Below are positions 1 through 64,000 of a stretch of 64,000 nt of DNA, piece after piece. This DNA is from Nitrosarchaeum sp. Its GTDB lineage: Archaea > Thermoproteota > Nitrososphaeria > Nitrososphaerales > Nitrosopumilaceae. The notes beneath the pieces were generated by a model. The model was given only the letters and a program-made list of their open reading frames with translations, did no database searches and had not been told where the DNA came from. Location: contig OZ245020.1 of assembly GCA_965223865.1 (NCBI GenBank), forward strand, positions 1,440,001-1,504,000. Reading direction: 5' to 3'. How positions within the stretch are numbered: position 1 is the stretch's first letter; every line of letters begins with the position of its first letter. The position numbers and the translations under genes are program-made.

Positions 1-169
1 GAATATCTGGGCCTACATATTTTTTGAGACTTACCTGATACATCATTACTTTAATGAGAAGTTCAGGATCTACTTTGGGCATTGCCCGAACAACATCCTG
101 GAAGAACTGATTAAAATAGGGTTCAACACTGACAGGTTGTTCTTTTATTTCTTGGACTAACGCGGTCAT
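1..169 (-). CDS. Hypothetical protein, 5' part (runs off window edge)
   Basis: ATG at 169 reads MTALVQEIKEQPVSVEPYFNQFFQDVVRAMPKVDPELL... open to position 1; TTAAATA box ~30 nt upstream. Confidence 0.65.
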   Translation of the reverse strand, partial: MTALVQEIKEQPVSVEPYFNQFFQDVVRAMPKVDPELLIKVMMYQVSLKKYVGPDI

Positions 170-246
170 GATATATAGTAGTCGGAAATACTATTTAACT
201 AGTGATAAATTTGATAACTAGTGGTAATTTTATTTACTTGTTACTA

Positions 247-1124
247 CTAATTCCTTACCCTATTTCTAATAGTAACAGCACTTATTCCAGAAGCCATTGA
301 GATTTTCATTTGTGAAACTTTTTCATGATTTTTTTGAACAGCCAGATATATTGATGCAGCTGCCATGGCCATAGGATGCTTACCATCAGATATTCCTGCT
401 TTTTGACCTAATTTCAAAATCTTTCTTGCATCGCGTTTTGTTTTTTCAGACACTGAAACTTCATTTGAGATACGTGTTATGAATTCAGTTGGATCATAAG
501 ACGTAGAATGTAGATCAAGGTCAGTAGCGAGAAGACGATAAAGGCGATATATTACCTTCTTTTTTACTCCTCCAACTCGGGCAACATCATTTATGGTTCT
601 GGGGGTATCAGTAAGACGACAAGCAATGTAAACAACAGTACATAAAACAGCTTGATTTGAACGGCCAGGAAGAGTTTTTTTTGTTCAACTTTTCTGAATA
701 GATATGCAGATTTTTCTACCACATGTTCTGGCAATGCAAGTTTGGAACGTATACCATCAAGTAAAGTAAATGCCTTTATGAGTGACTGCTTAGTTATAGC
801 ATGTCTGCTGTTTCGGTCCCACATTCTCAGACGATAAAATGACCGCTTATTATCACCTGAAATTGGCTTGCCAGTAGAATCTTTGTCTTGAGCCTGAATT
901 AAAGTAGATAACCCCATATCTGCCATCTTTAAGGAGATTTTACGGCCAGTTCTTGTATTTGTAAGATATTCTTCTTTGGTCTGACCAGCTGGCTCTGGTC
1001 CAAAATCAATTATTTTTTCAGATATTACAACCCCACAATTATTACATGAAATTTCTCCTGTAATTGCATCGGTTACAAGTAAGGCATTTTTACAATTTTT
1101 CTGGTGCAGTGATTCATTTGTCAT
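247..1124 (-). pseudogene. tfb: Transcription initiation factor IIB paralog, frameshifted
   Basis: Zn ribbon (TGEISCNNCG) and two cyclin repeats (GKHPMAMAAASIY, SAVTIRNR); ORFs 591..1124 and 247..453 join into one TFB if one base is added to the A8 run at 675-682. Confidence 0.85.
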
Positions 1125-1292
1125 CTTTTTTTCCCTACCAATAATTAGTATTCACAGAATTTTAACCACAAACCATTTTTTTTACATGATGCTAAGAAAA
1201 TATATAAAAAAATAAATGAGCATAATGCTATTTTTTCATTTAAAAGAAATAACTAAAGAAAATTGTAAAATAATTAAATATTTTTAAAATTA

Positions 1293-1655
1293 TTAAGAAT
1301 CAAGTTGTATGGAATATACAACATATTTTCCTTTTTTGGCACTAAAAATTCCAATTAGTTTTGCCATTATTCCATATTTTTTATTTCTAAGAGCAATTGC
1401 TTTTTCTGCTAAATCTCCTTGAATTAGTTTAGCTTTTCCTGAATGCCATTTGCTTTTTGGTTTTCCTGAAAAGTTGGATACGGCAACATTTACTTTATTG
1501 TTATTTGCTATTCGTTTCACTTTTCCAGTAAATTCTCTTGTAACAATCCAAATAAAATTATCAAACTCTACAAACCATACAGGAGTCTTTACAGAATTTC
1601 CTTTTTTTCTAAAAGTTTCCAGTACAATATATTTTTCATTTGGAAAAATATCCAC
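1293..1655 (-). CDS. PPOX-class F420-dependent oxidoreductase
   Basis: YIVLETFRKKGNSVKTPVWF...GKVKRIANN signature. Confidence 0.85.
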   Translation of the reverse strand: MDIFPNEKYIVLETFRKKGNSVKTPVWFVEFDNFIWIVTREFTGKVKRIANNNKVNVAVSNFSGKPKSKWHSGKAKLIQGDLAEKAIALRNKKYGIMAKLIGIFSAKKGKYVVYSIQLDS

Positions 1656-1772
1656 AAAATAATTTCATTTTAAAATAATGTAAAGGTTGCCAGGAATCAT
1701 AATTCCCTATTCAAATTAGCACTAGTCTAGTTGTTATCACTAGGTTAAATATTATAAAGCCAACTAAAACAT

Positions 1773-1958
1773 ATGGCAGAAGAACAAGAATGGGCAAATT
1801 TACTTGCCGAAGTCTTTGACAAGCTTACACAAAAGCATGCCTCAATCACTTATGATTTTGAAGATCTGGAGATGAAAGGCAAAGTCGAAAAAGAGGGCAA
1901 GATAATCCCAACAGGTACGGTTTCCTTAACTGGAAGGCTGACAATTACCGCAAAGTAG
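1773..1958 (+). CDS. Small hypothetical protein
   Basis: 61-aa ORF, TTAAATA box upstream, tandem with next ORF. Confidence 0.65.
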   Translation: MAEEQEWANLLAEVFDKLTQKHASITYDFEDLEMKGKVEKEGKIIPTGTVSLTGRLTITAK

Positions 1959-1968
1959 TGGGTGTGGA

Positions 1969-2334
1969 ATGAAAGAGATAAACTTCCCCGCTAATTTTTT
2001 AACTTTTCTGACAAGTGGAAGCATCAAGATAACAAATGATTGCGTCCCATCAATTAATTTTACAGCAACAAAAGACACTCGAATTATTGACATTATTCAT
2101 ATTCCAGTCACAATTTCAGGCAAGCCTGGTTTAATTAAACAGCTATCTGAAGCAAAGAGTCTTGCAAAAAATCTGAAACAAGAAAATATTACACTTGAAA
2201 TCAGATTTCAAGGTAATCCCGTACTAAAACTAGGAGAAAAAGCAAATCCAAAACTTGCAAAAATTGTCACATTAAGTAGTGATATTGAAATTACAGATTT
2301 GAAGAAACTAAAAAAATTAAGTGATTTAATTTGA
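1969..2334 (+). CDS. Hypothetical protein
   Basis: 121-aa ORF preceded by GGGTG SD-like sequence. Confidence 0.7.
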   Translation: MKEINFPANFLTFLTSGSIKITNDCVPSINFTATKDTRIIDIIHIPVTISGKPGLIKQLSEAKSLAKNLKQENITLEIRFQGNPVLKLGEKANPKLAKIVTLSSDIEITDLKKLKKLSDLI

Positions 2335-2445
2335 TTTGTGAAAAAACTATTCGATAAAACTCCTTGTAAATATTTGGTTGTTGAAGTAAATAAGACAACA
2401 ATCATATCGATTAAAAAATTTTAAAAAATATAATTTGTAAAATAG

Positions 2446-2832
2446 TTAAGACCCCATCATACCTACCATTTTTGGCAACTCACGATACGCTTTGTTTACA
2501 AAAATACCATTATCAGCTTCAATCATTACAAACTCCATCGCATTTTCCGGAGGTGGAGAGATTATAATTTTCTGTCCTACATTGAGTTTCCCAATATCAA
2601 GTGTATCTCCTCCACCAAAATTAACGTGAATATTGGTTAATGGTTGTGAGCCAGTGTTTTGAATGGTAATTCTCCCAGTTACAAACAAATTTTGTTTATC
2701 AATAATAGGATCAACAAAAATATCGTGATCTTGAGTAGAAACAGAAAGTTTCAATATGTCTAGGCCAAAAATTACAGCCATCAAACTAATAATCCCAATA
2801 CCAAATCCAATAAGAATGGTGTATTGATTCAA
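2446..2832 (-). CDS. Membrane-anchored protein with Ig/CARDB-like beta domain
   Basis: N-terminal hydrophobic helix; ITIQNTGSQPLTNI motif. Confidence 0.65.
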   Translation of the reverse strand: MNQYTILIGFGIGIISLMAVIFGLDILKLSVSTQDHDIFVDPIIDKQNLFVTGRITIQNTGSQPLTNIHVNFGGGDTLDIGKLNVGQKIIISPPPENAMEFVMIEADNGIFVNKAYRELPKMVGMMGS

Positions 2833-2971
2833 TGTAGCTTTATACCTTTTCTAATAATTAAGAATGATGAAATTTTAAAATAAACCGATCAATAATGCAA
2901 GTAAAAGAAAGGTGAGGCAATCATTTTTTACTTCAAAAAACATCTTTATCTAATGATTTTTTCAAAATAAC

Positions 2972-3100
2972 ATGACACTCTCAAAATATTGTCGCGCAAC
3001 ATTACATGATACTTGTACTGGTTTTATTGATTTGAAAAAGGAATGTACTTGTGACTGTCATGAAAAAGAAGAATCTGATTCTTTTTGGAAAATCAAATAA
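2972..3100 (+). CDS. 42-aa Cys/His-rich microprotein
   Basis: Hand translation MTLSKYCRATLHDTCTGFIDLKKECTCDCHEKEESDSFWKIK; TTTATC box ~27 nt upstream. Confidence 0.6.
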   Translation: MTLSKYCRATLHDTCTGFIDLKKECTCDCHEKEESDSFWKIK

Positions 3101-3329
3101 ATTTATTGATTGCATTTAGGATAGAATTTGTAAAAAAGATCTATTATGAGTTGCAATGACAATCACAAGAGCAGCTTGAACTAGAAATATGTTCTATGAT
3201 GCAACTAGTACACGGAATTATTGCTGTTATTTCAGACATAATTTTACAGGCAGTTTTTGAATATTAGCAATTACTAAGAACTTATCTATTATCCATAAAA
3301 TCCATCCAAACAGTTATTTTGAATTTAAG

Positions 3330-3397
3330 GCCAAGGGAAATTCAATCATTTTAGGAGGATGATTAACAAGCAGTGGCATCTGCTTTTTCCCCTTGGC
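3330..3397 (-). ncRNA. Candidate three-way-junction small RNA
   Basis: Closing stem GCCAAGGG/CCCUUGGC, inner stems AAGCAG/CUGCUU and AAUCAU/AUGAUU; TAAATA 31 nt upstream; upstream region paralogous to 18988-19041. Confidence 0.6.
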
Positions 3398-3482
3398 TGA
3401 TTAGTCTTAGGCACGTTTTCAATATTTAGGGGTTCTTTTTTGTAGTAATTTTCAAATACTTGCGATCATAAGTAATAGTAGC

Positions 3483-3544
3483 GTCTTTTCAAGGGTTAGA
3501 CGTGGCCTAACGCTAGCTAATGGCAGAACAACAACCCTTTTGAC
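3483..3544 (-). ncRNA. Candidate hairpin small RNA or 3'-UTR structure
   Basis: AAGGGUU/AACCCUU plus inner GCC-UAGC/GUUA-GGC; TTAATC 27 nt upstream. Confidence 0.4.
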
Positions 3545-3571
3545 TAGTTAAATTCCAGTTTTTCAGATTAA

Positions 3572-3850
3572 TCATATTACTTGAACACCGTTCCAGAATG
3601 CCACCATTCCTTTGATTTTTTTGGCAGCATCATTGGGTTCAGCATAATACCATGCACAATCTTTGTTAGTTTTTCCATTGACTGTTACAGAATAGTAATT
3701 TGCCATCCCTTTCCATCCACAAAATGTCGTAAGATCAGTTTTTTCAAAATATTCTGATTTTATAGAATCGATAGGAAAATAGTGATTACCTTCAACTACA
3801 ACGGTATCAGCACTTTCAGCAATTACAACCTCATTCCAAATGGCTTTCAT
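3572..3850 (-). CDS. DUF427 domain protein
   Basis: VVEGNHYFP...CGWKGMANYY...AWYY signature. Confidence 0.9.
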   Translation of the reverse strand: MKAIWNEVVIAESADTVVVEGNHYFPIDSIKSEYFEKTDLTTFCGWKGMANYYSVTVNGKTNKDCAWYYAEPNDAAKKIKGMVAFWNGVQVI

Positions 3851-3934
3851 AGATCATTTACCAAAAAACAATATTTAAAGAAATCCCAATCGGTTTTTTG
3901 AAAAGTCATACATTTCTTATTTTTTGATTGGAAA

Positions 3935-5368
3935 TTATTCGCCTTTCATCTCTTCGCGAGTTTTAAAGCTTGGTGTAATGCCAAGAGATTCATAGTTTCC
4001 AGAAGAGCAAGTAAAGCACATAGAATCTGTTGGCATGCCAACTGCTGCTGCAAGATTTTCTGCATCATTGTATCCTAAAAAGTCAGCTCCAATACTTTGT
4101 CGGACCATCTCAGTTAGTTCTTCATTTGTCATCTCTTTGCCATTTGAAAATGTTGCAAGTTCTTCTTGTGATGGAAAATCAATTCCAGCATAGCAAGGGA
4201 ATTTAATTGGAGGATATGTAATGACCATGCTAATTTTTCTAGCACCTGCTCTTCTTAATGCCTTAATAATTGCCTTTGAGCTTGTACCACGAACCAAACT
4301 ATCATCAATCACAACAACATGTTTGTCCTCAATAATCTCTCTAATTGGAATAATCCATCTGTTAATTTCAATTCTGTCACTCTGATGAGGTTCAATAAAA
4401 CTACGAAGTGGACCTTTCTTGCTGTAACGATCTTTGAGGAGTCCTTCATCAAATGACACTCCCAATTCTTGTGCATAACCTAGTGCTGCAGGTCTTGCAG
4501 AATCCGGAACTGGAATTACAAGATCAGCATCTTTGAGGGGGAATTTTTTGGCCAAAAATTGGCCAATTCTTTTTCTTGATATGTAGATATTAGAGCCTTC
4601 CATATTGCTTGAAGGATGTGCAAAATAGGTAAATTCAAAAGAACAATGAGCTCGTGTCTTGTCTTCAGAAAATAATTCTGTCTGCAAACCCTCTGAGCTA
4701 AGTTTAATCAGTTCACCAGGGCTGACATCTCTTTGTAGTTTTGCACCAACTGCAGAAAGTGCAGAGGATTCGGATGCTACAACATAGGTGTTATCTGATT
4801 CTTTATGTCCTAAAACCATAGGACGAAATCCTTTAGGGTCTCTAGCAGCATATACTGCATTATCATCAGAGATAAATGTAAAGCAGTAAGAACCTACCAT
4901 TTCGTTTTTCAGAATTGAAAGGGCTTTTCCCATTTGTCCTTTTTCAGATATTAATGAAACCAATCTTTGGGCTGCAACAAGCGTATCACTTGCATTTTGG
5001 GGGGTAAATGAACATCCCCCAACCATGTTTGCCAGTTCTTGGACATTTGCAATGGTTCCATTATGTGCAACACAAAGGTCTTTTACTTTGAGGGGTTGAG
5101 CATTTTCAAGATTGCTTTTACCTATAGTAGAATATCTCACATGTCCAATGACTGCAGAGGAGGCATAATCTTCGGAGATTTTTTTAAATTCAGAAGATGA
5201 TGCAGAAACAAGGCCAAGTTTTTTGAGAGGAGGTTTGTTTGGAATTGCAAGGCCCCATGCTTCTTGACCTCTATGTTGAAGCGCTCGTAATGCATCAATT
5301 ACCATCGGAACAACATTTGTTCCACTAAGACTGAAAATTCCAACAACACCACAATTTTCCTTAACCAT
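3935..5368 (-). CDS. purF: Amidophosphoribosyltransferase
   Basis: N-terminal CGVVG, LQHRGQE, PRPP motif VVIDDSLVRGT, Fe-S cysteines. Confidence 0.97.
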   Translation of the reverse strand: MVKENCGVVGIFSLSGTNVVPMVIDALRALQHRGQEAWGLAIPNKPPLKKLGLVSASSSEFKKISEDYASSAVIGHVRYSTIGKSNLENAQPLKVKDLCVAHNGTIANVQELANMVGGCSFTPQNASDTLVAAQRLVSLISEKGQMGKALSILKNEMVGSYCFTFISDDNAVYAARDPKGFRPMVLGHKESDNTYVVASESSALSAVGAKLQRDVSPGELIKLSSEGLQTELFSEDKTRAHCSFEFTYFAHPSSNMEGSNIYISRKRIGQFLAKKFPLKDADLVIPVPDSARPAALGYAQELGVSFDEGLLKDRYSKKGPLRSFIEPHQSDRIEINRWIIPIREIIEDKHVVVIDDSLVRGTSSKAIIKALRRAGARKISMVITYPPIKFPCYAGIDFPSQEELATFSNGKEMTNEELTEMVRQSIGADFLGYNDAENLAAAVGMPTDSMCFTCSSGNYESLGITPSFKTREEMKGE

Positions 5369-7523
5369 GAACTACCAACTCCCTCAACGAATTAATCCAT
5401 GTTTTTTGTGCCTTATCAACTCTTAGATCTATGATATTCTCTGAGTTCTTACTAAATGAGATATTCTTTCCACCAAACTTACCTATCGGATTAAAAGACA
5501 CGTTGTCTTTTTTTAGAATTTCTTTTAGTTTATCTAGATGATTTTTTTCTAAAACTAAAAGATATCTAGAGTGACTCTCAGAAAACAAAACTCTATCCAC
5601 ATCGAGTTTTGGTCCTGGAACATTTTCCAATAAAACATCACAGCCAATTTGGCTAGTCATGCAAAGCTCAGATACGGCAACTGCCAACCCTCCTTTAGAG
5701 CAATCATGAACATTTTTGAGAATTCCTTTTTTGATTATTTGTAAAACTGTATTCATATTCTTTTTTGATTCACTAAAATCAACAACTGGGCATTTTCCAC
5801 CAATAAACTTGTGGATATACTCAAAGTATTCAGAACCACCCATCTCATCTTTGGTATTTCCAATAATCACTAGAACGTCACCTTCAGAAATTTTTTGAGG
5901 AATTTGGGGTTTTTTTGTTAAACCCAAAACTCCAATTAGAGGAGTTGGTTTTATTGGACCTGAAGGGGTTTCGTTGTAAAGGCTTACCTTTCCACCAATG
6001 CATGGAATTTTGAAGTATTTTGCAAAGTCAGTCAATCCCTTGAGAGATTCTAAAAATGTCCAAAAGATTTCAGGGTCTTGTGGATTCCCAAATTGAAGAT
6101 GATCAAGCATTCCTATTGGTTTAGCTCCCGTACAGACAACATTTCTACATGCTTCCTCAAAACATCCTATTGCACCCTCTCGAGGGTTAAGAAAACAATG
6201 TTTTGGATTGCCGTCAATTTTTGCAGATAGAAATTTACCATTATCTAATCTCAAAACGGCTGAATCATTTCCAGGTTTTACTACAGTTCGAATTCCTACC
6301 TCATGATCATATTGTCCATAGACCCAGATTTTACTTGCAATATTTGGAGAAGCCAAAAATTTCATCATAATTTTAGAATAATTTGAAATTGGCTTGAGCT
6401 TTGTTTCTTTTTCTATAGTTTCAAGATATGCCGGTTTTTTTGAAGGTCTGTCTAATAGATCAGCGTTTGCAACAACATCTGTTGGAAGAGCAGCGTAAGT
6501 TTTTTTGCCTTTTTTTACATGCATTATACTATTTGATGTTACTGTACCAATAACTGAACAAACAATTCTGAATTTCTTGCATATTTCTTGAAGTTTTTTT
6601 AGTTTGGTCTTGTTTGTAACAATAAGCATTCTTTCTTGAGATTCAGATATCATAATTTCCTCTGGATGCATTCCAGGTTCTCGCGTATGCACCTTATCAA
6701 CATCCATTTCGATGCCAACAGATAACGCATCTGCAGTTTCAGAAACTGCACAAGATAATCCACCTCCTCCAAGATCTTTCATGGCATTTATGAGATTATG
6801 ATTTCTTGCCTCTAAAATTGCCTCTATGATTAATTTTTCAATAAAAGGATCAGGTATTTGAACAGCAGATCTATCCTCTGACTCTAAAGAGTCAGAGGCA
6901 AATTGTGAACCACCAATTCCATCCCTTCCTGTTGAACCACCAATTAAAACTACAAGATCACCCTTGTTAGCATGGTTTTTTATCAAATTTTCTTTTTTAC
7001 CAAATCCTATTGATGCAACATCAACAAGAGCATAGTTTGTATAGCATTTATCAAACTCTACTTCACCACCTATTGTTGGGATACCTAAACAATTTCCATA
7101 ATCTGCAATTCCAGTAACAGCATTTTTGAAGAGCCATCTTGCCTGTTGATCTTTTTCAATATCCCCAAATCTCAAGCCATCAAATAATGCAATAGGTCGG
7201 GTCCCGGCAGATAAGATATCACGAATTACTCCTCCAACACCTGTTGCAGCCCCACCATACGGTTCTACTGCAGAGGGGTGATTATGACTTTCAATGTGTG
7301 CAGTTACGACATAACCATCCCCGACGTCTAAGACACCTGAATCATATCCTTTTTCAGATATTACCAAAGGTCCTTTCATAGGTAGCATTTTGAGGTGCTT
7401 CTTTGATGATTTGTATGAGCAGTGTTCAGACCATTCAGCTGCTACAATGTGTAACTCTGTTGATGTAGGTTTTCGTCCAATCTTTGATGTAAGATCTTCG
7501 AGTTCTTGTCGCTCTAAACTCAA
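5361..7523 (-). CDS. purL: FGAM synthase subunit PurL
   Basis: WSEHCSYKSS, ESHNHPS, GAATGVGG, DLGGGGL motifs. Confidence 0.97.
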   Translation of the reverse strand: MSLERQELEDLTSKIGRKPTSTELHIVAAEWSEHCSYKSSKKHLKMLPMKGPLVISEKGYDSGVLDVGDGYVVTAHIESHNHPSAVEPYGGAATGVGGVIRDILSAGTRPIALFDGLRFGDIEKDQQARWLFKNAVTGIADYGNCLGIPTIGGEVEFDKCYTNYALVDVASIGFGKKENLIKNHANKGDLVVLIGGSTGRDGIGGSQFASDSLESEDRSAVQIPDPFIEKLIIEAILEARNHNLINAMKDLGGGGLSCAVSETADALSVGIEMDVDKVHTREPGMHPEEIMISESQERMLIVTNKTKLKKLQEICKKFRIVCSVIGTVTSNSIMHVKKGKKTYAALPTDVVANADLLDRPSKKPAYLETIEKETKLKPISNYSKIMMKFLASPNIASKIWVYGQYDHEVGIRTVVKPGNDSAVLRLDNGKFLSAKIDGNPKHCFLNPREGAIGCFEEACRNVVCTGAKPIGMLDHLQFGNPQDPEIFWTFLESLKGLTDFAKYFKIPCIGGKVSLYNETPSGPIKPTPLIGVLGLTKKPQIPQKISEGDVLVIIGNTKDEMGGSEYFEYIHKFIGGKCPVVDFSESKKNMNTVLQIIKKGILKNVHDCSKGGLAVAVSELCMTSQIGCDVLLENVPGPKLDVDRVLFSESHSRYLLVLEKNHLDKLKEILKKDNVSFNPIGKFGGKNISFSKNSENIIDLRVDKAQKTWINSLRELVVHG

Positions 7524-8200
7524 TTTTCAACACCAATAGTGCTTAGAAGAGATTTAAAAATTAGAGAAGATGGTTTGTTATCAATTGGATTGATTTCTGA
7601 TTCTACTGCTCTTTCGGGATGAGGCATCATTCCAACTATGTTATAATCTTCATTACATACACCTGCAATATTATACGAAGATCCATTTACCACCTCAGCA
7701 TATCTAAAAACAATTTGATTGTTTTTCTTTATCTTTTCAAGGACAGATTCATCAACATAATATCTCCCCTCTCCATTTGCAATGGGAATTGGAATTTTTT
7801 GACCTAAAGTAAATTGATTTGTAAAAGGAGTTTTGTTATTTTCTACTATCAAATTCGTCCATTCACACATAAAATTAAGTGATGTATTTTTGAGCAAAAC
7901 TCCAGGCAGCAATCCTGCCTCTACAAGAATTTGAAATCCATTACATACACCCAAAATAGGAATGCCTTTTTCTGCTAATTTTTTTACGTCTTTAATAACA
8001 GGACTATGTGCGGCAATGACACCTGCTCTTAATCTATCACCATAAGAAAATCCTCCAGGTAAAATTATCGCATCAATATTTTTTGGCAGACCTTTTTCAT
8101 GCCAAAAATATTGAGTATTCAAATTAAAGACATCTGTTAAAACATGATACATGTCTCGATCACAGTTACTGCCAGGAAAAACAACGACTCCAATCTTCAC
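7520..8200 (-). CDS. purQ: FGAM synthase glutaminase subunit PurQ
   Basis: FPGSNCD, PGGFSYGD, GVCNGFQ, MMPHPER. Confidence 0.97.
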   Translation of the reverse strand: MKIGVVVFPGSNCDRDMYHVLTDVFNLNTQYFWHEKGLPKNIDAIILPGGFSYGDRLRAGVIAAHSPVIKDVKKLAEKGIPILGVCNGFQILVEAGLLPGVLLKNTSLNFMCEWTNLIVENNKTPFTNQFTLGQKIPIPIANGEGRYYVDESVLEKIKKNNQIVFRYAEVVNGSSYNIAGVCNEDYNIVGMMPHPERAVESEINPIDNKPSSLIFKSLLSTIGVEN

Positions 8201-8266
8201 ATTTGTTTTTACTCAAGGAGATATTTAATTTGAATCCAGCCAAATGAATTTATGTGAAGAATTCCC

Positions 8267-8698
8267 TTGATCGCCATGGCACATATACGTGACATTATGG
8301 AAAAAAATGTTGTAACAATAGAACATGAAAAAAATGCACTTGATGCTGCCAAATTACTAAAAGAAAAAGAGATCAGTTTTTTGGTCATAATTAAGGATAA
8401 TAGTCCAATAGGAATTGTTTCGGAGAGAGATTTTGTAAAAAAAGTTGTTGCAGAAGATAAGGTAGCATCAACAATGTCCCTTGAAAGCATAATGTCAAAA
8501 AAATTTAGATGGGTACAGCCAGATAGTAAAATTGAAGATGCGGTACAAAAAATGCTAAACAATAACATTCGAAGATTACTAGTTTTAGAAAAGGAGAAAC
8601 TTGTTGGAGTGATTACTCAAACGGATCTTACCAGCTTTCTCAGAAGTAAACTGCTGATTAATGGAACAATTGAGAATATAGAAGAAGAAAATTCTTAG
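8267..8698 (+). CDS. CBS-domain pair protein
   Basis: GIVSERDF and GVITQTDL CBS motifs. Confidence 0.9.
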   Translation: MIAMAHIRDIMEKNVVTIEHEKNALDAAKLLKEKEISFLVIIKDNSPIGIVSERDFVKKVVAEDKVASTMSLESIMSKKFRWVQPDSKIEDAVQKMLNNNIRRLLVLEKEKLVGVITQTDLTSFLRSKLLINGTIENIEEENS

Positions 8699-8955
8699 AC
8701 CTCAAAAACATCTATTGTTACCTTGCTGACCATAGGATTGTAAATCCTCAATTCATCACAAATTTCCTGAACCCTTTGTTTAGCTGTTTTGATACTTTTT
8801 TCCTTTATAGTAAACTTTAGCATTTTAGCAGTTTTGATTTTTGATATTGTAGAATTGGTACCTTTCAAAACAAGGTCATTTAGAATTGTGTCTCCTTCTG
8901 GATCACTAATTCCGGGTTTGTTTTCAATAATTACATGAACATCATAGGTAGCCAT
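8695..8955 (-). CDS. purS: FGAM synthase subunit PurS
   Basis: KPGISDPEG...NP motif; next to purQL. Confidence 0.9.
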   Translation of the reverse strand: MATYDVHVIIENKPGISDPEGDTILNDLVLKGTNSTISKIKTAKMLKFTIKEKSIKTAKQRVQEICDELRIYNPMVSKVTIDVFEV

Positions 8956-9036
8956 GAGTATTTTTGAAATTCAAAGTGAGGTTAATCTATCTTCCGACCA
9001 GAATTGTGCTTTTATACTAAAAATAAAAAAGAAATC

Positions 9037-9096
9037 AGATACCCGATTCTGAGGACTTGTGTTGTTGTTAGGCAAATAACCCAGAATCGGTTATCT
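9037..9096 (-). other. Long hairpin plus T-tract directly after a stop codon (terminator-like or structured 3' UTR)
   Basis: 15-bp stem AGAUAACCGAUUCUG/CAGAAUCGGGUAUCU with one mismatch, then UUUCUUUUUU. Confidence 0.55.
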
Positions 9097-9488
9097 TAAT
9101 CATTTTTAGTTTTGAAATTATTTTTGACATATTCTGTGTACTTTCTGTAAAGTCCAGATTCATAATTAGGATTCTGAGTTATTAGAGATTTTTTAATCAA
9201 GTCTTCTTTTGAATGAAGCATGTTTTTTTCAAAAATGCCCTTATTGTCTAATACAATACAAAGGTCTTGCCAAAGTGATACTTCATTTGGATTTCTATTT
9301 GCAGTAGCATAGTAAACATAAAGTAATCTTAATTTATTGTATTCATCAAGATTCAAATCTTTTCCAAGAAGATACTTTCTTCGTAATTTCTGAAAAAATA
9401 TCAATCCCTCTTTTGTCAGAACATAATCAAATAGTTTAGGATAGTCATCAATGTCTATTGGGTGTAATGGATTTTGAGAAACCAACAC
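9096..9488 (-). CDS. Hypothetical protein
   Basis: 130-aa ORF with ordinary composition. Confidence 0.7.
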   Translation of the reverse strand: MLVSQNPLHPIDIDDYPKLFDYVLTKEGLIFFQKLRRKYLLGKDLNLDEYNKLRLLYVYYATANRNPNEVSLWQDLCIVLDNKGIFEKNMLHSKEDLIKKSLITQNPNYESGLYRKYTEYVKNNFKTKND

Positions 9489-9744
9489 TCTAGATTATTT
9501 TTATCTAGTTTTTTATTTTATGATTTGAATTTTGTATTTTCATTAGAAATAAAATTCAACGTATGAAAAGATGATGGATAGAAAGGGACGGCTATATCTA
9601 CATGAAGATATATTTTTTCATATTTGTTTAATCTAGGGAACAGAAAATATAAGTTATTGAATTTCAGATGAGATTTAGCCTTAAAAGAGAACAAAGTCAC
9701 CCTAAACATTGGAATTTATATCTCATTTATACTGTAATTAATCA

Positions 9745-10209
9745 TTGGCAAGATCAAGGTATTGGAAAATAACACCAGATGAGATGGATAAGTTTTCCTA
9801 CAAAGAGGATAAATTACTCAACTGGGAAATCAAGTGTGTAAGAGAACCTGAATCTGAGGCCATGTTTATCGGTGTTTTCCAGTATAGAGGAGGCACACCG
9901 TATGACTATGAATCCATTAAAGGGATTACATATTATCACAACAATATATCTAGGAAGGAATTACCCTCAATTACTAAATTTCTTCAAGATAAATTCAATG
10001 GAAAAGAAATGGAAAAAGGAGAGCGCATATTCCTTAAAGACTCAAAAGAAATCTATTCCCCAAAAGATTTGGCAAATTTAGCAAGAGATTTGGAGCAGAA
10101 ATTTAGCACAAAGGCCATCATATCGCTAGAATTTGGAGATATAAATCAAGAAGAACTAAAAGAGTCTGGCCTGCCTGAAGCAAAACTATTACCAATTCCC
10201 GGCAAATAG
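9745..10209 (+). CDS. Hypothetical protein upstream of tatC
   Basis: 154-aa ORF; TTTATA box ~29 nt upstream. Confidence 0.75.
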   Translation: MARSRYWKITPDEMDKFSYKEDKLLNWEIKCVREPESEAMFIGVFQYRGGTPYDYESIKGITYYHNNISRKELPSITKFLQDKFNGKEMEKGERIFLKDSKEIYSPKDLANLARDLEQKFSTKAIISLEFGDINQEELKESGLPEAKLLPIPGK

Positions 10210-10237
10210 ATAAGGTAGTTTACGATATAGAATTCAG

Positions 10238-11029
10238 ATGTCAGAGATTCAAGAAATCAATCATCATCTAAATGAATTAAGGAAGAGAGTTTTACGAATT
10301 GTTTTAGCAATAGGGATAATCACAGTATTTCTTTTAACATTTCATGCAGAACCTTTCCAAATTAATGGTGTTGTGTTTTATTATCCAACTCCAGAACCAT
10401 TAGACAACATTGCAGCGCAAATTACAAACCACATGAAAGATAATCTTGTTCCTGAAGACGTACAATTAATTCAAACTGCACCAGGTCAAGCATTTTTTGC
10501 TCAAGTATACATTGCAGCACTTGTAGGTATTGTTGTCAGCATGCCAGTTATCATTAAAGAATTAGTAGGATTCATCAAGCCAGCATTAAAAGAAAATGAA
10601 ATCAATGTTAGTAGAACCATTTCTTTGCCTGCGTTAGGCTTGTTCATAGCAGGATGTGTATTTTCATATAATCTGGTAATTCCATACCTCTTGGAATTTC
10701 TTTACAGATATGGAGAATCTGCAGGATTAGTAACATTTCTTAATGTCATTGATTTTGTAACATTTGTATTACAATTTTTGTTGGCCTTTGGATTATCATT
10801 TCAACTTCCACTTGTAATGTATGCAATTACTGGTGCAGGGATGACAGATACTGACTTTTGGCGAAAGAATATCAGATATGCAATTATTGCAATTGTGATC
10901 TTCGGAGCTGTAATCACACCGGATGGTAGCGGTGTTACAATGTGGTTTATTGCTGGCCCCATGATTGCATTATATGTTGCAGGCATGACAATAATTGAGC
11001 GTCAAAAGAACAAAAAATTGAACACTTAA
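10238..11029 (+). CDS. tatC: Twin-arginine translocase subunit TatC
   Basis: HLNELRKR, FIKPAL, FQLP, AVITPD motifs; multiple TM helices. Confidence 0.95.
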   Translation: MSEIQEINHHLNELRKRVLRIVLAIGIITVFLLTFHAEPFQINGVVFYYPTPEPLDNIAAQITNHMKDNLVPEDVQLIQTAPGQAFFAQVYIAALVGIVVSMPVIIKELVGFIKPALKENEINVSRTISLPALGLFIAGCVFSYNLVIPYLLEFLYRYGESAGLVTFLNVIDFVTFVLQFLLAFGLSFQLPLVMYAITGAGMTDTDFWRKNIRYAIIAIVIFGAVITPDGSGVTMWFIAGPMIALYVAGMTIIERQKNKKLNT

Positions 11030-11056
11030 ATCTAAAATAGGTCAATACAAAGTAGA

Positions 11057-11263
11057 ATGTTTGGAATGAATATTGCCAATTTTATTGCAGGTCAAGAGTG
11101 GATTTTCATAATAATTATTGCAGTGGTATTCATTTTTGGAGCAAAGAAGATTCCAGAATTAGCAAAAACTTTCGGTAAAGCTAAAGGCGAATTTGAGAAA
11201 GGAAAGATCGAAGGTGAAAAAGAACTAAAAGACTTTAAAGATAAGGAAGTAAAATCAGACTAG
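11057..11263 (+). CDS. tatA: Twin-arginine translocase subunit TatA/E
   Basis: FGAKKIPELAKTFGKAKGEF. Confidence 0.95.
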   Translation: MFGMNIANFIAGQEWIFIIIIAVVFIFGAKKIPELAKTFGKAKGEFEKGKIEGEKELKDFKDKEVKSD

Positions 11264-11688
11264 ATTTCTGCAACTTTTACAAATTCATCGACAATTTTAG
11301 AATAATTATTTTCAATCTTATTTTTTCCTAGCAGATTTGAAATTTTCATGTTTCCCTTTAGTTTAAAATCAACTTCCACTAGCATTTTTGTTCCAGTAGG
11401 AATTTGCTCGAATTTCTCTACAATATGAGTTCCTTTGGCATGTCCTCCAATTACAAAAATCTCATGTAAATGAGGTTCCTGAATTACATGCTTTGTCATC
11501 ATTACTAATTCTTTATTTCCTAGAACCATATGCTCTTCAACCACCGATACATCATTTCTTGTAGAAAGAATTCTTACTGAGGGGAAGTACTGAGGAAGTA
11601 ATTTCTGATATTTTTCATAATCTTTTACAATATCAAAAAATTTTTGTCTTGGAGAATTTACTAATTTTTCAAAACTAAATCTAGGCAA
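11260..11688 (-). CDS. SRPBCC/polyketide-cyclase family protein
   Basis: FFDIVKDYEKYQKLLP START-like motif. Confidence 0.75.
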   Translation of the reverse strand: MPRFSFEKLVNSPRQKFFDIVKDYEKYQKLLPQYFPSVRILSTRNDVSVVEEHMVLGNKELVMMTKHVIQEPHLHEIFVIGGHAKGTHIVEKFEQIPTGTKMLVEVDFKLKGNMKISNLLGKNKIENNYSKIVDEFVKVAEI

Positions 11689-11691
11689 TAA

Positions 11692-12261
11692 TTAGAAAGT
11701 GCCCCAACGTGGGTATAAATTGTGCTCCAAATCAAATTGATCAAGGCACTTTCCTACACCGTGGTTTATAATATCATCAATTGATTTGGGTTTTGTATAA
11801 AATTCTGTAACAGGCGGTAATATTACAACACCGATTCTTGATAACTTTAACATATTTTCAAGATGAATTGCAGAAAAAGGTGTTTCTCGTACCATTAAAA
11901 TTAATTTTCTATTTTCTTTTATCGTAACACCTGCAGCTCTTGCAACAAGTGTATCATCATAACCATTAGCGATTGCAGAAAGTGTTTTCATACTGCATGG
12001 TGCAACAATCATCCCATCAACTTTGTGAGTACCACTTGACACACTTGATGCCATATTTCTTTCATCAGAAATGCTTGTTGCAAGTGACTTTACATAATCA
12101 ATTGTATGATCAGTTTCCATATCAACACATTTTGATCCCCAGTTAGACATTACAAGATGGGTTTCAACATTTAATTTTTTTAAAACCTCAAGCAGTCTAA
12201 TCCCATAAATAACACCAGTACTGCCTGTAATTCCAACAATCAGTCTCACAAATAAACTCAA
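11692..12261 (-). CDS. ubiX: Flavin prenyltransferase UbiX
   Basis: GITGSTG, SSGT, APCSMKTL, RETP motifs. Confidence 0.95.
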   Translation of the reverse strand: MSLFVRLIVGITGSTGVIYGIRLLEVLKKLNVETHLVMSNWGSKCVDMETDHTIDYVKSLATSISDERNMASSVSSGTHKVDGMIVAPCSMKTLSAIANGYDDTLVARAAGVTIKENRKLILMVRETPFSAIHLENMLKLSRIGVVILPPVTEFYTKPKSIDDIINHGVGKCLDQFDLEHNLYPRWGTF

Positions 12262-12313
12262 GAGTCAATGGTATTTTATCTATTTGACAGAGGTTCTAAT
12301 TTGGCACTAGTGT

Positions 12314-12457
12314 TTACAGATTGGTAGGCTCATCTTTTTGTGCCTTATCAAATTCTTGGCGGTCTTTTCGTCTTTTGAGCCATAATGAAAAACCTCCAAT
12401 TGCCATAGCAGTTAACAAGATAACACCTGCCATTTGCAATTCAAAATAGTACAGCAT
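12314..12457 (-). CDS. 47-aa single-TM microprotein
   Basis: Hand translation MLYYFELQMAGVILLTAMAIGGFSLWLKRRKDRQEFDKAQKDEPTNL (TM followed by basic residues). Confidence 0.65.
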   Translation of the reverse strand: MLYYFELQMAGVILLTAMAIGGFSLWLKRRKDRQEFDKAQKDEPTNL

Positions 12458-12553
12458 AGAAACTACATGATTTCTTTTAAAAAAAATCTTTGGGTAAATG
12501 CCGATCCAATTTTTAAAAATTAGCTATATTAGATCCTAGTTTCTAGCCAGTAT

Positions 12554-13645
12554 GTGATAAAGAGTTCTGAGATCAAAAAAATTGTTAATGATTATTCAGA
12601 TGTGAGAATAGGAGTACTTGGAAGTCATTCAGCACTTGAGGTTATGGATGGTGCAAAAGAAGAGAATTTTCAGACTACTGTTTATTGTCAAAAGGGAAGA
12701 GAAGGACCATATCAAAGATTTGGAAGGATAGCTGATGAGATTGTTGTATTAAATAAATTCAAAGAAATGACATCTCCAAAAATTCAAAAGAAACTTAGAG
12801 ATTCTAATACAATTGTAGTTCCACATAGATCGCTTACAGTTTATCTAGGATACAAAGCACTTGAAAATTCATTTAAAGTACCAATTTTTGGAAATAGAAA
12901 ATTATTTCAAGCCGAAGAAAGAACAGCAAAACGTAATCAATATTATCTCCTTGAAAAGGCTCGAATAAAATTTCCAAAATTATTCAAAGACCCAAAAAAT
13001 ATCAATAAACCGTGCATTGTAAAAGTTCAAGAAAAAAACAGACCGCTTGAGAGAGCATTTTTTACAGTATCCTCATTTAAAGATTATAAAGAAAAATCAG
13101 AGTCCAAAATTAAACAAGGTCTCATTTCAAGAAAAGACCTAGAAAAAGCAAGTATAGAAGAATTAGCAATTGGAACATACATGAATTTTAATTTCTTTCA
13201 CACACCAATTTCAGATCATGTTGATTTTATTGGAATAGAAAGACGACTTCAAACAAATGTTCATGATTATAATGCCCTTCCAGCCAGGCAACAGATGGAT
13301 ATTGATATTGATTTACAAAATATAGAGGTAGGACATACTCCTGCAAGTATTAGAGAGTCTTTGTTAGAAAGGGTCTTCAAGATGGGAGACAAATTTGTTG
13401 CCGCAGTAAAAAAAGAATATGCACCGGGAATTATAGGACCTTTTTCACTTCAAAGTGTAATAACAAAAGATTTGGAGTTGGTGGTATATGATGTATCCTT
13501 GAGAGTTCCTGGAAACCCAATAGTTGCCACTACTAGTCCATATACAAAATACCAATACGGAACAACATTTGGAGTGGGTAGAAGAATTGCAATGGAAATC
13601 AAACGTGCAGAAGATGAAGAACGTTTAGATGAGATTGTTACCTAA
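12554..13645 (+). CDS. purP: AICAR formate ligase (PurP family, ATP-grasp)
   Basis: GSHSALE, GHTPASIRESLL, GIIGPFSLQ, GRRIAMEIK. Confidence 0.88.
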   Translation: MIKSSEIKKIVNDYSDVRIGVLGSHSALEVMDGAKEENFQTTVYCQKGREGPYQRFGRIADEIVVLNKFKEMTSPKIQKKLRDSNTIVVPHRSLTVYLGYKALENSFKVPIFGNRKLFQAEERTAKRNQYYLLEKARIKFPKLFKDPKNINKPCIVKVQEKNRPLERAFFTVSSFKDYKEKSESKIKQGLISRKDLEKASIEELAIGTYMNFNFFHTPISDHVDFIGIERRLQTNVHDYNALPARQQMDIDIDLQNIEVGHTPASIRESLLERVFKMGDKFVAAVKKEYAPGIIGPFSLQSVITKDLELVVYDVSLRVPGNPIVATTSPYTKYQYGTTFGVGRRIAMEIKRAEDEERLDEIVT

Positions 13646-13681
13646 CCAAAAAAACATTTTTATCAAATCTTGATTTAGAAT

Positions 13682-13805
13682 TTTGTTAATTGGCTAGATT
13701 AGGAAATATAAAGAATACCTAACGTTTTGTTTCAAATAATTAAACGGTTTGATGTTTGAAATGGAATTGCTGTATGCCAATTAACAAATATGCAAACTCT
13801 TTTTT
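13682..13805 (+). ncRNA. Candidate three-way-junction small RNA
   Basis: Perfect 13-bp inverted repeat 13682-13694/13776-13788 enclosing two hairpins; TTTTATC ~27 nt upstream; T-tract at ~13800. Confidence 0.6.
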
Positions 13806-13827
13806 GGATTAATTTTTTATCTCTTTC

Positions 13828-14088
13828 ATGTCAAGAACAGTATTCATTCGTGAAATTATTTTAGCGCCTAAAGAACCAAAACTATGTCCCAATTGTGAAA
13901 AGTATGATAGATTAGAAAAAGATATTGTTTTTGAAAGAAGATCAGATGGAAAAACCATTATTTGCACAAGATGTGAGGCTTTGATGGTCATAACAAACCA
14001 GAATCTAAAAAAAGTAGAGTTAGAAGGGTCAAGAGATTATTCAATTATGCTAAAAGAACCACATCTGATTCGAAAAATAACGTATTAG
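13828..14088 (+). CDS. Small zinc-ribbon protein
   Basis: CPNC...CTRC. Confidence 0.75.
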   Translation: MSRTVFIREIILAPKEPKLCPNCEKYDRLEKDIVFERRSDGKTIICTRCEALMVITNQNLKKVELEGSRDYSIMLKEPHLIRKITY

Positions 14089-14322
14089 TTTAATCCTTCA
14101 ATAGGATAATTCTAATTAGGGTAATTTCGGTCTTCAGATTTGTACTAGTTCTTCTTACATGTTTGTTGTTTAGCAAAATGAGATTTCTGAATAATTTGAT
14201 ATGCCGTATTTTGGTACATATGATTTAATTTTACTATAAAATGCCAAGATCACAGGATAAAAGTTAGGTTAGAAAAATTATTGAATTTGGAAACTCAATA
14301 TATCACAAGATGTAATCATAAT

Positions 14323-14383
14323 TGCTGATGATTAATCAAAAAGCTATGTCTGAGGGTTGATGAGTTTGCCGAATTATGAAGCA
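14323..14383 (+). ncRNA. Candidate C/D-box methylation-guide sRNA
   Basis: CUGAUGA-18 nt-CUGA-GGGU-UGAUGA-12 nt-AUGA, terminal stem UGCU/AGCA, AATATAT box ~25 nt upstream. Confidence 0.55.
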
Positions 14384-14435
14384 TTATAAAATTAATATTG
14401 AAAAAATCTACATATTAGAAAAATCTAATTTTAAT

Positions 14436-14999
14436 ATGAAGTGTGTTGAAGACAAGATTCTAAATGCAAAAAAATTTGCACGTGAAAAGCACAAAAATCA
14501 AACAAAAAGAGATGGAAGTACTTCATTAATTGATCATTTGGAAGGAGTAGTATTCAGACTAAAGAATTTAGGAATAATAGATACGGATGTAATTTCAGCT
14601 GCATGGCTTCATGACATACTTGAAAAAACAGATGTGACTTTGGATGAAATTATTCAAAGATTTGGAAGAGAAACATCCACAATGGTACTTTCACTTTCAA
14701 AGAACCATAATCTGTCAAGAAAAGAAAGAGAAAATCAATACATCAAACAATTACGAGGTGCAACAATAGAGGCAAAAATTATCAAATTATGCGACATATC
14801 ATCTAATATCAAAGATTTACCAAATGCACCTTTATCAAAAACACAAAAAAATAAAAAAATTCGAAGAGTTTTGTACTACCTAAGAGTAATTAAAAATGAT
14901 ATATCTGAAGAAAAAGAAAATTATCCTAGAATTCAAGAAATTGTAGATGGTATAAATTCAGTAGCAATAAAATTCAAACAACAACCAATTTCAATTTAA
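14436..14999 (+). CDS. HD-domain hydrolase, RelA/SpoT-hydrolase (Mesh1)-like
   Basis: FAREKHKNQ...DHL...AAWLHDILE...IKLCD..SN; ATG 14436 preferred over 14376. Confidence 0.8.
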   Translation: MKCVEDKILNAKKFAREKHKNQTKRDGSTSLIDHLEGVVFRLKNLGIIDTDVISAAWLHDILEKTDVTLDEIIQRFGRETSTMVLSLSKNHNLSRKERENQYIKQLRGATIEAKIIKLCDISSNIKDLPNAPLSKTQKNKKIRRVLYYLRVIKNDISEEKENYPRIQEIVDGINSVAIKFKQQPISI

Positions 15000-15120
15000 T
15001 ATAATAATTAAATTCTTTTCTTAGAATTTCAGTATAAGGTATGTATGTTATATAATAAATTACAGAGAGCAATTTTTTTAAATATAAAAATAATACAATC
15101 TTGAAATAATCAATATTATC

Positions 15121-15330
15121 ATGAGCAAACTTCCAGAAAGATTTCCAGAATATTCTATAATGTATAAAATTTTAACAAAAAAAATTAAGGATTTAGAATT
15201 AAAAATAAAATCTGGTTCTTCAGAAGAAAGTATAGACATGCAAAGAAAAATTAAAAATTTTAAACAAGAAAGACAAAAAATTAAAGAAATGTTTCCTGAA
15301 AATTTTTTTGAAAATTTAGAATCTAAATAA
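15121..15330 (+). CDS. Small helical hypothetical protein
   Basis: 69-aa ORF, similar to 20912..21136. Confidence 0.65.
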   Translation: MSKLPERFPEYSIMYKILTKKIKDLELKIKSGSSEESIDMQRKIKNFKQERQKIKEMFPENFFENLESK

Positions 15331-15341
15331 GAAATTAATTA

Positions 15342-15560
15342 TTAGTTATGTTGATGGTCATGACCACAATCGCATTGATGCTGGTGATCACCAAATGACA
15401 TTAATTTTTCTACCATTTCATCACGAATTTTAAGTAAATCCCCAACTTGTTGTTTTAGTGTTCCTGAATCCCAATTTCCCTCATGTAAAGCCCTTACAGC
15501 GTCAATGATTTCAAGATCTACATTGAGTAGATTATCCATGAGTTGTTCTTGTTCATTCAT
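15342..15560 (-). CDS. Small protein with His/Cys-rich tail
   Basis: C-terminus HQHQCDCGHDHQHN. Confidence 0.75.
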   Translation of the reverse strand: MNEQEQLMDNLLNVDLEIIDAVRALHEGNWDSGTLKQQVGDLLKIRDEMVEKLMSFGDHQHQCDCGHDHQHN

Positions 15561-15608
15561 AATAATTTACAAATAAACTGTGAAAAAAACCATTCTAATC
15601 AGAGTAAA

Positions 15609-16058
15609 TCATGCTTCCATACTTTCTTTTAAGAGATTTTTCCTAACAAGAATTGGGATTTTGTAAAAGGCACCTAGTGCCATAGCATCTGATGCGCGAT
15701 AATTGCGTAAAACCATGTCTTTTTTTCCAGTAAAATACAAATTAGCCCTTAAGACTTCACCACTTTCGTAAATTTTGACTTTAACTAAGACCAATTCGTT
15801 TTCTTCACAGATCTCTTCTATCATTTTGTAAATAGAAGGAACTGAATCATTTGCTTTCTCACTAAAACTGGAAATATGACGCGCAACCTCCCCAGAGAAT
15901 GCTCTCATGTGAAACTCTTTTCCATCAGCAGATTTGAGAACAACCATACCTTCAACCGCATAAGGATCAACAAACCCCACATAATCGATTTTTACCGATT
16001 CATAATCAGGCTCTTGTGCTTGATCAATTTCCATTGTTTCTACGCATAAACTAACCAT
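15609..16058 (-). CDS. Bifunctional nuclease family (DUF151) protein
   Basis: YRASDAMAL...IPILV motif. Confidence 0.8.
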   Translation of the reverse strand: MVSLCVETMEIDQAQEPDYESVKIDYVGFVDPYAVEGMVVLKSADGKEFHMRAFSGEVARHISSFSEKANDSVPSIYKMIEEICEENELVLVKVKIYESGEVLRANLYFTGKKDMVLRNYRASDAMALGAFYKIPILVRKNLLKESMEA

Positions 16059-16174
16059 TTAGTGCTTATAAAGATACTAAAATAATGCGATTCAGAGTAT
16101 GTTAATTTCTTTATAATTATCTAGATTAATGCTTAACCCCAAATTATTTAAAATCAACAATAAAGGATAGCTTA

Positions 16175-17989
16175 ATGTCAACAAATCCAGAACGATCAGT
16201 ATCATATGTTCTGACAAAATATGTCACAGCTTACATGAACAAAGATGTTCTTTTACTTCATGAGAACACGCTAACAAGAGAAGCTGCTAGAATGCTTAGA
16301 CATTATGAAATAGATGACATCATTGTAACTGATAGTAATAATTTACCTGTTGGAATTGTTACAGATGAAGATATTCTGAGCCAAGTTAGCGATGCTACAG
16401 TTTACGCTGAAGCTACAGCTTTGAAGGACATTATGAACACACCTCTAATTACAATTAATGAAAAAGCCACGCTGCAAGAAGCACTTCACAAAATGAGAGA
16501 TCATAACATTAGAAAACTTCCAGTCATTTCTAAAAAAAATGAGGTATTAGGAATAATTTTTCAAACAACAATTGCAGATGTCATCAGAGATGCAACTGCC
16601 ACACCGTCAAGACTACTTAGTCCTCCAGTAAAAGCTGTTCTTGGGAACTTGGGGTTTGTTTTACAGTTTGCAGGAGTTTTACTACTTGTACCAGCAATTT
16701 TATCCACAGTATTAGGAGAGACAGTCACAGCTACCGGAATTTATCTTACAACAGTTCTTTTGCTTGTAACTGGATTTTTTCTAAATTCTTATGGAGAAAA
16801 GGCAAATCTAAATCTTCAGCAAGCATCGATTCTTGTATTTTCAAGTTTGTTCCTACTATCATTATTTGGGACGGTTCCATATCTATACGTGACTACGGAA
16901 GATTCAACAAATATCGAAGTATTTGCAAATGCATTCTTTTCTAGTGCTGCAGGATTTACAACTGGTGGAATTTCAATATTTGATGAACCAGAAAATCTAC
17001 CTCAGAGTTTCACTTTCTATCGTAGTTTCACTCAGCTTGTAGGAGGAATGAGTTTCATCTACTTGGTAATTACCGCGTTTTATCCAGAATCGAAGCTTCA
17101 ATCCATGCGCGGTTTTATTTCAGGAAGAACGCTGCATATGAGAGAGCTCTTTGGAACTATTACGATAATTTTTACTCTTTATGTTGTGATTGTTGCGTTG
17201 TTATTGTATTTCTTTGGTGAAACGAATTTGATTGATAATTTTTCTTTAGCTATGAGCACACTTGCCACTGGCGGATTCCTACCAAATTCAATAATTCTTG
17301 ATAATTTGGTATGGCAAGAGCATATTATTTTGATGGCAGCAATGATACTAGGAGCATTACCTTTTACATTTCACTATGCATTTGTAAGAAAGAAATTCCT
17401 TGCCCCCAAATTAGGAAAAGAGGTACTAACATATTTTGCAATACTTGGTAGTGCCACCCTATTGTTTATGTGGATAAGTGGATTAGATCCTTTGTTAAGT
17501 TCATTTTATTCAGTATCAGCTAGCACCACAGCAGGATTACAGCTAGAGAGTCTTGAAGGATTAAATTCAGCAGCACATTCAATACTGATCATTTTGATGT
17601 TTATAGGAGGATGTGGGTTCTCAACTGCTGGAGGTTTTAAAATCTTTAGATTATTACAGTTAAAAGATCTTAGAAAGTTTTTGAACAAGGTAAAACGTGC
17701 CGAATTGCAACCACACGCCAGAAAGGAGTTAACATCTACTTTGATAATAATTGCATTATTTCCAATAATTGCGTCTGTTACTGCAGTTCATTTAGCTGCA
17801 ATAGAAAATACATCATATGAGAATGCATTTTTTGAATCAGTAGGAGTAATTACAACTGGAGGACTATCAGCAGATGTAATTGATTTTGAGACGGATCCTG
17901 CAACAAAAATCGTACTAAGTTTTCTTATGATCTTTGGAAGACTGGAGATCATAGCAATCATATACATTTTCATTCCTAAATTGAGTTAG
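16175..17989 (+). CDS. TrkH/Ktr-family K+ transporter fused to an N-terminal CBS pair
   Basis: CBS motif GIVTDEDI; pore motifs FTTGG, ATGGF, TTAGL, TTGGL; LMFIGG..STAGGFK; LMIFGRLE. Confidence 0.9.
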   Translation: MSTNPERSVSYVLTKYVTAYMNKDVLLLHENTLTREAARMLRHYEIDDIIVTDSNNLPVGIVTDEDILSQVSDATVYAEATALKDIMNTPLITINEKATLQEALHKMRDHNIRKLPVISKKNEVLGIIFQTTIADVIRDATATPSRLLSPPVKAVLGNLGFVLQFAGVLLLVPAILSTVLGETVTATGIYLTTVLLLVTGFFLNSYGEKANLNLQQASILVFSSLFLLSLFGTVPYLYVTTEDSTNIEVFANAFFSSAAGFTTGGISIFDEPENLPQSFTFYRSFTQLVGGMSFIYLVITAFYPESKLQSMRGFISGRTLHMRELFGTITIIFTLYVVIVALLLYFFGETNLIDNFSLAMSTLATGGFLPNSIILDNLVWQEHIILMAAMILGALPFTFHYAFVRKKFLAPKLGKEVLTYFAILGSATLLFMWISGLDPLLSSFYSVSASTTAGLQLESLEGLNSAAHSILIILMFIGGCGFSTAGGFKIFRLLQLKDLRKFLNKVKRAELQPHARKELTSTLIIIALFPIIASVTAVHLAAIENTSYENAFFESVGVITTGGLSADVIDFETDPATKIVLSFLMIFGRLEIIAIIYIFIPKLS

Positions 17990-18042
17990 AATGGTTTTGA
18001 AGGTAAAAATATAATTTAATTTAATTAGTTTTTAGAAAAAAC

Positions 18043-18870
18043 ATGGAGAAACAGACGACCAAAAGTGGTCAGAATGGTAAAAAATTAATCATTTTAGGAT
18101 TTGTAACCATTGCCATACTCTTTGTAATGTATTCCCGCTATCAAGATCCAGAACTCCTTACTCCTGGTGCGATTGACTCTATCCAAAGATTAGCAAATGG
18201 ATTTTACATTATCATGCTAGCATCTTTAGGATCTATAACCTATGGAATCTATCTTTTTCACAAATACAAAGTTGAGAAAAATGGTAAAGACTTACTAACG
18301 ATTATTGCATTAACCACATGGAACTCAAAATCAAGAAAGATTTTTGTTATAACTTTTGTAGGATATGGGATTTTTTTCTCATTAGCATCTGGAACTCTAG
18401 TTTATCAGCCCGAGGTGAATTTCATCGAACATTATGGGGCAACAATACCATCAGGATTTATTGCTCCCTGTTGTGATGAGCCAGGATACATGCCAAAAAT
18501 AATCGTATATCTAACAGAACATGTAGGATTACAAATAATTCCAATTAATTTGATTCTACAAGTTATTGTATCGTATTTGGTGGGCCTTAATACTTCAATT
18601 GCAATCAGTGCATATACAATTTCAAAAAAGGGAAGAGGGATGAGTACATTAGGTGCTGCCACAGGACTCTTCATAGCATGCCCCACATGTGCCGGAACAT
18701 TTCTATCAATTTTCATAGGTACTGCCAGTGGAATCGCCTTATCAATTGCACTTACTCAACTACAGACATTTTTCATTGCAATATCAATTCCAGTATTGAT
18801 AGCAACACCGTTTATCATGGGGGGAAAATTAAGAAATGCAGATGGAAGCTGTAAAATTAAACCTAATTAG
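18043..18870 (+). CDS. Multi-pass membrane protein with PCC and CPTC motifs
   Basis: About 6 hydrophobic segments; ACPTCAG. Confidence 0.8.
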   Translation: MEKQTTKSGQNGKKLIILGFVTIAILFVMYSRYQDPELLTPGAIDSIQRLANGFYIIMLASLGSITYGIYLFHKYKVEKNGKDLLTIIALTTWNSKSRKIFVITFVGYGIFFSLASGTLVYQPEVNFIEHYGATIPSGFIAPCCDEPGYMPKIIVYLTEHVGLQIIPINLILQVIVSYLVGLNTSIAISAYTISKKGRGMSTLGAATGLFIACPTCAGTFLSIFIGTASGIALSIALTQLQTFFIAISIPVLIATPFIMGGKLRNADGSCKIKPN

Positions 18871-18909
18871 AAGCAGCAATTATGTTTTCAAAGTCCATAA
18901 AAAATAATT

Positions 18910-18998
18910 GCCAGGGAAGAGTGGTATTGAATGATTTACAACAAGATAGAGTATTTGGTCGCATGAAAATGAAGCTATCCTCTTGTAACTCCCCTGGC
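18910..18998 (-). ncRNA. Candidate stem-closed small RNA, paralog of 3330-3397
   Basis: GCCAGGG/CCCUGGC closing stem, inner UUACAA..GAUAG/CUAUC..UUGUAA; TAAATA 31 nt upstream; T6 downstream. Confidence 0.6.
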
Positions 18999-19073
18999 TG
19001 ATCAATGTTAGACACGTTTTTAGTATTTAGAGATTCTTATTTTAATTCTCAAAATCTGTATTTTAAAAACGCT

Positions 19074-19315
19074 GCAGGTTATGAACGAATTATTCGTGTT
19101 GGTTATATGTAAAAATACAATAACAGAATCATGCAATAATGCATTTGTTTATCGTTTAACTGACCATATTTTCTACGATAATGCTTCATCTGTTTCCACA
19201 AGAGTCATTTTTGGCACCATTGCATTTTTTGATTTAAAGTTGGACAAGGGTAAGGCAGATACATTAACCATCAGATGAATATTCAGAAACAACACTAGTA
19301 GATTTTGCATTATGA
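19074..19315 (+). ncRNA. Candidate two-domain structured RNA (overlaps doubtful ORF 19081..19278)
   Basis: Several short stems, long-range UUCAUCUG/CAGAUGAA and AUAAUGC/GCAUUAU, linker motif shared with 42509-42573. Confidence 0.35.
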
Positions 19316-19403
19316 AGCTGATTTAAGGAAATTTTTGATTATCAAGTGTGAAATGAACTGAAAATAGAGTAACTCTTAACTAGTTTTACGATCTATAATA
19401 CAA

Positions 19404-19519
19404 TGAGTTTTCAGAACTCAGGCCTAACCGCGCGTAAGGGTCAAAGAAAACCGATTTTCCGACATCACGGGAAGACGTCATTGGTTAATGGCTAATTTCC
19501 GTGCTGATTGGAGCTAATC
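19404..19519 (+). ncRNA. Candidate GC-rich structured RNA (or 30-aa ORF 19403..19495)
   Basis: UGAGUU/AACUCA, GGCCU/GGGUC and a long hairpin containing CACGGGAA/UUUCCGUG; CTTAAC ~28 nt upstream. Confidence 0.5.
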
Positions 19520-19709
19520 TAATTCTAGATGACAATTTAAGAATGAATAAAATTTGAATATAATTAAGAAAAATTTCACTAATTTTTCTAATTTACAAGC
19601 TTTTTGACTTGAAGGATTTTTTAATTTTCTATATCACATCGAGTATTTCATAAAAATTTCAAAGATTAAATCAATATTTTAAATGAAATAATAGTAATAA
19701 AATAACAGA

Positions 19710-19943
19710 ATGGGTATTGGAACAAATTCAGAATACGTAAAATTCTATTTGAATTTACGAATGGGGAAGGATGTTAATTTATTGAGTTTCATAAATAATG
19801 AAAAAAGAATACTAAAAGGAAAATTAGAAAACAAGAACTTGAACAAAGACAGAATATTAAAAGGAATTGAAATCCTAAATGAGTTAATATTAGAAATAAA
19901 TGAGATTGGAGAAAACGAGGTTTTAAAAAAATATGGAAAATGA
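19710..19943 (+). CDS. Hypothetical protein
   Basis: 77-aa ORF overlapping next start. Confidence 0.65.
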   Translation: MGIGTNSEYVKFYLNLRMGKDVNLLSFINNEKRILKGKLENKNLNKDRILKGIEILNELILEINEIGENEVLKKYGK

Positions 19944-20496
19944 TTTAAAAATTATCAGAATAGAAATTATGCGAGTGTTAAATGAAAATGGAAAAACAAG
20001 GAGTTCAGAATTAGTCAAAAGAGTTGCAAAAAAAACTGGAAATGAGAAAATTATATACAGAGAGATTAGCTTTCTTGTAGAATCAGGAGAAATCGAAAAA
20101 AAGTACATAGTAAATCCCATATTGAATATGAATTGATTAATTTATCAGAATCTGCAAACAATCAATTAAAGAATTTACATGCAGAGTTAGATATCTCTAG
20201 AAGAATTAAAAAAATTTTATGAAGAAGCAGAACAAATCAAAGTTGGTTATCACCAAAGAGTTAGAACAACGATTCATTTTATTCATATTGTTCAGTCAAT
20301 TGAAGGGATTATGAGATTATTGTCTTTTTATCCAACATTCAAAAAAGACAAAATGTTTTCTCAAATTAATAGAAAAATTAGCGATTATTGGCTACTTTTG
20401 ATGGAATTTATCATGCACCAATCTGAAGAACAGTTTCTTAATGAAGTACTCGCCAATATCAGAATAACTCAAATAAATTCAAAAAGTGTTAATTGA
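19933..20496 (+). pseudogene. Winged-helix regulator-like gene with two frameshifts
   Basis: wHTH pattern (RSSELVKRV...IYREISFLVESGEIEK); frame restored by adding single bases near 20100 and 20195, joining ORF 20311..20496. Confidence 0.7.
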
Positions 20497-20515
20497 AATC
20501 AAATCCAAAACAAGA

Positions 20516-20809
20516 TTAATCAATTATCTTTACAAGATAGATAGGTCTGTCGGCTTTATGCTCATATACAAATTCTGAAATTTGTATATTTTTTATCCGC
20601 TTATTAGTAAAAAAGTGAATATAAGCTCGATTATCAGCTGTGAGTAATTCACAGTAATTATCCACACAAAATGTTGCCAAATTTTCATCATATTCGCGTT
20701 GCTTCAAATCATCTCCAACAACAAAAATTTCGTTATAATTGTCTAGTAGTTTTTTATTTTCTTGGTTTGCTAACCATTTACAATTTTGATCAATTAAAAC
20801 ATTAGTCAT
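20516..20809 (-). CDS. Hypothetical protein, possibly PIN-like (Mut7-C/DUF5615 type)
   Basis: VLIDQN...D..L...LLTADN pattern. Confidence 0.55.
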   Translation of the reverse strand: MTNVLIDQNCKWLANQENKKLLDNYNEIFVVGDDLKQREYDENLATFCVDNYCELLTADNRAYIHFFTNKRIKNIQISEFVYEHKADRPIYLVKIID

Positions 20810-20911
20810 AAAACAACCAGAAAACTGGGATATTTAGTTTATTATTTAATGAAATTAAATATTCTTAATAAAACAATACAATTCTTATGGTTTATCCTTA
20901 CTAAACAAATA

Positions 20912-21136
20912 ATGGATGAAAAAATTGAAGACAAATCCGAAGAATCAAGAAAAAAACACATCAAATATTACAAATCATTGTCAAAAACAATAAAAAATAT
21001 TGAAAAAGAAATAGAATCTGAAAAAGAAGAGAAAATAATTAATCACTTGAAAGAAAGGGTAGATGCAATGAATTTGGATAAAAAAAGGATTACAAAGATG
21101 TTCCCTAACATATTAAAGGAATTAAAAGATGAGTAA
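20912..21136 (+). CDS. Small helical hypothetical protein
   Basis: Second ATG of ORF 20849..21136; similar to 15121..15330. Confidence 0.65.
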   Translation: MDEKIEDKSEESRKKHIKYYKSLSKTIKNIEKEIESEKEEKIINHLKERVDAMNLDKKRITKMFPNILKELKDE

Positions 21137-21335
21137 ACCAAGCGAAAAGAATCATAACAAGCACTTAGATATGCTTCAAGATTACAAAAATTACATTGTA
21201 AAATATATTTCAGAGTTAGAAAAGCTTGATAACCAATCAGAATTTGCAAAAAAATGGAATGAGAATACAATAAAAGAAAGAAGAGAAGAATTAGTAGTAA
21301 TAAACAAAATTATAAAAAATTTAATTAGATTTTAG
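21129..21335 (+). CDS. Small helical hypothetical protein
   Basis: 68-aa ORF overlapping previous stop. Confidence 0.65.
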   Translation: MSKPSEKNHNKHLDMLQDYKNYIVKYISELEKLDNQSEFAKKWNENTIKERREELVVINKIIKNLIRF

Positions 21336-21701
21336 ATGTTTTTGCTTTTGATATTTTTGAGATAATTCATATAATTTTTCACAAAAAGAATCCAAACGAG
21401 AAGACATAATTCCATCAATCCATGAAAGTTCTTTATTCATAGAATAGTTAACAGACGATGATTGTGGAAAATTGCTTTATTCTATGTATTTGATTTCATT
21501 CTCAAAAAAGATTTTTAGATATTTTATTCCTTCTTCTGAAAAAATATAATTGCATGGCATTAAATCAATTTGTACATTATAGTTTCTATTAGCTTGATTG
21601 ATTCTAGCCTTGATGAAAGGGAGATTAATTTGAGCGCATTTTCTATAATACTTATCATATTCAAACATCTTTGAGTCAGAAATGTATTTTTTAAAAGACA
21701 T
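21321..21701 (-). pseudogene. Hypothetical gene with internal TAA
   Basis: Frame of ORF 21477..21701 stays open for 51 more sense codons after the TAA at 21477-21479. Confidence 0.55.
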
Positions 21702-21712
21702 TCAGAAAGATT

Positions 21713-22093
21713 TCAAAGATCTGCAGTAATTTTTTTAATTTTTGTAATTATTCTGATCTTTTTCTCAATCTGCATTTCTGGTTCTAAAGTGAAATAAACA
21801 ATATTTCTCTTTGTATAAATGACCATTTGAGAGACTTTTTCCCTTTCCACATGAACGTAACGGACTTTACCTAGAGATTTATCAAATTCTTTTCGCATTA
21901 CTCGGCGCTGTGCTACTTGTTTGCAAAAATGTTCTTCTTCTTTTTGTGTTTTCAGATTTGTTTTACCTGTTTTCATAATTGCCTCTCTGATGTTCCCTTT
22001 GGGATCAATTATTGCAGCAAATCTCATTTTAGGATCTAAATTGATAATATCTTGAACAAGTTTTAAAAGATCTACTTTGGGTTTTCCTGCCAT
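21713..22093 (-). CDS. Thaumarchaeal roadblock/profilin-like protein (DUF6659-like)
   Basis: LDPKMRFAAIID..G...FDKSLGKVRY...REKV. Confidence 0.75.
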   Translation of the reverse strand: MAGKPKVDLLKLVQDIINLDPKMRFAAIIDPKGNIREAIMKTGKTNLKTQKEEEHFCKQVAQRRVMRKEFDKSLGKVRYVHVEREKVSQMVIYTKRNIVYFTLEPEMQIEKKIRIITKIKKITADL

Positions 22094-22240
22094 GTATGTT
22101 TTCCAGGGAATTTAGGCAAATATAATCCAATAAACAATTTTAGGCTTCAATTCTGAAATATTTTTTATGTTAAAAATGACGATCTAAATATTGCACATCT
22201 AGATAATAGTTTTAATTTAATTCATTATTACAATTAGACT

Positions 22241-22858
22241 GTGAATAATACCATTAAACAAGTTTTAGATAAGTTAGAGAAAAGATCTTCACTTGAAAAA
22301 ACAAAGAGTTTAGACATATTGCCGGAAGATAGGATGTTAGCAATTACAATGGAAACAGGAAAATTTTTCAATATACTGTTAAGGGCAATGAATGCAAAAA
22401 ACATACTTGAGATCGGAACTTCGACTGGATATTCAACAATATGGATAGCTGAAGCTATTCAAGAAAATACAGGTAAAATTATAACAATTGAAAAAAACCC
22501 AAATAAAATCAAACGTGCTAAAAATAATTTCACAGAGGCTGGTGTCTCAGATACGATTGAGATAAGAGAAGGCATGGCATCTGATGTCTTATCAGAATTA
22601 ACTAGCGAAGGATTTCAAAATCATTTTGATTTTGTATTAATAGATTCGGACAAAGAACAATGCATTAATTATTTTGATATTGTTTTACCATTAGTGAAGA
22701 AAAACGGGATTATTGCAACAGACAATATTTTGTACCCAGAAAAGTACAAGGCAGAAATGCAAAATTTTGTAGATCATGTTACAAATAATCCAAAGGTAAT
22801 TTCTGTAACAATTCCAATAGGAAATGGTGAAGAAATTACATTAAAGGTAAGAGATTAA
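22241..22858 (+). CDS. SAM-dependent O-methyltransferase
   Basis: LEIGTSTGYS, FDFVLIDSDK, IATDN. Confidence 0.9.
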   Translation: MNNTIKQVLDKLEKRSSLEKTKSLDILPEDRMLAITMETGKFFNILLRAMNAKNILEIGTSTGYSTIWIAEAIQENTGKIITIEKNPNKIKRAKNNFTEAGVSDTIEIREGMASDVLSELTSEGFQNHFDFVLIDSDKEQCINYFDIVLPLVKKNGIIATDNILYPEKYKAEMQNFVDHVTNNPKVISVTIPIGNGEEITLKVRD

Positions 22859-22915
22859 ATTTTTAATTATAGCATCCAAACGTCGGAATTAAGTAAAGAA
22901 TAGAATTGTAATTGA

Positions 22916-25900
22916 TTAGGATTTTGTTACTTTGGGTTTGGTAGCTTTTTTAGGTTTGGCTACTTTGGGTTTGGTAGCTTTTTTAGGTTTGGCTACTTTG
23001 GGTTTGGTAGCTTTTTTAGGTTTGGCTACTTTGGGTTTGGTAGCTTTTTTAGGTTTGGCTACTTTGGGTTTGGTAGCTTTTTTAGGTTTGGCTACTTTGG
23101 GTTTGGTAGCTTTTTTAGGTTTGGCTACTTTGGGTTTATTCTGTTGCTCACTAATTTTTTGTTTAGTTTGTTCTTGTTTTATTTTTAATTTTTTAATATC
23201 ATCTTTAATTTTTTGTTCCTTCTTTTCTTGCTTTATTTTTAATTTTTCATAATTAGCTTTTTCCCTTTCTAATTGTCTTACTAGAATTTGTTGTTCCTTG
23301 TGTTTTTTCATTTCTTCTTTTTTCTGAATAGAAATCAATTGTTTTTCTTTAGAAATAGAATTAATTAATTCAAGACGTTTTTCTTTAGATTTAATCAATT
23401 CATTTTTTTCTGTTTGAAGCGAATTCTTTATTTTTTCATAATTAGATAATGTAGTTTTTTCTTCTTCAATTTGAGATAAAAGAACATCATGTTCTGATTT
23501 GAACTTTTCAAGAGATTCTTTTTCTGCTTGGAGTTTAGCTAGATTTTCTTTTTGAAGTTCGGATTCTTGTTCAAGGGATTGTTTTTCTGCTTGGAGTTTA
23601 GCCAGGTTTTCTTTTTGGATTGAATATTCATTCTCAAGGGATTGCTGTTCTTGTTTTACTTGTTCTAGAAGTTGGTCATAATCAGATTGTGTCTTTTCAA
23701 GGGATTGTTTTTCTGCTTGGAGTTTAGGTAAGCTTTCTGCTTGGAGTTTGCTATCAGCTGCAATAGCCTGTTTTTCTTTTTCTATTTGGTCTAGTAGATC
23801 ATCGTAATCAGATTGTGTCTTTTCAAGAGATTCTTTTTCTGCTTGGAGTTTAGCCAGGTTTTTTTCTTCAAGTTTACTTTTAGAATCAATATCTTGTTTT
23901 TCTTGATTAATTTTTTGCATTAATTTTTCATTATCAGATTGTGCTTGTTCAAGGGATTGTTTTTCTGCTTGGAGTTTAGCCAGGTTTTCTTTTTGGATTG
24001 AATATTCATTCTCAAGGGATTGCTGTTCTTGTTTTACTTGTTCTAGAAGTTGGTCATAATCAGATTGTGTCTTTTCAAGGGATTGTTTTTCTGCTTGGAG
24101 TTTAGCCAGGTTTTCTTTTTGGATTGAATATTCATTCTCAAGGGATTGCTGTTCTTGTTTTACTTGTTCTAGAAGTTGGTCATAATCAGATTGTGTCTTT
24201 TCAAGGGATTGTTTTTCTGCTTGGAGTTTAGCCAGGTTTTCTTTTTGGATTGAATATTCATTCTCAAGGGATTGCTGTTCTTGTTTTACTTGTTCTAGAA
24301 GTTGGTCATAATCAGATTGTGTCTTTTCAAGGGATTGTTTTTCTGCTTGGAGTTTAGGTAAGCTTTCTGCTTGGAGTTTGCTATCAGCTGCAATAGCCTG
24401 TTTTTCTTTTTCTATTTGGTCTAGTAGATCATCGTAATCAGATTGTGTCTTTTCAAGGGATTGTTTTTCTGCTTGGAGTTTAGCCAGGTTTTCTTTTTGG
24501 ATTGAATATTCATTCTCAAGGGATTGCTGTTCTTGTTTTACTTGTTCTAGAAGTTGGTCATAATCAGATTGTGTCTTTTCAAGGGATTGTTTTTCTGCTT
24601 GGAGTTTAGCCAGGTTTTCTTTTTGGATTGAATATTCATTCTCAAGGGATTGCTGTTCTTGTTTTACTTGTTCTAGAAGTTGGTCATAATCAGATTGTGT
24701 CTTTTCAAGGGATTGTTTTTCTGCTTGGAGTTTAGGTAAGCTTTCTGCTTGGAGTTTGCTATCAGCTGCAATAGCCTGTTTTTCTTTTTCTATTTGGTCT
24801 AGTAGATCATCGTAATCAGATTGTGTCTTTTCAAGAGATTCTTTTTCTGCTTGGAGTTTAGCCAGGTTTTTTTCTTCAAGTTTACTTTTAGAATCAATAT
24901 CTTGTTTTTCTTGATTAATTTTTTGCATTAATTTTTCATTATCAGATTGTGCTTGTTCAAGGGATTGTTTTTCTGCTTGGAGTTTAGCCAGGTTTTCTTT
25001 TTGGATTGAATATTCATTCTCAAGGGATTGCTGTTCTTGTTTTACTTGTTCTAGAAGTTGGTCATAATCAGATTGTGTCTTTTCAAGGGATTGTTTTTCT
25101 GCTTGGAGTTTAGGTAAGCTTTCTGCTTGGAGTTTGCTATCAGCTGCAATAGCCTGTTTTTCTTTTTCTATTTGGTCTAGTAGATCATCGTAATCAGATT
25201 GTGTCTTTTCAAGGGATTGTTTTTCTGCTTGGAGTTTAGCCAGGTTTTCTTTTTGGATTGAATATTCATTCTCAAGGGATTGCTGTTCTTGTTTTAATTC
25301 ATTTATGATTTTATTAATTTCATTTTTTGATTTTTCTAATTCAAGTTTTTCTTCTTCAAGTTGTTTTGATAATTCTGCTTGTTCATGTAATCGGGTTTTT
25401 TGAGACTCTCGCATTTCTTCAAGATGAATTTTTTCTTGTTGAATGTTTTTCTCTACTTCTTCTTGTTCTTTTTGAGCTTGGATTAATTCTGCTTTCTGAG
25501 ATTCAGAATCTTTCATTAAGGATTCTCTTTCTTTTTTGATTTTTTCTAAAACAGCTGTTCTCTCGATTTTTATTTTCTCTAGTTCTGCTTTTTGGGCTGA
25601 AATTTGTTCAAATAAATTAATCTGAGATGAAATACTCTCACGTTCTCTTTTAATTTGAGACAATAGTTCTGCTTTTGCAGATTCAATTTCTTTTTTTCCT
25701 TCTATGTTTGTTTGGTTTGTTTTAGAAAAATCTGGATTTTCTGACTCTGTGTAAATGACTTCTTTAATTTTCGACTCCTCAATATTATTTTTATTAACAA
25801 CATAGGAATCTTCTACAGTGAATTGATTTGAATTCCAACCTTTGGGCATTGTGCCTCTGATTGTCATATTCTCTTTGGATTTTTGATTTGCTTCATTGGT

Positions 25901-26290
25901 TTGATCAGAAGTTCTTTCATCGGTAATCAAGTTAGTTGTATTACTTGATAATTCATTTAGTTTTCGTTGTACATAATTATAATCAGATTGATACAAAGAA
26001 CGGCCTTTTGATAGTGCATCATGTATAGATTGAAGCCGTCCATAATCACCAGCATCAGAATCAATTAGTTTGTCAACAAGGGGTAAAAGATCACTTTGAG
26101 GAACTTCTTCACTTTTAAATTCAAATGAGGATTCTAATAATTTTTCTAGGTACAGTCTATCAGTATTAAACAGAGTTTTGTTATTTCGAAGTGATTCACG
26201 AATGTGATCTAATCTCCCTACATCACCTTTACCAAGATCTATTAATTGGCCAATTCTTTCAATGGTTTCTTCAATAGTTAATTCTTGCAT
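22916..26290 (-). CDS. 1124-aa coiled-coil repeat protein with Lys/Pro/Ala-rich tail
   Basis: Intact ORF; duplicated N-terminal GDxGRL module; heptad-rich centre; (KPKVAKPKKAT)6 tail. Confidence 0.9.
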   Translation of the reverse strand: MQELTIEETIERIGQLIDLGKGDVGRLDHIRESLRNNKTLFNTDRLYLEKLLESSFEFKSEEVPQSDLLPLVDKLIDSDAGDYGRLQSIHDALSKGRSLYQSDYNYVQRKLNELSSNTTNLITDERTSDQTNEANQKSKENMTIRGTMPKGWNSNQFTVEDSYVVNKNNIEESKIKEVIYTESENPDFSKTNQTNIEGKKEIESAKAELLSQIKRERESISSQINLFEQISAQKAELEKIKIERTAVLEKIKKERESLMKDSESQKAELIQAQKEQEEVEKNIQQEKIHLEEMRESQKTRLHEQAELSKQLEEEKLELEKSKNEINKIINELKQEQQSLENEYSIQKENLAKLQAEKQSLEKTQSDYDDLLDQIEKEKQAIAADSKLQAESLPKLQAEKQSLEKTQSDYDQLLEQVKQEQQSLENEYSIQKENLAKLQAEKQSLEQAQSDNEKLMQKINQEKQDIDSKSKLEEKNLAKLQAEKESLEKTQSDYDDLLDQIEKEKQAIAADSKLQAESLPKLQAEKQSLEKTQSDYDQLLEQVKQEQQSLENEYSIQKENLAKLQAEKQSLEKTQSDYDQLLEQVKQEQQSLENEYSIQKENLAKLQAEKQSLEKTQSDYDDLLDQIEKEKQAIAADSKLQAESLPKLQAEKQSLEKTQSDYDQLLEQVKQEQQSLENEYSIQKENLAKLQAEKQSLEKTQSDYDQLLEQVKQEQQSLENEYSIQKENLAKLQAEKQSLEKTQSDYDQLLEQVKQEQQSLENEYSIQKENLAKLQAEKQSLEQAQSDNEKLMQKINQEKQDIDSKSKLEEKNLAKLQAEKESLEKTQSDYDDLLDQIEKEKQAIAADSKLQAESLPKLQAEKQSLEKTQSDYDQLLEQVKQEQQSLENEYSIQKENLAKLQAEKQSLEQESELQKENLAKLQAEKESLEKFKSEHDVLLSQIEEEKTTLSNYEKIKNSLQTEKNELIKSKEKRLELINSISKEKQLISIQKKEEMKKHKEQQILVRQLEREKANYEKLKIKQEKKEQKIKDDIKKLKIKQEQTKQKISEQQNKPKVAKPKKATKPKVAKPKKATKPKVAKPKKATKPKVAKPKKATKPKVAKPKKATKPKVAKPKKATKPKVTKS
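22928..23137. repeat. 33-bp coding tandem repeat, 6 full copies plus a partial copy
   Basis: TACTTTGGGTTTGGTAGCTTTTTTAGGTTTGGC repeated. Confidence 0.97.
23582..25219. repeat. 126-bp (42-aa) coding tandem array, 13 units of three types
   Basis: N-to-C order B-A-C-B-A-A-B-A-A-A-C-B-A, half units on both flanks. Confidence 0.95.
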
Positions 26291-26405
26291 TTACCTCATC
26301 TGAAATCCTATCATTTTTGATTAATGTAATGACAGGATAAAAAAACTTTTGAAAATTCATTTTGTGGAAATTATCAAACACGATCAAACTACGCTCTCAA
26401 AAAAA

Positions 26406-26548
26406 TTAAGCAGAAGGCAAGATGTTTCCATCTTCAAGATTCAGTTCATGCTCTGAACTGAGCAAAGTGACCATTGTCACTTTTATTACGCTTATTTCAT
26501 CGTAATTGATCAATTTCTTGACCATCTCTGAGCCTTTCTGCGCTTTAC
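26406..26548 (-). ncRNA. Candidate multibranched structured RNA
   Basis: Six compatible helices, TAATAT ~30 nt upstream, T7 tract immediately downstream. Confidence 0.6.
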
Positions 26549-26718
26549 ATCCCAGAATTATTTCAAGAATGCAATATTATTACGCATTGATAATATTTAT
26601 TGATGATCTATAATTTCTATATAATTACTATATAGAATAAAATAAAAATTAAAAATATTTGAAATTTTTTTTGGATTTATTCAAATTTTTTAGCAACTAA
26701 TGTATCTTAAAACCAGAT

Positions 26719-27549
26719 TTAGAGTCTTTTTGATAATTGTTTTTTTTGTCCTACAAACAAAATACCAACAATTGCGATTCCTAGAATGGTCATAGTCATA
26801 ACACCAAATTCTGGAACTACGGTAGTCCCAACAATTGTAATTAATTTTGAATTCTCAGTCAACATAATATTGAGAACCCCTAGATCATTTTCTTTTACAT
26901 AATCAAATTCAGAGATCATTTCCCCGTCCACCCAAATTACAAAAGGACCTTCAATCAGATCGAAAGGAAGTCGTAATGTCAAATTATGATCGTCTGATTT
27001 TGCATTTCCAACTATCTCAAAGGTTATTGATTTTTCATCTTCATTAATGGATGCATTGGATAGTAATCCATCGAAATCATATTCCACATCAAATGTGGTC
27101 AATCCATCGCCAGCATCTGCACCAACTTGAGGAAGAATTTGAAATCCTTCAATAACAAACACAGTTCCAGTCATCCAGGGATGAACAAGACAATAGTATG
27201 GATACTCATCTTTTTCGGTAAAAATAAAAGAAAATGATTTTCCAGGTGCAAATAAACCACTATCAAACATGTCATCTGGTCCATCAGTAGGAGTTCCAGA
27301 AGTTACGGTATGTGCAGCAGTATCTGCATTTTTCCAAACCACTTCATCACCAATCTCTATTGTAATATCGCCAGTAGTACTACCGTCTTTCTCACTTTGC
27401 CAGAAATATGGCGCATCAGGACTGGCAGCACCTGTGGGAATATTGATATCATAACTTGAAAAACCATATACCGGTCCTACCATAGAAAATACAAATAATC
27501 CAAAAATTGCAGAAAGCAAAAAAAGAGATTTCATAAATTTACTTTGCAT
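26719..27549 (-). CDS. Plastocyanin-like blue copper protein with PEFG-CTERM anchor
   Basis: Signal peptide; AAHTVTSG...YYCLVHPWM type-1 Cu ligands; VPEFG + TM + basic tail. Confidence 0.92.
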   Translation of the reverse strand: MQSKFMKSLFLLSAIFGLFVFSMVGPVYGFSSYDINIPTGAASPDAPYFWQSEKDGSTTGDITIEIGDEVVWKNADTAAHTVTSGTPTDGPDDMFDSGLFAPGKSFSFIFTEKDEYPYYCLVHPWMTGTVFVIEGFQILPQVGADAGDGLTTFDVEYDFDGLLSNASINEDEKSITFEIVGNAKSDDHNLTLRLPFDLIEGPFVIWVDGEMISEFDYVKENDLGVLNIMLTENSKLITIVGTTVVPEFGVMTMTILGIAIVGILFVGQKKQLSKRL

Positions 27550-27657
27550 AATTGCTTAAAATGGTTTTGTTGTACTCAAAAAACAAATTTGAGAATAACA
27601 CAGAAGGTAAATTTGAAAAAGATTTGAATTTATTTAGATGGACAAAATATCAAAAAT

Positions 27658-27897
27658 GTGAAGAGTGGTTCGACAATAATTATTGTAGGAATTACAATGG
27701 TTATTTCAGGACTGATAACGTTTTATTCTATTCAGAGTAACTCTAATTTGGATCCCTTATTCAGGGAGATAAAGCATGCAGGGACGTTTGTAGGCTTAAT
27801 GGGATTTGGAGTAATAATGGCAGGAATTTTGTTATATTTGATGAATAGAAATCAGCCAGCATTACAAGAAGATTACGATGCAGAAATGGATATCTAA
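27658..27897 (+). CDS. Small two-TM membrane protein
   Basis: Two hydrophobic helices. Confidence 0.7.
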   Translation: MKSGSTIIIVGITMVISGLITFYSIQSNSNLDPLFREIKHAGTFVGLMGFGVIMAGILLYLMNRNQPALQEDYDAEMDI

Positions 27898-27912
27898 GTC
27901 ACCTGCTAGGTT

Positions 27913-28104
27913 CTAGGTGCTTGAAAGTAATTTCTTGTATTCCTCAACAGGAGTGACAAATTTGCATGTCTTACAAAATAAGACCTCTTTATTCACCATG
28001 TCACTAATGGATGTAGGAATTTTTCCACAGTATAGCGACTTGTTTTCACAATTAGGGCATCTTGCCAACAAGTGATTCATTCCATATTCATTTGTCATAT
28101 TCAT
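27913..28104 (-). CDS. Small zinc-ribbon protein
   Basis: CPNC...CKTC. Confidence 0.7.
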   Translation of the reverse strand: MNMTNEYGMNHLLARCPNCENKSLYCGKIPTSISDMVNKEVLFCKTCKFVTPVEEYKKLLSST

Positions 28105-28204
28105 AAGAATAGTACAGAATCATCGTATATTAGTAAAAAGTAGAAGTTCTACTAATGCCTAGAAAGTCAGAATTTATAATAATGACAAATTTCAAGTTTA
28201 GGAA

Positions 28205-28630
28205 TTGCCTTCAGGAACTTGGATTGGTGGAATTTTTTTCAAAGACGAAGGAGGATATGAGATTATCTTAAAATCACTAAATCACTACAAGAAAAGATTG
28301 AGAACCATTGGAAACAGTCCAGAACTAAAAGATTCAGCTGCAATGTTTGCGTCAATATTACAGCAAGAGGCAACTAAGACAATTCCCAAAATTGAAGGGA
28401 CGATAAAAAAGATTAATGATTGTTTATCAGGAATCCAGTCAGTAGATTCATTGATTCAAGACATACCATTTTTTCAAAAAGCACTTGAATGTTATGATTC
28501 AGATATCAAAAAGGCTCAAAATACAGGATATGAGTATTTTGTGAATTTAGTAGGAGATTTATCAATTGCAAAAGATGAAATCATCCTTATTAAAAACGCA
28601 CAAAAAAAGATTAACCAGTTTTCAAACTAA
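28205..28630 (+). CDS. Hypothetical protein
   Basis: 141-aa ORF; TTTATA box upstream. Confidence 0.7.
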   Translation: MPSGTWIGGIFFKDEGGYEIILKSLNHYKKRLRTIGNSPELKDSAAMFASILQQEATKTIPKIEGTIKKINDCLSGIQSVDSLIQDIPFFQKALECYDSDIKKAQNTGYEYFVNLVGDLSIAKDEIILIKNAQKKINQFSN

Positions 28631-28631
28631 A

Positions 28632-28862
28632 TTAAATTCCCTGCAAATACCAGTCTAGGTAAGGTTGAAGGTTTTTACAAAGTTTCTTCTTTTCAGATTC
28701 CTCATGAGCATTAGGTATTGCTTGAATTTTTCCTTCAAGATAGTCCCTAGTCAAATTACTCTTAAAGTGATTCTTTATTTCATCGAGAGTTTTAACTATT
28801 GTCTCAGACGGAATATTCTCAAAATTATTTAAAATTTCCTTTGTTTGCTTTTGTAATGACAT
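28632..28862 (-). CDS. Hypothetical protein
   Basis: 76-aa ORF. Confidence 0.65.
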   Translation of the reverse strand: MSLQKQTKEILNNFENIPSETIVKTLDEIKNHFKSNLTRDYLEGKIQAIPNAHEESEKKKLCKNLQPYLDWYLQGI

Positions 28863-28912
28863 CTATTCGCAAAAAATTATTGCCCTTATTATTTTTTCAT
28901 AAATCGATAAAA

Positions 28913-29146
28913 TCAGGAAACATCCTCATCATCCCAAGTGATACGAAATCTTCCAACTGCTCTGAACATTTGCAGCCGTCCTCCTTTTTTGAATTTTAAT
29001 TTGTAGGAATTTTGAGAGGTATCCTCAATATCGAGGGGAGTATCATCATCAAGTGCTTCAAAAATGATTGGGTTTGTTGAAATTTGTTTCCATTCATCAG
29101 GTTCAAAATCAAGATAGAATTTTGTGTATAGTAACCCCATTTTCAA
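28913..29146 (-). CDS. Hypothetical protein
   Basis: 77-aa ORF. Confidence 0.65.
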   Translation of the reverse strand: MKMGLLYTKFYLDFEPDEWKQISTNPIIFEALDDDTPLDIEDTSQNSYKLKFKKGGRLQMFRAVGRFRITWDDEDVS

Positions 29147-29426
29147 TAGAATGTAAATTTTTCTTTTATAAAAAACTAGACAGACCCCTATTTTTGAATT
29201 ACAGTAAACAAGTACAGGGTTTGAATATAGAGATTTTTTAAAATCAAACAGGAATCAAGCAGACTCTAAAATACCATGTGAAGAATAGTCTCATCTATCT
29301 AGGCGTGCTATCTAAAATCATATTTTGTTTTTCATATGAAGATTGAAGTTTGGTTGAATATTATGTTGGTAAAAGGTCAATTTTTCAAATGTAATCCTTT
29401 TTTCCGTTTTTTTTAAAAAAACAAGT

Positions 29427-29549
29427 ATGAGTCAACAAATTACTCAAAATAAGAACAAGAAGGAAGTTTCTAAAGCAAAAGTGTATGCAAAAGTCTACCG
29501 TAAAATGATTCGTCAAATGGTGAAAAATTCTCAAGACGAATGTTTGTAG
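29427..29549 (+). CDS. 40-aa basic microprotein
   Basis: MSQQITQNKNKKEVSKAKVYAKVYRKMIRQMVKNSQDECL. Confidence 0.4.
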   Translation: MSQQITQNKNKKEVSKAKVYAKVYRKMIRQMVKNSQDECL

Positions 29550-29772
29550 AGTAATGCACCAAGCAGTTAGAAATTTAGCAGCAAAATTAATTCAGAATGG
29601 TTTAATCAATAATACAAGGTAATTTTTGTACAATAAAGATTACAATGTTATTTAGCAGTACAAAAATTTGCCATTAGAATAATAAAAAACACTAACGATG
29701 TCAAAATACTATAAGTTACTATTAATCTAACAAATTCTGCGTATCATTTTAGTCAAAAAAGGAGTACAATTT

Positions 29773-29832
29773 CATAGGCAGGAGAATCACTTGTTCGGCC
29801 CACAAGTCAAACATCATATGACCCTGCTTATG
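29773..29832 (+). ncRNA. Candidate hairpin RNA with internal loop
   Basis: 10-bp CAUAGGCAGG/CCUGCUUAUG (one G-U) enclosing ACUUGU/ACAAGU. Confidence 0.4.
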
Positions 29833-30010
29833 GACAACATCAGACTATTTACATTATAAACTAAAAACATTCCTCAACATTGGTTCATTATAGAATTTGA
29901 TTTATGTAAAACAAAAAAACGATTTAAAATTCTACAGAGGAATTGGTCATTAGTTTTCAAAAACAAGGAGGTTTTGTCTGTTTTTTCTTAGGCAATTAGA
30001 AAAAATTAGT

Positions 30011-30139
30011 TTAATCCATTTTTCTACTACCTTCAAGTATTCCAGAATCACCATGAATTCTATCAATATGCTTTGAAAGCGTTTCCTTACCCTCAAAAAT
30101 GGATTCACAGTAAGGGCAGGAGAATTTTTCTTCAGACAT
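30011..30139 (-). CDS. C2H2 zinc-finger microprotein
   Basis: FSCPYCESIF...LSKHIDRIH; ATG at 30139. Confidence 0.75.
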   Translation of the reverse strand: MSEEKFSCPYCESIFEGKETLSKHIDRIHGDSGILEGSRKMD

Positions 30140-30246
30140 ACTGGTTAGTGATTTATGTGTCTTTTTAGCCTTACTCAAAATATCGTTCCTGATCAGTGCC
30201 AAACATTAGCTATTACGTTTTTAATTAATGAAATGCAATTAAGGGC

Positions 30247-30381
30247 ATGATAAAAATATCAGATCTTCGAGTTTGTACTAATTGTTCTAATGTTTTTTCT
30301 AGACAGGGTGGAATGACTCTTAAACATAACTGCCCTCATTGTGGTTCTGAGAATTCTGAGGCAATATCAAAAGAAGAATAA
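30247..30381 (+). CDS. 44-aa CPxCG zinc-ribbon microprotein
   Basis: MIKISDLRVCTNCSNVFSRQGGMTLKHNCPHCGSENSEAISKEE. Confidence 0.65.
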   Translation: MIKISDLRVCTNCSNVFSRQGGMTLKHNCPHCGSENSEAISKEE

Positions 30382-30480
30382 ACAAAAATATCATTTATTA
30401 GATTTGATTTTCTGAAAATCCTATTTCCAGTATTGATATTCTTCATTTTACTAAAATACAAAATCAGAGGATAGCTCAAT

Positions 30481-30948
30481 ATGGTGATTGAAAAAAGTGC
30501 AAATCTACCGGTAAAAGAAATAATGAATCCAAACGTTGTTTCAGTAGGATCAGATGCAACATTAATTGAAGTTTCAGAGCTAATGAAAAAACACAAAATT
30601 GGATCTGTGGTAATCGTTGAGGAGGACAAAGTCATAGGAATAGTGACTGAACGAGATTTTGCTACAAAAATCATATTAGAATCTCATTTGCCAAACACTA
30701 AGGTTTCTGCAGTAATGTCAACTCCTGTAATTCATGTAGAATCAAATCAATCTGTGTCAGATATAATTGAAATAATGGCCAACAAGGAAATACGTAAGGT
30801 TCCAGTAATAGATGAAGGAAAGATAGTTGGGATGGTAAGTGGAACAGAATTTCTACGCCTTTTTGTTCAAGCCTCTGATCAGGACATGAGAAAGATATAT
30901 CAAGAATATGTAAAAAGAATCTATTCTAATTGGTTTGAGGATGACTGA
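30481..30948 (+). CDS. CBS-domain pair protein
   Basis: GIVTERDF, IRKVPV. Confidence 0.9.
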   Translation: MVIEKSANLPVKEIMNPNVVSVGSDATLIEVSELMKKHKIGSVVIVEEDKVIGIVTERDFATKIILESHLPNTKVSAVMSTPVIHVESNQSVSDIIEIMANKEIRKVPVIDEGKIVGMVSGTEFLRLFVQASDQDMRKIYQEYVKRIYSNWFEDD

Positions 30949-30989
30949 TGCTAGGAATTAAAAGTAAGGAAATTTGACCCACAATTAAT

Positions 30990-31424
30990 ATGGATTTTAA
31001 AAATATTTTAGTTGCTTACGATTCTTCAGGCTTTTCAAACAGAGCTTTCAAAAGCGCATTAGACATTGCAGAACCAAATAAAAGTAAAATTACTATTGCC
31101 ACAGTGGTAACTGGTGTGTATCAGCCCTCAATCGGATTTACAATGAAATATGCAGAAAAAACATTAGAAAAACACAAAAAAATCATTAAAAAAATATTTT
31201 CAAATCTAGAATCTGCAGCAAACAAAAAAGGGGTAAGTCTCTCCTTAAAAATTTTGCACAATCCCTCTGTATCAAAAGGAATTCTAAATTATTTAAATTC
31301 ACACAAATTTGATGTGATTGTTATTGGATCTCATGGCAGAACAGGACTTAACAAAATTATTTTGGGCAGTGTTGCAAATGACGTAGCACACAAAGCAAAA
31401 ATTCCTGTAATGGTGGTAAAATAA
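30990..31424 (+). CDS. Universal stress protein
   Basis: ILVAYDSS...IGSHGRTG...LGSVA. Confidence 0.92.
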   Translation: MDFKNILVAYDSSGFSNRAFKSALDIAEPNKSKITIATVVTGVYQPSIGFTMKYAEKTLEKHKKIIKKIFSNLESAANKKGVSLSLKILHNPSVSKGILNYLNSHKFDVIVIGSHGRTGLNKIILGSVANDVAHKAKIPVMVVK

Positions 31425-31427
31425 AAA

Positions 31428-31862
31428 ATGACGATCACAAATATTCTAGTTCCCTTTGATGGTTCCAAGTACTCAGTCAAAGCATTTAATGCTGCATTAG
31501 ATATCGCAAAAAAGCAAAATGCAAAAATCATTGTTCTTACTTGCTTGGAAAAAGAAAATCTAGGAGCATGGTATGTCGATAACAGAGTAAATAAGCAAAT
31601 AGTAAAAGATGCAAAAAAATTTGCAATAGATTTTCTCACAAAGCTGAAAAACAAGGCAGAGAAGGTAGGAGTTTATGTTTCTGTAAACGTGCTTAAAACA
31701 AAATCAATATCAAAGCAGATTGTTAATTTTGCAAATTCAAAAAAGATTAATCTAATTGTAATTGGATCTCATGGGCAATCAGGATTTAACCAATTTCTCT
31801 TAGGCAGTGTTAGTAATGCAGTAAGCCAATCAGCAAAATGTCCAGTTTTGATAATAAAATAA
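31428..31862 (+). CDS. Universal stress protein (tandem paralog)
   Basis: ILVPFDGS...IGSHGQSG...LGSVS...CPVLII. Confidence 0.92.
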   Translation: MTITNILVPFDGSKYSVKAFNAALDIAKKQNAKIIVLTCLEKENLGAWYVDNRVNKQIVKDAKKFAIDFLTKLKNKAEKVGVYVSVNVLKTKSISKQIVNFANSKKINLIVIGSHGQSGFNQFLLGSVSNAVSQSAKCPVLIIK

Positions 31863-31952
31863 ACAAGAGTAGGACAAAACGATATCAAATCAATGCCCGT
31901 GTTATTTCGATTTAATGTATCAGAATTAGTACATTAGATTCATGTTTTATTA

Positions 31953-32246
31953 TTATAGAAATTCTGACGTAGGTTTTTTGTATTTTCTTGAATGAAACTC
32001 AATTTCTTTTAATTCATCAGGAGTAATATGTCTATGATGAGTTACATGGTGATAAAGAACTGCCAGGCCTTCTATCATCCCAATAAAATGTCCGTATCTC
32101 CAATCAGATTCATTAACGAAATTCCAACCCACATTTTTTTGAATTGGGTTTAGAACACTATTGTTTGCAATAATATTTGACCATCTAGAAATTTCATGAA
32201 GAATAGAGTTTTGTACCATTCTTTCAGTGCCATATCCTATGAACAA
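31953..32246 (-). CDS. Hypothetical protein
   Basis: 97-aa ORF, probable start at internal ATG (MVQN). Confidence 0.55.
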   Translation of the reverse strand: MFIGYGTERMVQNSILHEISRWSNIIANNSVLNPIQKNVGWNFVNESDWRYGHFIGMIEGLAVLYHHVTHHRHITPDELKEIEFHSRKYKKPTSEFL

Positions 32247-32330
32247 TACAAAACTAGAATATTGTTGTGGTTTTTATCAAATTTGAAAATCATAAATTAT
32301 CTAATATGGTACGATGCATTCTATTAGTAT

Positions 32331-32471
32331 ATGGCAAATGATGAAAACAATAATGAAAAACAAAAAGAATGGAAAGAATTAGAACATGAGGAAATGAAAG
32401 AAGAGGCTCATCAGCTTGATCTAAAAGAAGGTTATGAGCAAGATGAAGAATATGAAGAATCCGAAGAATGA
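32331..32471 (+). CDS. 46-aa highly acidic microprotein
   Basis: MANDENNNEKQKEWKELEHEEMKEEAHQLDLKEGYEQDEEYEESEE; TAATAT ~29 nt upstream. Confidence 0.6.
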   Translation: MANDENNNEKQKEWKELEHEEMKEEAHQLDLKEGYEQDEEYEESEE

Positions 32472-32897
32472 GTAGTAGAAAATTTGTAAAGGTTTTTGTC
32501 ATTCAATTAACAACCAACTTTCATCAGCAAATTCATTTGTAATACAATACTGATCTAAAATTTCAAGTGAGCATTTACAAGTAATTATTCAATCAGATTT
32601 TTATCTGAACAAGTGCAATCATTTAGGAATGGATTTAATGATATCTGTTATTTCAGTCCATCAATTGCAGGTTTTGAATGCCAAAATACATTTGTCAAAA
32701 TTGTAAAAACAATGCCAACGCCTCTAATTTCAAATATGTCCCTTCTAAATTATGTCGATATGAACTCAGAATCCTAAGTTTTAGCTTATGGAATTAACGT
32801 AATTGTATTTAATTTGGGAATGTATTTTGAAATACATATAGCTATATGGCAGATCAAAAAACAATTCTAAATTTTTCATACTCAAAATAATTGTAAT

Positions 32898-33110
32898 TTA
32901 GGGAGTAAGATTTTTAAATTCTAAACACTTTGAATCATATTCACCCAAATACTTTTTGCTGTTGAGTTTAGAATCTTTAATGTATAGTTCACAAGTTTCA
33001 GAATCTATTATTTTACTACCACTATTATCACTTGTATAATACTGTAAAGCAAGTACTCCTAACAATGCAATGATTATCACAATGGGCAATTTTTTTGAAG
33101 ATAAATCCAC
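32898..33110 (-). CDS. Small membrane-anchored protein
   Basis: N-terminal TM, two Cys. Confidence 0.7.
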   Translation of the reverse strand: MDLSSKKLPIVIIIALLGVLALQYYTSDNSGSKIIDSETCELYIKDSKLNSKKYLGEYDSKCLEFKNLTP

Positions 33111-33191
33111 ATAGTTTTGTGGCTAATTTTGAACTTAAGCGTTTAGCATAAATTTAGAACAGTTTTATCTTGATAATTATTCTAGTTCTTT

Positions 33192-33686
33192 GTGCCAAGG
33201 AGAAAATCAAACAATAAGATCAAAATTGCAATTGCGGTAATTGTTGTAGCAATTGTTATTGGAATTGTATCTCTTTCTGGTTCTGAATCTAAAACTATTG
33301 CAAGTATCTCTCTTGGAAACAACCGAGAATTCCCAAAGGAGACATTACAAACAGAAGATGGAACATACTATGTAGATATGATTGTTGTAAACGGAGCAAA
33401 CCAAGAGGCCAAGACAATCTTTACTGTGAATGGTGAAAATGCCAAAATTAGAATTGGGACTCTGACAGGCTGGGATTACAAACATACATTGCCGTTTACC
33501 AGCGTACCTGATGGATTTCAGAAAAAATATCCTCTTTATGTAATGCCTGATGATCATACTTTTACAATCATGCTCTCACTTGAGACACCTGAAGAGTTAT
33601 CCTCTCCAGAAATCGCATTACAACATCCAAGTATCCTCACATTTGAATATGATGGACAAAATTTCGTTCTGAGTGAACAGAAATGA
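33192..33686 (+). CDS. Exported or membrane-anchored hypothetical protein
   Basis: Basic N-terminus plus hydrophobic helix. Confidence 0.75.
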   Translation: MPRRKSNNKIKIAIAVIVVAIVIGIVSLSGSESKTIASISLGNNREFPKETLQTEDGTYYVDMIVVNGANQEAKTIFTVNGENAKIRIGTLTGWDYKHTLPFTSVPDGFQKKYPLYVMPDDHTFTIMLSLETPEELSSPEIALQHPSILTFEYDGQNFVLSEQK

Positions 33687-33716
33687 CCCCATTAATTATG
33701 AAATAACAAGCAAAGA

Positions 33717-34880
33717 TTGGGTTTATTTGTATCGATTTTTTTCACAATTTTATTGAAAATTCCCTTTATTGCAGTAATTTTGTTTCTAGTAGTAGGTTTT
33801 TTCTCCTCGCCTGTTTTTGGGCAAACCACTGAATTAGATTATGATGTTCGTGGAGGAGAAGTTACAGGTATTGACATAGATAACGAAAATAATTCTTTGA
33901 TAATTTTATTGGATACTCGTACAAGAGGAGAACTTGTCATTACGTTACCACGTAGCTTAATTGATGCAAAAATTGATTCTGAAGACACAGAGTTTAAAAT
34001 TTTAGTAAGTGGGCTAGGTCTTAACTTCTTTGATGAGACTAAAACAGAAAAAGATAGAACGATAGCTATTCCATTTAGCAGATCTGATTATGAAGTAATA
34101 ATTACTGGAACTCATCTTTTCGGTCAAGAGAAGTCCCAAAAAAATACAGAAAAAGAAATCGAAGAAACAATTAAAGACGAATTAGAAATGGAGATTCCCA
34201 ACAATCAAGCAAAATTACTGATATTTTCTGATACTCAATGGTCAGGTGCATTTCAATCTTCAAGTTTTCCATTCACCGAAATAAAAGGAGATAATGATGA
34301 CAGTATTGTTTTTACTTGTGATTCATCATTTAATCGTGAAGGTATTTTTGGTGCAAAAATACAAAAATTGACTCAAGATGGATATCTGAAACTAGTAGTA
34401 ATTCAAAATAAAGAAGTGATAACTCAAGGTTCTACTCAAGAAACTTTTGGAGAAGTACTGATTAATGGCAATTGCATTTCTAGTTTGCAATTAGATGATG
34501 GGGTTGGTGGTGGATGTTTGATTGCTACTGCCACATTTGGTTCAGAGTTAGCCCCACAAGTCCAAAAATTAAGAGAAATAAGAGATAATTCCTTGCTTCA
34601 AACAGAGTCAGGCACCGCATTTATGAGTTCATTTAATGATTTTTACTATTCATTTAGTCCAATTATTGCAGATTATGAACGTGAGAATCCAATATTTAGA
34701 GAAATAGTAAAAATCGCACTGACTCCAATGATAACTTCTCTTTCAATTCTGAATTATGTGGAAATGGATTCTGAAGCTGAAGTTTTAGGATATGGAATTA
34801 GTTTAATCATAATTAATGTGGGAATGTACTTTGGATTTCCAATAGGTATGATTATGATAATTCAAAGAAACAAAAGATAG
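33717..34880 (+). CDS. CFI-box-CTERM surface protein
   Basis: Signal peptide; GGGCLIATATFGSELAPQVQKLREIRD...; C-terminal TM. Confidence 0.88.
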   Translation: MGLFVSIFFTILLKIPFIAVILFLVVGFFSSPVFGQTTELDYDVRGGEVTGIDIDNENNSLIILLDTRTRGELVITLPRSLIDAKIDSEDTEFKILVSGLGLNFFDETKTEKDRTIAIPFSRSDYEVIITGTHLFGQEKSQKNTEKEIEETIKDELEMEIPNNQAKLLIFSDTQWSGAFQSSSFPFTEIKGDNDDSIVFTCDSSFNREGIFGAKIQKLTQDGYLKLVVIQNKEVITQGSTQETFGEVLINGNCISSLQLDDGVGGGCLIATATFGSELAPQVQKLREIRDNSLLQTESGTAFMSSFNDFYYSFSPIIADYERENPIFREIVKIALTPMITSLSILNYVEMDSEAEVLGYGISLIIINVGMYFGFPIGMIMIIQRNKR

Positions 34881-35181
34881 AGTATATTAATACTTTTGAG
34901 AAAGATGGTAGGTTGTATTACAGATTTGTTGTGAATAGAAACAACAGATTGAGATCTTCTATACTACAAGATTGAATCAAAGATATTAGAAAAATCAAAC
35001 CTATGACTAGAATTTAATCTGAATGCAGATAGCAAGAGGTTTTGGTTAGGGAGAATTGCAAGTATGGATAATGAAAAAATGAATGAATCTATGCTTTTAC
35101 TATTGAATTACTTTTATAAGAAAAAAATTAATTTTTTTCTGATTCGTTTAGGTTTGTTAATTTGTTTAAATCCTTATGGTT

Positions 35182-35586
35182 CTATAATCCGCCACCAAAA
35201 ATTTCGCTCAGCTCAATAACATACCCATCTACATCTACTATGTAAAATGATTTAGAATTCTCAAACGTAACTGGCCCATTATATAATATTTCAACACCTA
35301 ATTCTTTGCATTTGTCTTCTATTTGTTCGAAATTTCTAACGTGAAAACCAAAGTGGGTTATTCCTCCTTCGGGGGACATGTCTGGTACTTCGTACAAGCA
35401 AAGAAGAACTGAATCATTTCCTATTATTTTTGAAGGAACCTTCAATTTGTTTGGAAAATTGTCTTCTACCTTTACTTCAAATCCAAATAGATCCTTGTAA
35501 AACTTTATGCTTTGTTCCAAGTTTTTGACTTTCATATTGATGTGATCAATTGCTGTTGCTTTGAGATAATTACTCATAAACACCAT
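35182..35586 (-). CDS. VOC/glyoxalase family protein
   Basis: IDHINMKV...FYKDLFGF...HFGF...DVDGYVIEL. Confidence 0.9.
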   Translation of the reverse strand: MVFMSNYLKATAIDHINMKVKNLEQSIKFYKDLFGFEVKVEDNFPNKLKVPSKIIGNDSVLLCLYEVPDMSPEGGITHFGFHVRNFEQIEDKCKELGVEILYNGPVTFENSKSFYIVDVDGYVIELSEIFGGGL

Positions 35587-35725
35587 TGATTGAAATAATA
35601 ATTAAAGGATACCAAAATTAGAAACAGCTAATTAGTTCAGACTATTAATTCTGATTCTAGACAATGAGAATGATAATTATTACCTGTCTCTAATTTGTAC
35701 TCTAATTGTCCAATTTAAATAATTT

Positions 35726-35833
35726 TTAGACATTATTGTCTTGGTTATCTGAACTTACACCTATAGCAGCAAGAATGTGTCCAGTGGTATCGGCAATAAA
35801 ATCAACAGCTACATCTAGCAAATCTTCAGCCAT
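35726..35833 (-). CDS. 35-aa microprotein
   Basis: MAEDLLDVAVDFIADTTGHILAAIGVSSDNQDNNV; TTAATA ~27 nt upstream of ATG. Confidence 0.5.
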   Translation of the reverse strand: MAEDLLDVAVDFIADTTGHILAAIGVSSDNQDNNV

Positions 35834-35999
35834 ATTGAAAATACATGGATGATCTATTAAGCATTATTCCACGTGGGCGTTATTCCAAATACCATAACCA
35901 TATCTCCATACATGTTGTACTCCCAATCAAATTTGAACTAGAACTTACGCTTTACGACAAGTGTCATAAATCCACGCCTAATTTGGGGGATTTCTATTT

Positions 36000-38192
36000 T
36001 TACTCTTTGTCAATGAATTCATTAACTCCTGGGGGTTCAGGTGCAAGTCCTTTTCTCTTTCTAATGTCAGCAATTGCTGTAGCATGCATTGATTTTGGAA
36101 CTTCAGACCATTCCTTAAAGGAGGTATTCCAAGTTGCACGCCCTGCAGTTTGACCTCTCATCTCTTCAGATAAAGTAAATGTCTCGGAAGCTGGGATCTC
36201 ACCTGTTACGATACTTGAGGCACCCTTTTGTACCATATCAAGTACTTTGCCACGTTTACCAGAAAGCACAGTTGCAACATTTCCAACCAAATCAGTTGGA
36301 ACTCTAACCTCAATTGCTAGCATTGGTTCTAAGATTGTAGTGCCAGCAGTTAATAGTGCACCCATACAGGCACGTCTAGATGCAGGACCCAATTGAGATA
36401 AGCCCCTGTGAGCAGTATCCTCATGAGGAACAAAGTGAGTAAAGATGAATTTACAGTCCCTCATCTGTTCTTTACATAGAGGACCCTCTTTCATTACTTC
36501 TTCAAATCCAGAATTAATTGAATCAGTAGATTCTTGAACAAACTGAACACCTTTAGTGCCATTTATCAAAACATTTCCACGAGAATCAAACTTCATGACT
36601 CTTTTAATGGTATCAGTATCCCAACCTTCTTTCTTGAGAAGATCAGATACCTCTTTCTTATCTTTCATGTCGCTAATTTGACCAGTTCTAAGCATGTTAG
36701 CAATAGCAGGCTCTAAGGGTTCAACTTTCATGAATATCTTGTTGTGTCTGTTTGGAGATTTTGACATGATTGGCTCACATGTTCCTTTGACAGTTTCTCT
36801 GTAATTGATAAGTGGTTCAGATGTAATAATTTCCACTTTAGCATCTTGGATTCTATGGGTTGCAACATCAAGATGCAGTACACCCATTCCGGCAACAATT
36901 GTTTCACCGCTTTCCTCATCGATTTTAACTACCAAGTTAGGATCTTCAATGGTTAATTGTTTTAGAACTTCAACTAGTTTTGGCAAATCCTTAGGATGTT
37001 TTGGTTCAACTGCAACTTGAACAACGGGTTCTGATACGTACTTTACACCTTCAAACAAAGGCATCTCTTTAATTGATGACACAGTATTTCCTGCTCTTGC
37101 TTCAGTTAATCCCAAAAGTGCAGGGATGTTTCCAGAACCAAGTTCACCGACTTGTTCTCTTTGGTTACCCATGAAAAAGTTAACAGATTGAACTCTTCCT
37201 TCTCTTTTTGCATCAATAATGTTAATTGTTTGACCATCCTTTATTTTTCCAGAAAATAGTCGTCCTATGGCAACAGGTCCTGCTGCAGGATCCAAAACCA
37301 TATTTACAATCATCATAATTGTTGGACCATCATCACTACAGGCAAGCAATGCTTTTCCAATATCTGAATCTAAATCTCCGTGCCAAATTTGAGGAATTCT
37401 GTAACGTTGTGCCACGTGTGGTGGAGGATGATGTTTTACAACCATTCCCAATACGGCATCGGCCAATGGGGCTTTTTCTACTAGGTCAGCGACTTTTTCG
37501 TTTTGATATGCATCAATAACATCTTTGAAAGTAATTCCTCTCTCTTTCATCAGGTCAATATTGATAGCCCATCTATCTTTTGCAGAGCCAAATGTAACAC
37601 TTGCATCCTGAATAGATACTTTCCATTGTTCCTTGTATTCTGGTTCAGCATAGGTGTCAACTAACTGATTAAAGTTTGATACAACATTTGCAAGTGTTTC
37701 TTGCATTTTTTCAGGAGTTAATCGTAATTCCTTGATGAGCCTATCGACCTTGTTAATGAAGAGTACAGGTTTTACACGCTCTTCAAGTGCCATTCTAGTT
37801 ACTGTTTCAGTCTGAGTCATGATTCCCTCTACGGCATCACAAACTACTACTGCACCATCAATGGCCCTAAGACTTCGGATAACTCTACCACTAAAATCTA
37901 CGTGTCCTGGAGTATCAATCATGTTAATGACATATTCAGTTCCCTTTTGTGCAAAGTGTAAGGTAACGTTTGCCTGGTAAATTGTAATTCCCCTTTCTTG
38001 CTCCTCTTTGTCAAAATCCATTGCCAATGCCTTTCCAGCAGCTGATGGAGCAATAATTCCTGAATAAGCTAAAAGGCTGTCACTCATGGTAGTTTTTCCA
38101 TGGTCAACATGAGCAATAACACCAAAGTTTCTAATTTGGTCCTTATTTTTGATAATTTTCAAAACTTCGCCTGTCGACTTGAATTTTACCAT
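36000..38192 (-). CDS. fusA: Translation elongation factor aEF-2
   Basis: AHVDHGKTT, ERGITI, DTPGHVDF, NKVD; HEDTAHRG diphthamide loop. Confidence 0.98.
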   Translation of the reverse strand: MVKFKSTGEVLKIIKNKDQIRNFGVIAHVDHGKTTMSDSLLAYSGIIAPSAAGKALAMDFDKEEQERGITIYQANVTLHFAQKGTEYVINMIDTPGHVDFSGRVIRSLRAIDGAVVVCDAVEGIMTQTETVTRMALEERVKPVLFINKVDRLIKELRLTPEKMQETLANVVSNFNQLVDTYAEPEYKEQWKVSIQDASVTFGSAKDRWAINIDLMKERGITFKDVIDAYQNEKVADLVEKAPLADAVLGMVVKHHPPPHVAQRYRIPQIWHGDLDSDIGKALLACSDDGPTIMMIVNMVLDPAAGPVAIGRLFSGKIKDGQTINIIDAKREGRVQSVNFFMGNQREQVGELGSGNIPALLGLTEARAGNTVSSIKEMPLFEGVKYVSEPVVQVAVEPKHPKDLPKLVEVLKQLTIEDPNLVVKIDEESGETIVAGMGVLHLDVATHRIQDAKVEIITSEPLINYRETVKGTCEPIMSKSPNRHNKIFMKVEPLEPAIANMLRTGQISDMKDKKEVSDLLKKEGWDTDTIKRVMKFDSRGNVLINGTKGVQFVQESTDSINSGFEEVMKEGPLCKEQMRDCKFIFTHFVPHEDTAHRGLSQLGPASRRACMGALLTAGTTILEPMLAIEVRVPTDLVGNVATVLSGKRGKVLDMVQKGASSIVTGEIPASETFTLSEEMRGQTAGRATWNTSFKEWSEVPKSMHATAIADIRKRKGLAPEPPGVNEFIDKE

Positions 38193-38241
38193 ATTCGCAA
38201 ACCGAGTTATTCAGCTATTAAACCTTATGAGAAAATCAGGA

Positions 38242-39174
38242 TCAATAGATCATAATATCACTTACATTACGAAATTTTTTTGCCAATACAAAGTGACAGT
38301 CTTGTTGGCCTCTTTTTTTGGCTTCAAATAATGGTAACAATTGTGAAAAAAATGCATAGTAAAGTACATTTGATATCTTGTTTTTGGATTTAAAATCAGG
38401 ATGAATTACAGTCAATCCAATTTTTTTCAAGCTTTTTGCAAGTTGTATGGTGTGAAGGTTCTTTTCTTCAAAAATTATCACAGTGTCTCCTTTTTTGGCA
38501 GAAAACAACTCCATATGAGAAAATTGCTCTATTTTCTCAAAATGTACATCATGTCCCAAAATTTCATAAAATTTTGCTGCACAATACATGGCCAAAGGAT
38601 ATGTTGTTAAATTTCCCAAGACAAAGATTCTTTTTGAGAATTTTGATTTTTTTGCATCTGAATATGCTTTTTTGTAGATTTTATTACCATCAGGAATTGT
38701 GATTTTTTTTACAAGAGATATGCAGGTTAGCGCACTATCCAAGAAGCTTATGCTTCCAGCAGTAAATACATCAGAGTTTGGAGATTTTAAGGGAATTGTA
38801 TTGGTACATACATTTGACAATTTACTAGCCGAATTTGATGTAATTGCAATTGATTTTTTGGCTGTTTTTGCTACTTTGATGTTAGATATGGTTTTTCCAG
38901 AAATTGAAACAAAGTAGACAGCCTTATTTTTTGACAGATTCTTATTTTTTAACAGATCAAGAGGATCAATTGCTTTTACTTTGAAATTTGAAAAAGACTC
39001 TGCAAGCATTGCAGATGCTAATGAATCACCACTGCCTGTAAAAATTGTGTTTTTTTGCTGATTCTCAGATAGCGTTTTTTGTTTTTGAAATTTTTTTAAA
39101 AATTCAACTTGGAGTTGAATGTCATTTTCATATGCCTCTAGTGTCTTCAATGATAAACTAAAACAATGTTGCAT
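38242..39174 (-). CDS. SIS-domain sugar isomerase-like protein
   Basis: FTGSGDS, SISGKT, second SIS half (KFYE...FSH). Confidence 0.85.
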   Translation of the reverse strand: MQHCFSLSLKTLEAYENDIQLQVEFLKKFQKQKTLSENQQKNTIFTGSGDSLASAMLAESFSNFKVKAIDPLDLLKNKNLSKNKAVYFVSISGKTISNIKVAKTAKKSIAITSNSASKLSNVCTNTIPLKSPNSDVFTAGSISFLDSALTCISLVKKITIPDGNKIYKKAYSDAKKSKFSKRIFVLGNLTTYPLAMYCAAKFYEILGHDVHFEKIEQFSHMELFSAKKGDTVIIFEEKNLHTIQLAKSLKKIGLTVIHPDFKSKNKISNVLYYAFFSQLLPLFEAKKRGQQDCHFVLAKKFRNVSDIMIY

Positions 39175-39284
39175 ATATTAGAAAAACTATTGAGCCGATC
39201 ATTTCTTGAATTAATTTAAAGTATTGATGTAAAAAAATCAAAATAAATATTTTGATTTTTATAACCACAAAGTACGGAGAAAAT

Positions 39285-40112
39285 GTGGAAATTTCTGTAG
39301 GACATACACCTGATTCAGATGATGCATTCATGTTTTATGGTATGTTTACTGAAAAGATTTCATCGCCAGATTTTACAGTAAAACATGTTATTGAAGATAT
39401 TGAAAAACTAAACAAAAAAGCTACAAATCCAGAACTAGATGTAACTGCAGTATCTGTTCATGCATGTGCGTATATTCCTGGATACACAATTTTGAGAAGT
39501 GGTGGAAGTTTTGGTATCGGATATGGTCCAATTGTTACTTCAACAAAGCAAATGACAATTGATGAAATCAAAAAAGCAAAAATTGCAATTCCAGGTAAGA
39601 TGACATCTGCATTTTTATTATTACAACTAATGATTGGGAAATTTGATTATGTTGAGATGAATTTTAGTGATATTCCAGAGGCAGTAAAATCAGGTAAGGT
39701 TGATGCAGGTCTTGTAATTCATGAGACTCAGCTATCCTATGAACAAGAAGGCAACGTAAAGATTTTAGATGTCGGTGAATGGTGGGATAAAACTACAGGA
39801 GGATTACCTGTACCATTAGGAATCAATGTAATGAAGACAAGCCTAGGTATGGAATTAATTCATAAATTCGATAAATACCTACAAGAATCAATCGAATACG
39901 GATTACAGCACTTAGATGATGCAATAGAATATGCCATGCAATACAGTAGAGGAAAATCAAGAGATTTAATTGAAAAATTTGTAAAAATGTATGTAAACAA
40001 AGTTACTATCAACATGGGAGATAAAGGAGAAGAATCAATCAGGAGATTGTTTGAAATGGCAAAAGAGAAGAATCTTGTTCCAGAATTTGAACTAAGTATT
40101 GTCATCAAGTAA
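39285..40112 (+). CDS. mqnD: 1,4-dihydroxy-6-naphthoate synthase (MqnA/MqnD family)
   Basis: GHTPDSDDAFMFY, GYGPIV, GLVIHE, PVPLG; GTG start 39285 preferred. Confidence 0.85.
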   Translation: MEISVGHTPDSDDAFMFYGMFTEKISSPDFTVKHVIEDIEKLNKKATNPELDVTAVSVHACAYIPGYTILRSGGSFGIGYGPIVTSTKQMTIDEIKKAKIAIPGKMTSAFLLLQLMIGKFDYVEMNFSDIPEAVKSGKVDAGLVIHETQLSYEQEGNVKILDVGEWWDKTTGGLPVPLGINVMKTSLGMELIHKFDKYLQESIEYGLQHLDDAIEYAMQYSRGKSRDLIEKFVKMYVNKVTINMGDKGEESIRRLFEMAKEKNLVPEFELSIVIK

Positions 40113-40138
40113 TTATATCACAAAAATTCGTCAAATTC

Positions 40139-40429
40139 ATGGGAGATGGAATTGGAGGACCAGTTATTGAGTGTCTGTCTCATAACGCATTTCAGTTATT
40201 AATAACACATTTTCGTAAAGACAATAAAGAAGAATACGGAAAAACTGAAAAGATAATTATCGCAAAAATTGATGATCCAGACAATCCTCAATATGAGGAA
40301 CCAACACATGAGGATTTGGAGAGGGCTCTGAAGGGAAAATTTGTTTCATGTAATGTACAATATAGAGATTCTAAAACAGATGCTCTGGTTTGTAATGTAT
40401 TTGTTCAAAAACCTCCAGAAGGTTTCTAG
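40139..40429 (+). CDS. Hypothetical protein
   Basis: 96-aa ORF. Confidence 0.7.
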   Translation: MGDGIGGPVIECLSHNAFQLLITHFRKDNKEEYGKTEKIIIAKIDDPDNPQYEEPTHEDLERALKGKFVSCNVQYRDSKTDALVCNVFVQKPPEGF

Positions 40430-40486
40430 TGCCAAGCTATAGAAAATCCCTAAAATATAATAAAAACAAATTACTAGTGATAATAA

Positions 40487-40765
40487 ATGTTCTTGGTAGA
40501 TAAAAAAATTCTTTCTGGAGGAATTGCTATGTTAATTGTTGGAGGAGTAATTTTACTATATTTGAATTCAGTAGTTCCTGCAGGTCAAGCTGGAATGACG
40601 GAGGAAGAGATTCTAGAATTAATGATTAAAGAGCAAGAAAATCAAGACATGAATACCCTTGCGGGAATTCTATTTGGAGTAGGATTTTTGTTGGTTTTAA
40701 TCAGTTTTGGGGCAAGAAGAAGGAAAGGCAGTGCCAAAAAAGAAGAAAAAAAACCAGCAGAGTAA
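40487..40765 (+). CDS. Small two-TM membrane protein
   Basis: Two hydrophobic helices, basic tail. Confidence 0.75.
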   Translation: MFLVDKKILSGGIAMLIVGGVILLYLNSVVPAGQAGMTEEEILELMIKEQENQDMNTLAGILFGVGFLLVLISFGARRRKGSAKKEEKKPAE

Positions 40766-40859
40766 ATTAAAACCGTTTAGTTCAGAACTAATTTAATTCT
40801 AAATTCTCTGAGTGAAAATAAGCAAAACCAATAACAATAATTTCTAATTGTATAGTATT

Positions 40860-41081
40860 ATGCATTGTAATGGAATCTGTGTGAATTACAAGGCTACTAG
40901 TAATAGCTCTGAAGGAGGCAGATATGAACAGGGCCAAAAACGATGTCACGAATGTGAAATATTCATCAAATGGGAGGGTCTTTGGTGTCCATGCTGTGGA
41001 CACTTGTTAAGAACAAAACCTAGAGGTACAAAATTAAAACGCAGATTATTATTAAGAAAACGAGATAGAGAAGAAAATTAA
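40860..41081 (+). CDS. Small Cys-rich zinc-finger protein
   Basis: CNGIC...CHEC...CPCCG..LRTKPR. Confidence 0.8.
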   Translation: MHCNGICVNYKATSNSSEGGRYEQGQKRCHECEIFIKWEGLWCPCCGHLLRTKPRGTKLKRRLLLRKRDREEN

Positions 41082-41142
41082 CGAGTCATCTTCAAATGAC
41101 AATTTTAGAAATTAATGATAATTAAGGATTGAATTCAAATAG

Positions 41143-41385
41143 GTGTATTATTTTTGTTCTAGCGGGTCAGATTTGAAAATCATCATTAAAAACAGCAATC
41201 CGATCAGATTTTATCATCATCCTAGAGAGGTAACCATTCATCCAAAAACTAAAACTGTTAAGACCTTTAATGCAGATGGTTCTTTACTTGAAACATTCAA
41301 GCTTGTTAACAAAGAAACATCATGGAATGAAGATTTTGAAAATGACCAAACTGAAATCATAATCACTTTGCATGTTGAAAAATAA
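41143..41385 (+). CDS. Hypothetical protein
   Basis: 80-aa ORF, start probably at internal TTG. Confidence 0.55.
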   Translation: MYYFCSSGSDLKIIIKNSNPIRFYHHPREVTIHPKTKTVKTFNADGSLLETFKLVNKETSWNEDFENDQTEIIITLHVEK

Positions 41386-41490
41386 AAAAAATTAGACTTT
41401 TGCTTCATATTTTGCTAGTCAAAGTCTCATCAATTACATCTAATTTGCAATCATACTAGAAGAAACAACTCTTATCAAAAGGGACAAAGT

Positions 41491-41724
41491 CTAAAATTTT
41501 AGAGTTTTTTTCTTGATAGCATCTTTGATTATCTCAACATATTGTTCTATGATGCAATCTCTCAAAGAAGTTGGCATTTCACTAACATCAAACTTTTCTA
41601 TCATCTTTGATTTCTTTCTTACCACAAATCTTACTGGACGTGGAACATTTTCAGTATATTTTTTGTTAACGTAATCTATGATTTCTTCAATATCGGATTT
41701 ATCCATCGTATTATTGTTGTTCAA
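41491..41724 (-). CDS. Hypothetical protein
   Basis: 77-aa ORF. Confidence 0.65.
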   Translation of the reverse strand: MNNNNTMDKSDIEEIIDYVNKKYTENVPRPVRFVVRKKSKMIEKFDVSEMPTSLRDCIIEQYVEIIKDAIKKKTLKF

Positions 41725-41790
41725 TGTTGTAAATAAGTTAACATTACAATGTCAGAATTTAGTTTTTCAAATTTTAGGGATTAAATGTTT

Positions 41791-41907
41791 CTAGTCGTAC
41801 TCTATTTTTTTACTTTCACAAATTGGACATACAATTCTAAGAACTACCACATGCAAAATCTCAGACTTGCAGGATTTACATCGAAAGTTACGCATTGTAA
41901 TTCTCAT
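41791..41907 (-). CDS. 38-aa zinc-ribbon microprotein
   Basis: MRITMRNFRCKSCKSEILHVVVLRIVCPICESKKIEYD. Confidence 0.6.
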   Translation of the reverse strand: MRITMRNFRCKSCKSEILHVVVLRIVCPICESKKIEYD

Positions 41908-42508
41908 GGGATCACAGTTTCTTTTTAGAGATTAAAGAGAAGGTTATTGTGAAATCAATTGAATTTTTTTTGGACTTTGGTTTATCAACAACATTTCTAA
42001 AACTTGATTCTAACAGGGCATACATCAAGTCGTCAAAATGTTTTTGAATTTCTTTTGCTTTTTCCATTATGGTTAATTTAGAACATATGTAATAATACTG
42101 AGATTTTTCAATGTAGCTAAAAAGTTATAATTTCAGCTAATGTACATTTTTGTCTTTTGTACATCCATATTTTTTGGGAGGTAGTCTTGTTAATTGAATT
42201 TCCGTACAAGTATTCAATCTATCTCCTTCTTTTTTCCCAGATTTAATTCAAAATTGAATAAGAGCTAAATATTATTTCTCAAATGCATGGAATACAGACT
42301 CTAAATTACCACTGCTATTAGAGTAATGCAATATTTCTCCATGAGGCAGGGTAGTTTTGCCAACATACTTCATTATTCCATCCTTACAAAATTTGTTTAA
42401 AAGCTTGATGAATGATTTATCACTAACATGAATTAACGCTGAAACAAGACTATCCACGAATTCATAATTTATAAAAAAACAAATCAAAATTTGTTAAAAT
42501 AGAAGGTA

Positions 42509-42573
42509 CCTGACTGCAAGACTCCCATGGCAGCCAGGATATGGTCGGTTAAACGGTATGGCAAGTGCTTAAC
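42509..42573 (-). ncRNA. Candidate two-hairpin small RNA (or 26-aa ORF 42484..42564)
   Basis: GUUAAGC/GUUUAAC, linker CGACCAUAU, CCUGGCUGC/GCAGUCAGG; TTTATC 30 nt upstream. Confidence 0.55.
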
Positions 42574-42879
42574 TTAATTTTGTATTAACACATATCAGAT
42601 AAAAGGGAAATGGTATGTATTAGTAATTTTTTTATGTTGTTCTACAAAGTGGTCATGGATACCACAAAAATTTTAATCCAAAATTATTATTAGATTGATT
42701 TACTTAATTTAGACATCAATAAACCGCATATACATAAATTGTAAAGAAAAATTTGATTACCCTATGAAATATTGGGGAGATCAATCCCACAGGTGGTGCT
42801 CTCAACAACATAAGGAATTATTTGAAGAGAAAAATAATTTAAAAAATAAATTACCTGAGACCTCTTTTGTAAATAAGAA

Positions 42880-43188
42880 GTGATAGTAATGGGTTTAGAT
42901 TCTGAGATTAAATTAACAAAAGAAGAATTAGATAATATTGAAAAATGTTTTGAGACAGATAGAGTAAAAATTACTCAACAATTTGGGCATGATGATAACG
43001 CTGATATGAGTCTTCAACTCTTTAAAACATTCAAACAGCAAATACTATTGAATCAAGAAATAGCTGAAAGACTTCGAGAACGACAAGATTATCACTTATT
43101 ATGTGAGGGTAAATTTGAATCAGGGTCGGATATTGCTCGATATCATCATGCCATTTGGGAAGAGCTAAATCAAATTGAGAAAGGATAA
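42880..43188 (+). CDS. Hypothetical protein
   Basis: 102-aa ORF. Confidence 0.65.
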   Translation: MIVMGLDSEIKLTKEELDNIEKCFETDRVKITQQFGHDDNADMSLQLFKTFKQQILLNQEIAERLRERQDYHLLCEGKFESGSDIARYHHAIWEELNQIEKG

Positions 43189-43349
43189 TTCCCAATAATC
43201 ATATTTACGATTTCGTTGTTTCATCTTATAATTTTAGAAAAAAACAAAGCAGTTCAAAATATAATTAAAATAATTTTCTTATTATCTAAAGACGATCTTA
43301 TTGCAAATAAGAAATAAACGATACAAGAGATTCAGATTTGAGTTTAAAA

Positions 43350-43417
43350 ATAGAATTGATGGACGCCTAGAGAATAGATGACTTGAAAGGTGGCGCCCAT
43401 CAAATCTGTGGCTTAAC
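43350..43417 (-). ncRNA. Candidate hairpin small RNA
   Basis: 12-bp UUGAUGGGCGCC/GGCGUCCAUCAA, TATATA 28 nt upstream of a GUUAAGC start, T5 downstream. Confidence 0.5.
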
Positions 43418-43574
43418 GTAATAAGTTATGATTTACAAGTATATAGATTTTAGTATATACTAAATAAACAAGTACAAAATAGATAATCAAAATTATCTTT
43501 ATACGACTGTTAATGGCAAATTTCTATCAAGAGACAAACTTGTTAATAAAGAAAAAAATCAGTACCAAATAGTA

Positions 43575-43889
43575 TTGATTCATGCAGAAATCAGCATATA
43601 TCCGATGGGAACAAATTCAACTAGTGCCAGTTTTTACATTGCAAAGGCAATAGAATCAATTCAAAGTATACAAGATATAAGATATCAAATTAATCCAATG
43701 GGCACAATTTTAGAATCGGACAATATTGATGCAATTTACGAAGCATCAAAAAAAATGATGGAAGTGGTCCATAATTTAGGAGTAAATAGAGTAGAGATAG
43801 TCCTGAAAGTAGATTCTAGAAAAGATAAACAAGTAAAGATGGAAGAAAAATTAGATTCGATCAAAAAACAGATGAATTTCGAAAATTAA
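43575..43889 (+). CDS. MTH1187/thiamine-binding family protein
   Basis: AEISIYPMG...NPMGTILE...KVDSRKDK. Confidence 0.88.
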   Translation: MIHAEISIYPMGTNSTSASFYIAKAIESIQSIQDIRYQINPMGTILESDNIDAIYEASKKMMEVVHNLGVNRVEIVLKVDSRKDKQVKMEEKLDSIKKQMNFEN

Positions 43890-44989
43890 AAATTTCTCAG
43901 AATATTAAAGTAAGTATCGCGTTGTGCAGGTTTTCTACCAATCTCTTTAACCATAGTTGCCAATTCATCAATAGATGAAGTGGTAGGTTTTCCAGCAGCA
44001 CGATAAATTTCCTCAGAAAATGCAGTTCCAACCAAATCATTACCGCCATTTGATAAAGCTACTTGGGCTAGTTTTTTCCCATATGCTACCCAATATACTG
44101 AAATGTTGTTTAAAACATTAGCAAGCATTAGTCTTGATAGTGCAATAACTCTCAGGTCGTAAACAGAAGAGCATTCATTATTCACTAAATGTTTCTGTTC
44201 AAGTTCTGTGTTATCAAGACTAAACTTTAGTGGAATCAGAGTAATAAATCCACCAGTCTTTTTTTGTAATTCTCTAATTTTTATTAAATGATCAACTATA
44301 TGCTCAGGTTTTTCAATATGGCCATAAAGCATTGTAACATTGCTTTTTATTCCAAGCTGATGAGCTTGCTCTATTGTATCAAGCCATTCTTGTCCACTAC
44401 ACTTTCCTCTAACTATCTTTTCTCGTATGTCTGGATGAAATAACTCAGCACCTCCCCCTGGCATAGTATCCAAACCTGCATCTTTTAGACGAGAAAGAAT
44501 TTCTTTAATAGAGTTTTTAGTGAGTTTAGAAAGATAAAAAATTTCAGCTGCTGTGAGTGCTTTTATTTTTAGTTCAGGATGATTCTTTCTAATTATTCTT
44601 ATCATATCTTCGTAATATTCTAATGGAAGTTTTGGGTGAAAGCCACCTACGATGTGGACTTCGGTTGCACCCATATCTTTGGCAATAGAGACACGTTGTT
44701 CAATTTGTTCAGGGGTTAACGTGTAAGCATCCTCTGCTCCATCTTTGCGATAAAATGCACACATTTGACAGCTAGCAGCACAAACATTTGTGTAATTCAT
44801 GTAGTATGATGCTGCAAATGATACGGTATCACCAACTAATTTTTTTCTGGAAATATCGGCAACTGCTCCAAGCATGTGTAAATTGTCATAATTCATCAAT
44901 TCTAATCCATCATTATACGACAGTTCTTCTCCAGCAATTGCTCGATCTAATGCCTGAGAATCCCCTATTAGTTGTTCTAACACATCCAA
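43886..44989 (-). CDS. mqnE: CofH-family radical SAM enzyme, probably aminofutalosine synthase
   Basis: NYTNVCAASCQMCAF, EVHIVGG, PGGGAE, TMLYGHIE; TTG 44989 preferred since a divergent gene starts at 45063. Confidence 0.75.
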   Translation of the reverse strand: MDVLEQLIGDSQALDRAIAGEELSYNDGLELMNYDNLHMLGAVADISRKKLVGDTVSFAASYYMNYTNVCAASCQMCAFYRKDGAEDAYTLTPEQIEQRVSIAKDMGATEVHIVGGFHPKLPLEYYEDMIRIIRKNHPELKIKALTAAEIFYLSKLTKNSIKEILSRLKDAGLDTMPGGGAELFHPDIREKIVRGKCSGQEWLDTIEQAHQLGIKSNVTMLYGHIEKPEHIVDHLIKIRELQKKTGGFITLIPLKFSLDNTELEQKHLVNNECSSVYDLRVIALSRLMLANVLNNISVYWVAYGKKLAQVALSNGGNDLVGTAFSEEIYRAAGKPTTSSIDELATMVKEIGRKPAQRDTYFNILRNF

Positions 44990-45062
44990 AGTCTTCTGTT
45001 TAAGGATATATTCCTTAACTGTTAGTCTCAAGAGATAATTAGGTAAAAAAGCTAGAAAAGAC

Positions 45063-45236
45063 ATGGTTCTTCCCCTAGTTGATGAAACCAAGCCAAAGTG
45101 TTATTATTGCCATGAGAAATTCGATAATATCGAAAAATTACGTGAGCATCAAAAAGAAGAACATAATGAACTACTTGAATCTCATGAAAATGACATTAAG
45201 AGAGAACCAGCGCCAGGAGATGTTACAGTATTTTAG
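45063..45236 (+). CDS. 57-aa C2H2 zinc-finger microprotein
   Basis: MVLPLVDETKPKCYYCHEKFDNIEKLREHQKEEH...REPAPGDVTVF. Confidence 0.75.
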   Translation: MVLPLVDETKPKCYYCHEKFDNIEKLREHQKEEHNELLESHENDIKREPAPGDVTVF

Positions 45237-45732
45237 ATTTTTCTTCTTTAATTGATTTTAACAATTCTTGAGCAATTTTCATGCTGAAAGATGCAATATT
45301 AAAATTTTTATCAATAGATAAAGCCTTTTTGAAATGTTTTATTGCATTTGAAAGATCGCCTAATTCACCAAGAGAAAGTCCTTTGTATGCCAATGCCAAT
45401 GCCGATTTTTTATCAATCTTTAATGCTTCATCATAGCAGATGATAGCTTCTTTATAATTACCAAGTGTATGCAATGAAGAACCCTTGTTAAGTAAAGCAT
45501 CAAAGTTTTGAGAATTTATCTTAATAGCTTTATCATACAATCGAATTGCTTGTTTAACCTTACCTATGTTTTGAAGTGTTACTCCTTTATCTATAAGTGC
45601 ATTAAGATTTTCAGGGTCTAGTTTTAAAGCTAAATCATATAGTTTTAGTGCATTTTGATAATCTCCATCTTCACATAATTCATAAGCTTGCGCGAGCATT
45701 TCATCTATTTTTGTCATTGGTAGAGATAACAC
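45223..45732 (-). CDS. TPR-repeat protein
   Basis: About four 34-aa TPR units. Confidence 0.9.
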   Translation of the reverse strand: MLSLPMTKIDEMLAQAYELCEDGDYQNALKLYDLALKLDPENLNALIDKGVTLQNIGKVKQAIRLYDKAIKINSQNFDALLNKGSSLHTLGNYKEAIICYDEALKIDKKSALALAYKGLSLGELGDLSNAIKHFKKALSIDKNFNIASFSMKIAQELLKSIKEEKSKIL

Positions 45733-46137
45733 TTTATCAATAATATAGATTCACCAATTGTAAAGTCTTGACTTTTGTTATTGTTTTAAACTAGTGCCAG
45801 TAATTCATTTAAGAGTTAATCAACATAGAGATTAAAAATAAACCTAATCCAATACCTCCCGCAATAAGCAAGATGTTTTTGGTAACTACTAAACTTCTTA
45901 CGATTTCATTGATTATCATACCTATTCAAGGCCATTTTTGACAAATAGATGCTCCGTGTAGTACACAGATAACCTAAACCCAATAACCAGCTAAATGAGC
46001 TAAATTTATCTATGTCTAATATCCATCCAGGAAAATTCTTCGAATCCTTGTTGGAACTAGAAATGGAATGATTCTTTCTTATTATGATTATTTTTTAAAA
46101 AAATTAGTGCTGTTAGTAACATGATTATTTTTTCTCC

Positions 46138-46260
46138 TTAACCACAAGTCTGTCCTTCTCTCTCGCAAGTTTGGCAATTTACTTGATCATTTGAACCACG
46201 CCAATGGTCTTTTTTTAAATGTCCGCATTTCTCACAATATTTTATTTCTTTATCATTCAT
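46138..46260 (-). CDS. 40-aa Cys/His metal-binding microprotein
   Basis: MNDKEIKYCEKCGHLKKDHWRGSNDQVNCQTCEREGQTCG. Confidence 0.6.
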   Translation of the reverse strand: MNDKEIKYCEKCGHLKKDHWRGSNDQVNCQTCEREGQTCG

Positions 46261-46284
46261 TATTTCTTGTTAATTACAATTTTG

Positions 46285-49200
46285 TTATTTCTTATTCGTA
46301 AACTCTGTTATGATCTTTCTACCTCCATAAAACATCATTGCAGGTGCTGCAACATACATTCCAAGATTCATCAAAATGACACCAATACCATATCCTAAAA
46401 TTTCTTCTTCAGAGTCTGCCATTGACATTATAGAAAGAGATGACAACATCGGAATTATTCCAATCTTTACTAGTTCTTTGAATGCTGGGTTTTCTCTTTC
46501 ATAGTCTGCAATGGATGGTGAAAATGAATAGTATGCCTGGTTGAACCATGTCATAAATGATGCACCAGATTCTGTACTCATTACCTTATTGTCTCTAATT
46601 TCTCTAAGGAATTGTACCTGTGGTGCCATCTCAGAACCATACGTTGCAGTAGCAATTAGACATCCACCTCCTTCTGATTGCTCAACCAATTCACATTTTC
46701 CATTGATTAGTTCTGTTCCAGGACCACACTGTCCAATTTTTGGTTCTGGTCTTGGTTCTTCTTTGGGTTCATCTAATCCAACTGCCTGGTAAATTGAAGT
46801 GTATTCAGGATAGTTCTCATCAAACCACTCTTTGTAGCTTGGCTCATTGTTGTATCTATCAACATAGTATTGTGGATCTTGATTTGGATCTACAAAGGCA
46901 GGAATTTCTACTGGTTCTTCTAATCCAACTGCCTGGTAAATTGAAGTGTATTCAGGATAGTTCTCATCAAACCACTCTTTGTAGCTTGGCTCATTGTTGT
47001 ATCTATCAACATAGTATTGTGGATCTTTTGTCTCATCAACAAAAGGTGCAAGTCCCAAATCTTTTGATTCTGGTTCCTTTGGTTCTGTTGGTTCAGGTTC
47101 CTTTGTTGGTTCTGGTTCTTTTGTTGGTTCAGATTCTTTTACATCATTAACAGTAATTGTAACAGGTTGTTTGTCTGTCATGGCTTCTTTCTTTGCCACT
47201 ATATCAAACACATATGATTTTCCACCTTGAGAACTAGAAGGGGTCCATGTAAATTCTCCGGTCTTAGAATTTATTGAGGATCCTGATGGATTTTTTTCTA
47301 AACGAAATATAACATCTTCTAAGCTTTCTGTTGTTTTAACAGTAAATCTTAAGACTTGTTTTTCATTTATGGTAAATTTGCCCATTGGGCTTATCTCTAA
47401 TATTGCTTCTTTTGGAGTTGCAGAAACTTCAGAAGCAGTGCTTGTTCCGACTGAGTTAATTGCAGAAATTTTGTATGTGTATGTTGAATCTATTTGTACA
47501 TTAGAATCAACATACGATGTTGACGTACTCTTGGTATTTGATTCTAATATCGAAAAGGCATCAGAATCTCTTTGTACTTCTATCTTATAGCCTGTGATTT
47601 TTGAATTACCATCAGATGAGGGTGCCTTCCATGAAATTTGGATTTCAGATGAGGTTGCAACTGCATTTAGACTTCTAGGCTGTGTTGGTATAGTTACAGG
47701 GTCAGTAGATGTTGGAGGTTTTGAGTCTTCTGTCGGAGTGGCAGATGCAACATTTGATTTAGGAGTACTTCCTACAGATAGATTTGCAGTTACAACATAA
47801 CTGTATGTCTTGTCAGTTTCTAAACCACTAACAGTATATGTTGTTGTACTTCCACCTATTCTAGCTACATCTTCATAAAGGATATCTTCAATAATTTCAC
47901 GCTCTATAACATAACCTGTTATTGATTGCTTGAAGGTCTCTGTTGGAGGTAACCAAGACAATAAAATTTGATTCTTTGAAATTGGTATTGCAGTAAGTCC
48001 AGCAGGAGATTGTGTAGGACCAGGTTTTGCAGATACTGTAGATGATGCGCCACTTGTTCCCTCGGAATTAATTGCATATACTCTATATCTGTAGGTTTCA
48101 CCTTCTTCTAGTCCTGTATGTAGATATGATGTTGCAGTATTCATGGTATCACCAACAATTGTTGTGTATGATCCGCTACCTTCTCTTACCTCGATCTTGT
48201 AGCCTGTTATTTCAGATACATCCTCATCAAGTTCCGGCGCATCCCATGTTATTATAATTGAGGTTTGTGATGCTTCAGATGCCTTTAGGCCTTTTGGAGC
48301 AGGAGGAACATCATTGGAGGAGCTACCACCGCCATTACTACTAGCACCACCAGGAACTGAAAGCATTTGTATTCGATGATTATCAGTATCTGCCACATAC
48401 AACAAACCATTTGTTGTATCTATTGCTAAACCCGATGGAGAGTTGAATTTACCATCACTTGAACCAGAAGAACCAAATTCTTCTACAAAGCATACTCCGT
48501 CAATAATCTCATCAGTTCCACTTGGACATGTATTGCCAGATACTATCTCAAAGACCTGTACTCTATGATTTTCAGTATCTGCCACATACAACAAGTTATC
48601 ATCTTCATCAAATGCCAAACCTGCTGGTTCATCAAATCTACCCTCAGCTGAACCTGAAGAACCAAAATTATCTACAAAGCATACCTGATCATTGACAATC
48701 TCATCAGTTCCACTTGGGCAGTTGTCTCCATTTGTCAGCTCAAATATCTGAATTCTATGATTTTCAGTATCTGCCACATACAACATGCTATTGTCCTCAT
48801 CAATTACCATACCTGAGGGATTTCTAAATTCATCATTACTTGAACCAGTATCCCCAAAATTAAACTGAAAATCACCGTCATCATCAAAAACAGAGATAGA
48901 GTCAGTGGTAGAATCAGCCACATAGACATAATCAGATTTTTTGTGTATTGCAATTGCGCTAGGTGAACCCAGATATTCATCATCGCCGCTGTCAGATGAA
49001 CCAAACTCTAGATTATCATAGTCACCATCTGATTGGAATCTTTGAACACGGTTGTTATCTGAATCCACAACATAGATGTCTCCATTGTCTTTGTTAATTG
49101 CCAAATCAGTGGGCATGTCAAATCTGCCATCACTAGAACCAGAACTACCAAAGATTTCATCAAAACATACCTCATCGTCTATAATCTCATCATTCCCACT

Positions 49201-50475
49201 TGAACAGTTGTCTCCTCCTGTAAGCTCATACATCTTGATTCGATTATTTTCACTATCTACCACATAGAGCGTTTTGCCGTCATTACTTATTGCAAGATCT
49301 GTTGGTCTATCAAACTCATCCTCATCAGTTCCTTGACTCCCAAATTCATCAGAGAATGAAAGAACATCTGATGTATCTCCTATAACTGAAAGCATTTGTA
49401 TTCGATGATTATCAGTATCTGCCACATACAACAAACCATTTGTTGTATCTATTGCTAAACCCGATGGAGAGTTGAATTTACCATCACTTGAACCAGAAGA
49501 ACCAAATTCTTCTACAAAGCATACTCCGTCAATAATCTCATCAGTTCCACTTGGACATGTATTGCCAGATACTATCTCAAAGACCTGTACTCTATGATTT
49601 TCAGTATCTGCCACATACAACAAGTTATCATCTTCATCAAATGCCAAACCTGCTGGTTCATCAAATCTACCCTCAGCTGAACCTGAAGAACCAAAATTAT
49701 CTACAAAGCATACCTGATCATTGACAATCTCATCAGTTCCACTTGGGCAGTTGTCTCCATTTGTCAGCTCAAATATCTGAATTCTATGATTTTCAGTATC
49801 TGCCACATACAACATGCTATTGTCCTCATCAATTACCATACCTGAGGGATTTCTAAATTCATCATTACTTGAACCAGTATCCCCAAAATTAAACTGAAAA
49901 TCACCGTCATCATCAAAAACAGAGATAGAGTCAGTGGTAGAATCAGCCACATAGACATAATCAGATTTTTTGTGTATTGCAATTGCGCTAGGTGAACCCA
50001 GATATTCATCATCGCCGCTGTCAGATGAACCAAACTCTAGATTATCATAGTCACCATCTGATTGGAATCTTTGAACACGGTTGTTATCTGAATCCACAAC
50101 ATAGATGTCTCCATTGTCTTTGTTAATTGCCAAATCAGTGGGCATGTCAAATCTGCCATCACTAGAACCAGAACTACCAAAGATTTCATCAAAACATACC
50201 TCATCGTCTATAATCTCATCATTCCCACTTGAACAGTTGTCTCCTCCTGTAAGCTCATACATCTTGATTCGATTATTTTCACTATCTACCACATAGAGCG
50301 TTTTGCCGTCATTACTTATTGCAAGATCTGTTGGTCTATCAAACTCATCCTCATCAGTTCCTTGACTCCCAAATTCATCAGAGAATGAAAATTCAGCAAA
50401 AGAAAATTGAGAGTAAGCAAATACGCCTAATACCAATGAACCAAATAGCAAGCAAAATAGCGCACTTCTAACCAA
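46285..50475 (-). CDS. Surface protein: 2x NHL beta-propeller, 3x FN3, Ig-like domain, CFI-box-CTERM
   Basis: F..P.GLA.D...LYVADT.NHRIQ repeats; FN3 motifs; GEFTWTP; GGGCLIATATYGSE tail. Confidence 0.93.
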   Translation of the reverse strand: MVRSALFCLLFGSLVLGVFAYSQFSFAEFSFSDEFGSQGTDEDEFDRPTDLAISNDGKTLYVVDSENNRIKMYELTGGDNCSSGNDEIIDDEVCFDEIFGSSGSSDGRFDMPTDLAINKDNGDIYVVDSDNNRVQRFQSDGDYDNLEFGSSDSGDDEYLGSPSAIAIHKKSDYVYVADSTTDSISVFDDDGDFQFNFGDTGSSNDEFRNPSGMVIDEDNSMLYVADTENHRIQIFELTNGDNCPSGTDEIVNDQVCFVDNFGSSGSAEGRFDEPAGLAFDEDDNLLYVADTENHRVQVFEIVSGNTCPSGTDEIIDGVCFVEEFGSSGSSDGKFNSPSGLAIDTTNGLLYVADTDNHRIQMLSVIGDTSDVLSFSDEFGSQGTDEDEFDRPTDLAISNDGKTLYVVDSENNRIKMYELTGGDNCSSGNDEIIDDEVCFDEIFGSSGSSDGRFDMPTDLAINKDNGDIYVVDSDNNRVQRFQSDGDYDNLEFGSSDSGDDEYLGSPSAIAIHKKSDYVYVADSTTDSISVFDDDGDFQFNFGDTGSSNDEFRNPSGMVIDEDNSMLYVADTENHRIQIFELTNGDNCPSGTDEIVNDQVCFVDNFGSSGSAEGRFDEPAGLAFDEDDNLLYVADTENHRVQVFEIVSGNTCPSGTDEIIDGVCFVEEFGSSGSSDGKFNSPSGLAIDTTNGLLYVADTDNHRIQMLSVPGGASSNGGGSSSNDVPPAPKGLKASEASQTSIIITWDAPELDEDVSEITGYKIEVREGSGSYTTIVGDTMNTATSYLHTGLEEGETYRYRVYAINSEGTSGASSTVSAKPGPTQSPAGLTAIPISKNQILLSWLPPTETFKQSITGYVIEREIIEDILYEDVARIGGSTTTYTVSGLETDKTYSYVVTANLSVGSTPKSNVASATPTEDSKPPTSTDPVTIPTQPRSLNAVATSSEIQISWKAPSSDGNSKITGYKIEVQRDSDAFSILESNTKSTSTSYVDSNVQIDSTYTYKISAINSVGTSTASEVSATPKEAILEISPMGKFTINEKQVLRFTVKTTESLEDVIFRLEKNPSGSSINSKTGEFTWTPSSSQGGKSYVFDIVAKKEAMTDKQPVTITVNDVKESEPTKEPEPTKEPEPTEPKEPESKDLGLAPFVDETKDPQYYVDRYNNEPSYKEWFDENYPEYTSIYQAVGLEEPVEIPAFVDPNQDPQYYVDRYNNEPSYKEWFDENYPEYTSIYQAVGLDEPKEEPRPEPKIGQCGPGTELINGKCELVEQSEGGGCLIATATYGSEMAPQVQFLREIRDNKVMSTESGASFMTWFNQAYYSFSPSIADYERENPAFKELVKIGIIPMLSSLSIMSMADSEEEILGYGIGVILMNLGMYVAAPAMMFYGGRKIITEFTNKK
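46774..47027. repeat. ~107-bp direct repeat, 147-bp period
   Basis: Encodes DPQYYVDRYNNEPSYKEWFDENYPEYTSIYQAVGL twice. Confidence 0.9.
48355..50390. repeat. ~1007-bp direct duplication, 1029-bp period
   Basis: 48355-49361 matches 49384-50390; identical shadow ORFs recur at offset 1029. Confidence 0.95.
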
Positions 50476-50663
50476 TATACTTTTAAAAAATAAAATAAGA
50501 TGTTATTAAAAACTAGGATCAATTTTAACACATCATTAGAAGAATGGTCTTGACTTCTTTTATGTTGAATTTTATTTATTGAAAATTAAGATTTTAATAA
50601 ATTTTGGAATCTTGTAAATTAATATACCCGATGTTATCAGATTAACGAGTTGTCAGTAGTTAA

Positions 50664-50897
50664 TCAAGATGCAAATTTATCTTTGGGATCAATTTCTAAT
50701 GATTTGTTAAAGCATTCTAATGCTTCTTGGCATCTCCCAAGACTTCTTAATGTAACACCTTTGAAATTCCAAAGTTCAGGATCATTTTGATTCAAAAGAA
50801 TTGCTTGCTCAAAACAGGCCAGTGCATCATCAAATTTTCCTTCTTCGAGAAAAGATTTACCTTTGGTAATCAAATCATCATTTTGACCCATTAACAT
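50664..50897 (-). CDS. Small TPR protein
   Basis: Two TPR units. Confidence 0.85.
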   Translation of the reverse strand: MLMGQNDDLITKGKSFLEEGKFDDALACFEQAILLNQNDPELWNFKGVTLRSLGRCQEALECFNKSLEIDPKDKFAS

Positions 50898-51006
50898 AGT
50901 TGGGTTCCATTTTTATTAAATTTGAACAAATTGACATTTTTAAAATTAAACAAATTTTAATTAATCGTCTTAAAATTTAAATGCATTTTTAACAATAAGA
51001 GAATAA

Positions 51007-51450
51007 ATGAATCTAGATGAAACAGATGAGAAAATTCTTAAAAATTTACTGGTAGATGCAAAACTATCAGCAAGACAATTGTCATTAAAACTTGGCATGT
51101 CAACTGTGACAGTTTTATCAAGAATAAAAAAATTAGAAAAAGAGCATATCATCAAAGGATATACTGTAATTATAGACCATGAAAAGATAGGTTATAACAT
51201 TACAGCAATAATAGAAATCGTTGCAAAAAAAGACAAAATTGTAGACATCGAAGAAGAATTGGCAAAAATCGAAAATGTGTGTGGTGTATATGACATTACA
51301 GGAAGTACGGACACTGTAATTATCACAAAATTCAAAGAACGTAATGAGTTAAGTGAATTTATCAAAGGATTATCTACAATACCTAATGTGGAAAATACAA
51401 TTACGCATGTTGTCTTAAACACAGCCAAAGAAGATTTTAGATTATTTTAG
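51007..51450 (+). CDS. Lrp/AsnC-family transcriptional regulator
   Basis: LDETDEKIL...RIKKLE...GY; YDITGSTD. Confidence 0.95.
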   Translation: MNLDETDEKILKNLLVDAKLSARQLSLKLGMSTVTVLSRIKKLEKEHIIKGYTVIIDHEKIGYNITAIIEIVAKKDKIVDIEEELAKIENVCGVYDITGSTDTVIITKFKERNELSEFIKGLSTIPNVENTITHVVLNTAKEDFRLF

Positions 51451-51454
51451 AAAA

Positions 51455-52024
51455 ATGAAATATTCTACTTTTTTAATATTTGGAATAATTTTATTCGGAA
51501 CACTACAATTTGTTTCAGCACAAATGGCAGAATCAGAAAAAGAATTAGAAATGAAATTAGTTGTTTCAGATGAAGAAAAAATTATTTTGTTTGGAGGATT
51601 TGCAATTGCTATAATTGCAATTTTTTTGTTTCTTGCAAGAGATATAATTCTAAGGAAAAAGACATCTTATGATTCAGAAGATCTTGAATCGAAGAAAGAC
51701 AAAACATATGAAAAATATCATTCTGATTGGTCTGACGATTATGAAGAATTAGGAACTAGAAAAAACACAAAAGAGGATAAGGAATTCAGGGAAGCATCAG
51801 AGAATTCAACTCTTCCAAATTATTATAAAATTTTAGAGATATCTCAAGATGCCACACAAGAAGAAGTAAAAAACCAATACAGAAAATTAGCAAAGAAAAC
51901 TCATCCAGATAAGACAAAAGATAAGGAAACAGAAAACAGCATGATCGAAATAAACAAGGCATATGAAATCTTGTCAGATGAAGAACTTCGAGAAAAATAT
52001 GACAAGTATTTTAAATCAAGCTAG
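51455..52024 (+). CDS. Membrane protein with C-terminal J domain
   Basis: YYKILEI...HPD...INKAYEILSD. Confidence 0.88.
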   Translation: MKYSTFLIFGIILFGTLQFVSAQMAESEKELEMKLVVSDEEKIILFGGFAIAIIAIFLFLARDIILRKKTSYDSEDLESKKDKTYEKYHSDWSDDYEELGTRKNTKEDKEFREASENSTLPNYYKILEISQDATQEEVKNQYRKLAKKTHPDKTKDKETENSMIEINKAYEILSDEELREKYDKYFKSS

Positions 52025-52482
52025 TCAGAGTCCAATTTTACCAGAATCATATTCAATTCAATTTTGGAGGAATTTTGCATACTATTTATCAAGTTTGTAA
52101 ATAATGACAAATTTTTCTTCTCACCATTTAGACTGATTTGAGTGGTGATTTTGATTTCATCAAAGTCAGTGTTGGGTCCAAGCATTGTTTTTGATAGTAG
52201 AGGAACAATTGACAAGTCTTTAATAATTCCTTTAATTTTGTAAGCAAATTTGTCGGAAAAGTATGCATCTCCTCTTGTTGTAGGAGCGTTTACAGGTATA
52301 GGAGAATTCATGATTGAAACATCCTCAAGAGAATATTGTAAATTATTCAAATGTAAGTGATATCTCAGAGGGGTTTTTTCTTGTATTTTCATAAGAGAGT
52401 TTAGTAGATCAAGGTCAACTGACATCATTAAAAATAAAAACATAATTCTATTGAGTGTTTCGTAAAATGTATAATATTTCAT
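52021..52482 (-). CDS. Hypothetical protein
   Basis: 153-aa ORF, start probably at MMSVD. Confidence 0.65.
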   Translation of the reverse strand: MKYYTFYETLNRIMFLFLMMSVDLDLLNSLMKIQEKTPLRYHLHLNNLQYSLEDVSIMNSPIPVNAPTTRGDAYFSDKFAYKIKGIIKDLSIVPLLSKTMLGPNTDFDEIKITTQISLNGEKKNLSLFTNLINSMQNSSKIELNMILVKLDSD

Positions 52483-52700
52483 TTTTCATATAAAATTTTC
52501 AGATGGAAGCTTTGGATTTACAATGAATTAAGAGGGATATAAAACAGGAATTACAATATTTTGGTAGTCATGAAATTATTTTATGTATATTACAATAAGA
52601 ACGATTACTTGTCTGAATTGTTAGAAAAAACCAATTTCAGCCAGAGTCAGATGTTTGATATCATCATAATTGCTAAATATTTCCATCAGTATGATTTTCT

Positions 52701-53558
52701 ATGACCAAGTTTTTTGGATATTTAATCATTGTAATTTTGTCAATGCTTCTAACTGTTCCATTATCATCTTCAATTTATGCGCAAGATTATGATATTCCCA
52801 ATATGGAGAATTTTGAAGTTCCTAGCCAAGAAGAAATTAAAGCAATGATGGAAACAAAGAGGGTTAGTGGAAAATACACCAATTTTATGCATCAAGTTGA
52901 AGTAACGTTTCCAGTAGGATGGAGCGGTATGGAGTCAAATCATAAAGATAGTGGAACTCAAACTTTGACAACCTCTGTTGCTGTAATGCATGGGGGAATT
53001 CAGGCAAACATGAACTCCATGCAAGAAAGAAAATTCAACATTATTGTTCTAAGCATAATGGACAAAATAGAAGGCGAACCGGCACCACCAGATTTTGAAC
53101 CACCAACTGAAGCTCAAGAGTATGAGTCAGGTTGTGCCATAGTAGAAACTGAAAAAATCAAAGTAAACAACATGCATTCGTATAAATCCACGATCAAATG
53201 TGAGGGGGATGGAATACCCATTAAAGCAAAGACACATCACTTCAATACTGAAGATAAATGGATAATACTTGCTTATGCAGCATCGCCTTCTTCAGAATTT
53301 GATAAAGATGCGTCAAAGTATGATTCTACTGTAAGTACAATAAAAATTGCCAATTCAATTGATATCGATTATGATTTTAAATTACCAGGAGAGGGCTATG
53401 CAGAATCTCCCACAACAAAAACTCCGATGGACAAAACTTCAGCAGTACCAGAATGGATTAAAAATAATGCATCCTGGTGGGCATCCGAACAAATTGATGA
53501 TAACGCATTCGTTCAAGGAATTCAATATCTTGTTAAAAATCACATAATTCAAGTTTAG
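52701..53558 (+). CDS. Secreted protein with thaumarchaeal P.WIKNNA.WW C-terminal module
   Basis: Signal peptide; VPEWIKNNASWWASEQIDDNAFVQGIQYL. Confidence 0.85.
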   Translation: MTKFFGYLIIVILSMLLTVPLSSSIYAQDYDIPNMENFEVPSQEEIKAMMETKRVSGKYTNFMHQVEVTFPVGWSGMESNHKDSGTQTLTTSVAVMHGGIQANMNSMQERKFNIIVLSIMDKIEGEPAPPDFEPPTEAQEYESGCAIVETEKIKVNNMHSYKSTIKCEGDGIPIKAKTHHFNTEDKWIILAYAASPSSEFDKDASKYDSTVSTIKIANSIDIDYDFKLPGEGYAESPTTKTPMDKTSAVPEWIKNNASWWASEQIDDNAFVQGIQYLVKNHIIQV

Positions 53559-53990
53559 AGTTCTAAATAAGGTTTAGAAAAAAGAAAACATCACCATGAT
53601 TTTAGTAAAAACAAGAACAGTGTTTCTAACATCAAATCAACAGAAAAATTACATATAATTGATGAATTTTTTAGGTTCTTTCTTCTTGTATCAATATGAT
53701 GAATTAGTAAAGGGATTTCTAGCCTGACGGTGTATCAGATTTGTCACAACATATTAGGTAAATGTAAAACAGGTTTGTAACAAGATTATTTTTTAAGTAA
53801 AAGTGATCATCACAAAAAAGCTGATCTAAATCTCAAGGCAGTACAATTTTGAATGTTATGCAGAAATGCAAAAAATTCTATTGAATCTTTCTAGAGCAGT
53901 AAAATTCTAGTAGATTTTTCATAATTTCTCACATAGATTTTCAAAAATTAGGCATACATCTTTAAAAATAGGAAGAATAACTTTGAATTA

Positions 53991-55316
53991 TTGCAAGAAT
54001 TTGCTACGCCACACACAATGAGAAATGAGATTCTAAGTCTTATGGTGGAGAGTGGAATAGAAGAAGATTGCTTTGCTGAGATGCTAGATTACACAATAGA
54101 ATTATTTGAAACCCAGGGACTTGGAACTGATTACTATGGTTACCACAATATCAATCATGAACTAGAGGTCACATATGTTTCGCTCTTGGCTGCAAATTTG
54201 AATGATGATGGGTTGAGAAAATTCTCCAAAGAAGATTTAAAATATCTCTATACAGCTGCGTTGTTTCATGATTTTGATCCTCAAAAGAATGTAGATAAAC
54301 CACATGAAGAAAGCGTAATAAAATTTATTTCAATGGATAAAAAATTACGTGGACTTTTAGAAGAAGCAAAATTAGATTTAGAAATTATAAAAGTATTGAT
54401 TTTAAGAACAACATATCCATGGAGTGGACAACTAAAGGAAAATACTGAAAGACAGATAAAAGATTGTTTTAGGAATTCAGAATTGACAAGAAATAATGAG
54501 CAGTATCAAGAAGAAATAATGAGATTAGGATGGTTTCTATCAGTAGCAGACAGAATTAGTGGATATGCCTTGGGAGATTTTTCAAAGGCTATGGAAATAG
54601 CCAAGATGAATGCACATGCATTAGCATGGAGACCTTCATTAATTGTTAGAAGTTCCGTTGCGTATTTTGAAGAATTGCTCAATAGGGAAACAGATATGTC
54701 TAAAACAATTTTAAAAGCTCTGCCAAAACATATGAGAAAAAATTTTTTTGACACTGTGCTTTCATTTATGAATATACGACAGCAAGAAATTTCAATTCAG
54801 GCAAATTATGCATATGAAGATTTGAAGTTAATTCCAACGATAGAAAAAATGCCAACTAGAACAGACCCCCAATTTATCAAATCACTTTATTCTATATTTT
54901 TAGAATTACCAACTCCTCTGCAATTTAACAAGCAGCAATTTGAAGAATCAGTAAAAGATCCAAATGTAATTTTAAACACACTAAGAATTAATGATTGTAA
55001 AGGAGAAATAGTTGGATTTGCAAAAGGAGGCCCACTGGAAAGTTACCAGTTGAGACCAGAAATAAGAGATGAGAATTATGGTTTAAGCAACACAGTATTT
55101 CTTGAACCATTAGCTCTAAAAATGGGATACTGGGGGTTAAGGGGAGGAAGTGAGATGAGACACTTGTTTATCATGCAGGCACATTCCAAAAAATACAGGC
55201 ATCTGACAAGCTTTGCCTTAAGAGATGTTATTCGAGCCAGAGTCACTAAAGAAAATGCCGAGTTTGTAACCCTATTTGATCCTGAACGCTGGGATTACTA
55301 TAGAATTAAAATTTAA
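53991..55316 (+). CDS. HD-domain protein with GNAT-like C-terminal region
   Basis: YHNINH...LFHD...HEE...AD; GEIVGF...YWG.RGGS. Confidence 0.75.
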   Translation: MQEFATPHTMRNEILSLMVESGIEEDCFAEMLDYTIELFETQGLGTDYYGYHNINHELEVTYVSLLAANLNDDGLRKFSKEDLKYLYTAALFHDFDPQKNVDKPHEESVIKFISMDKKLRGLLEEAKLDLEIIKVLILRTTYPWSGQLKENTERQIKDCFRNSELTRNNEQYQEEIMRLGWFLSVADRISGYALGDFSKAMEIAKMNAHALAWRPSLIVRSSVAYFEELLNRETDMSKTILKALPKHMRKNFFDTVLSFMNIRQQEISIQANYAYEDLKLIPTIEKMPTRTDPQFIKSLYSIFLELPTPLQFNKQQFEESVKDPNVILNTLRINDCKGEIVGFAKGGPLESYQLRPEIRDENYGLSNTVFLEPLALKMGYWGLRGGSEMRHLFIMQAHSKKYRHLTSFALRDVIRARVTKENAEFVTLFDPERWDYYRIKI

Positions 55317-55322
55317 TCATAA

Positions 55323-56786
55323 ATGAAAATTTCACAAATTAGAAAATCTTTAAAAAAAATTATCTCAGGGACAGTTCTTTGGGAAAAAGAGATTCTGAAC
55401 TATTATTCAGTAGATGCAAGTTCGTATCAAATTTTTCCTAAAGTTGTTGTTATTCCAAAAGATGAGCAAGATGTAATATCCCTAATTAAATTTGCAAAAA
55501 AAATTAGGATGTCAGTAACTGTACGAGGAGGAGGAACCGGCTTAGTTGGGAGTGCACTAAATAATGGAATAATTTTAGACCTCCGAAATTTAAATTCTAT
55601 CAAGATAAGAAAAGATTCAGCTGATGTGGAAGCAGGAGTTTTCAAAGGAATGCTCGATGTAAAATTAAAAGAAAAGGGTAAATTTTTCCCCCCAAACCCA
55701 TCTGTTGGAGCTTATTGTTCTATTGGAGGCATGTTAGGAAACAATGCCAGTGGAAGTAGAACCATAAAATACGGTAGTGTCATAGACAATGTAGAAGAAA
55801 TTACTTTTGTGAATGGAAATGGAGAAAAGATAACATTACCTGAAAACAAGAGAATAAGCGGCAAAATTGTTGCATTATCAAAAAATATTATATTTGAGAA
55901 ATTTCCCTCTGTTACAAAAAATTCATCTGGTTATAGATTAGACATTACAAAATCAAATTACGAGTCACATAAAGTTATAATCGGTTCTGAAGGCACTTTA
56001 GGAATAATACTCTCAGCTAAACTAAAAATAATAAAAATACCGAAAAAACGGGTTTTATTTATCACCGAATATCAATCATTAAAAGAGGCTGCAAAGAATT
56101 GCAAAGAGATTTTATCGACAAGTCCTTCTGCTGTGGAAATAGTAGATAAACCAACTCTAAAACAATTTCCAAAAAAATTCAGTAAAAAAACAAAATGTCT
56201 AATTTTTGTAGAATACGATTCAGACATTAAAATTAAAAAAGAAAATTTCAAAAAAATAATCACAGGCAAAATCAAAACTCAATTATCAAAAGAATCTGAG
56301 ATTAATCAATGGTGGAGATATAGAGATTCATCATTGTATTACAGTTTAAAATCAATTAAAATGAAAAAAAGAATACCACATATAATAGAAGATGCTGCAG
56401 TATCAGTTGAAAAACTAGATCAATTATTTTCACTAATTAAGAAATTAAATCAGAAATTTGGAACAAAATCTATCATGTATGGACATGCTGGAAACGCCAA
56501 CATTCATGTCAGGTTAATTTCAGATAGAAAAAAAACCAAAGAAATCAAAGAAATGGCAAAATACTATTTTGACAATGTTATACTGATGGGCGGAACTATA
56601 ACAGGAGAACATGGAGATGGTTTGGCCCGATCCGAATTTGTAAAGGTTCAGTACGGTCAAAAAAATTACCAAATTTTTAAGGAATTAAAGAGATTTTTCG
56701 ATCCACAGAATGTGTTAAATCCAGGTAAAATCATTAGTAATAAAAGCACAATTATTGGGAATTTAGAAAATTTTGATAAAGTTTGA
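55323..56786 (+). CDS. FAD-linked oxidase (GlcD/D-lactate dehydrogenase family)
   Basis: RGGGTG, GSEGTLG, GHAGNANIH, GEHGDG, LNPGK. Confidence 0.92.
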   Translation: MKISQIRKSLKKIISGTVLWEKEILNYYSVDASSYQIFPKVVVIPKDEQDVISLIKFAKKIRMSVTVRGGGTGLVGSALNNGIILDLRNLNSIKIRKDSADVEAGVFKGMLDVKLKEKGKFFPPNPSVGAYCSIGGMLGNNASGSRTIKYGSVIDNVEEITFVNGNGEKITLPENKRISGKIVALSKNIIFEKFPSVTKNSSGYRLDITKSNYESHKVIIGSEGTLGIILSAKLKIIKIPKKRVLFITEYQSLKEAAKNCKEILSTSPSAVEIVDKPTLKQFPKKFSKKTKCLIFVEYDSDIKIKKENFKKIITGKIKTQLSKESEINQWWRYRDSSLYYSLKSIKMKKRIPHIIEDAAVSVEKLDQLFSLIKKLNQKFGTKSIMYGHAGNANIHVRLISDRKKTKEIKEMAKYYFDNVILMGGTITGEHGDGLARSEFVKVQYGQKNYQIFKELKRFFDPQNVLNPGKIISNKSTIIGNLENFDKV

Positions 56787-56852
56787 CAAAAATGAAATTA
56801 ATTATGACGTAGAAACGCTTTATTAACAAAAAATTTTCCAAAAATCACGTAA

Positions 56853-57290
56853 ATGAAATTAACGGCAATCCCGATTAGTGTTTTAATTATCATGAGTCTA
56901 ATTGCAAACCCAATTTTTGGGTTATCTTCATTAGAAAAAGTTTCACTTAGCGAAACCGGACTAGTAAATAGAAGTGGAATACCGATAGGATCAAACGTGA
57001 ACATAAACCAACAAGCACTTGTTTCCTCAAAGATAACCAACATGCAAGATACTTCGCAAGATTTTATCTACATTGTACAAATAAAAAATGAAGATGATAT
57101 AGTGATAAAGATAGGTTGGATTACTGGAAATCTCACAAAACAACAAAAGTTTGTTCCTGCAGTTTCATGGGTTCCAACAACTCAAGGAACATTTACGGTG
57201 GAAATTTATGTTTGGGATGGTTTGGATCAAAAAAGACACAATTATGAGGCGCTAACTGACGTAGTTAAGTTTACAGTAATTTCTAGTTAG
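56853..57290 (+). CDS. Secreted Ig-like hypothetical protein
   Basis: Signal peptide; YIVQIKN...SWVP...G.F.VEIYVW. Confidence 0.75.
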   Translation: MKLTAIPISVLIIMSLIANPIFGLSSLEKVSLSETGLVNRSGIPIGSNVNINQQALVSSKITNMQDTSQDFIYIVQIKNEDDIVIKIGWITGNLTKQQKFVPAVSWVPTTQGTFTVEIYVWDGLDQKRHNYEALTDVVKFTVISS

Positions 57291-57300
57291 ACACAAAACA

Positions 57301-58339
57301 TCATTTAAGAATAGCATTTGATAATTTTTGGGATAAATACACTCCAAAAATTCCACAAAAGATTGCAGGTATAATAGTTATCAAAAAAACAGTTTCCAAT
57401 ATTTCAAAATAAACAAAATAAATCATACTTGGAGAAACAAGTTTTCCAAGCAAAATTTCATTGAATGTATACATCACATACGGATAGTATATCATATAAA
57501 ATACCGAGCCGAGCAATCCTCCTACTATTAATAATAACTTTGGTTTTTTGAAAGAGATCAGAATATCAGAGACTACAAATGGAATTAAATTCAAAGAATA
57601 AAAAATAATTGAATCTAACAGTGCAAAATTAGGTCCAATAGCAGTTAAACCATAAATTAAAAGAAACAATCCACCTACAATGGAAACCATTCCAAATCTA
57701 AAACCAGATAATCTAGATGTCAATAATGCAGAAAAAGAAATTAAAAAAGGATATGCAGAAGTTGCCACAATAAATCCAAATGTAGGATCTGGATTAAATT
57801 CAAAATAATCTGTATTTGAAAAAGGAAGTGAAAGGGATGAAATGATGCCTGATCCTGTCAACCATATTGGCAAAATTCCTAAAACCAATAGATAAAACGA
57901 TGGAAATTTCATAGAATAATTTGAATTTAAATATTTAGTGATGCCCAACATTCCTCCAATACTACACAAAAGCATTCCAAAAATTAACGTAAGATGAGGA
58001 GGGCTTAACAAACCATCTAGACCAAAATTAGAATGCCAAACAAAATCAAAAGGGCCGGCACCAGCAAGAAGGATAATTCCAATAAATTTTATTTTTAATG
58101 ATTTTGTATAACCAAATTTTTTTTAGGTAATTTTCTCCAGGAAACAAAAGATTGTATAAATCCAAATATGGATATGACAACACCACTGTACATCAATGCA
58201 GTGGAGGAGAAAAAAAAGATTCAGGTTTATTCAAAAGATGATTTGTTATATCCCAGCTTCCTCCCACTGTCACCAATAAAATTCCAAAACTTACAAAGAT
58301 ACTTCCAAAGACAAAAAAGTTTTCTGGAGATAATTTCAT
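57301..58339 (-). pseudogene. Multi-pass membrane protein with duplicated DxxxH...SPPH motifs, two frameshifts
   Basis: Upstream frames give SWDITNH...FFSPP(H) and FDFVWH..FGLDGLLSPPH; single-base losses near 58200 and 58120. Confidence 0.75.
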
Positions 58340-58390
58340 AAAATAAAGTTTTTCAGTAGTCATTTGATTTGTTAAATAAATTATAAAATA

Positions 58391-58984
58391 TTAGGGATTT
58401 ACATTTACCGTATAAACTAAAACGTGTTCATTCTGATGATCAAGTGTACCTGAATGTGGAAAGTGAGACAAGTTGCTTGTGTGTGGAATATCAATAGATT
58501 TTACATATATTAAAAATGGTCCGGTATCAGTAGGAGTTATTACCAAATCCAAATGGTATTTTTGCCCTGAAGGTATGGGTCGACTCATAGCTTCGATAGA
58601 TGGGTATTTTGCTGTTACTGTTTCTAAACCTCCACTATAATTTGAGCCAATCTCATCTCCAGGAATGAGTAATTTAGGAGAGTGGGTAAAATCATAACTC
58701 GCAATATTGACAATATTTTCAGTATTTTCTAATGTTGGAAACGCAGTTGAAACAATGTGAATGTCCCCATAATCATCTTGATTTTCTGAGGAAATATTCA
58801 TTCTAAATGATTCACCTAAAAATATTTCAGAATCTGACAATTCAACTTCTAAAAAAGGAGACGGATTAAATTGTTCTTTTGAAAGATATTGTTCCGGAAA
58901 AACAAAAAGAGTGATTGAAAAATAAGTTATCAGCAGTGCTGAAACAATTGAAATTAAAATAATTTTTTTCATAAAAGTTTTCAA
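58391..58984 (-). CDS. Membrane-anchored hypothetical protein
   Basis: N-terminal TM, beta-rich body. Confidence 0.75.
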   Translation of the reverse strand: MKTFMKKIILISIVSALLITYFSITLFVFPEQYLSKEQFNPSPFLEVELSDSEIFLGESFRMNISSENQDDYGDIHIVSTAFPTLENTENIVNIASYDFTHSPKLLIPGDEIGSNYSGGLETVTAKYPSIEAMSRPIPSGQKYHLDLVITPTDTGPFLIYVKSIDIPHTSNLSHFPHSGTLDHQNEHVLVYTVNVNP

Positions 58985-59187
58985 TGAATTACCAGTTAAA
59001 AAGGACAGAAAAATAAGATTATGAAATTATTGCTTATTTTTTTACAAGATTCTCACTAGAGGTATTTTGGATAAATTTTTACAACAAAGAAGTAAAAATA
59101 AACAAAATTGCGTTCAACCTAGAAAGATCTAATTGTTTAAAAAGTTTAACAAGTTCTCGCTAATAGAACCTTAGGCGTAATGAAATT

Positions 59188-59331
59188 ATGACAATAGGAT
59201 ATTGTGTTAAGTGCCGAGATAAAAGAGACATCAAAGGCGCAAAACCATACACCATGAAAAATGGAAAACCTGCAATAAAAGGCACCTGCCCAACTTGCAA
59301 GACAGCCATTTTTAGAATCGGCAGGGGCTAG
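59188..59331 (+). CDS. 47-aa DUF5679-like zinc-ribbon protein
   Basis: MTIGYCVKCRDKRDIKGAKPYTMKNGKPAIKGTCPTCKTAIFRIGRG. Confidence 0.85.
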   Translation: MTIGYCVKCRDKRDIKGAKPYTMKNGKPAIKGTCPTCKTAIFRIGRG

Positions 59332-59338
59332 AAAAAAT

Positions 59339-59590
59339 TTAGTACTGCCATTCATCTGTAATGCCATTCCACAACAAACGCAATGCAGATGGATCTTTTT
59401 CTATTTCTTGAGATATTCTATTTTGTAATGCAAAAAAGAAATTTTCTAAAGCATCAATGCCACCATCAAGGTAAATTTCTTTTCCAATTTCTGTAATCCG
59501 TTTTTGTTTTTCAGATATTTCAGAAGAATTAGGATTTCCTAAACAAAAGGTCATCAAATCCATTAATTCTTCTTCAAGCATGAAGTCCAT
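59339..59590 (-). CDS. Hypothetical protein
   Basis: 83-aa ORF. Confidence 0.7.
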   Translation of the reverse strand: MDFMLEEELMDLMTFCLGNPNSSEISEKQKRITEIGKEIYLDGGIDALENFFFALQNRISQEIEKDPSALRLLWNGITDEWQY

Positions 59591-59756
59591 TGATAAAATA
59601 TGGACTTTTTATACCTTATAACTCATTTTGGCCTAGAGTTAATTCTTTATCAGAAAAACCACCAAGTAAAACAATGTAAATGATGATTGTAAAATAGGCA
59701 TACATTAAACCGATCTTTAAACAACAGTAATATCATAATAAAATTAGCATAAATCA

Positions 59757-60023
59757 TTGAATGAAGTCACCAAAATCAAAATGAAAACATTGGAGGCAAA
59801 TATAGCAAAGTTATTAGAAACAATTAAGGAAGATATTGATCCGATTAATGCAATAAAAATTTACGAAAATTTGATAACTACAATCAAAACAGAAATTGAA
59901 AAAAATAAGCACCCTACAAAAACATGCAGTTCTTGTGGAGACTCTTTGAAAGATTGGGAAAAGAACATTTGTGGCCCCTGCAAAATAAAAGATGACAAAT
60001 ATCCCGAAGAGATGGAAGACTAG
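59757..60023 (+). CDS. Small protein with C-terminal CxxC...CxxC finger
   Basis: CSSCG...CGPC. Confidence 0.7.
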   Translation: MNEVTKIKMKTLEANIAKLLETIKEDIDPINAIKIYENLITTIKTEIEKNKHPTKTCSSCGDSLKDWEKNICGPCKIKDDKYPEEMED

Positions 60024-60060
60024 AAATATAGTTTATCAATTCTGTAATATTGGGCCAATC

Positions 60061-60210
60061 ATGAAAATTGAAGAAAAAGAAGAGATAATTCAAGAATTTA
60101 AAGAAATGATAGTGCACATGGATGTAAACACTCCAGATGAAATTAACGATAAGATTGCAGATATTACTAAAAGGGTCAGAAGATTATACATTACTGGTAG
60201 AGATGAATGA
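60061..60210 (+). CDS. 49-aa helical microprotein
   Basis: Internal ATG of ORF 59992..60210; similar to 60271..60411. Confidence 0.6.
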   Translation: MKIEEKEEIIQEFKEMIVHMDVNTPDEINDKIADITKRVRRLYITGRDE

Positions 60211-60270
60211 TTTAAATTTACATTTGATGAATAAATAACTGATTTATTAAATTTCGTAAGCTCGATATTT

Positions 60271-60411
60271 CTAGACTGTATGAATCAGAGGTCTAATTTT
60301 ATGAACTATATTTTGTAAATTAGATTCAATCTCATCAGATGGACTTTTGTCAAGCTGGTTAAGTATGCATATGAAATCATTCAATATCTCATATTTTGTA
60401 GACTTTTTCAT
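60271..60411 (-). CDS. 46-aa helical microprotein
   Basis: Internal ATG of ORF 60271..60504; similar to 60061..60210. Confidence 0.55.
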   Translation of the reverse strand: MKKSTKYEILNDFICILNQLDKSPSDEIESNLQNIVHKIRPLIHTV

Positions 60412-60586
60412 GAAATTCAGGTTGTTAGCATTGCCTAAAAAGTTCATTATTAAATTATTCTTGTTCTGTTCAAAGCTTAATTTTGAAAACAACAATACAA
60501 TCAAAAATCAGGCTCATGAGAGACATTTCACTAAAAACCGAGCATTTCTAACCTTAATGTAGAGTAACATAATAATTTTTTTTATC

Positions 60587-60844
60587 TTGGAAAGAAAACA
60601 CACAAGAAGTTGGGCATGGTTTCTACTTCCTGTATTTGTTCATATTGTAGGGGGAGTAATTGCATATTATGCACTAAAACCTGACGAACCCAGAATGGCA
60701 AAAGATTGCCTTTACATCGGAATTGTTCTTTCAGGAATTAACATTGGAGGATTTTTACTATTGTTATCAATGGGATTACTAATTGGAGAACATTCCATGA
60801 TATCTGAATTTGAGAAAGATTACAGATGGGATTTTGAAATTTAA
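60587..60844 (+). CDS. Small two-TM membrane protein
   Basis: AWFLLP...GGVIAYY. Confidence 0.7.
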   Translation: MERKHTRSWAWFLLPVFVHIVGGVIAYYALKPDEPRMAKDCLYIGIVLSGINIGGFLLLLSMGLLIGEHSMISEFEKDYRWDFEI

Positions 60845-60985
60845 ATTTCTAAAAACTATTGATGGTAAATAAAGAATAATTTTAAAGAACAAAATATTAC
60901 TCGTTAAAATTTGGATGAATACAAAAATAAATCGTGTTTAGCATTTCATTTTTTATCTACAGAAAAAGATTTGAAGAAAATAAAA

Positions 60986-62074
60986 TTAGAACTGATTTCT
61001 CGATTTAAAATATGTGTTTATTTTAAATCCAATTAAGGCTGGAGCTGCAATGTACATTCCCAAATTCAAGGCAATAACTGAAATTCCCAATCCTAATACT
61101 TCGGCTTCTGAACCTTCTTCAGCCAATGTCATAATAGAGAGAGAAGATATCATTGGAGTGATAAAGGCTCTAACTGCTTCTTGGAAGATAGGATTTTCTC
61201 TTTCCATGTCAGCAATTGTTGGTGAGAATGAATAATACAATTGGTTAAAGCCAGTCATAAATGAGGTTCCTGATGCAGTACTCATTACAGTATTGTCTCT
61301 AATTTCTCTAAGGAATTGTACTTGTGGAGCCAATTCTGTACCATAAGCTGCAGTTGCAATAAGACATCCTCCTCCTTTTTCATTAATCTCTTGTATGCCT
61401 TCTGACCCTTTCTCAACTATTGTCTCACCTGTTTCTGCACCCTTACTGACTACGACTTCTCCTATTACTGCACCTTTTTCAACAGCCTCAGATCCTTTCT
61501 CTATAATTACATCACCTGCTTTTTCTCCAGTTTCTACAATGACTTGGCCAGCTTTTGTACCCGTTTCTATCACAACTTCGCCTGCCTGAGTTCCAGATTC
61601 CACTATTACCTCACCTGTTTTTTCTCCAGCAATAACTATTGCCTCTCCTGCATCAGATACTTTTTCTTCTAGCGGATCAGGGTTTATGAAAAAATTTAAT
61701 TTTGTGGTTTTGTCGTCATAAATTGCTTCAACAACATAGGTAATTCCTTTTGCAATATTTGTTTTAGATGTATCTATACGAAAATCAAAAGTCCATGCTG
61801 TATTTTCAAAATATTCAACAGTAGATAAACTGGGGGTAAGACTTGCCTCCCAAAGTACATCTCCGGTTGTCTGTTCAGATAATGTTACATATACAAATTC
61901 TTCTTCTATAAGATCAGCCCCGTAAAGATATCCTTCATAATTAATTACATCACCATACTCTATGTTTCTATTATCAGAATTCAAAGCCAATTTACCTTCC
62001 CAGGCAAAAGATGAGGGAATAAAAGTAATAGATGCGATTAAGACTAGTGATAGAACTAACAAAATCTTATACAC
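60986..62074 (-). CDS. CFI-box-CTERM surface protein with 11-aa repeat stalk
   Basis: Signal peptide; G[EQD]V[IV][VI]E.G..A repeats; GGGCLIATAAYGTELAPQVQ. Confidence 0.88.
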   Translation of the reverse strand: MYKILLVLSLVLIASITFIPSSFAWEGKLALNSDNRNIEYGDVINYEGYLYGADLIEEEFVYVTLSEQTTGDVLWEASLTPSLSTVEYFENTAWTFDFRIDTSKTNIAKGITYVVEAIYDDKTTKLNFFINPDPLEEKVSDAGEAIVIAGEKTGEVIVESGTQAGEVVIETGTKAGQVIVETGEKAGDVIIEKGSEAVEKGAVIGEVVVSKGAETGETIVEKGSEGIQEINEKGGGCLIATAAYGTELAPQVQFLREIRDNTVMSTASGTSFMTGFNQLYYSFSPTIADMERENPIFQEAVRAFITPMISSLSIMTLAEEGSEAEVLGLGISVIALNLGMYIAAPALIGFKINTYFKSRNQF

Positions 62075-62283
62075 ATCGTATTTTGTTAAAGTAAATTACT
62101 TATTTGTTACTAGGTATGTGTATTGTAAAACCAATCACATAATGATCTCTTTAAAAGAAATACATTAAAAAATGTTAAAAAACCTTAGTTTTTCACATGC
62201 TATTAATGAGACACTTAGAAAAGGCTTCAAATAAAAACCAAAATTTCAGTTGAAAAATATATACGAATTATTAAAGATAGTTT

Positions 62284-62907
62284 ATGGTTCGCTATTTGCT
62301 ACCTAGATTAGCCTACAACTATGATGAGCTAGAACCATTTATTGACAAGCAAACCATGGAAATACATCATCAAAAACACCATCAAGCATATGTTGATGGA
62401 TTAAATAAAACTCTTGAACAGATAGGAGGCGAATCACATCCACAATACATCTCGTCTATCCTTTCAGATCTAGGAAATATTCCAAAATCTGCAAGAAGTG
62501 CAGTAAATTTTTTTGGAGGAGGTTTTGAAAACCACAAACTATTCTGGGAGACAATGTCACCTAGAAGCGACCAAAGTCCTCAAGGAAAGCTTGCTGATGC
62601 TATTGATGTTTATTTTAATAGTTTTGATTCTTTCAAAGAGATATTTACAAAAAAATCCTTGTCAATACAAGGGAGTGGCTGGTGTTGGCTAGTCTTTAAT
62701 CAAACTTTTAACAGAATTGAAATTATCACTACCCCAAATCAAGATAGTCCATGGACATTAAGAAAAATCCCACTTTTAGGTTTGGATGTATGGGAGCATG
62801 CATATTATCTAAAATATCAAAACAATAGAGCAGAATATATCAAAAATTGGTGGAATGTCATAAATTGGGAGTTTATTCAAAATCGTTTTTCAGAGTTGGT
62901 TGAATAA
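62284..62907 (+). CDS. sod: Fe/Mn superoxide dismutase
   Basis: HHQKHHQAY, NH.LFW, GSGW, DVWEHAYY. Confidence 0.96.
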   Translation: MVRYLLPRLAYNYDELEPFIDKQTMEIHHQKHHQAYVDGLNKTLEQIGGESHPQYISSILSDLGNIPKSARSAVNFFGGGFENHKLFWETMSPRSDQSPQGKLADAIDVYFNSFDSFKEIFTKKSLSIQGSGWCWLVFNQTFNRIEIITTPNQDSPWTLRKIPLLGLDVWEHAYYLKYQNNRAEYIKNWWNVINWEFIQNRFSELVE

Positions 62908-62955
62908 TCACAATTTGGACAAATTCTTTTAAATAAAATTGAGTTTTTTTTCTCA

Positions 62956-64000
62956 ATGAGCAAGAGTCTAAAATACTTAGCATTACTGGCTCTAGTACCA
63001 TTGCTTACGGCAGGTTTGTCATCAAACTACATTATTGATGCAGATGCAGCTAAAAGTCAAGGTTCTAATGCCCCAGGAAGACTAGGTGGAGATTCATATG
63101 GTTCTAAAAACAGTAGCATTGTTTGTGGAGATGTTTTATGTAAAGACTATCCAGGAGGCAAAGCAGGATGGGATGAAGATCGAGGCAAATCACAAATTAC
63201 TATAACACCTCAATCTACAGCTACTGATACTCCCAAACCTTCTATGACAACTGAGGGTTCTGAAACTTCTGATCTTACAGAAAAAGATCTAGGTTCAGTA
63301 CTTAGATTATCAAGAGCAAATGTTCCAGCTGAGATTCCAATGCATACAGGATTCTACGATGGAGGTAAAGTTCACTAGATCATTACTGACTCTAGTGATC
63401 CAACGCATGCTGAAATAATTACAGAGAATCAAGGTTGGAAAGTAGAACTAGCTCCTCTTTTGGTCCAAACACCATCTGAAGCACTATCTAAAACATACAT
63501 GTTTACAAATGGTGTTAGTGGGGATGGCGTACATGGCTTCCAAGGAGAAGTTTTTACTAGTACTCCTGCACAACCAGAAATTTACAGTGCATTAACTTCT
63601 CACGTACATGTTACATGAAATGATGAAAGCCAATCAAGAGTACTTGATTCAGAAGCTAAAATCCTAGATGCAGCTGATAGTGGTGAAGTCTCACTTGCAG
63701 AGGTTCCAGTAGTATTGAATATGCCTCAAATTGTTTGGCCTGATGGTCAGATGATGGTCAAAGAAGACAAAACTTTAACTGATGAAACACCATATGGTGG
63801 CGGTCAAGTTCTAGATATCGATACTGAAAACAATACTGTAACATTCATAGCTCATCGTGGGTGGGGTCCAGATGGTAGAACTATCTACTATATTGTAACT
63901 GATGCAACCCCTAGTGGTCCAGCAGGAATGATGGGAGTAACTAGTGCACCTACATCAGCCAGTTTGATTGTAAATGCAGCAGCAGTAGATTTGTTTCAAT
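62956..64000 (+). pseudogene. Secreted repeat-domain protein with two in-frame stops (runs off window)
   Basis: Frame continues through TAG 63376-63378 and TGA 63616-63618; G.[KT][VI].YI.TD module repeats. Confidence 0.8.

Follow-up and report, generated by a model that had tools for sequence, protein, structure and literature searches.

Intergenic regulatory small RNAs (sRNAs) have been surveyed in other archaea (Haloferax, Methanosarcina, Sulfolobus and Pyrobaculum; e.g., PMC3388794). Such RNAs reportedly measure 50-150 nt, are encoded in spacers, have their own BRE/TATA promoter and an oligo-U end, are often lineage-specific and mostly have no known target, and in these respects they resemble the elements described here. 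The two sets are nevertheless unrelated in sequence and structure, with no Rfam match to our elements even at E ≤ 5, and ours are predicted from the DNA sequence. No description of sRNA genes in ammonia-oxidizing archaea was found in the literature searched. These archaea are among the most abundant microbes of ocean and soil and drive nitrification, and to our knowledge almost nothing has been recorded about their post-transcriptional regulation.

We analyzed a 64-kb stretch of Nitrosarchaeum sp. (OZ245020.1; the window), in which an initial annotation had flagged 11 intergenic places, named here by their start positions (c3330 to c43350), as promoter-driven, stem-closed small RNAs. The genome carrying the window is G000, its closest relative G004, and G001 and G006 are further relatives. 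We lean, with some confidence, towards a mixed set that includes at least six independently transcribed small non-coding RNA genes with their own promoters, in at least four uncatalogued families (A/B, C, c29773 and c13682); their transcription we infer from the sequence. In each gene, a BRE/TATA-type promoter of its own would precede a purine start by approximately 26-29 nt; a terminal helix would close every RNA, and most of the RNAs would finish in an oligo-U tract. The earlier description as promoter-driven, stem-closed small RNA genes suits most of the elements, which are also absent from Rfam, but the set is heterogeneous, with c19074, c3483, c43350 and c9037 deviating from it.

Screening of the eleven elements

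Sequence inspection and folding located all 11 of the stems claimed by the initial annotation. Compared with 200 dinucleotide shuffles on both strands, a fold z-score of -3 or below was obtained on at least one strand for six of them (c3330, -4.1; c9037, -4.9; c13682, -4.2; c26406, -4.1; c29773, -3.3; c43350, -5.2) and on neither strand for c3483, c18910, c19074, c42509 and c19404. As background windows also reach z < -3 (2.5% of 404 strand-windows from 202 intergenic 80-nt windows, with 7.2% at z < -2), the stability of hairpins picked by eye is only modestly above chance. Fold energy by itself is weak evidence, and related genomes are the real test. Pairs were retained through wobble or compensatory changes in 8/11 elements; the relatives searched gave no such support to c3483, c43350 or the hairpin at c19074. 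Because most families have few, closely related copies, their covariation rests on one to four pairs.

Eight of the 11 places reach or exceed the 95th percentile of G+C content, as measured over 796 intergenic 70-nt windows. A TATA-like hexamer was read by eye for A, B, c13682 and c42509, i.e., for four of the seven elements with an assigned 5' end; in the background, a strict TATA-like hexamer at -26 to -34 occurs at 6% of intergenic positions. The proposed strand agreement of G-U pairs, TATA box and T-tract holds for most elements, with the U-tract present often rather than always. In A/T-rich spacers, a stable hairpin plus a TATA-like box is insufficient alone. The look-alike 5' ends that had been pointed out are indeed there: GUUAAGC at c42509 and c43350 and GUAAAGC at c26406 (all minus strand), and GUUAAUU at c13682 (plus strand).

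Rfam 15 gave no match at gathering thresholds across the whole window, SRP, RNase P, riboswitches and CRISPR repeats included, and ARAGORN found no tRNA, in agreement with the initial annotation, which had set tRNA, SRP, RNase P and CRISPR aside. At E ≤ 5, seven weak matches appeared between 2800 and 44000, none overlapping a candidate. The homolog panel comprised 101 genomes of the family in 27 genera, with BLAST used for the distribution of c13682 and c9037. Assigning the elements to ammonia-oxidizing archaea in general proved too broad: c13682 (25/101 genomes, 8/27 genera) and c9037 (13/101) exceed the genus, whereas the other families occur only in three to four close genomes.

The multi-copy families A/B, C and c29773

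The reader's c3330 and c18910 correspond to sibling genes, types A and B. In type A (3329-3400, minus strand, predicted start 3398, from aligned copies and folding), an 11-bp closing stem with a G-U pair surrounds two inner hairpins, the second of which has the loop CAUCCUCCU, read as AAUCAUCCUCCU in the comparison with the anti-Shine-Dalgarno (anti-SD) end of 16S rRNA. Its fold z-score was -4.06 on the minus strand versus -2.79 on the plus strand. RNAalifold on the four aligned copies gave 25 pairs, three of them changed on both sides, and one closing-stem pair is G-U in two copies and A-U in two. Type B (18910-19001, minus strand, predicted start 18999, from aligned copies) is closed by a 10-bp stem that includes G-U pairs, with a 9-bp hairpin inside; in its four copies, four of 24 pairs are changed on both sides and several closing-stem pairs are G-U in the minus orientation only. 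On the opposite strand the closing-stem G-U pairs of A and B would read A-C. There is no U-tract past the type A stem, and that of type B (U6, 18899-18904) is not in all copies.

The type A promoter (3401-3445, minus strand) has an AAAGAA block and then the TATA sequence TAAATA (3423-3428), 22-24 nt upstream of AGCC; in the type B promoter (19002-19046, minus strand) TAAATA lies at 19024-19029. The sequence AAAGAAYCYCTAAATA... is common to all eight A/B copies, as is TAAATA at this fixed distance before AGCC. Two of these copies are in G000, at least five in G004 (including one tandem A+B pair) and one in G001. Across 201 genomes, the pattern TAAATA-N21-25-AGCCARRGG returned six true copies and two others, and the reversed control none.

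We hypothesize that A/B, C and c29773 are base-pairing regulators, which would act in trans through invariant unpaired segments, and that the type A loop would mimic the anti-SD end of 16S rRNA and occlude ribosome-binding sites. The loop motif CAUCCUCC(U/C) is present in three of four type A copies, the tandem copy has CAUCUUCCC, and type B is without it; the 16S 3' end is GGAUCACCUCCUUAG, or GAUCACCUCCU as compared with this motif. Of 1347 long ORFs, 102 have an SD-like motif upstream, versus 23 in a shifted control. An antisense BLAST for targets gave, apart from family members, only short matches at chance level. Against 200 shuffles, none of the RNAduplex pairings was better than the shuffles (type B with 19060-19300, z +1.25; type A with 19060-19300, +0.86; type A with 3446-3571, -0.02; type B with c19404, -0.13). 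A type I toxin-antitoxin reading (a small hydrophobic peptide with an antisense or divergent sRNA) was not supported, as RNAduplex showed no extended complementarity of A and B to these regions.

Family C is likewise multi-copy and is defined by the single-stranded core CCGUUUAACCGACCAUA. In c42509 (42496-42573, minus strand, predicted start 42573, TATA 42599-42604), the 5' end is followed by hairpin 1, the core (42540-42556), hairpin 2 (42530-42538 with 42509-42517) and a U-tract. Orthologs are found in G004 and G006 (3/101 genomes with the window's own); hairpin 2 has a G-U pair here and A-U in relatives, its loop is variable, and the U-tract is not kept in all copies. Three perfect 17-nt cores in G000 share the layout of TATA, core, hairpin and U-tract with differing hairpin sequences. 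Seven copies of genes that share the core (T-type) have 18 pairs, many of them G-U, and the TATA sequence CTTTTAWR is found in these seven and in the three c42509 orthologs. An element at 19081-19230 (plus strand) probably belongs to the same family. Its version of the core, UCGUUUAACUGACCAUA (19152-19168), has two mismatches to that of family C in the window and one in the G004 ortholog; a T6 tract occupies 19225-19230. It coincides with a 65-codon ORF, the first ~29 codons of which are conserved in six copies; in three the frame stops after 31-33 codons and the DNA conservation goes on. Given the start codon and these conserved codons, the element (19081-19278) may encode a peptide. c19074, the 5' part of this longer element, is not a conserved hairpin (fold z +0.28 and -0.94).

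For c29773 (29773-29832, plus strand, predicted start 29773, fold z -3.27 on that strand), five copies in 3/101 genomes share a 9- to 10-bp closing stem and the conserved single-stranded GUCAAACAUCAUGUGA, and all five have a conserved upstream block at ~29718-29757. Of the 19 pairs in the fold, numbers 11-19 make up the 9-bp closing helix, which every copy retains; one pair changes from GC to UA and one from AU to GU. In total we counted about eight A/B copies, at least 14 of family C and five of c29773, across three to four genomes. Copies of these families often occur as divergent or tandem pairs beside clusters of tiny ORFs.

c13682, c9037 and the remaining candidates

The c13682 RNA (13685-13805, plus strand, predicted start 13685) was characterized by BLAST, alignment and covariation. 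It is an approximately 120-nt three-way-junction RNA with P1 (13685-13694 with 13776-13785), hairpin 1 with the conserved loop GAAAUAUnnUGAAUAC, hairpin 2 and the tail AAUAUGCAAACUCUUUUUU, in this order. In an alignment of 22 sequences (A4), 10 of 21 pairs are changed on both sides, 96.5% of the pair cells are paired as against 24-49% in slid controls, and none of 500 shuffles matched the covariation score; P1 is 100% paired, UG/GU wobbles included. The covariance-model match on its own genome is window 13681-13800. A TATA-like box lies at 13657-13664 (plus strand), and every homolog displayed has an A/T-rich box with similar spacing. Linked to this RNA is an 86-aa ORF with two CxxC motifs (zinc-ribbon; 13828-14088, plus strand), which adjoins it in 20 of 23 loci; the RNA is directly upstream in 17, and genus g27 shows the opposite order. 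The ORF matched no family in Pfam or NCBIfam, and its Atlas neighbors are hypothetical proteins of Nitrososphaerota. As 20-40 nt separate the RNA from the downstream ORF in most genomes (in G000 its U-tract ends 22 nt before the ATG), the RNA could be a 5' leader and not a separate gene. The c13682 RNA would work with, or control, the zinc-ribbon protein.

The c9037 hairpin (9038-9095, minus strand, the strand of the pur operon) begins one base past the stop codon that ends ORF 9096-9488. It is situated just upstream of the purS promoter, at a distance of 13 nt from the TATA box (9009-9017). In 12 aligned sequences, six of 12 pairs are changed on both sides, and one pair is G-U in 11/12 in the minus orientation, where the opposite strand would give A-C. 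Instead of being an sRNA gene, c9037 may serve as a 3'-end or insulator element; placed where the upstream transcript would end, the hairpin would insulate or modulate the purS promoter.

Support for c19404 and c26406 is limited. The three-hairpin c19404 (19404-19530, plus strand, fold z -2.41) follows the C-like element in three copies; it has a paralog at C1:1230288(-) and an ortholog in G004, and G001 carries a partial copy. Read by eye, G004 has U-A in place of C-G in the outer stem of hairpin 3, and CGUACG in place of the loop palindrome CGCGCG. The candidate c26406 (26399-26548, minus strand, predicted start 26548), about 150 nt long, is closed by a stem (26532-26541 with 26410-26418), contains three hairpins and finishes in a U7 tract (26399-26405), with a fold z-score of -4.06 that goes down to -5.6 in a window scan. 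Its homolog was found in G004 only; in G006 the region could not be aligned. Read by eye from the alignment, hairpin 3 of G004 has two substitutions, and only on the minus strand do both still pair (G-U and U-G). The orphan c43350 (43345-43417, minus strand, fold z -5.22) has the 5' end GUUAAGCC, a 12-bp stem (43392-43403 with 43356-43367), a U5 tract (43346-43350) and the TATA-like CTATATAC (43439-43446) at -25; no credible homolog was found in 60 other genomes of the family, and the whole spacer differs in G004. Finally, c3483 (3483-3545, strand unassigned) is a G+C-rich stem region ~30 nt after the stop of a DUF427 gene. G004 has an identical 63-nt copy, no homolog beyond G004 was found among the genomes searched, and its fold z-scores are +0.72 and -0.97.

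Alternative readings and known systems

The odds appear evenly balanced that c3483, c19074, c43350 and possibly c26406 are either hairpins formed by chance in A/T-rich spacers or incidental to small protein-coding genes. The background rate of z < -3, the failure of c3483 and c19074 to fold better than shuffles, the overlap of c19074 with a conserved start codon and reading frame, and the isolation of c43350 among the 60 genomes all point this way, whereas the combination of z = -5.2, TATA-like box and U5 tract in c43350 and the two wobble-preserving changes of c26406 on its U7-tract strand speak against it. For the other seven elements covariation excludes this reading.

It is unlikely, in our view, that the elements are instead cis-acting parts of neighboring mRNAs (3' UTR or terminator hairpins, 5' leaders), with c9037 and c3483 as 3' ends of upstream minus-strand genes, c13682 serving the zinc-ribbon ORF as regulated leader or attenuator and c19404 as the 3' part of a transcript starting at 19081. 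The positions of c9037 (with a T-rich run after it in G000), c3483, c13682 and c19404 just described would fit; yet c13682 comes with a conserved TATA-like box of its own and in genus g27 follows the ORF, the T-run after c9037 is not conserved while its loop sequence is, and A, B, C and c29773 have conserved promoters at unrelated loci. Very improbable is an action of the inverted repeats as DNA, as operators or insulators, recombination or attachment sites, or small mobile repeats with outward promoters. The multi-copy, lineage-restricted nature of A/B, C and c29773, their tandem or divergent arrangement in variable regions near tiny-ORF clusters, the proximity of c9037 to the purS TATA box and the extension of the blocks upstream of A/B and c29773 well past a TATA box would suit such a role. 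Against it, strand-specific G-U wobbles keep the pairing in c9037, in P1 of c13682 and in the closing stems of A/B and C, which is meaningless in double-stranded DNA, and stems covary while loops differ in length.

A bolder reading, which we consider quite unlikely, would see in a small clade of ammonia-oxidizing archaea recently expanded sibling riboregulators, with type A as a decoy of the 16S anti-SD end that would tune the minority of SD-led mRNAs, and c13682 as the RNA subunit or dedicated regulator of a thaumarchaeon-specific zinc-ribbon protein in a new conserved RNP of Nitrosopumilus-type archaea. Several RNA families now have coordinates, strands, predicted ends and alignments, c13682 also showing strong covariation between genera and a protein gene as its constant partner, and they could enter RNA family catalogues so that such genes no longer go unannotated.

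Among known systems, the 'cuckoo' sRNAs CcsR1-4 of Alphaproteobacteria are reportedly sibling hairpin RNAs, sometimes in tandem, with C/U-rich loops resembling the anti-SD. The several A/B siblings per genome and the tandem pair in G004 are similar, as the type A loop may be; the domain of life differs, there is no homology, each RNA here has one such loop, the B siblings have none, and the target pairing is hypothetical. Box C/D and H/ACA guides are likewise small structured spacer RNAs that stand out by G+C. We rejected a box C/D identity, as the C box RUGAUGA occurs in none of the 12 sense sequences (regex) and the D box CUGA, expected near the 3' end, only internally, in four. For H/ACA, no layout of hairpin, pocket and ACA was seen: no ACA lies 3' of the closing stem in elements other than c13682, where it overlaps the last two P1 pairs in 21/22 sequences and the interior is a three-way junction, not a two-strand pocket. 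Ribosomal-protein leaders are autoregulatory RNA-protein pairs, and c13682 resembles them as a conserved structured RNA beside, and mostly directly upstream of, a small gene of nucleic-acid-binding type (zinc-ribbon); it differs in its own promoter, its reversed order in one genus and a protein of no known family, the binding of which is hypothetical. Archaeal termination depends on the U-tract and is not known to require a hairpin. Several of the sRNAs and c9037 end in a hairpin followed by a T-rich run and in this resemble archaeal U-tract terminators (PMC8716108), but in c9037 the stem and half of the loop sequence persist from genus to genus and the T-run is variable.

Stability and comparative support of the flagged stems

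Eleven intergenic stems, named by position (c3330, c3483, c9037, c13682, c18910, c19074, c19404, c26406, c29773, c42509 and c43350), had been described in the initial annotation as promoter-driven small RNA candidates resembling none of tRNA, SRP, RNase P and CRISPR. Inspection and folding of the sequence recovered the stems at all 11 places, and neither ARAGORN nor Rfam, at gathering thresholds as well as at E ≤ 5, reported anything on the candidates. Unusual stability held for about half of them: compared with 200 dinucleotide shuffles, six of the 11 had z ≤ -3 on some strand and five did not. A background scan, run over 202 intergenic windows of 80 nt on each strand (404 tests), put 2.5% below z = -3 and 7.2% below z = -2, so that by energy alone elements picked by eye exceed chance only modestly. 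The top hairpin of that scan (41-120, plus strand; z = -7.0, -24 kcal/mol) lies outside the flagged range and is single-copy in the genome. In G+C content eight of the 11 elements reach or exceed the 95th percentile of spacers; c13682 (27% G+C) is not one of them. A strictly defined TATA-like hexamer occurs at the right distance at 6% of spacer positions and is therefore informative only if conserved. Support for the elements is comparative evidence throughout.

The Nitrosarchaeum genome bearing the window (G000; 2.01 Mb, 34% G+C; window at C1:1440001-1504000) has ordinary chromosomal gene content in this region (purF/L/Q/S, tatCA, EF-2, mqn genes and plastocyanin-like proteins), with a spacer G+C of 28.8% and synteny maintained within the genus. 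We compared syntenic stretches of relatives and many single loci, the nearest relative being G004 (88-93% identity), followed by G006, G005, G003 and G018 (71-85%). Footprinting against G004 was non-discriminating (identity 0.87 in coding and 0.77 in non-coding sequence, with many entire spacers at 0.91-0.95). Several other features were observed in the window: a repeat of about 75 nt between the glyoxalase and EF-2 genes (35865-35945), without obvious fold, with 10 matches within G000 and many more in G004 and G006; a 77-aa zinc-ribbon ORF (CxxC...CPCC; 40848-41081, plus strand) of a multi-copy family, with seven DNA matches in G000 and matches in all five relatives searched; and two unannotated small plus-strand ORFs conserved in G006 and/or G004, one of 41 aa and Cys-rich (2975-3100), the other of 41 aa and Lys-rich (29427-29552).

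The highest-ranking fold score of the 11 (-5.2) belongs to c43350, which also has a TATA-like box and a U5 tract; its spacer is replaced in G004, and a search of 60 genomes gave no homologs, only chance-level matches of at most 33 nt. Element c3483 is identical in G004, but was neither stable against shuffles nor found in the other genomes searched. Confined to G000 and G004, c26406 has a third hairpin in which two G004 substitutions leave the pairs intact as minus-strand wobbles; the minus strand also bears a U7 tract and a closing stem. Element c19404 recurs as a paralog within G000, has an ortholog in G004 and is partly present in a third genome, G001; reading the alignment by eye, we noted one compensatory pair and a covarying loop palindrome.

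Covariation in c13682 and c9037

The strongest single element is c13682, a three-way-junction RNA. In the spacer alignment of G000, G004, G006, G005 and G018 the stretch running from UUGUUAAUUGG through CCAAUUAACAA is conserved, with a diverging 5' flank, and BLAST retrieved the element from 25 of 101 genomes of the family, spanning 8 of 27 genera. From 22 aligned homologs RNAalifold predicted 21 pairs, 10 of them with both sides changed; 96.5% of 457 cells were paired, a proportion that fell to 24-49% when the partners were slid, and the covariation score of 0.319 (shuffle mean 0.230) was reached by none of 500 shuffles. The closing helix P1 is 100% paired and runs through the series UA/UG/CG, AU/GU and CG/UG/UA, wobbles that fix the strand as plus. 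The loop of hairpin 1, GAAAUAUnnUGAAUAC, is almost invariant, and the middle domain is replaced in three genera (g27, g36 and g37). A TATA-like box stands about 25-30 nt upstream in every homolog printed, and most homologs carry the tail AAUACAAACUCUUUU. A covariance model recovered the RNA from 10 of 23 sampled family genomes; in other families of the order one of 127 genomes matched, with eight weak, repeat-like matches. An 86-aa ORF with two CxxC motifs adjoins the RNA in 20 of 23 loci, lying directly downstream of it in 17 and upstream in the three loci of g27; in 15 of 23 loci the other neighbouring gene is purP. Neither Pfam, NCBIfam nor Atlas assigns this ORF to a family, and the proteins nearest to it in Atlas are hypothetical ones from Nitrososphaerota.

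Element c9037 was detected by BLAST in 13 of 101 genomes. Six of its 12 pairs have both sides changed among 12 aligned sequences, and in the minus-strand orientation, in which the pur operon is also read, one pair is G-U in 11 of the 12. Conservation extends to half of the loop (ACAACAAYACA-AGUCCUCAG) but not to the T-run that follows the hairpin. By these comparisons c9037 is a conserved structure at the RNA level. It is not, however, the sRNA with its own plus-strand promoter that reading a TATA box in reverse would imply. The hairpin begins directly behind the ORF 9096-9488 stop codon and ends 13 nt before the invariant TATA block of purS. That promoter block, UAAGUAUAAAAGC (8975-9017, minus strand), is itself identical in 11 of 12 genomes drawn from five genera, and a second block about 20 nt downstream, UCGGAAGAUAGAU, is invariant in 10 of 12.

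Candidate sRNA genes present in several copies

Elements c3330 (type A; 3329-3400, minus strand) and c18910 (type B; 18910-19001, minus strand) share a 45-nt flank that constitutes a promoter on the minus strand, in the order AAAGAAYCYC-TAAATA, 22-24 nt, AGCCA(A)GGGG. Eight copies were found: two in G000, one in G001 and the rest in G004, where two are syntenic, one is an additional B, and an A and a B stand in tandem with the B promoter immediately behind A. TAAATA is kept in all eight. G-U pairs in the closing stems would turn into A-C if the plus strand were read, and both sides are changed in 3 of 25 predicted pairs for type A and 4 of 24 for type B. A pattern running from TATA to the stem start, searched in 201 family genomes, matched in five (G000 two, G004 three, and one each in G001, G041 and G125, the last two without the remaining A/B promoter), and its reversed control matched in none of the 201. 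Type B ends in U6 in G000, a tract not retained in every copy and absent from type A. In its second hairpin, type A displays CAUCCUCC(U/C); the 16S rRNA of G000 ends in GGAUCACCUCCUUAG, and of 1347 long ORFs 102 have an SD-like motif in front, versus 23 at a control offset.

Two other readings of these siblings were considered. The plus strand of c3330 shows GGAUGAUU...CUGAUUAG, which would suit a C/D-box RNA, but the gene lies on the minus strand, where the boxes are absent, and we dropped this reading. Type I toxin-antitoxin pairing of type B with small ORFs is unsupported, since A and B have no special complementarity to their divergent neighbours, duplex energies being no better than those of shuffles. 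An antisense target search by BLAST returned only 12-16-nt matches at E > 0.01, with the exception of an 18-nt perfect match of c42509. That match reflects homology, not targeting, and was the entry point to family C.

On the minus strand c42509 comprises a conserved TATA (CCCUUUUAUC), a GUUAAGC 5' end about 28 nt downstream, hairpin 1 containing G-U, an unpaired stretch, hairpin 2 and a U-tract; hairpin 2, of variable loop length, has a G-U in G000 that is A-U in G004 and G006. The element itself is present in 3 of 101 genomes. Family C genes share the order TATA, 5' domain, core CCGUUUAACCGACCAUA, a hairpin of differing sequence and CCUUUCAAAUUAUUUUU, an arrangement seen in the T-type genes of the same contig at C1:1886390 (plus strand), C1:1982581 (minus strand) and, in diverged form, C1:745145 (plus strand). 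Seven T-type copies from G000, G004 and G001 share 18 pairs, many of them G-U, and leave the 3' part of the core unpaired. With at most one mismatch the 16-mer core occurs four times in G000 and five times in G004 and is absent from 59 other sampled family genomes; two perfect copies were found in G001 and one with an insertion in G006. The genes at C1:1982581 and C1:745145 also have a common conserved upstream block, AGUAUUUAGAUCAUACUGAUGAUUC, whose other strand contains CTAAATAC, the TATA type of the A/B promoter, suggesting promoters arranged in divergent pairs.

One G000 core match lies inside a 65-codon ORF (19081-19278), the G004 ortholog being one base off the core. The first 29 or so codons are conserved in six copies, three of which stop after 31-33 codons, with DNA similarity continuing to a conserved T-tract; the element may be an RNA, a peptide gene or both. 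The small hairpin flagged at c19074 scores no better than shuffles and, by our reading of the alignment, is not retained in the other copies. The A/B and C elements are accompanied by clusters of tiny conserved ORFs (19081-19278; C1:1229900-1231200 in G000; and two further loci, L023 and L025), encoding peptides of 40 aa (MSKKE..DWKRLEKWHIGRRNF, three copies), 30-35 aa (MSKQ(V/I)Y(R/K)Q(K/R)ID(L/P)DSFDRE, two copies) and 31-65 aa (MNxxFVLVICKN..SCNGAFVYRLxDH, six copies).

Element c29773 has five copies, distributed over three genomes. All five carry the upstream block UCUAAnAAAUUCUnCGUAUUCCUUUUUAGUCAAAAA and keep the 9-bp closing helix (pairs 11-19) paired; in one pair GC gives way to UA, in another AU to GU. 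The unpaired GUCAAACAUCAUGUGA is invariant among them.

Possible action and relation to known RNAs

The comparisons show conserved promoters at a fixed distance, strand-specific pairing, covariation, copy number and distribution. Transcripts are predicted to start on the minus strand at 3398, 18999, 26548, 42573 and 43417 and on the plus strand at 13685, 29773 and 19085-19090; their lengths would be, in this order, about 70, 95, 150, 78, 72, 120, 60-75 and 145 nt, with 3' ends predicted at the U-tracts. The candidate genes would be transcribed as discrete RNAs and may act by base pairing through their invariant unpaired segments, namely the anti-SD-like loop of type A, the core of family C and the 16-mer of c29773; we regard these specific base-pairing mechanisms as tentative and rather doubtful. 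For c13682 we envisage that the RNA might work together with the zinc-ribbon protein of the adjoining 86-aa ORF.

RUGAUGA does not occur in the 12 sense sequences examined. No H/ACA layout was seen in the other elements, and for c13682 the signs are mixed, ACA overlapping the last two pairs of P1 in 21 of 22 sequences around a three-way junction. In the papers covered by a full-text search there was no description of sRNA genes in Nitrosopumilus or Thaumarchaeota, and passages of two reports (PMC5069720 and PMC13475601) deal only with Thaumarchaeota transcript starts or with SRP and RNase P RNAs, not with the RNAs described here. The candidates probably include at least six genuine sRNA genes, representing at least four new families.

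Follow-up and report, generated by a model that had tools for sequence, protein, structure and literature searches.

Does the short sequence that occurs twice in this stretch of a Nitrosarchaeum chromosome mark a pair of small RNA genes, and what could such genes do? The window, that is the whole 64,000-nt stretch analysed (G000:C1:1440001-1504000), lies in a genome of 2.01 Mb with 34% GC and contains archaeal genes, among others TFB fragments, purS/Q/L/F, TatC and a TrkH-type transporter. Positions 3390–3440 and 18991–19041 align without gaps and are identical at exactly 41 of 51 positions, which bears out the approximate hand count of the original prediction; the runner-up ungapped 51-mers on both strands of contig C1 (1.99 Mb) score 33 and 30. 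A 36-nt IUPAC consensus of this module has two exact matches in the window versus none expected from 100 shuffles, and with up to eight substitutions allowed it still finds just these two sites genome-wide. Such a repeat greatly exceeds chance expectation. When the 126-nt cassette was compared with its own genome by BLAST, the second copy was missed, so patterns and a sequence profile were used instead. Read on the minus strand, both copies have the same order: an AAAGAAC-like element, CTAAATA, a spacer of about 22 nt and AGCCA(A)GGGG. Each copy thus combines a TAAATA box, a conserved spacer and a predicted RNA of 70–90 nt with a terminal stem of 10–11 bp; the two are referred to here as cassette 1 and cassette 2.

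The promoter was calibrated on the genome itself (G000), using 1348 ORFs of at least 150 aa and positions relative to the first ATG. TAAATA and TTAAAT accumulate 26–30 nt upstream of the first ATG; the commonest TAAATA starts are −28 (14 cases) and −27 (12 cases), and 56 cases fall within −33 to −26. Since TATA-like hexamers pile up at the leaderless distance, most genes of this genome appear to be leaderless, and TAAATA is their TATA box. Likewise, the tRNA genes of G000 carry a similar box 27–32 nt before the mature 5′ end, with AARGA directly before it. The TATA box of cassette 1, TAAATATT, is located at 3421–3428 on the minus strand, and its TAAATA is invariant across cassettes. An AAAGAAC element at 3432–3438 on the minus strand, 3–4 nt upstream of the box, may serve as a BRE-like element; AARGAA is present in 8/8 cassettes of alignment A3 and upstream of most further cassettes. 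Taking the TAAATA T at 3428 and the genome's own TATA-to-start distance, transcription of cassette 1 is predicted to start at 3398–3402, one to five bases ahead of the G that opens the stem, in agreement with the start near 3397 proposed originally. For cassette 2, the module consensus, the alignment and the profile place the promoter (AAGAAT, TAAATACT and the conserved spacer) at 19004–19042 on the minus strand, and the predicted start should lie at 18999–19003.

The spacer between TATA box and start (3399–3420, minus strand) contains AAAAYRTR and YCTAAS and ends, where transcription should start, in a palindromic core resembling TGATCA. It is conserved across cassette types although the RNA interiors diverge, and leaderless promoters have no conserved spacer. 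In a genome-wide pattern search the spacer and its TGATCA core were shared by no other promoter in G000. The region may represent an operator or an initiation element specific to the family. As a regulon motif, TGATCA is rejected, being absent from other promoters. A second candidate, AAAACGTG, had been proposed as a motif just downstream of TATA boxes. It occurs four times in the window versus 1.4 expected, a count reached in 3 of 100 shuffles and weak alone, and its orthologues and paralogues read AAAATGTG, AAAGTATG, AAAATGAA, AAAATATG and AAAACGCA, so that the motif is not conserved. Because the genome motif search found it at no other promoter in G000, AAAACGTG does not qualify as a regulon motif, and that part of the original prediction falls.

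Downstream of the promoter, fold, GC content and the relatives' copies together delimit a predicted type-1 small RNA at 3329–3402 on the minus strand, starting at 3398–3402 and with its 3′ end at or just past 3329. GC is 0.43 over the cassette 1 RNA (3350–3419) versus 0.21–0.30 in the flanks. In both folds and alignments the 5′ strand of the terminal stem P1, GCCAAGGGGAA (3387–3397), pairs with the 3′ strand, UUUCCCUUGGC (3330–3340), the latter also picked up as part of inverted repeat I17. The minus-strand fold of 3328–3399 is a three-way junction in which an 11-bp terminal stem surrounds two hairpins (dG −27.7, z −4.5), and none of 200 shuffles folds as well. Hairpin 1 (3368–3385; AAGCAG / CUGCUU, loop AUGCCA) is confined to type 1a, where the loop GAUGCCA is invariant in 4/4 sequences; other sequence takes its place in types 1b and 1c. 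Hairpin 2 (3342–3366) displays the loop CCUCCUAAA at 3350–3358, unpaired in both the MFE and the centroid fold, and no interior sequence is more strongly conserved than its 5′ half, AAUCAUCCUC. An interior of two hairpins, one of them looping out a C/U motif, is thus found as had been foreseen. At another locus, L038, the stem of hairpin 2 is preserved, by eye, through changes on both sides.

The small RNA predicted for cassette 2, of type 2, occupies 18909–19003 on the minus strand and consists of a 10-bp P1, a long hairpin P2 and a G-poor single-stranded 3′ linker. Its closing stem pairs GCCAGGGGAG with CUUCCCUGGC, and the fold of 18908–19000, a 10-bp terminal stem with one long hairpin, has dG −29.7 and z −4.7. 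A complementary 3′ strand is therefore present in both copies, but the difference between the two stems, said earlier to be a compensated exchange of A-U for G-C, is in fact one extra A-U pair in copy 1. A T6 run (18899–18904) comes after the cassette 2 RNA; across cassettes, no oligo-T terminator consistently follows the stem.

Plus-strand folds are less distinct (z −3.4 for cassette 1 and −2.2 for cassette 2), and in 13/17 cassettes it is the cassette strand whose folding energy is lower. Within the helices predicted by RNAalifold, G·U or U·G cells number 25 versus 3 A·C cells (15 versus 3 in alignment A6, 10 versus 0 in A7). Since an A·C cell is a G·U cell on the other strand, this asymmetry favours the minus strand as the RNA, in line with what selection on an RNA of that strand would produce, and backs the strand assigned in the original prediction. 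Double compensatory changes are few (none of 17 pairs in A6, 1 of 10 in A7) and one-sided G·U changes dominate. Given the rarity of double compensations and the misplacement of a few rows by MAFFT, the structural support is real but modest. A coding reading was rejected for either strand; translations compared by eye keep no frame between copies.

BLAST searches of 41 relatives revealed an orthologue of each cassette in genome G004 (94% and 88% identity over the intergenic regions), further copies in G004 and one type-1 copy in G001. A sequence profile of the promoter and 5′ stem strand, R1, counts two copies in G000, six in G004 and one in G001. It found none in the other four of the seven same-genus genomes searched, three of them 99% complete and one 60%. 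Among 151 family genomes R1 detected no cassette beyond these three carriers, the other genera sampled likewise being without one; a weak match in G083 was dismissed as not cassette-like. Exact-pattern scans added cassettes from two other titled records and from metagenome contigs. The scan of public genomes returned 34 stretches, 8 of them in Nitrosarchaeum- or Nitrosopumilus-titled records; the one inspected of the remaining 26 (L062) is a tRNA-Met gene and a chance match. Carriers are thus the three same-genus genomes, a few other Nitrosarchaeum or Nitrosopumilus records and metagenome contigs. Searching the genome and its relatives with the module, as had been recommended, therefore yielded the two copies in G000 and more in G004, G001 and metagenomes.

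In all, 17 distinct intact cassettes were found and folded, and all have paired ends. One more G004 copy, at the 67-kb locus, keeps the promoter and has no 3′ partner strand. Two interior types recur. Type 1 (n=9 sequences) consists of the terminal stem, a variable first segment and then a hairpin, in which the 5′ half AAUCAUCCUC is almost invariant and the 3′ half changes in ways that preserve pairing; its loop reads CCUCCUAAA, CCUCCCAAA, CCUCCCGA, CUUCCCG, CCUCUCGGA or CCUCCCGGA and is always C/U-rich. Type 2 (n=8) has the terminal stem, a hairpin of 9–14 bp with the apical loop UUUCAU...CGACCAA, and 15–20 nt of G-poor single-stranded sequence before the 3′ strand. The proposal of paralogous units that share a promoter and both terminal-stem strands around unrelated interiors holds, and the design recurs in all 17 distinct cassettes. 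With gathering thresholds Rfam matches nothing in the whole window, and around both cassettes at E ≤10 it returns chance-level matches only (HIV_FS2, E 3.5). The cassettes probably constitute a new, lineage-specific family of archaeal small RNA genes with a narrow and patchy distribution. That no member was found in four of seven same-genus genomes or in the other genera sampled indicates that the family is not a core regulator.

These features make it rather likely that cassette 1 is an expressed, independent sRNA gene. The best explanation as a whole, an independent gene that encodes a structured non-coding RNA of about 70 nt whose type 1 acts in trans as a base-pairing regulator, is evenly balanced. 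The repeat, the folds, the conservation throughout the family, the strand bias and the promoter geometry are shown; from sequence we infer transcription, the ends of the RNA, its targets and its mechanism as follows. The minus strand would be transcribed from its own TATA promoter (3421–3428), starting at 3398–3402 at the foot of the stem. A stem of 10–11 bp would join the two ends of the RNA and most likely protect them, leaving the exposed interior to do the work. In this young family, promoter, spacer and the two strands of the closing stem would be passed on from member to member, with the interiors exchanged: type 1 would form a junction with a hairpin presenting AUCAUCCUCYC, and type 2 a long hairpin with a G-poor single-stranded linker. 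The C/U-rich hairpin of type 1 could then mask purine-rich, Shine-Dalgarno-like sites on the minority of mRNAs that have leaders.

That type 1 masks ribosome binding sites is a tentative proposal, which we hold to be somewhat less than evenly probable. Such sites exist in a minority of genes, GGAGG being enriched 6–20 nt before ATG in about 32 of 1348 long ORFs. The anti-Shine-Dalgarno loop of the original prediction stands in so far as the loop is C/U-rich in 9/9 type-1 sequences; it is not always open, since variants 1b and 1c allow part of the CCUC motif (loop CC) to pair with the GG that follows. With at most two mismatches, 27 sites are complementary to the 14-nt seed, and they show no concentration at start codons. 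Among start sites the best seed match, 11 contiguous nt at the ribosome binding site of nuoN, is about what chance would give in 4 million positions.

Small RNAs with an action of the kind proposed here are known from bacteria, where RsaE/RoxS of Firmicutes and Yfr1 of cyanobacteria are short RNAs whose C/U-rich unpaired motifs pair with G-rich ribosome binding sites. These differ in being bacterial and in having rho-independent terminators and no archaeal promoter, and their Rfam families are unmatched here. In the available part of one review, sRNA154 and sRNA41 of Methanosarcina mazei are described as intergenic sRNAs that mask ribosome binding sites, in the case of sRNA41 inside polycistronic mRNAs (PMC5867862). 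As far as that part of the review describes them, the likeness is that the cassettes are archaeal and intergenic, would be independently promoted and expose an anti-RBS sequence (PMC5867862). Of the features of this class, promoter geometry and independence from neighbours would fit a separate transcript, and an unpaired loop complementary to GGAGG is present. An anti-RBS role would also be in keeping with a genome that is leaderless for the most part and has GGAGG at only some of its genes. In contrast to those sRNAs, the cassettes belong to another phylum, lock their ends in a long terminal stem, share promoter and stem while swapping interiors, and are patchy within one genus, with a role that is predicted.

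Several other RNA classes are set aside. Box C/D sRNAs carry a C box (RUGAUGA) near the 5′ end, a D box (CUGA) near the 3′ end and a K-turn; no such boxes are conserved across the copies on either strand (by eye), and Rfam gives no match. H/ACA sRNAs have a two-sided pseudouridylation pocket, and their lower stem is directly followed by an ACA box. The internal loop of the cassettes is one-sided, and the bases after the stem are AAU, ACU, CUU or GCA, not ACA. Retron msr/msd RNA was ruled out, G000 having no reverse transcriptase gene (PF00078 is not found there, and control matches occur in 3/14 genomes). Y RNAs combine a conserved terminal stem with a variable interior and are encoded by paralogous genes with upstream TATA promoters. 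The cassette paralogues resemble them in their common closing stem, upstream promoter and varying interior. Unlike Y RNAs, they have no Ro60/TROVE partner in G000 (PF05731 is not found in this 99.98% complete genome, control matches occurring in 2/14 genomes) and show no sequence or Rfam match.

The alternative that survives best is also built on the closing stem. It holds that the cassettes specify a stable RNA acting by shape and through protein partners, with ends that mimic a tRNA acceptor stem and serve as substrates for RNase P and tRNase Z; in addition, hairpin AUCAUCCUCCU would mimic the 3′ end of 16S rRNA (GAUCACCUCCU) and titrate a factor that binds that end. tRNA-like small RNAs released in this way are known, as in mascRNA, which is cut out by RNase P and RNase Z. 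P1 of cassette 2 (stem at 18910–18998, minus strand), GCCAGGG / CCCUGGC with an A after it, exactly matches the 7-bp acceptor stem together with the discriminator base (A73) of tRNA-Phe, encoded at G000:C1:1228851-1228925 on the minus strand. An A follows the stem in 8/8 type-2 cassettes, and the distance from TATA box to 5′ end equals that of tRNA genes. Additionally, no nearby oligo-T is present at the tRNA-Phe gene or at the cassettes, which fits 3′ ends made by processing. Stem identity, promoter spacing and lack of a terminator together suggest maturation by tRNA-processing enzymes, with type 1 lacking the stem match. However, many features were examined, and this match was noticed only in hindsight. 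The stems of type 1 depart from it by an extra A-U pair and are followed by C, G or A (C in cassette 1). The RNAs lack D, anticodon and T arms and form no cloverleaf; ARAGORN finds no tRNA in the window, and Rfam no tRNA match at E ≤10. As to the mimicry of 16S rRNA, whose 3′ end reads GGAUCACCUCCU, the likeness extends over only 10–11 nt, and an anti-Shine-Dalgarno sequence looks like that anyway. We regard this explanation as unlikely.

As for cassette 1 itself, its surroundings contain further elements. It is located within a lineage-specific insertion of about 710 nt (2869–3577) that directly follows the stop codon of a DUF427 gene and carries cassette 1, a predicted divergent gene termed here U RNA, and two tiny Cys-rich ORFs. 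In G005, G003 and G001 no more than about 6 nt separate the DUF427 stop from the next gene's promoter, with no insertion; the insertion is present in G000 and G004, G006 being left out of this comparison. No clear target-site duplication is apparent at its ends. The two tiny ORFs are convergent (2972–3100, plus strand, 42 codons; 3144–3239, minus strand, 31 codons) and share a C-x-C-D-C-H motif that corresponds to a 14-nt inverted repeat (3048–3061 / 3156–3169). Pfam gives no match for either. Both the insertion and the U RNA gene had been overlooked in the earlier reading of cassette 1.

A TATA-like box of the U RNA, TTTCAAATAC, is located at 3450–3459 on the plus strand; it conforms to T.T[TC]AAATAC in 9/10 aligned copies and stands 27 nt before a conserved YAGCGTC at 3480. 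The predicted U RNA (3480–3541, plus strand) is about 62 nt long and pseudoknot-like, ends in CCC and a U run, and is recognised by its covarying pairs and its GC of 0.43–0.44. In the helix GGGUU / AACCC the fourth pair covaries (UA 6 / GC 4), and in the inner helix two pairs do so (CG 6 / GC 2 each). The 5′ helix GCGUC / GACGU becomes GCAUC / GAUGC and GCGGC / GCCGU in other copies (by eye) and opens with a G·U, which is an A·C on the other strand. A U RNA profile (R2), run on the 151 family genomes, matches only G000 (1), G004 (3) and G001 (2), the cassette carriers, and a U RNA lies directly beside 7/17 cassettes. The stretch 3450–3541 is thus a probable second small RNA gene, on the plus strand and back to back with cassette 1.

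The surroundings of cassette 2 are likewise unstable. Its spot (18871–19680) is hypervariable, with unrelated small genes there in G003, G005 and G006. A 65-codon ORF (ORF65; 19081–19278, plus strand) is divergent from cassette 2 and has kin beside cassettes 2, 2b and A/B of G004. It has no Pfam match and only one homologue, of 85% identity, in a collection of 5.8 billion proteins. A run of small ORFs without Pfam matches (19700–21700) adjoins cassette 2 and the hypervariable spot. Elsewhere, three G004 loci (L032, L033 and L035, near 160 kb, 566 kb and 67 kb) have about 400 nt upstream of the cassette in common, including an ORF of about 40 codons that ends ...WKRLEKWHIGRRNF on the strand opposite to the cassette. 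The insertion, the hypervariable spot and these shared flanks indicate that the family is accessory and has recently moved or been duplicated.

The same observations could be taken further, with cassettes, U RNA and tiny ORFs forming a selfish or accessory module, for instance an RNA-antitoxin or addiction-type unit or DNA carried by an unrecognised mobile element, and spreading from one intergenic hot spot to another. The absence of the insertion from three relatives, the hypervariable spot, the shared upstream DNA and small divergent ORFs of the three G004 loci and the near-orphan ORF65 all agree with such spread. So does the variation in copy number (two in G000, six in G004, one in G001 and none in four other same-genus genomes), with the U RNA in exactly the same three genomes. 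Against it, no transposase, integrase or other conserved protein was found within about 3.5 kb, where 36 ORFs at 10 loci gave housekeeping matches or none, nor was a clear target-site duplication. IMG/VR likewise holds no cassette-like match, its single match, on a giant-virus contig, being presumed chance, and a reverse transcriptase and a TROVE protein are both missing from G000. An addiction unit is also poorly matched by the pairing energies. In type I toxin-antitoxin systems of the tisB/istR type, a small toxic ORF lies next to the gene of an RNA that is complementary to its mRNA. Here the duplex energies of the sRNA with the divergent transcript (−32.8 to −39.4) are no better than those of shuffled RNA (means −34.1 to −34.8), complementarity within the insertion amounts to a 10-nt match only, and this candidate class was rejected. 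The module as a selfish or addictive entity is accordingly improbable in our judgement.

A further combination of these ideas is that cassette and U RNA make up a two-RNA accessory module without a protein of its own, moving between Nitrosarchaeum-like intergenic hot spots, in which the tRNA-Phe-like stem would let RNase P, tRNase Z and perhaps the CCA-adding enzyme excise and stabilise the interior ‘cargo’. We put this forward as speculation and consider it improbable. If true, it would offer a natural plug-in scaffold for evolving new archaeal small RNAs.

Another alternative is a cis-acting role, in which the cassette would be the leader (riboswitch, thermometer or protein-binding element) of a downstream gene, here the 31-codon Cys-rich ORF at 3144–3239. 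Each of G000, G004 and G001 does have a same-direction ORF about 85–90 nt after type 1, and aptamers commonly take the shape of a three-way junction of about 70 nt. Cassette 2, however, is directed towards the 3′ end of a membrane-protein gene that converges on it, and in G004 cassette A is directly followed by cassette B, ending 17 nt before its TATA box. By eye, type-1b copies are followed by apparent coding on the other strand, and each of the ORFs that come after G000-1 and G001-1 has a TATA-like box of its own 27–28 nt before the ATG. Rfam gives no riboswitch match. On this arrangement the cassettes are independent units, and a leader function is very improbable.

The remaining alternative, a non-functional repeat such as a MITE with the stem as its terminal inverted repeat, accounts for short elements with inverted ends, several copies and a patchy distribution, yet it is equally improbable in view of the 45 conserved nt that always lie outside one end only, the G·U-type asymmetry of the supposed inverted repeats (25 versus 3), the interior loops conserved over divergent copies, and the missing target-site duplications and transposases, which the original prediction had named as the signs of such an element and of which neither was found at the insertion ends or among the 36 neighbouring ORFs of the 10 loci.

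If the cassettes are expressed as independent sRNA genes, they would provide a first comparative handle on riboregulation in the ammonia-oxidizing archaea, a globally important group, and may show how a mostly leaderless archaeon controls its few Shine-Dalgarno mRNAs. Supplements aside, no description of a regulatory small RNA in ammonia-oxidizing archaea or Nitrosopumilaceae was found in the literature; in the parts available, PMC5069720 and PMC13475601 concern other RNAs. The narrow and patchy distribution limits the general importance of the family. Its design bears on the origin of sRNAs, in that promoter and closing stem stay fixed and the interior can be exchanged, with a second predicted sRNA gene placed back to back in some cases.

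Elsewhere in the window, a TFIIB-type factor is present as two minus-strand ORFs (247–453 and 591–1124), one part, of 177 codons, holding the zinc ribbon and the other, of 68 codons, the cyclin repeat, and may be a split or broken gene.

Follow-up and report, generated by a model that had tools for sequence, protein, structure and literature searches.

A compact structured RNA conserved in some Nitrosopumilaceae and probably transcribed from a gene of its own

Introduction

Ammonia-oxidising archaea drive nitrification in oceans and soils, and their non-coding RNAs are scarcely known. Guide RNAs can be recognised by short motifs: a box C/D guide carries terminal C (RUGAUGA) and D (CUGA) boxes, and an H/ACA guide consists of a pocketed hairpin followed by an ACA box. 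The 6S RNA, Y RNA and CsrB/RsmZ systems are, to our knowledge, not known from archaea. A stand-alone RNA of archaeal origin is Tan1 (Thalassoarchaea ncRNA 1), which PMC5069720 presents as an abundant transcript of 229 nt from marine group II Euryarchaeota.

Here we analyse a stretch of 64,000 nucleotides from Nitrosarchaeum sp. (contig OZ245020.1, positions 1,440,001 to 1,504,000), hereafter the window, whose minus strand holds a predicted structured RNA between two protein-coding genes. As Tan1 is portrayed there, the two are alike in being stand-alone, lineage-restricted, ~200 nt long and complex in predicted structure, and neither has an Rfam family or a known function (PMC5069720). They differ in phylum and in how they were discovered: Tan1 came to light as an abundant transcript, the RNA of the window from sequence alone. 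The comparison is one of published description only. We argue that the locus, running on the minus strand from ~26572 to 26399, probably encodes a compact, independently transcribed RNA of ~175 nt that belongs to a previously undescribed Nitrosopumilaceae family.

Results

Locus and predicted fold

The window is AT-rich, with a G+C content of 0.27-0.39 in 2-kb windows. The limits of the predicted RNA were set at the 5' end by promoter spacing and at the 3' end by the U-tract, and the locus is laid out as follows, in the direction of transcription:

26719-27549, minus strand: gene for a blue-copper protein (plastocyanin-like; Pfam Copper-bind), upstream of the RNA
26593..26600, minus strand: TATA-like box ATAAATAT, with a putative role; the family consensus is TTAAATAAT, and its spacing is constant in the 23 homologues that were anchored on it
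26573..26584, minus strand: conserved CGTAATAATATT block with the family core ACGTA, between the TATA-like box and the predicted start; it contains the element first annotated as a TATA-like box
26399..26572, minus strand: the whole predicted RNA, ~174 nt, supported by its fold and by the homologues that models R1, R2 and R3 retrieved
26406..26525, minus strand: open reading frame of 39 aa, overlapping the RNA and judged spurious
26399..26405, minus strand: U7 tract directly 3' of helix P1, a predicted archaeal terminator
26335..26349, minus strand: promoter-like block AAAGTTTTTTTATCC of the coiled-coil gene, between the U7 tract and the ATG, marking the boundary of the RNA gene
22916-26290, minus strand: coiled-coil gene, 1124 aa, without a Pfam family, downstream of the RNA

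Folding the minus strand of 26399-26590 gave a minimum free energy (MFE) of -59.5 kcal/mol, compared with -38.1 +/- 3.85 kcal/mol for 200 dinucleotide shuffles (z -5.56), and the full-length RNA gave a z of -5.21. Because 0/200 shuffles folded as well, the fold is not a product of chance. Its helices, in 5' to 3' order of the RNA, are:

26548..26571, minus strand: P0, 5' hairpin CAUUCU-U-GAA-AUAA-UUC-U-GGGAUG, in the MFE structure and in 23/23 single folds
26532..26541, minus strand: 5' strand of the closing stem P1, GCAGAAAGGC, in the MFE structure and in the consensus with the nearest relative, G004
26524..26528, minus strand: tentative 5' strand of P1b, GAGAU, pairing with AUCUU
26507..26524, minus strand: P2, hairpin UGGUCAA-GAAA-UUGAUCA with a GNRA loop, in the MFE structure and consensus; 7/7 pairs change on both sides
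26485..26506, minus strand: P3, hairpin AUUACG-AUGAAAUAAG-CGUAAU, in the MFE structure; its loop motif GAUGAAA recurs in the family
26464..26483, minus strand: P4, hairpin AAAGUGAC-AAUG-GUCACUUU; in the family, conservation is strongest at its GACAAnGGUY element
26441..26461, minus strand: P5, hairpin UCAGUUCA-GAGCA-UGAACUGA, in the MFE structure and consensus; its sequence differs among lineages
26436..26440, minus strand: tentative 3' strand of P1b, AUCUU, pairing with GAGAU
26419..26434, minus strand: P6, hairpin AAGAUG-GAAA-CAUCUU, in the MFE structure and consensus; 5/6 pairs change on both sides
26410..26418, minus strand: 3' strand of P1, GCCUUCUGC, in the MFE structure and in the same consensus

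The initial annotation had drawn a multibranched RNA of six helices followed by a U7 tract. Every complementarity that it quoted lies on the minus strand where it had been placed, including the two strands of P1 (26541-26532 and 26418-26410), a 9-bp stem that spans ~120 nt, and the U7 tract does directly follow this closing stem (26405-26399). Four of the six helices (P1, P3, P4 and P5) hold in both the MFE structure and the two-species consensus, but the nested pairings AGAUG/CAUCU and UCAAGA/UCUUGA are replaced by the GAAA-capped hairpins P2 and P6. The alternative partner that had been proposed for CAUCUU, AAGAUG, is hairpin P6 itself in the MFE structure and the consensus. Across six relatives the nested pairings form in 11/24 and 11/19 cells, whereas the rival hairpins P2 and P6 form in 36/39 and 24/26, all counted on an alignment that is fitted to the hairpin model and leans toward the hairpins. 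The original observation largely stands, and the RNA is predicted to begin 5' of the six original helices, at hairpin P0 (26571-26548).

Among 61 relatives searched by BLAST, a single true homologue was found, in a genome of the same genus (G004, 92% identity); the remaining matches in these relatives were short chance matches, and BLAST found no second copy in the window's own genome. Several of the differences between the two sequences fall in helices. In G004, the 3' strand of P2 reads CU in place of UC, so that a G-C and a G-U pair trade places. P4 has two changes in its 3' strand, giving U-G and G-U pairs that are possible on the minus strand only, and a change of G to A turns a G-U pair of P1b into A-U. 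The P5 loop of G004 has one extra base.

The RNA family and its distribution

Three models extended the search. R1, built from two sequences, reached other genera with full-length matches, G105 (E 1e-11) and G003 among them, and matched G001, G026, G074 and G014 among 40 fetched regions upstream of orthologues of the coiled-coil gene. R2, built from 7 sequences of the group that includes the window (group A), gave weak matches in four more genera, which became group B. These matches share a P1 core of AUGCAG...CUGCAU, hairpin P4, the GAUGAAA motif in the loop of P3, the conserved block upstream and the U-tract. R3, built from 13 group-B sequences only, found one match per genome throughout genera g5 (10/10 genomes), g8 (5/5), g10 (10/10) and g26 (9/9), and matched 1/2 genomes of g11 and 1/1 of g23; three of its 36 matching genomes (G103, G117 and G118) are flagged as unpublished, and setting them aside leaves 9/9 in g5, 4/4 in g8 and 9/9 in g10. 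R3 also recovered group-A loci on the right strand and over the right span, among them that of the window (L039:1503-1648, E 0.045 in 117 kb), G016 (E 1.7e-6), G028 (E 6e-6), G014 and G026. Since R2, which contains only group A, finds group B, and R3, which contains only group B, finds group A, we treat the two groups as one family.

In total, 44/151 sampled Nitrosopumilaceae genomes, from 10/27 genera, carry the RNA in one copy each (41/148 without the unpublished genomes). R2 and R3 gave no match in 107 of the 151 sampled family genomes, three of the window's own genus among them, and none in 128 genomes sampled across 19 sister families in the order; within the window's genome, the models gave no convincing match at a second place. 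Among the genomes sampled, the sequences thus point to a conserved RNA family that is restricted to Nitrosopumilaceae, and its patchy distribution argues that it is not a universal housekeeping RNA. Family members are 165-220 nt long with eight helices, and the G+C content of 23 copies is 36-48%.

Pattern searches widened the sample. A genome collection gave at least 120 matching stretches, of which 80 were listed; among the matches listed, R3 confirmed 18/19 thaumarchaeal ones, including at least 11 Nitrosotalea records, one of them from the cultured Ca. Nitrosotalea devanaterra (LN890280.1). The 61 listed matches from outside the group are chance matches, with 0/61 confirmed by R3 at E up to 0.01. 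A crude family pattern matched 93/401 family genomes (88/396 without five unpublished ones), and 55/63 in g10, compared with 6 matches of its reversed control. This pattern cannot match the RNA of the window, and the match that it gave in the window's own genome is a chance one located elsewhere. Weak R1 or R2 matches in G091, in G089 and at a second place in G000 (1695269-1695430) proved false on inspection; those in G113, in G169, in G141 (C152) and at a second place in G004 have no adjoining coiled-coil gene and are candidates at most.

Conservation and covariation

Twenty-three full-length homologues were folded singly, with nothing fitted and with 40 shuffles each. Their z values range from -2.9 to -7.8 (median -5.6), and P0 appears in 23/23 folds, the core of P1 in 22/23 and P4 in 22/23. 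Pairing was then counted on the alignments of groups A and B, both of which are model-fitted and so favour the modelled structure. Across the 28 sequences of group B, pairing holds in 95.9% of cells, compared with 21-46% when the partners are slid. Changes on both sides occur in 16/33 pairs against 1-6 for slid partners, and 0/500 shuffles attain the observed covariation score; P1 pairs in 99.6% of its cells, and RNAalifold run on the group-B alignment predicts the same helices afresh. In group A (7 sequences, the window's included), 92.4% of cells pair, against 30-43% for slid partners, and 36/44 pairs change on both sides, against 2-9. By helix, the group-A changes on both sides amount to 8/9 pairs in P1 and 7/7 in P5, where 84% of cells are paired. 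An unfitted MAFFT alignment of all 23 sequences is column-consistent for P1 and P4 only, with changes on both sides in 4/7 pairs of P4, so that the other helices can be counted only on the model-fitted alignments.

The inner helix P1b would enclose P2-P5 and leave P6 outside. The same topology appears in the single fold of G105 and in group B, where 5/5 pairs change on both sides; in the columns of group A it pairs in only 10/21 cells, and we regard P1b in the RNA of the window as tentative.

The RNA is almost fully paired, and its conserved letters lie in the P4 loop, the P3 loop and P1. In P4, GAC-AAnG-GU is invariant in 23/23 sequences. The strand is indicated by the many G-U pairs and by the model scores, which drop steeply on the reverse strand (in one case to 23.9 bits, against 129.5).

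Flanking signals

Upstream of the RNA, the 23 homologues share the box TTAAATAAT, then ACGTA ~14 nt downstream, then the first helix; they were anchored on the TATA-like box, which also served to set their 5' limits. A TATA box with a proximal element at such a spacing is the layout of an archaeal promoter, and the spacing seen here fits a putative TATA box, proximal element and start just before P0. In the window, TAATAATA sits between the ATAAATAT box and the start of the RNA. The initial annotation had placed its TATA-like box within an AATGC...GCATT palindrome; this palindrome is not conserved and is broken already in G004. Because TTAAATAAT and ACGTA are conserved and the palindrome is not, ATAAATAT at 26600-26593 is the likelier TATA box. 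At the other end, a run of at least five T directly follows P1 in 22/23 homologues, with T4 in the remaining one, and the U7 of the window, judged by its place after P1, is likely a terminator of archaeal type.

Gene neighbourhoods

Across its carriers, the RNA lies in at least three different gene contexts. In group A it is found upstream of an orthologue of the coiled-coil gene in 9/9 loci, within ~150 nt in 8 of them and at ~430 nt in G014. In group B it follows a divergent small gene in 27/28 loci as scored by script (and also in L124, where that gene is masked by another frame) and is followed by a gene for an MFS transporter (MFS_1) in 25/28. In 3/28 group-B loci a convergent Snf7-like gene comes after the RNA and the MFS gene is missing; in the three genomes without the MFS gene the RNA is intact, at 110-117 bits. 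A flank survey of 29 loci found a convergent gene after the RNA in 4, and a same-strand gene lies downstream, within ~65-430 nt, in 34/38 loci (9/9 in group A and 25/29 in this survey). G016 has the RNA in yet another context.

The small gene beside the group-B copies belongs to no Pfam family, and a search of the window's genome with that query did not turn it up. A 192-aa coiled-coil gene of the group-B context was considered as a relative of the window's coiled-coil protein and is unrelated to it (best E 0.96). An orthologue of the group-B context gene does occur in the window's genome, 1.1 Mb away and abutting a Snf7-like gene, and neither the map of open reading frames nor the model search revealed an adjoining RNA. 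Since the window's genome has no RNA at the place that corresponds to the group-B context, the RNA gene has moved during evolution while keeping its own signals.

The genes downstream of the RNA carry signals of their own. In the window, AAAGTTTTTTTATCC is followed by a Shine-Dalgarno-like GAGGU motif before the ATG of the coiled-coil gene, and this block is kept in 6/8 carriers compared. Coiled-coil orthologues without the RNA have the same promoter-like T7-AT block ~55 nt before the ATG, a T7-8 run being present at that place in 14/36 upstream regions without the RNA and in 17/40 overall. In group B, the spacer between the RNA and the MFS gene has its own conserved block, TGYATCRTACAATAAT.

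A search of RNA libraries returned one RNA run (share 0.04) and three other runs of unknown kind. The sole contig, of 203 nt and from a 94%-alike relative, covers 26200-26392 and ends just 3' of the U-tract, the predicted RNA lying outside its span. Because this contig extends upstream of the predicted TATA block of the coiled-coil gene, either that block is not the sole start or some transcription crosses the spacer; the contig keeps a read-through model alive.

Searches against described RNA classes

The Rfam comparison suggested with the initial annotation brought up no described family. At gathering thresholds, none of the 4227 models of Rfam 15 matched anywhere in the window. With the limit relaxed to E 10, positions 26200-26800 gave a single chance hit, to a miRNA model and outside the RNA (E 3.6), and with a limit of E 1, six diverse loci of homologues gave only one chance miRNA match. 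ARAGORN found 0 tRNA or tmRNA genes in the window. RNase P RNA (RF00373) and SRP RNA (RF01857) were rejected as identities, both being found above their cut-offs elsewhere in the genome (G000:C1:1697181-1697459 and 235214-235525). A box C/D or H/ACA guide was likewise rejected on inspection of the alignments, which have no terminal C/D pairing and in which the hairpins are enclosed by P1; the P3 loop reads GUGAUGA in G003 and G105 and CGAUGA in the window, and no snoRNA-type Rfam match appeared in the window at gathering thresholds or in 26200-26800 at E up to 10.

Alternative readings

The initial annotation had left the choice between a stand-alone ncRNA and an attenuator- or riboswitch-like leader. 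The stand-alone half agrees with the RNA's own upstream block, its U-tract and its unrelated neighbourhoods; the leader half is weaker. As a cis-acting leader, the RNA would use P1 and the U-tract to stop RNA polymerase or to pass it into the downstream gene. Such a role would account for the same-strand gene that follows in 9/9 group-A and 25/28 group-B loci, but these downstream genes are unrelated to each other (a coiled-coil protein, an MFS transporter, a convergent Snf7-like gene and another in G016), and the three genomes that lost the MFS gene retain an intact RNA. The stem with its U-tract resembles an intrinsic terminator, and the library contig spans the spacer up to the U-tract; conserved promoter-like blocks nevertheless separate the U-tract from the coiled-coil gene and from the MFS gene alike, and the coiled-coil orthologues without the RNA retain theirs. 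The window also offers the alternative pairings that a switch could use, AGAUG/CAUCU and UCAAGA/UCUUGA against P2 and P6, yet relatives do not keep them (the 11/24 and 11/19 cells given above, on an alignment fitted to the other structure). We therefore consider a leader rather unlikely, and favour an autonomous gene because the neighbours vary, the downstream genes have promoter-like blocks of their own and the RNA is kept beside a convergent gene.

Three further readings were considered. The RNA could be a fragment processed from the 3' UTR of the blue-copper transcript and not a primary transcript, as the position of the blue-copper gene, on the same strand and ending ~145 nt before the RNA in the window, G004 and G105, would allow. 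This is very improbable, given that a TATA-like block precedes the RNA at constant spacing in 23/23 homologues; in group B, moreover, the upstream gene is divergent in 27/28 loci, so that no transcript reads in there. That there is no RNA at all, only chance palindromes or signals at the DNA level (a promoter and a terminator, or inverted repeats that bind a protein), seems hardly plausible: AT-rich intergenic DNA is rich in short inverted repeats and the sole library contig lies outside the predicted RNA, but the fold z of -5.56, the compensatory changes with many strand-specific G-U pairs, a 9-bp stem over ~120 nt whose core is kept in 22/23 single folds, and a G+C content of 36-48% in the 23 copies against about 0.27-0.39 in the 2-kb windows speak against it. 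Finally, the locus could encode the 39-aa peptide, with the helices incidental. The frame at 26406-26525 is indeed present, with 39 codons from ATG to stop. In the 92%-identical G004, however, +2 and +1 indels leave only 11 aa of it; a related frame occurs in 0/9 group-A homologues (G004 included), the longest sense frames of the 8 others being unrelated and 13-33 aa long; and a Pfam search with the 39-aa frame gave no match. What homologues keep is the helices, with substitutions that preserve base pairs, and not the peptide, which favours the RNA and makes a peptide gene scarcely credible.

Discussion

What the analysis shows for this locus is a conserved and covarying structure, with signals on both flanks and no tie to particular neighbouring genes, and from this a course of events can be proposed for an independent RNA gene. 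Transcription would start ~22 nt after the TATA-like box ATAAATAT. The transcript would fold into the 5' hairpin P0 and then into P1 (9 bp), which would close a multi-branch core of P2-P6; P2 and P6 would be capped by GAAA loops, P3 would present its conserved GAUGAAA loop and P4 its family-invariant GAC-AAnG-GUY. Transcription would end at the U7 tract that abuts P1.

Because the RNA is nearly fully paired and its conservation is concentrated in few loops, we infer that it most likely works in trans, as a folded particle that binds proteins, serves as a scaffold or is itself active. We consider it less likely that the RNA regulates by base pairing or is the leader of the coiled-coil gene. We also raise a more speculative idea, to which we give little weight: the RNA may be a sensor of a new riboswitch-like class that governs read-through at the U-tract into whichever gene comes next, or the RNA core of a ribonucleoprotein machine specific to ammonia-oxidising archaea. 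Were the sensor reading true, no transcription-attenuating riboswitch would have been described in archaea before it. The family offers a concrete experimental target, and the three covariance models can be used for annotation. Its patchy distribution and changing neighbourhoods raise the question of what role is played by a complex RNA that is apparently dispensable in some close relatives.

Set beside described RNAs, the family shares traits with several of them. Like RNase P RNA and SRP RNA, it is a structured single-copy RNA gene of elevated G+C content in an AT-rich genome, but the window's RNA is shorter than these and is not universal in Nitrosopumilaceae. With stand-alone RNAs that bind proteins or act as scaffolds, such as bacterial 6S RNA, Y RNA and CsrB/RsmZ, it would share a promoter and terminator of its own, an almost fully paired structure and conservation in few loops, and it may work in a similar way, whereas Rfam matches it to none of them. 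Riboswitch and attenuator leaders resemble it in having a multi-branch domain closed by one stem, a U-tract immediately after it and, usually, a same-strand gene; the family differs from them in that its downstream genes are unrelated and have promoter-like blocks of their own, that the RNA persists before a convergent gene, and that it matches no riboswitch family. We found no description of such an RNA in PMC5069720, in PMC4836417 or in the other literature searched. By these searches the family is without a described relative, and in that sense new; its general kind, the stand-alone structured ncRNA, is already familiar.

Probable upstream signals and RNA coverage of the coiled-coil gene

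The upstream region of the coiled-coil gene was compared across the fetched loci. In the window, a short block precedes the start codon:
26335-26349 (-), AAAGTTTTTTTAT, roughly 55 nt upstream of the gene's ATG
This block is followed by an AGGUGA/GAGGU motif, and the same arrangement is found at the same place in loci L047-L064; together, the two are probably the gene's promoter and ribosome-binding site. Among the 40 upstream regions that were fetched, 17 have a T7-8 run at the position of the block, and 14 of these 17 lack the RNA. The sole contig from the RNA library (run X1) is 203 nt long and 94% alike, with a depth of 8.3. It extends over window positions 26200-26392, spanning the 5' end of the coiled-coil gene and the entire spacer and ending within a few bases of the U-tract, and it reaches further upstream than the predicted TATA block of the coiled-coil gene would permit.

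Recurring words and strain variation within the RNA

The word GGUCA is repeated in helices P2 and P4 (window 26507-26524 and 26464-26483, minus strand), both in RNAs lying upstream of a coiled-coil orthologue (group A) and in those following a divergent small gene (group B). Alignment A12 further revealed many AAGGA/AAAGG words within or beside the loops of group-B RNAs, whose P0 loop reads AUCCUCCC. These may serve as repeated docking sites. Contigs of two other sequencing runs (X2 and X4) show a second strain, with three inserted bases (window 26447 and 26508-26509) shared with the same-genus relative G004, alongside contigs identical to the window.

Occurrence of the RNA in related genomes

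L047 (G006:C48:1315-1975) belongs to a congener with a coiled-coil head that is 73% identical. Upstream of its coiled-coil gene, the DNA is free of ORFs for about 400 nt but contains no match to the RNA models, which suggests that the RNA was recently lost or replaced at this locus. In the window's own genome, two genes lie together at L261 (G000:C1:341840-345280):
ORF 1480-1947 (+), small coiled-coil gene, orthologue of the group-B context gene (63% identity)
ORF 1951-2598 (-), convergent Snf7-like gene
These two directly adjoin. The corresponding genes of group B have the small gene, the RNA and, in most cases, an MFS gene between or beside them; the RNA gene seems to have moved or been lost here. 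Within genus g13, genome G518 carries two near-identical group-A-type pattern matches on separate contigs, which may reflect either duplication of the RNA gene or duplication during assembly:
C59:2118-2258, group-A-type match
C73:2950-3087, group-A-type match
The RNA is otherwise rare in this genus (the pattern matched 7 times across 99 genomes, and the majority of these matches resemble coding DNA).

The upstream blue-copper gene

The gene upstream of the RNA encodes a blue-copper protein:
26719-27549 (-), blue-copper (Copper-bind) protein, 276 aa
Its N-terminus is signal-like, and it ends in VPEFG plus a hydrophobic tail, which we take to resemble the sorting signal of these archaea that goes by the name PEFG-CTERM.
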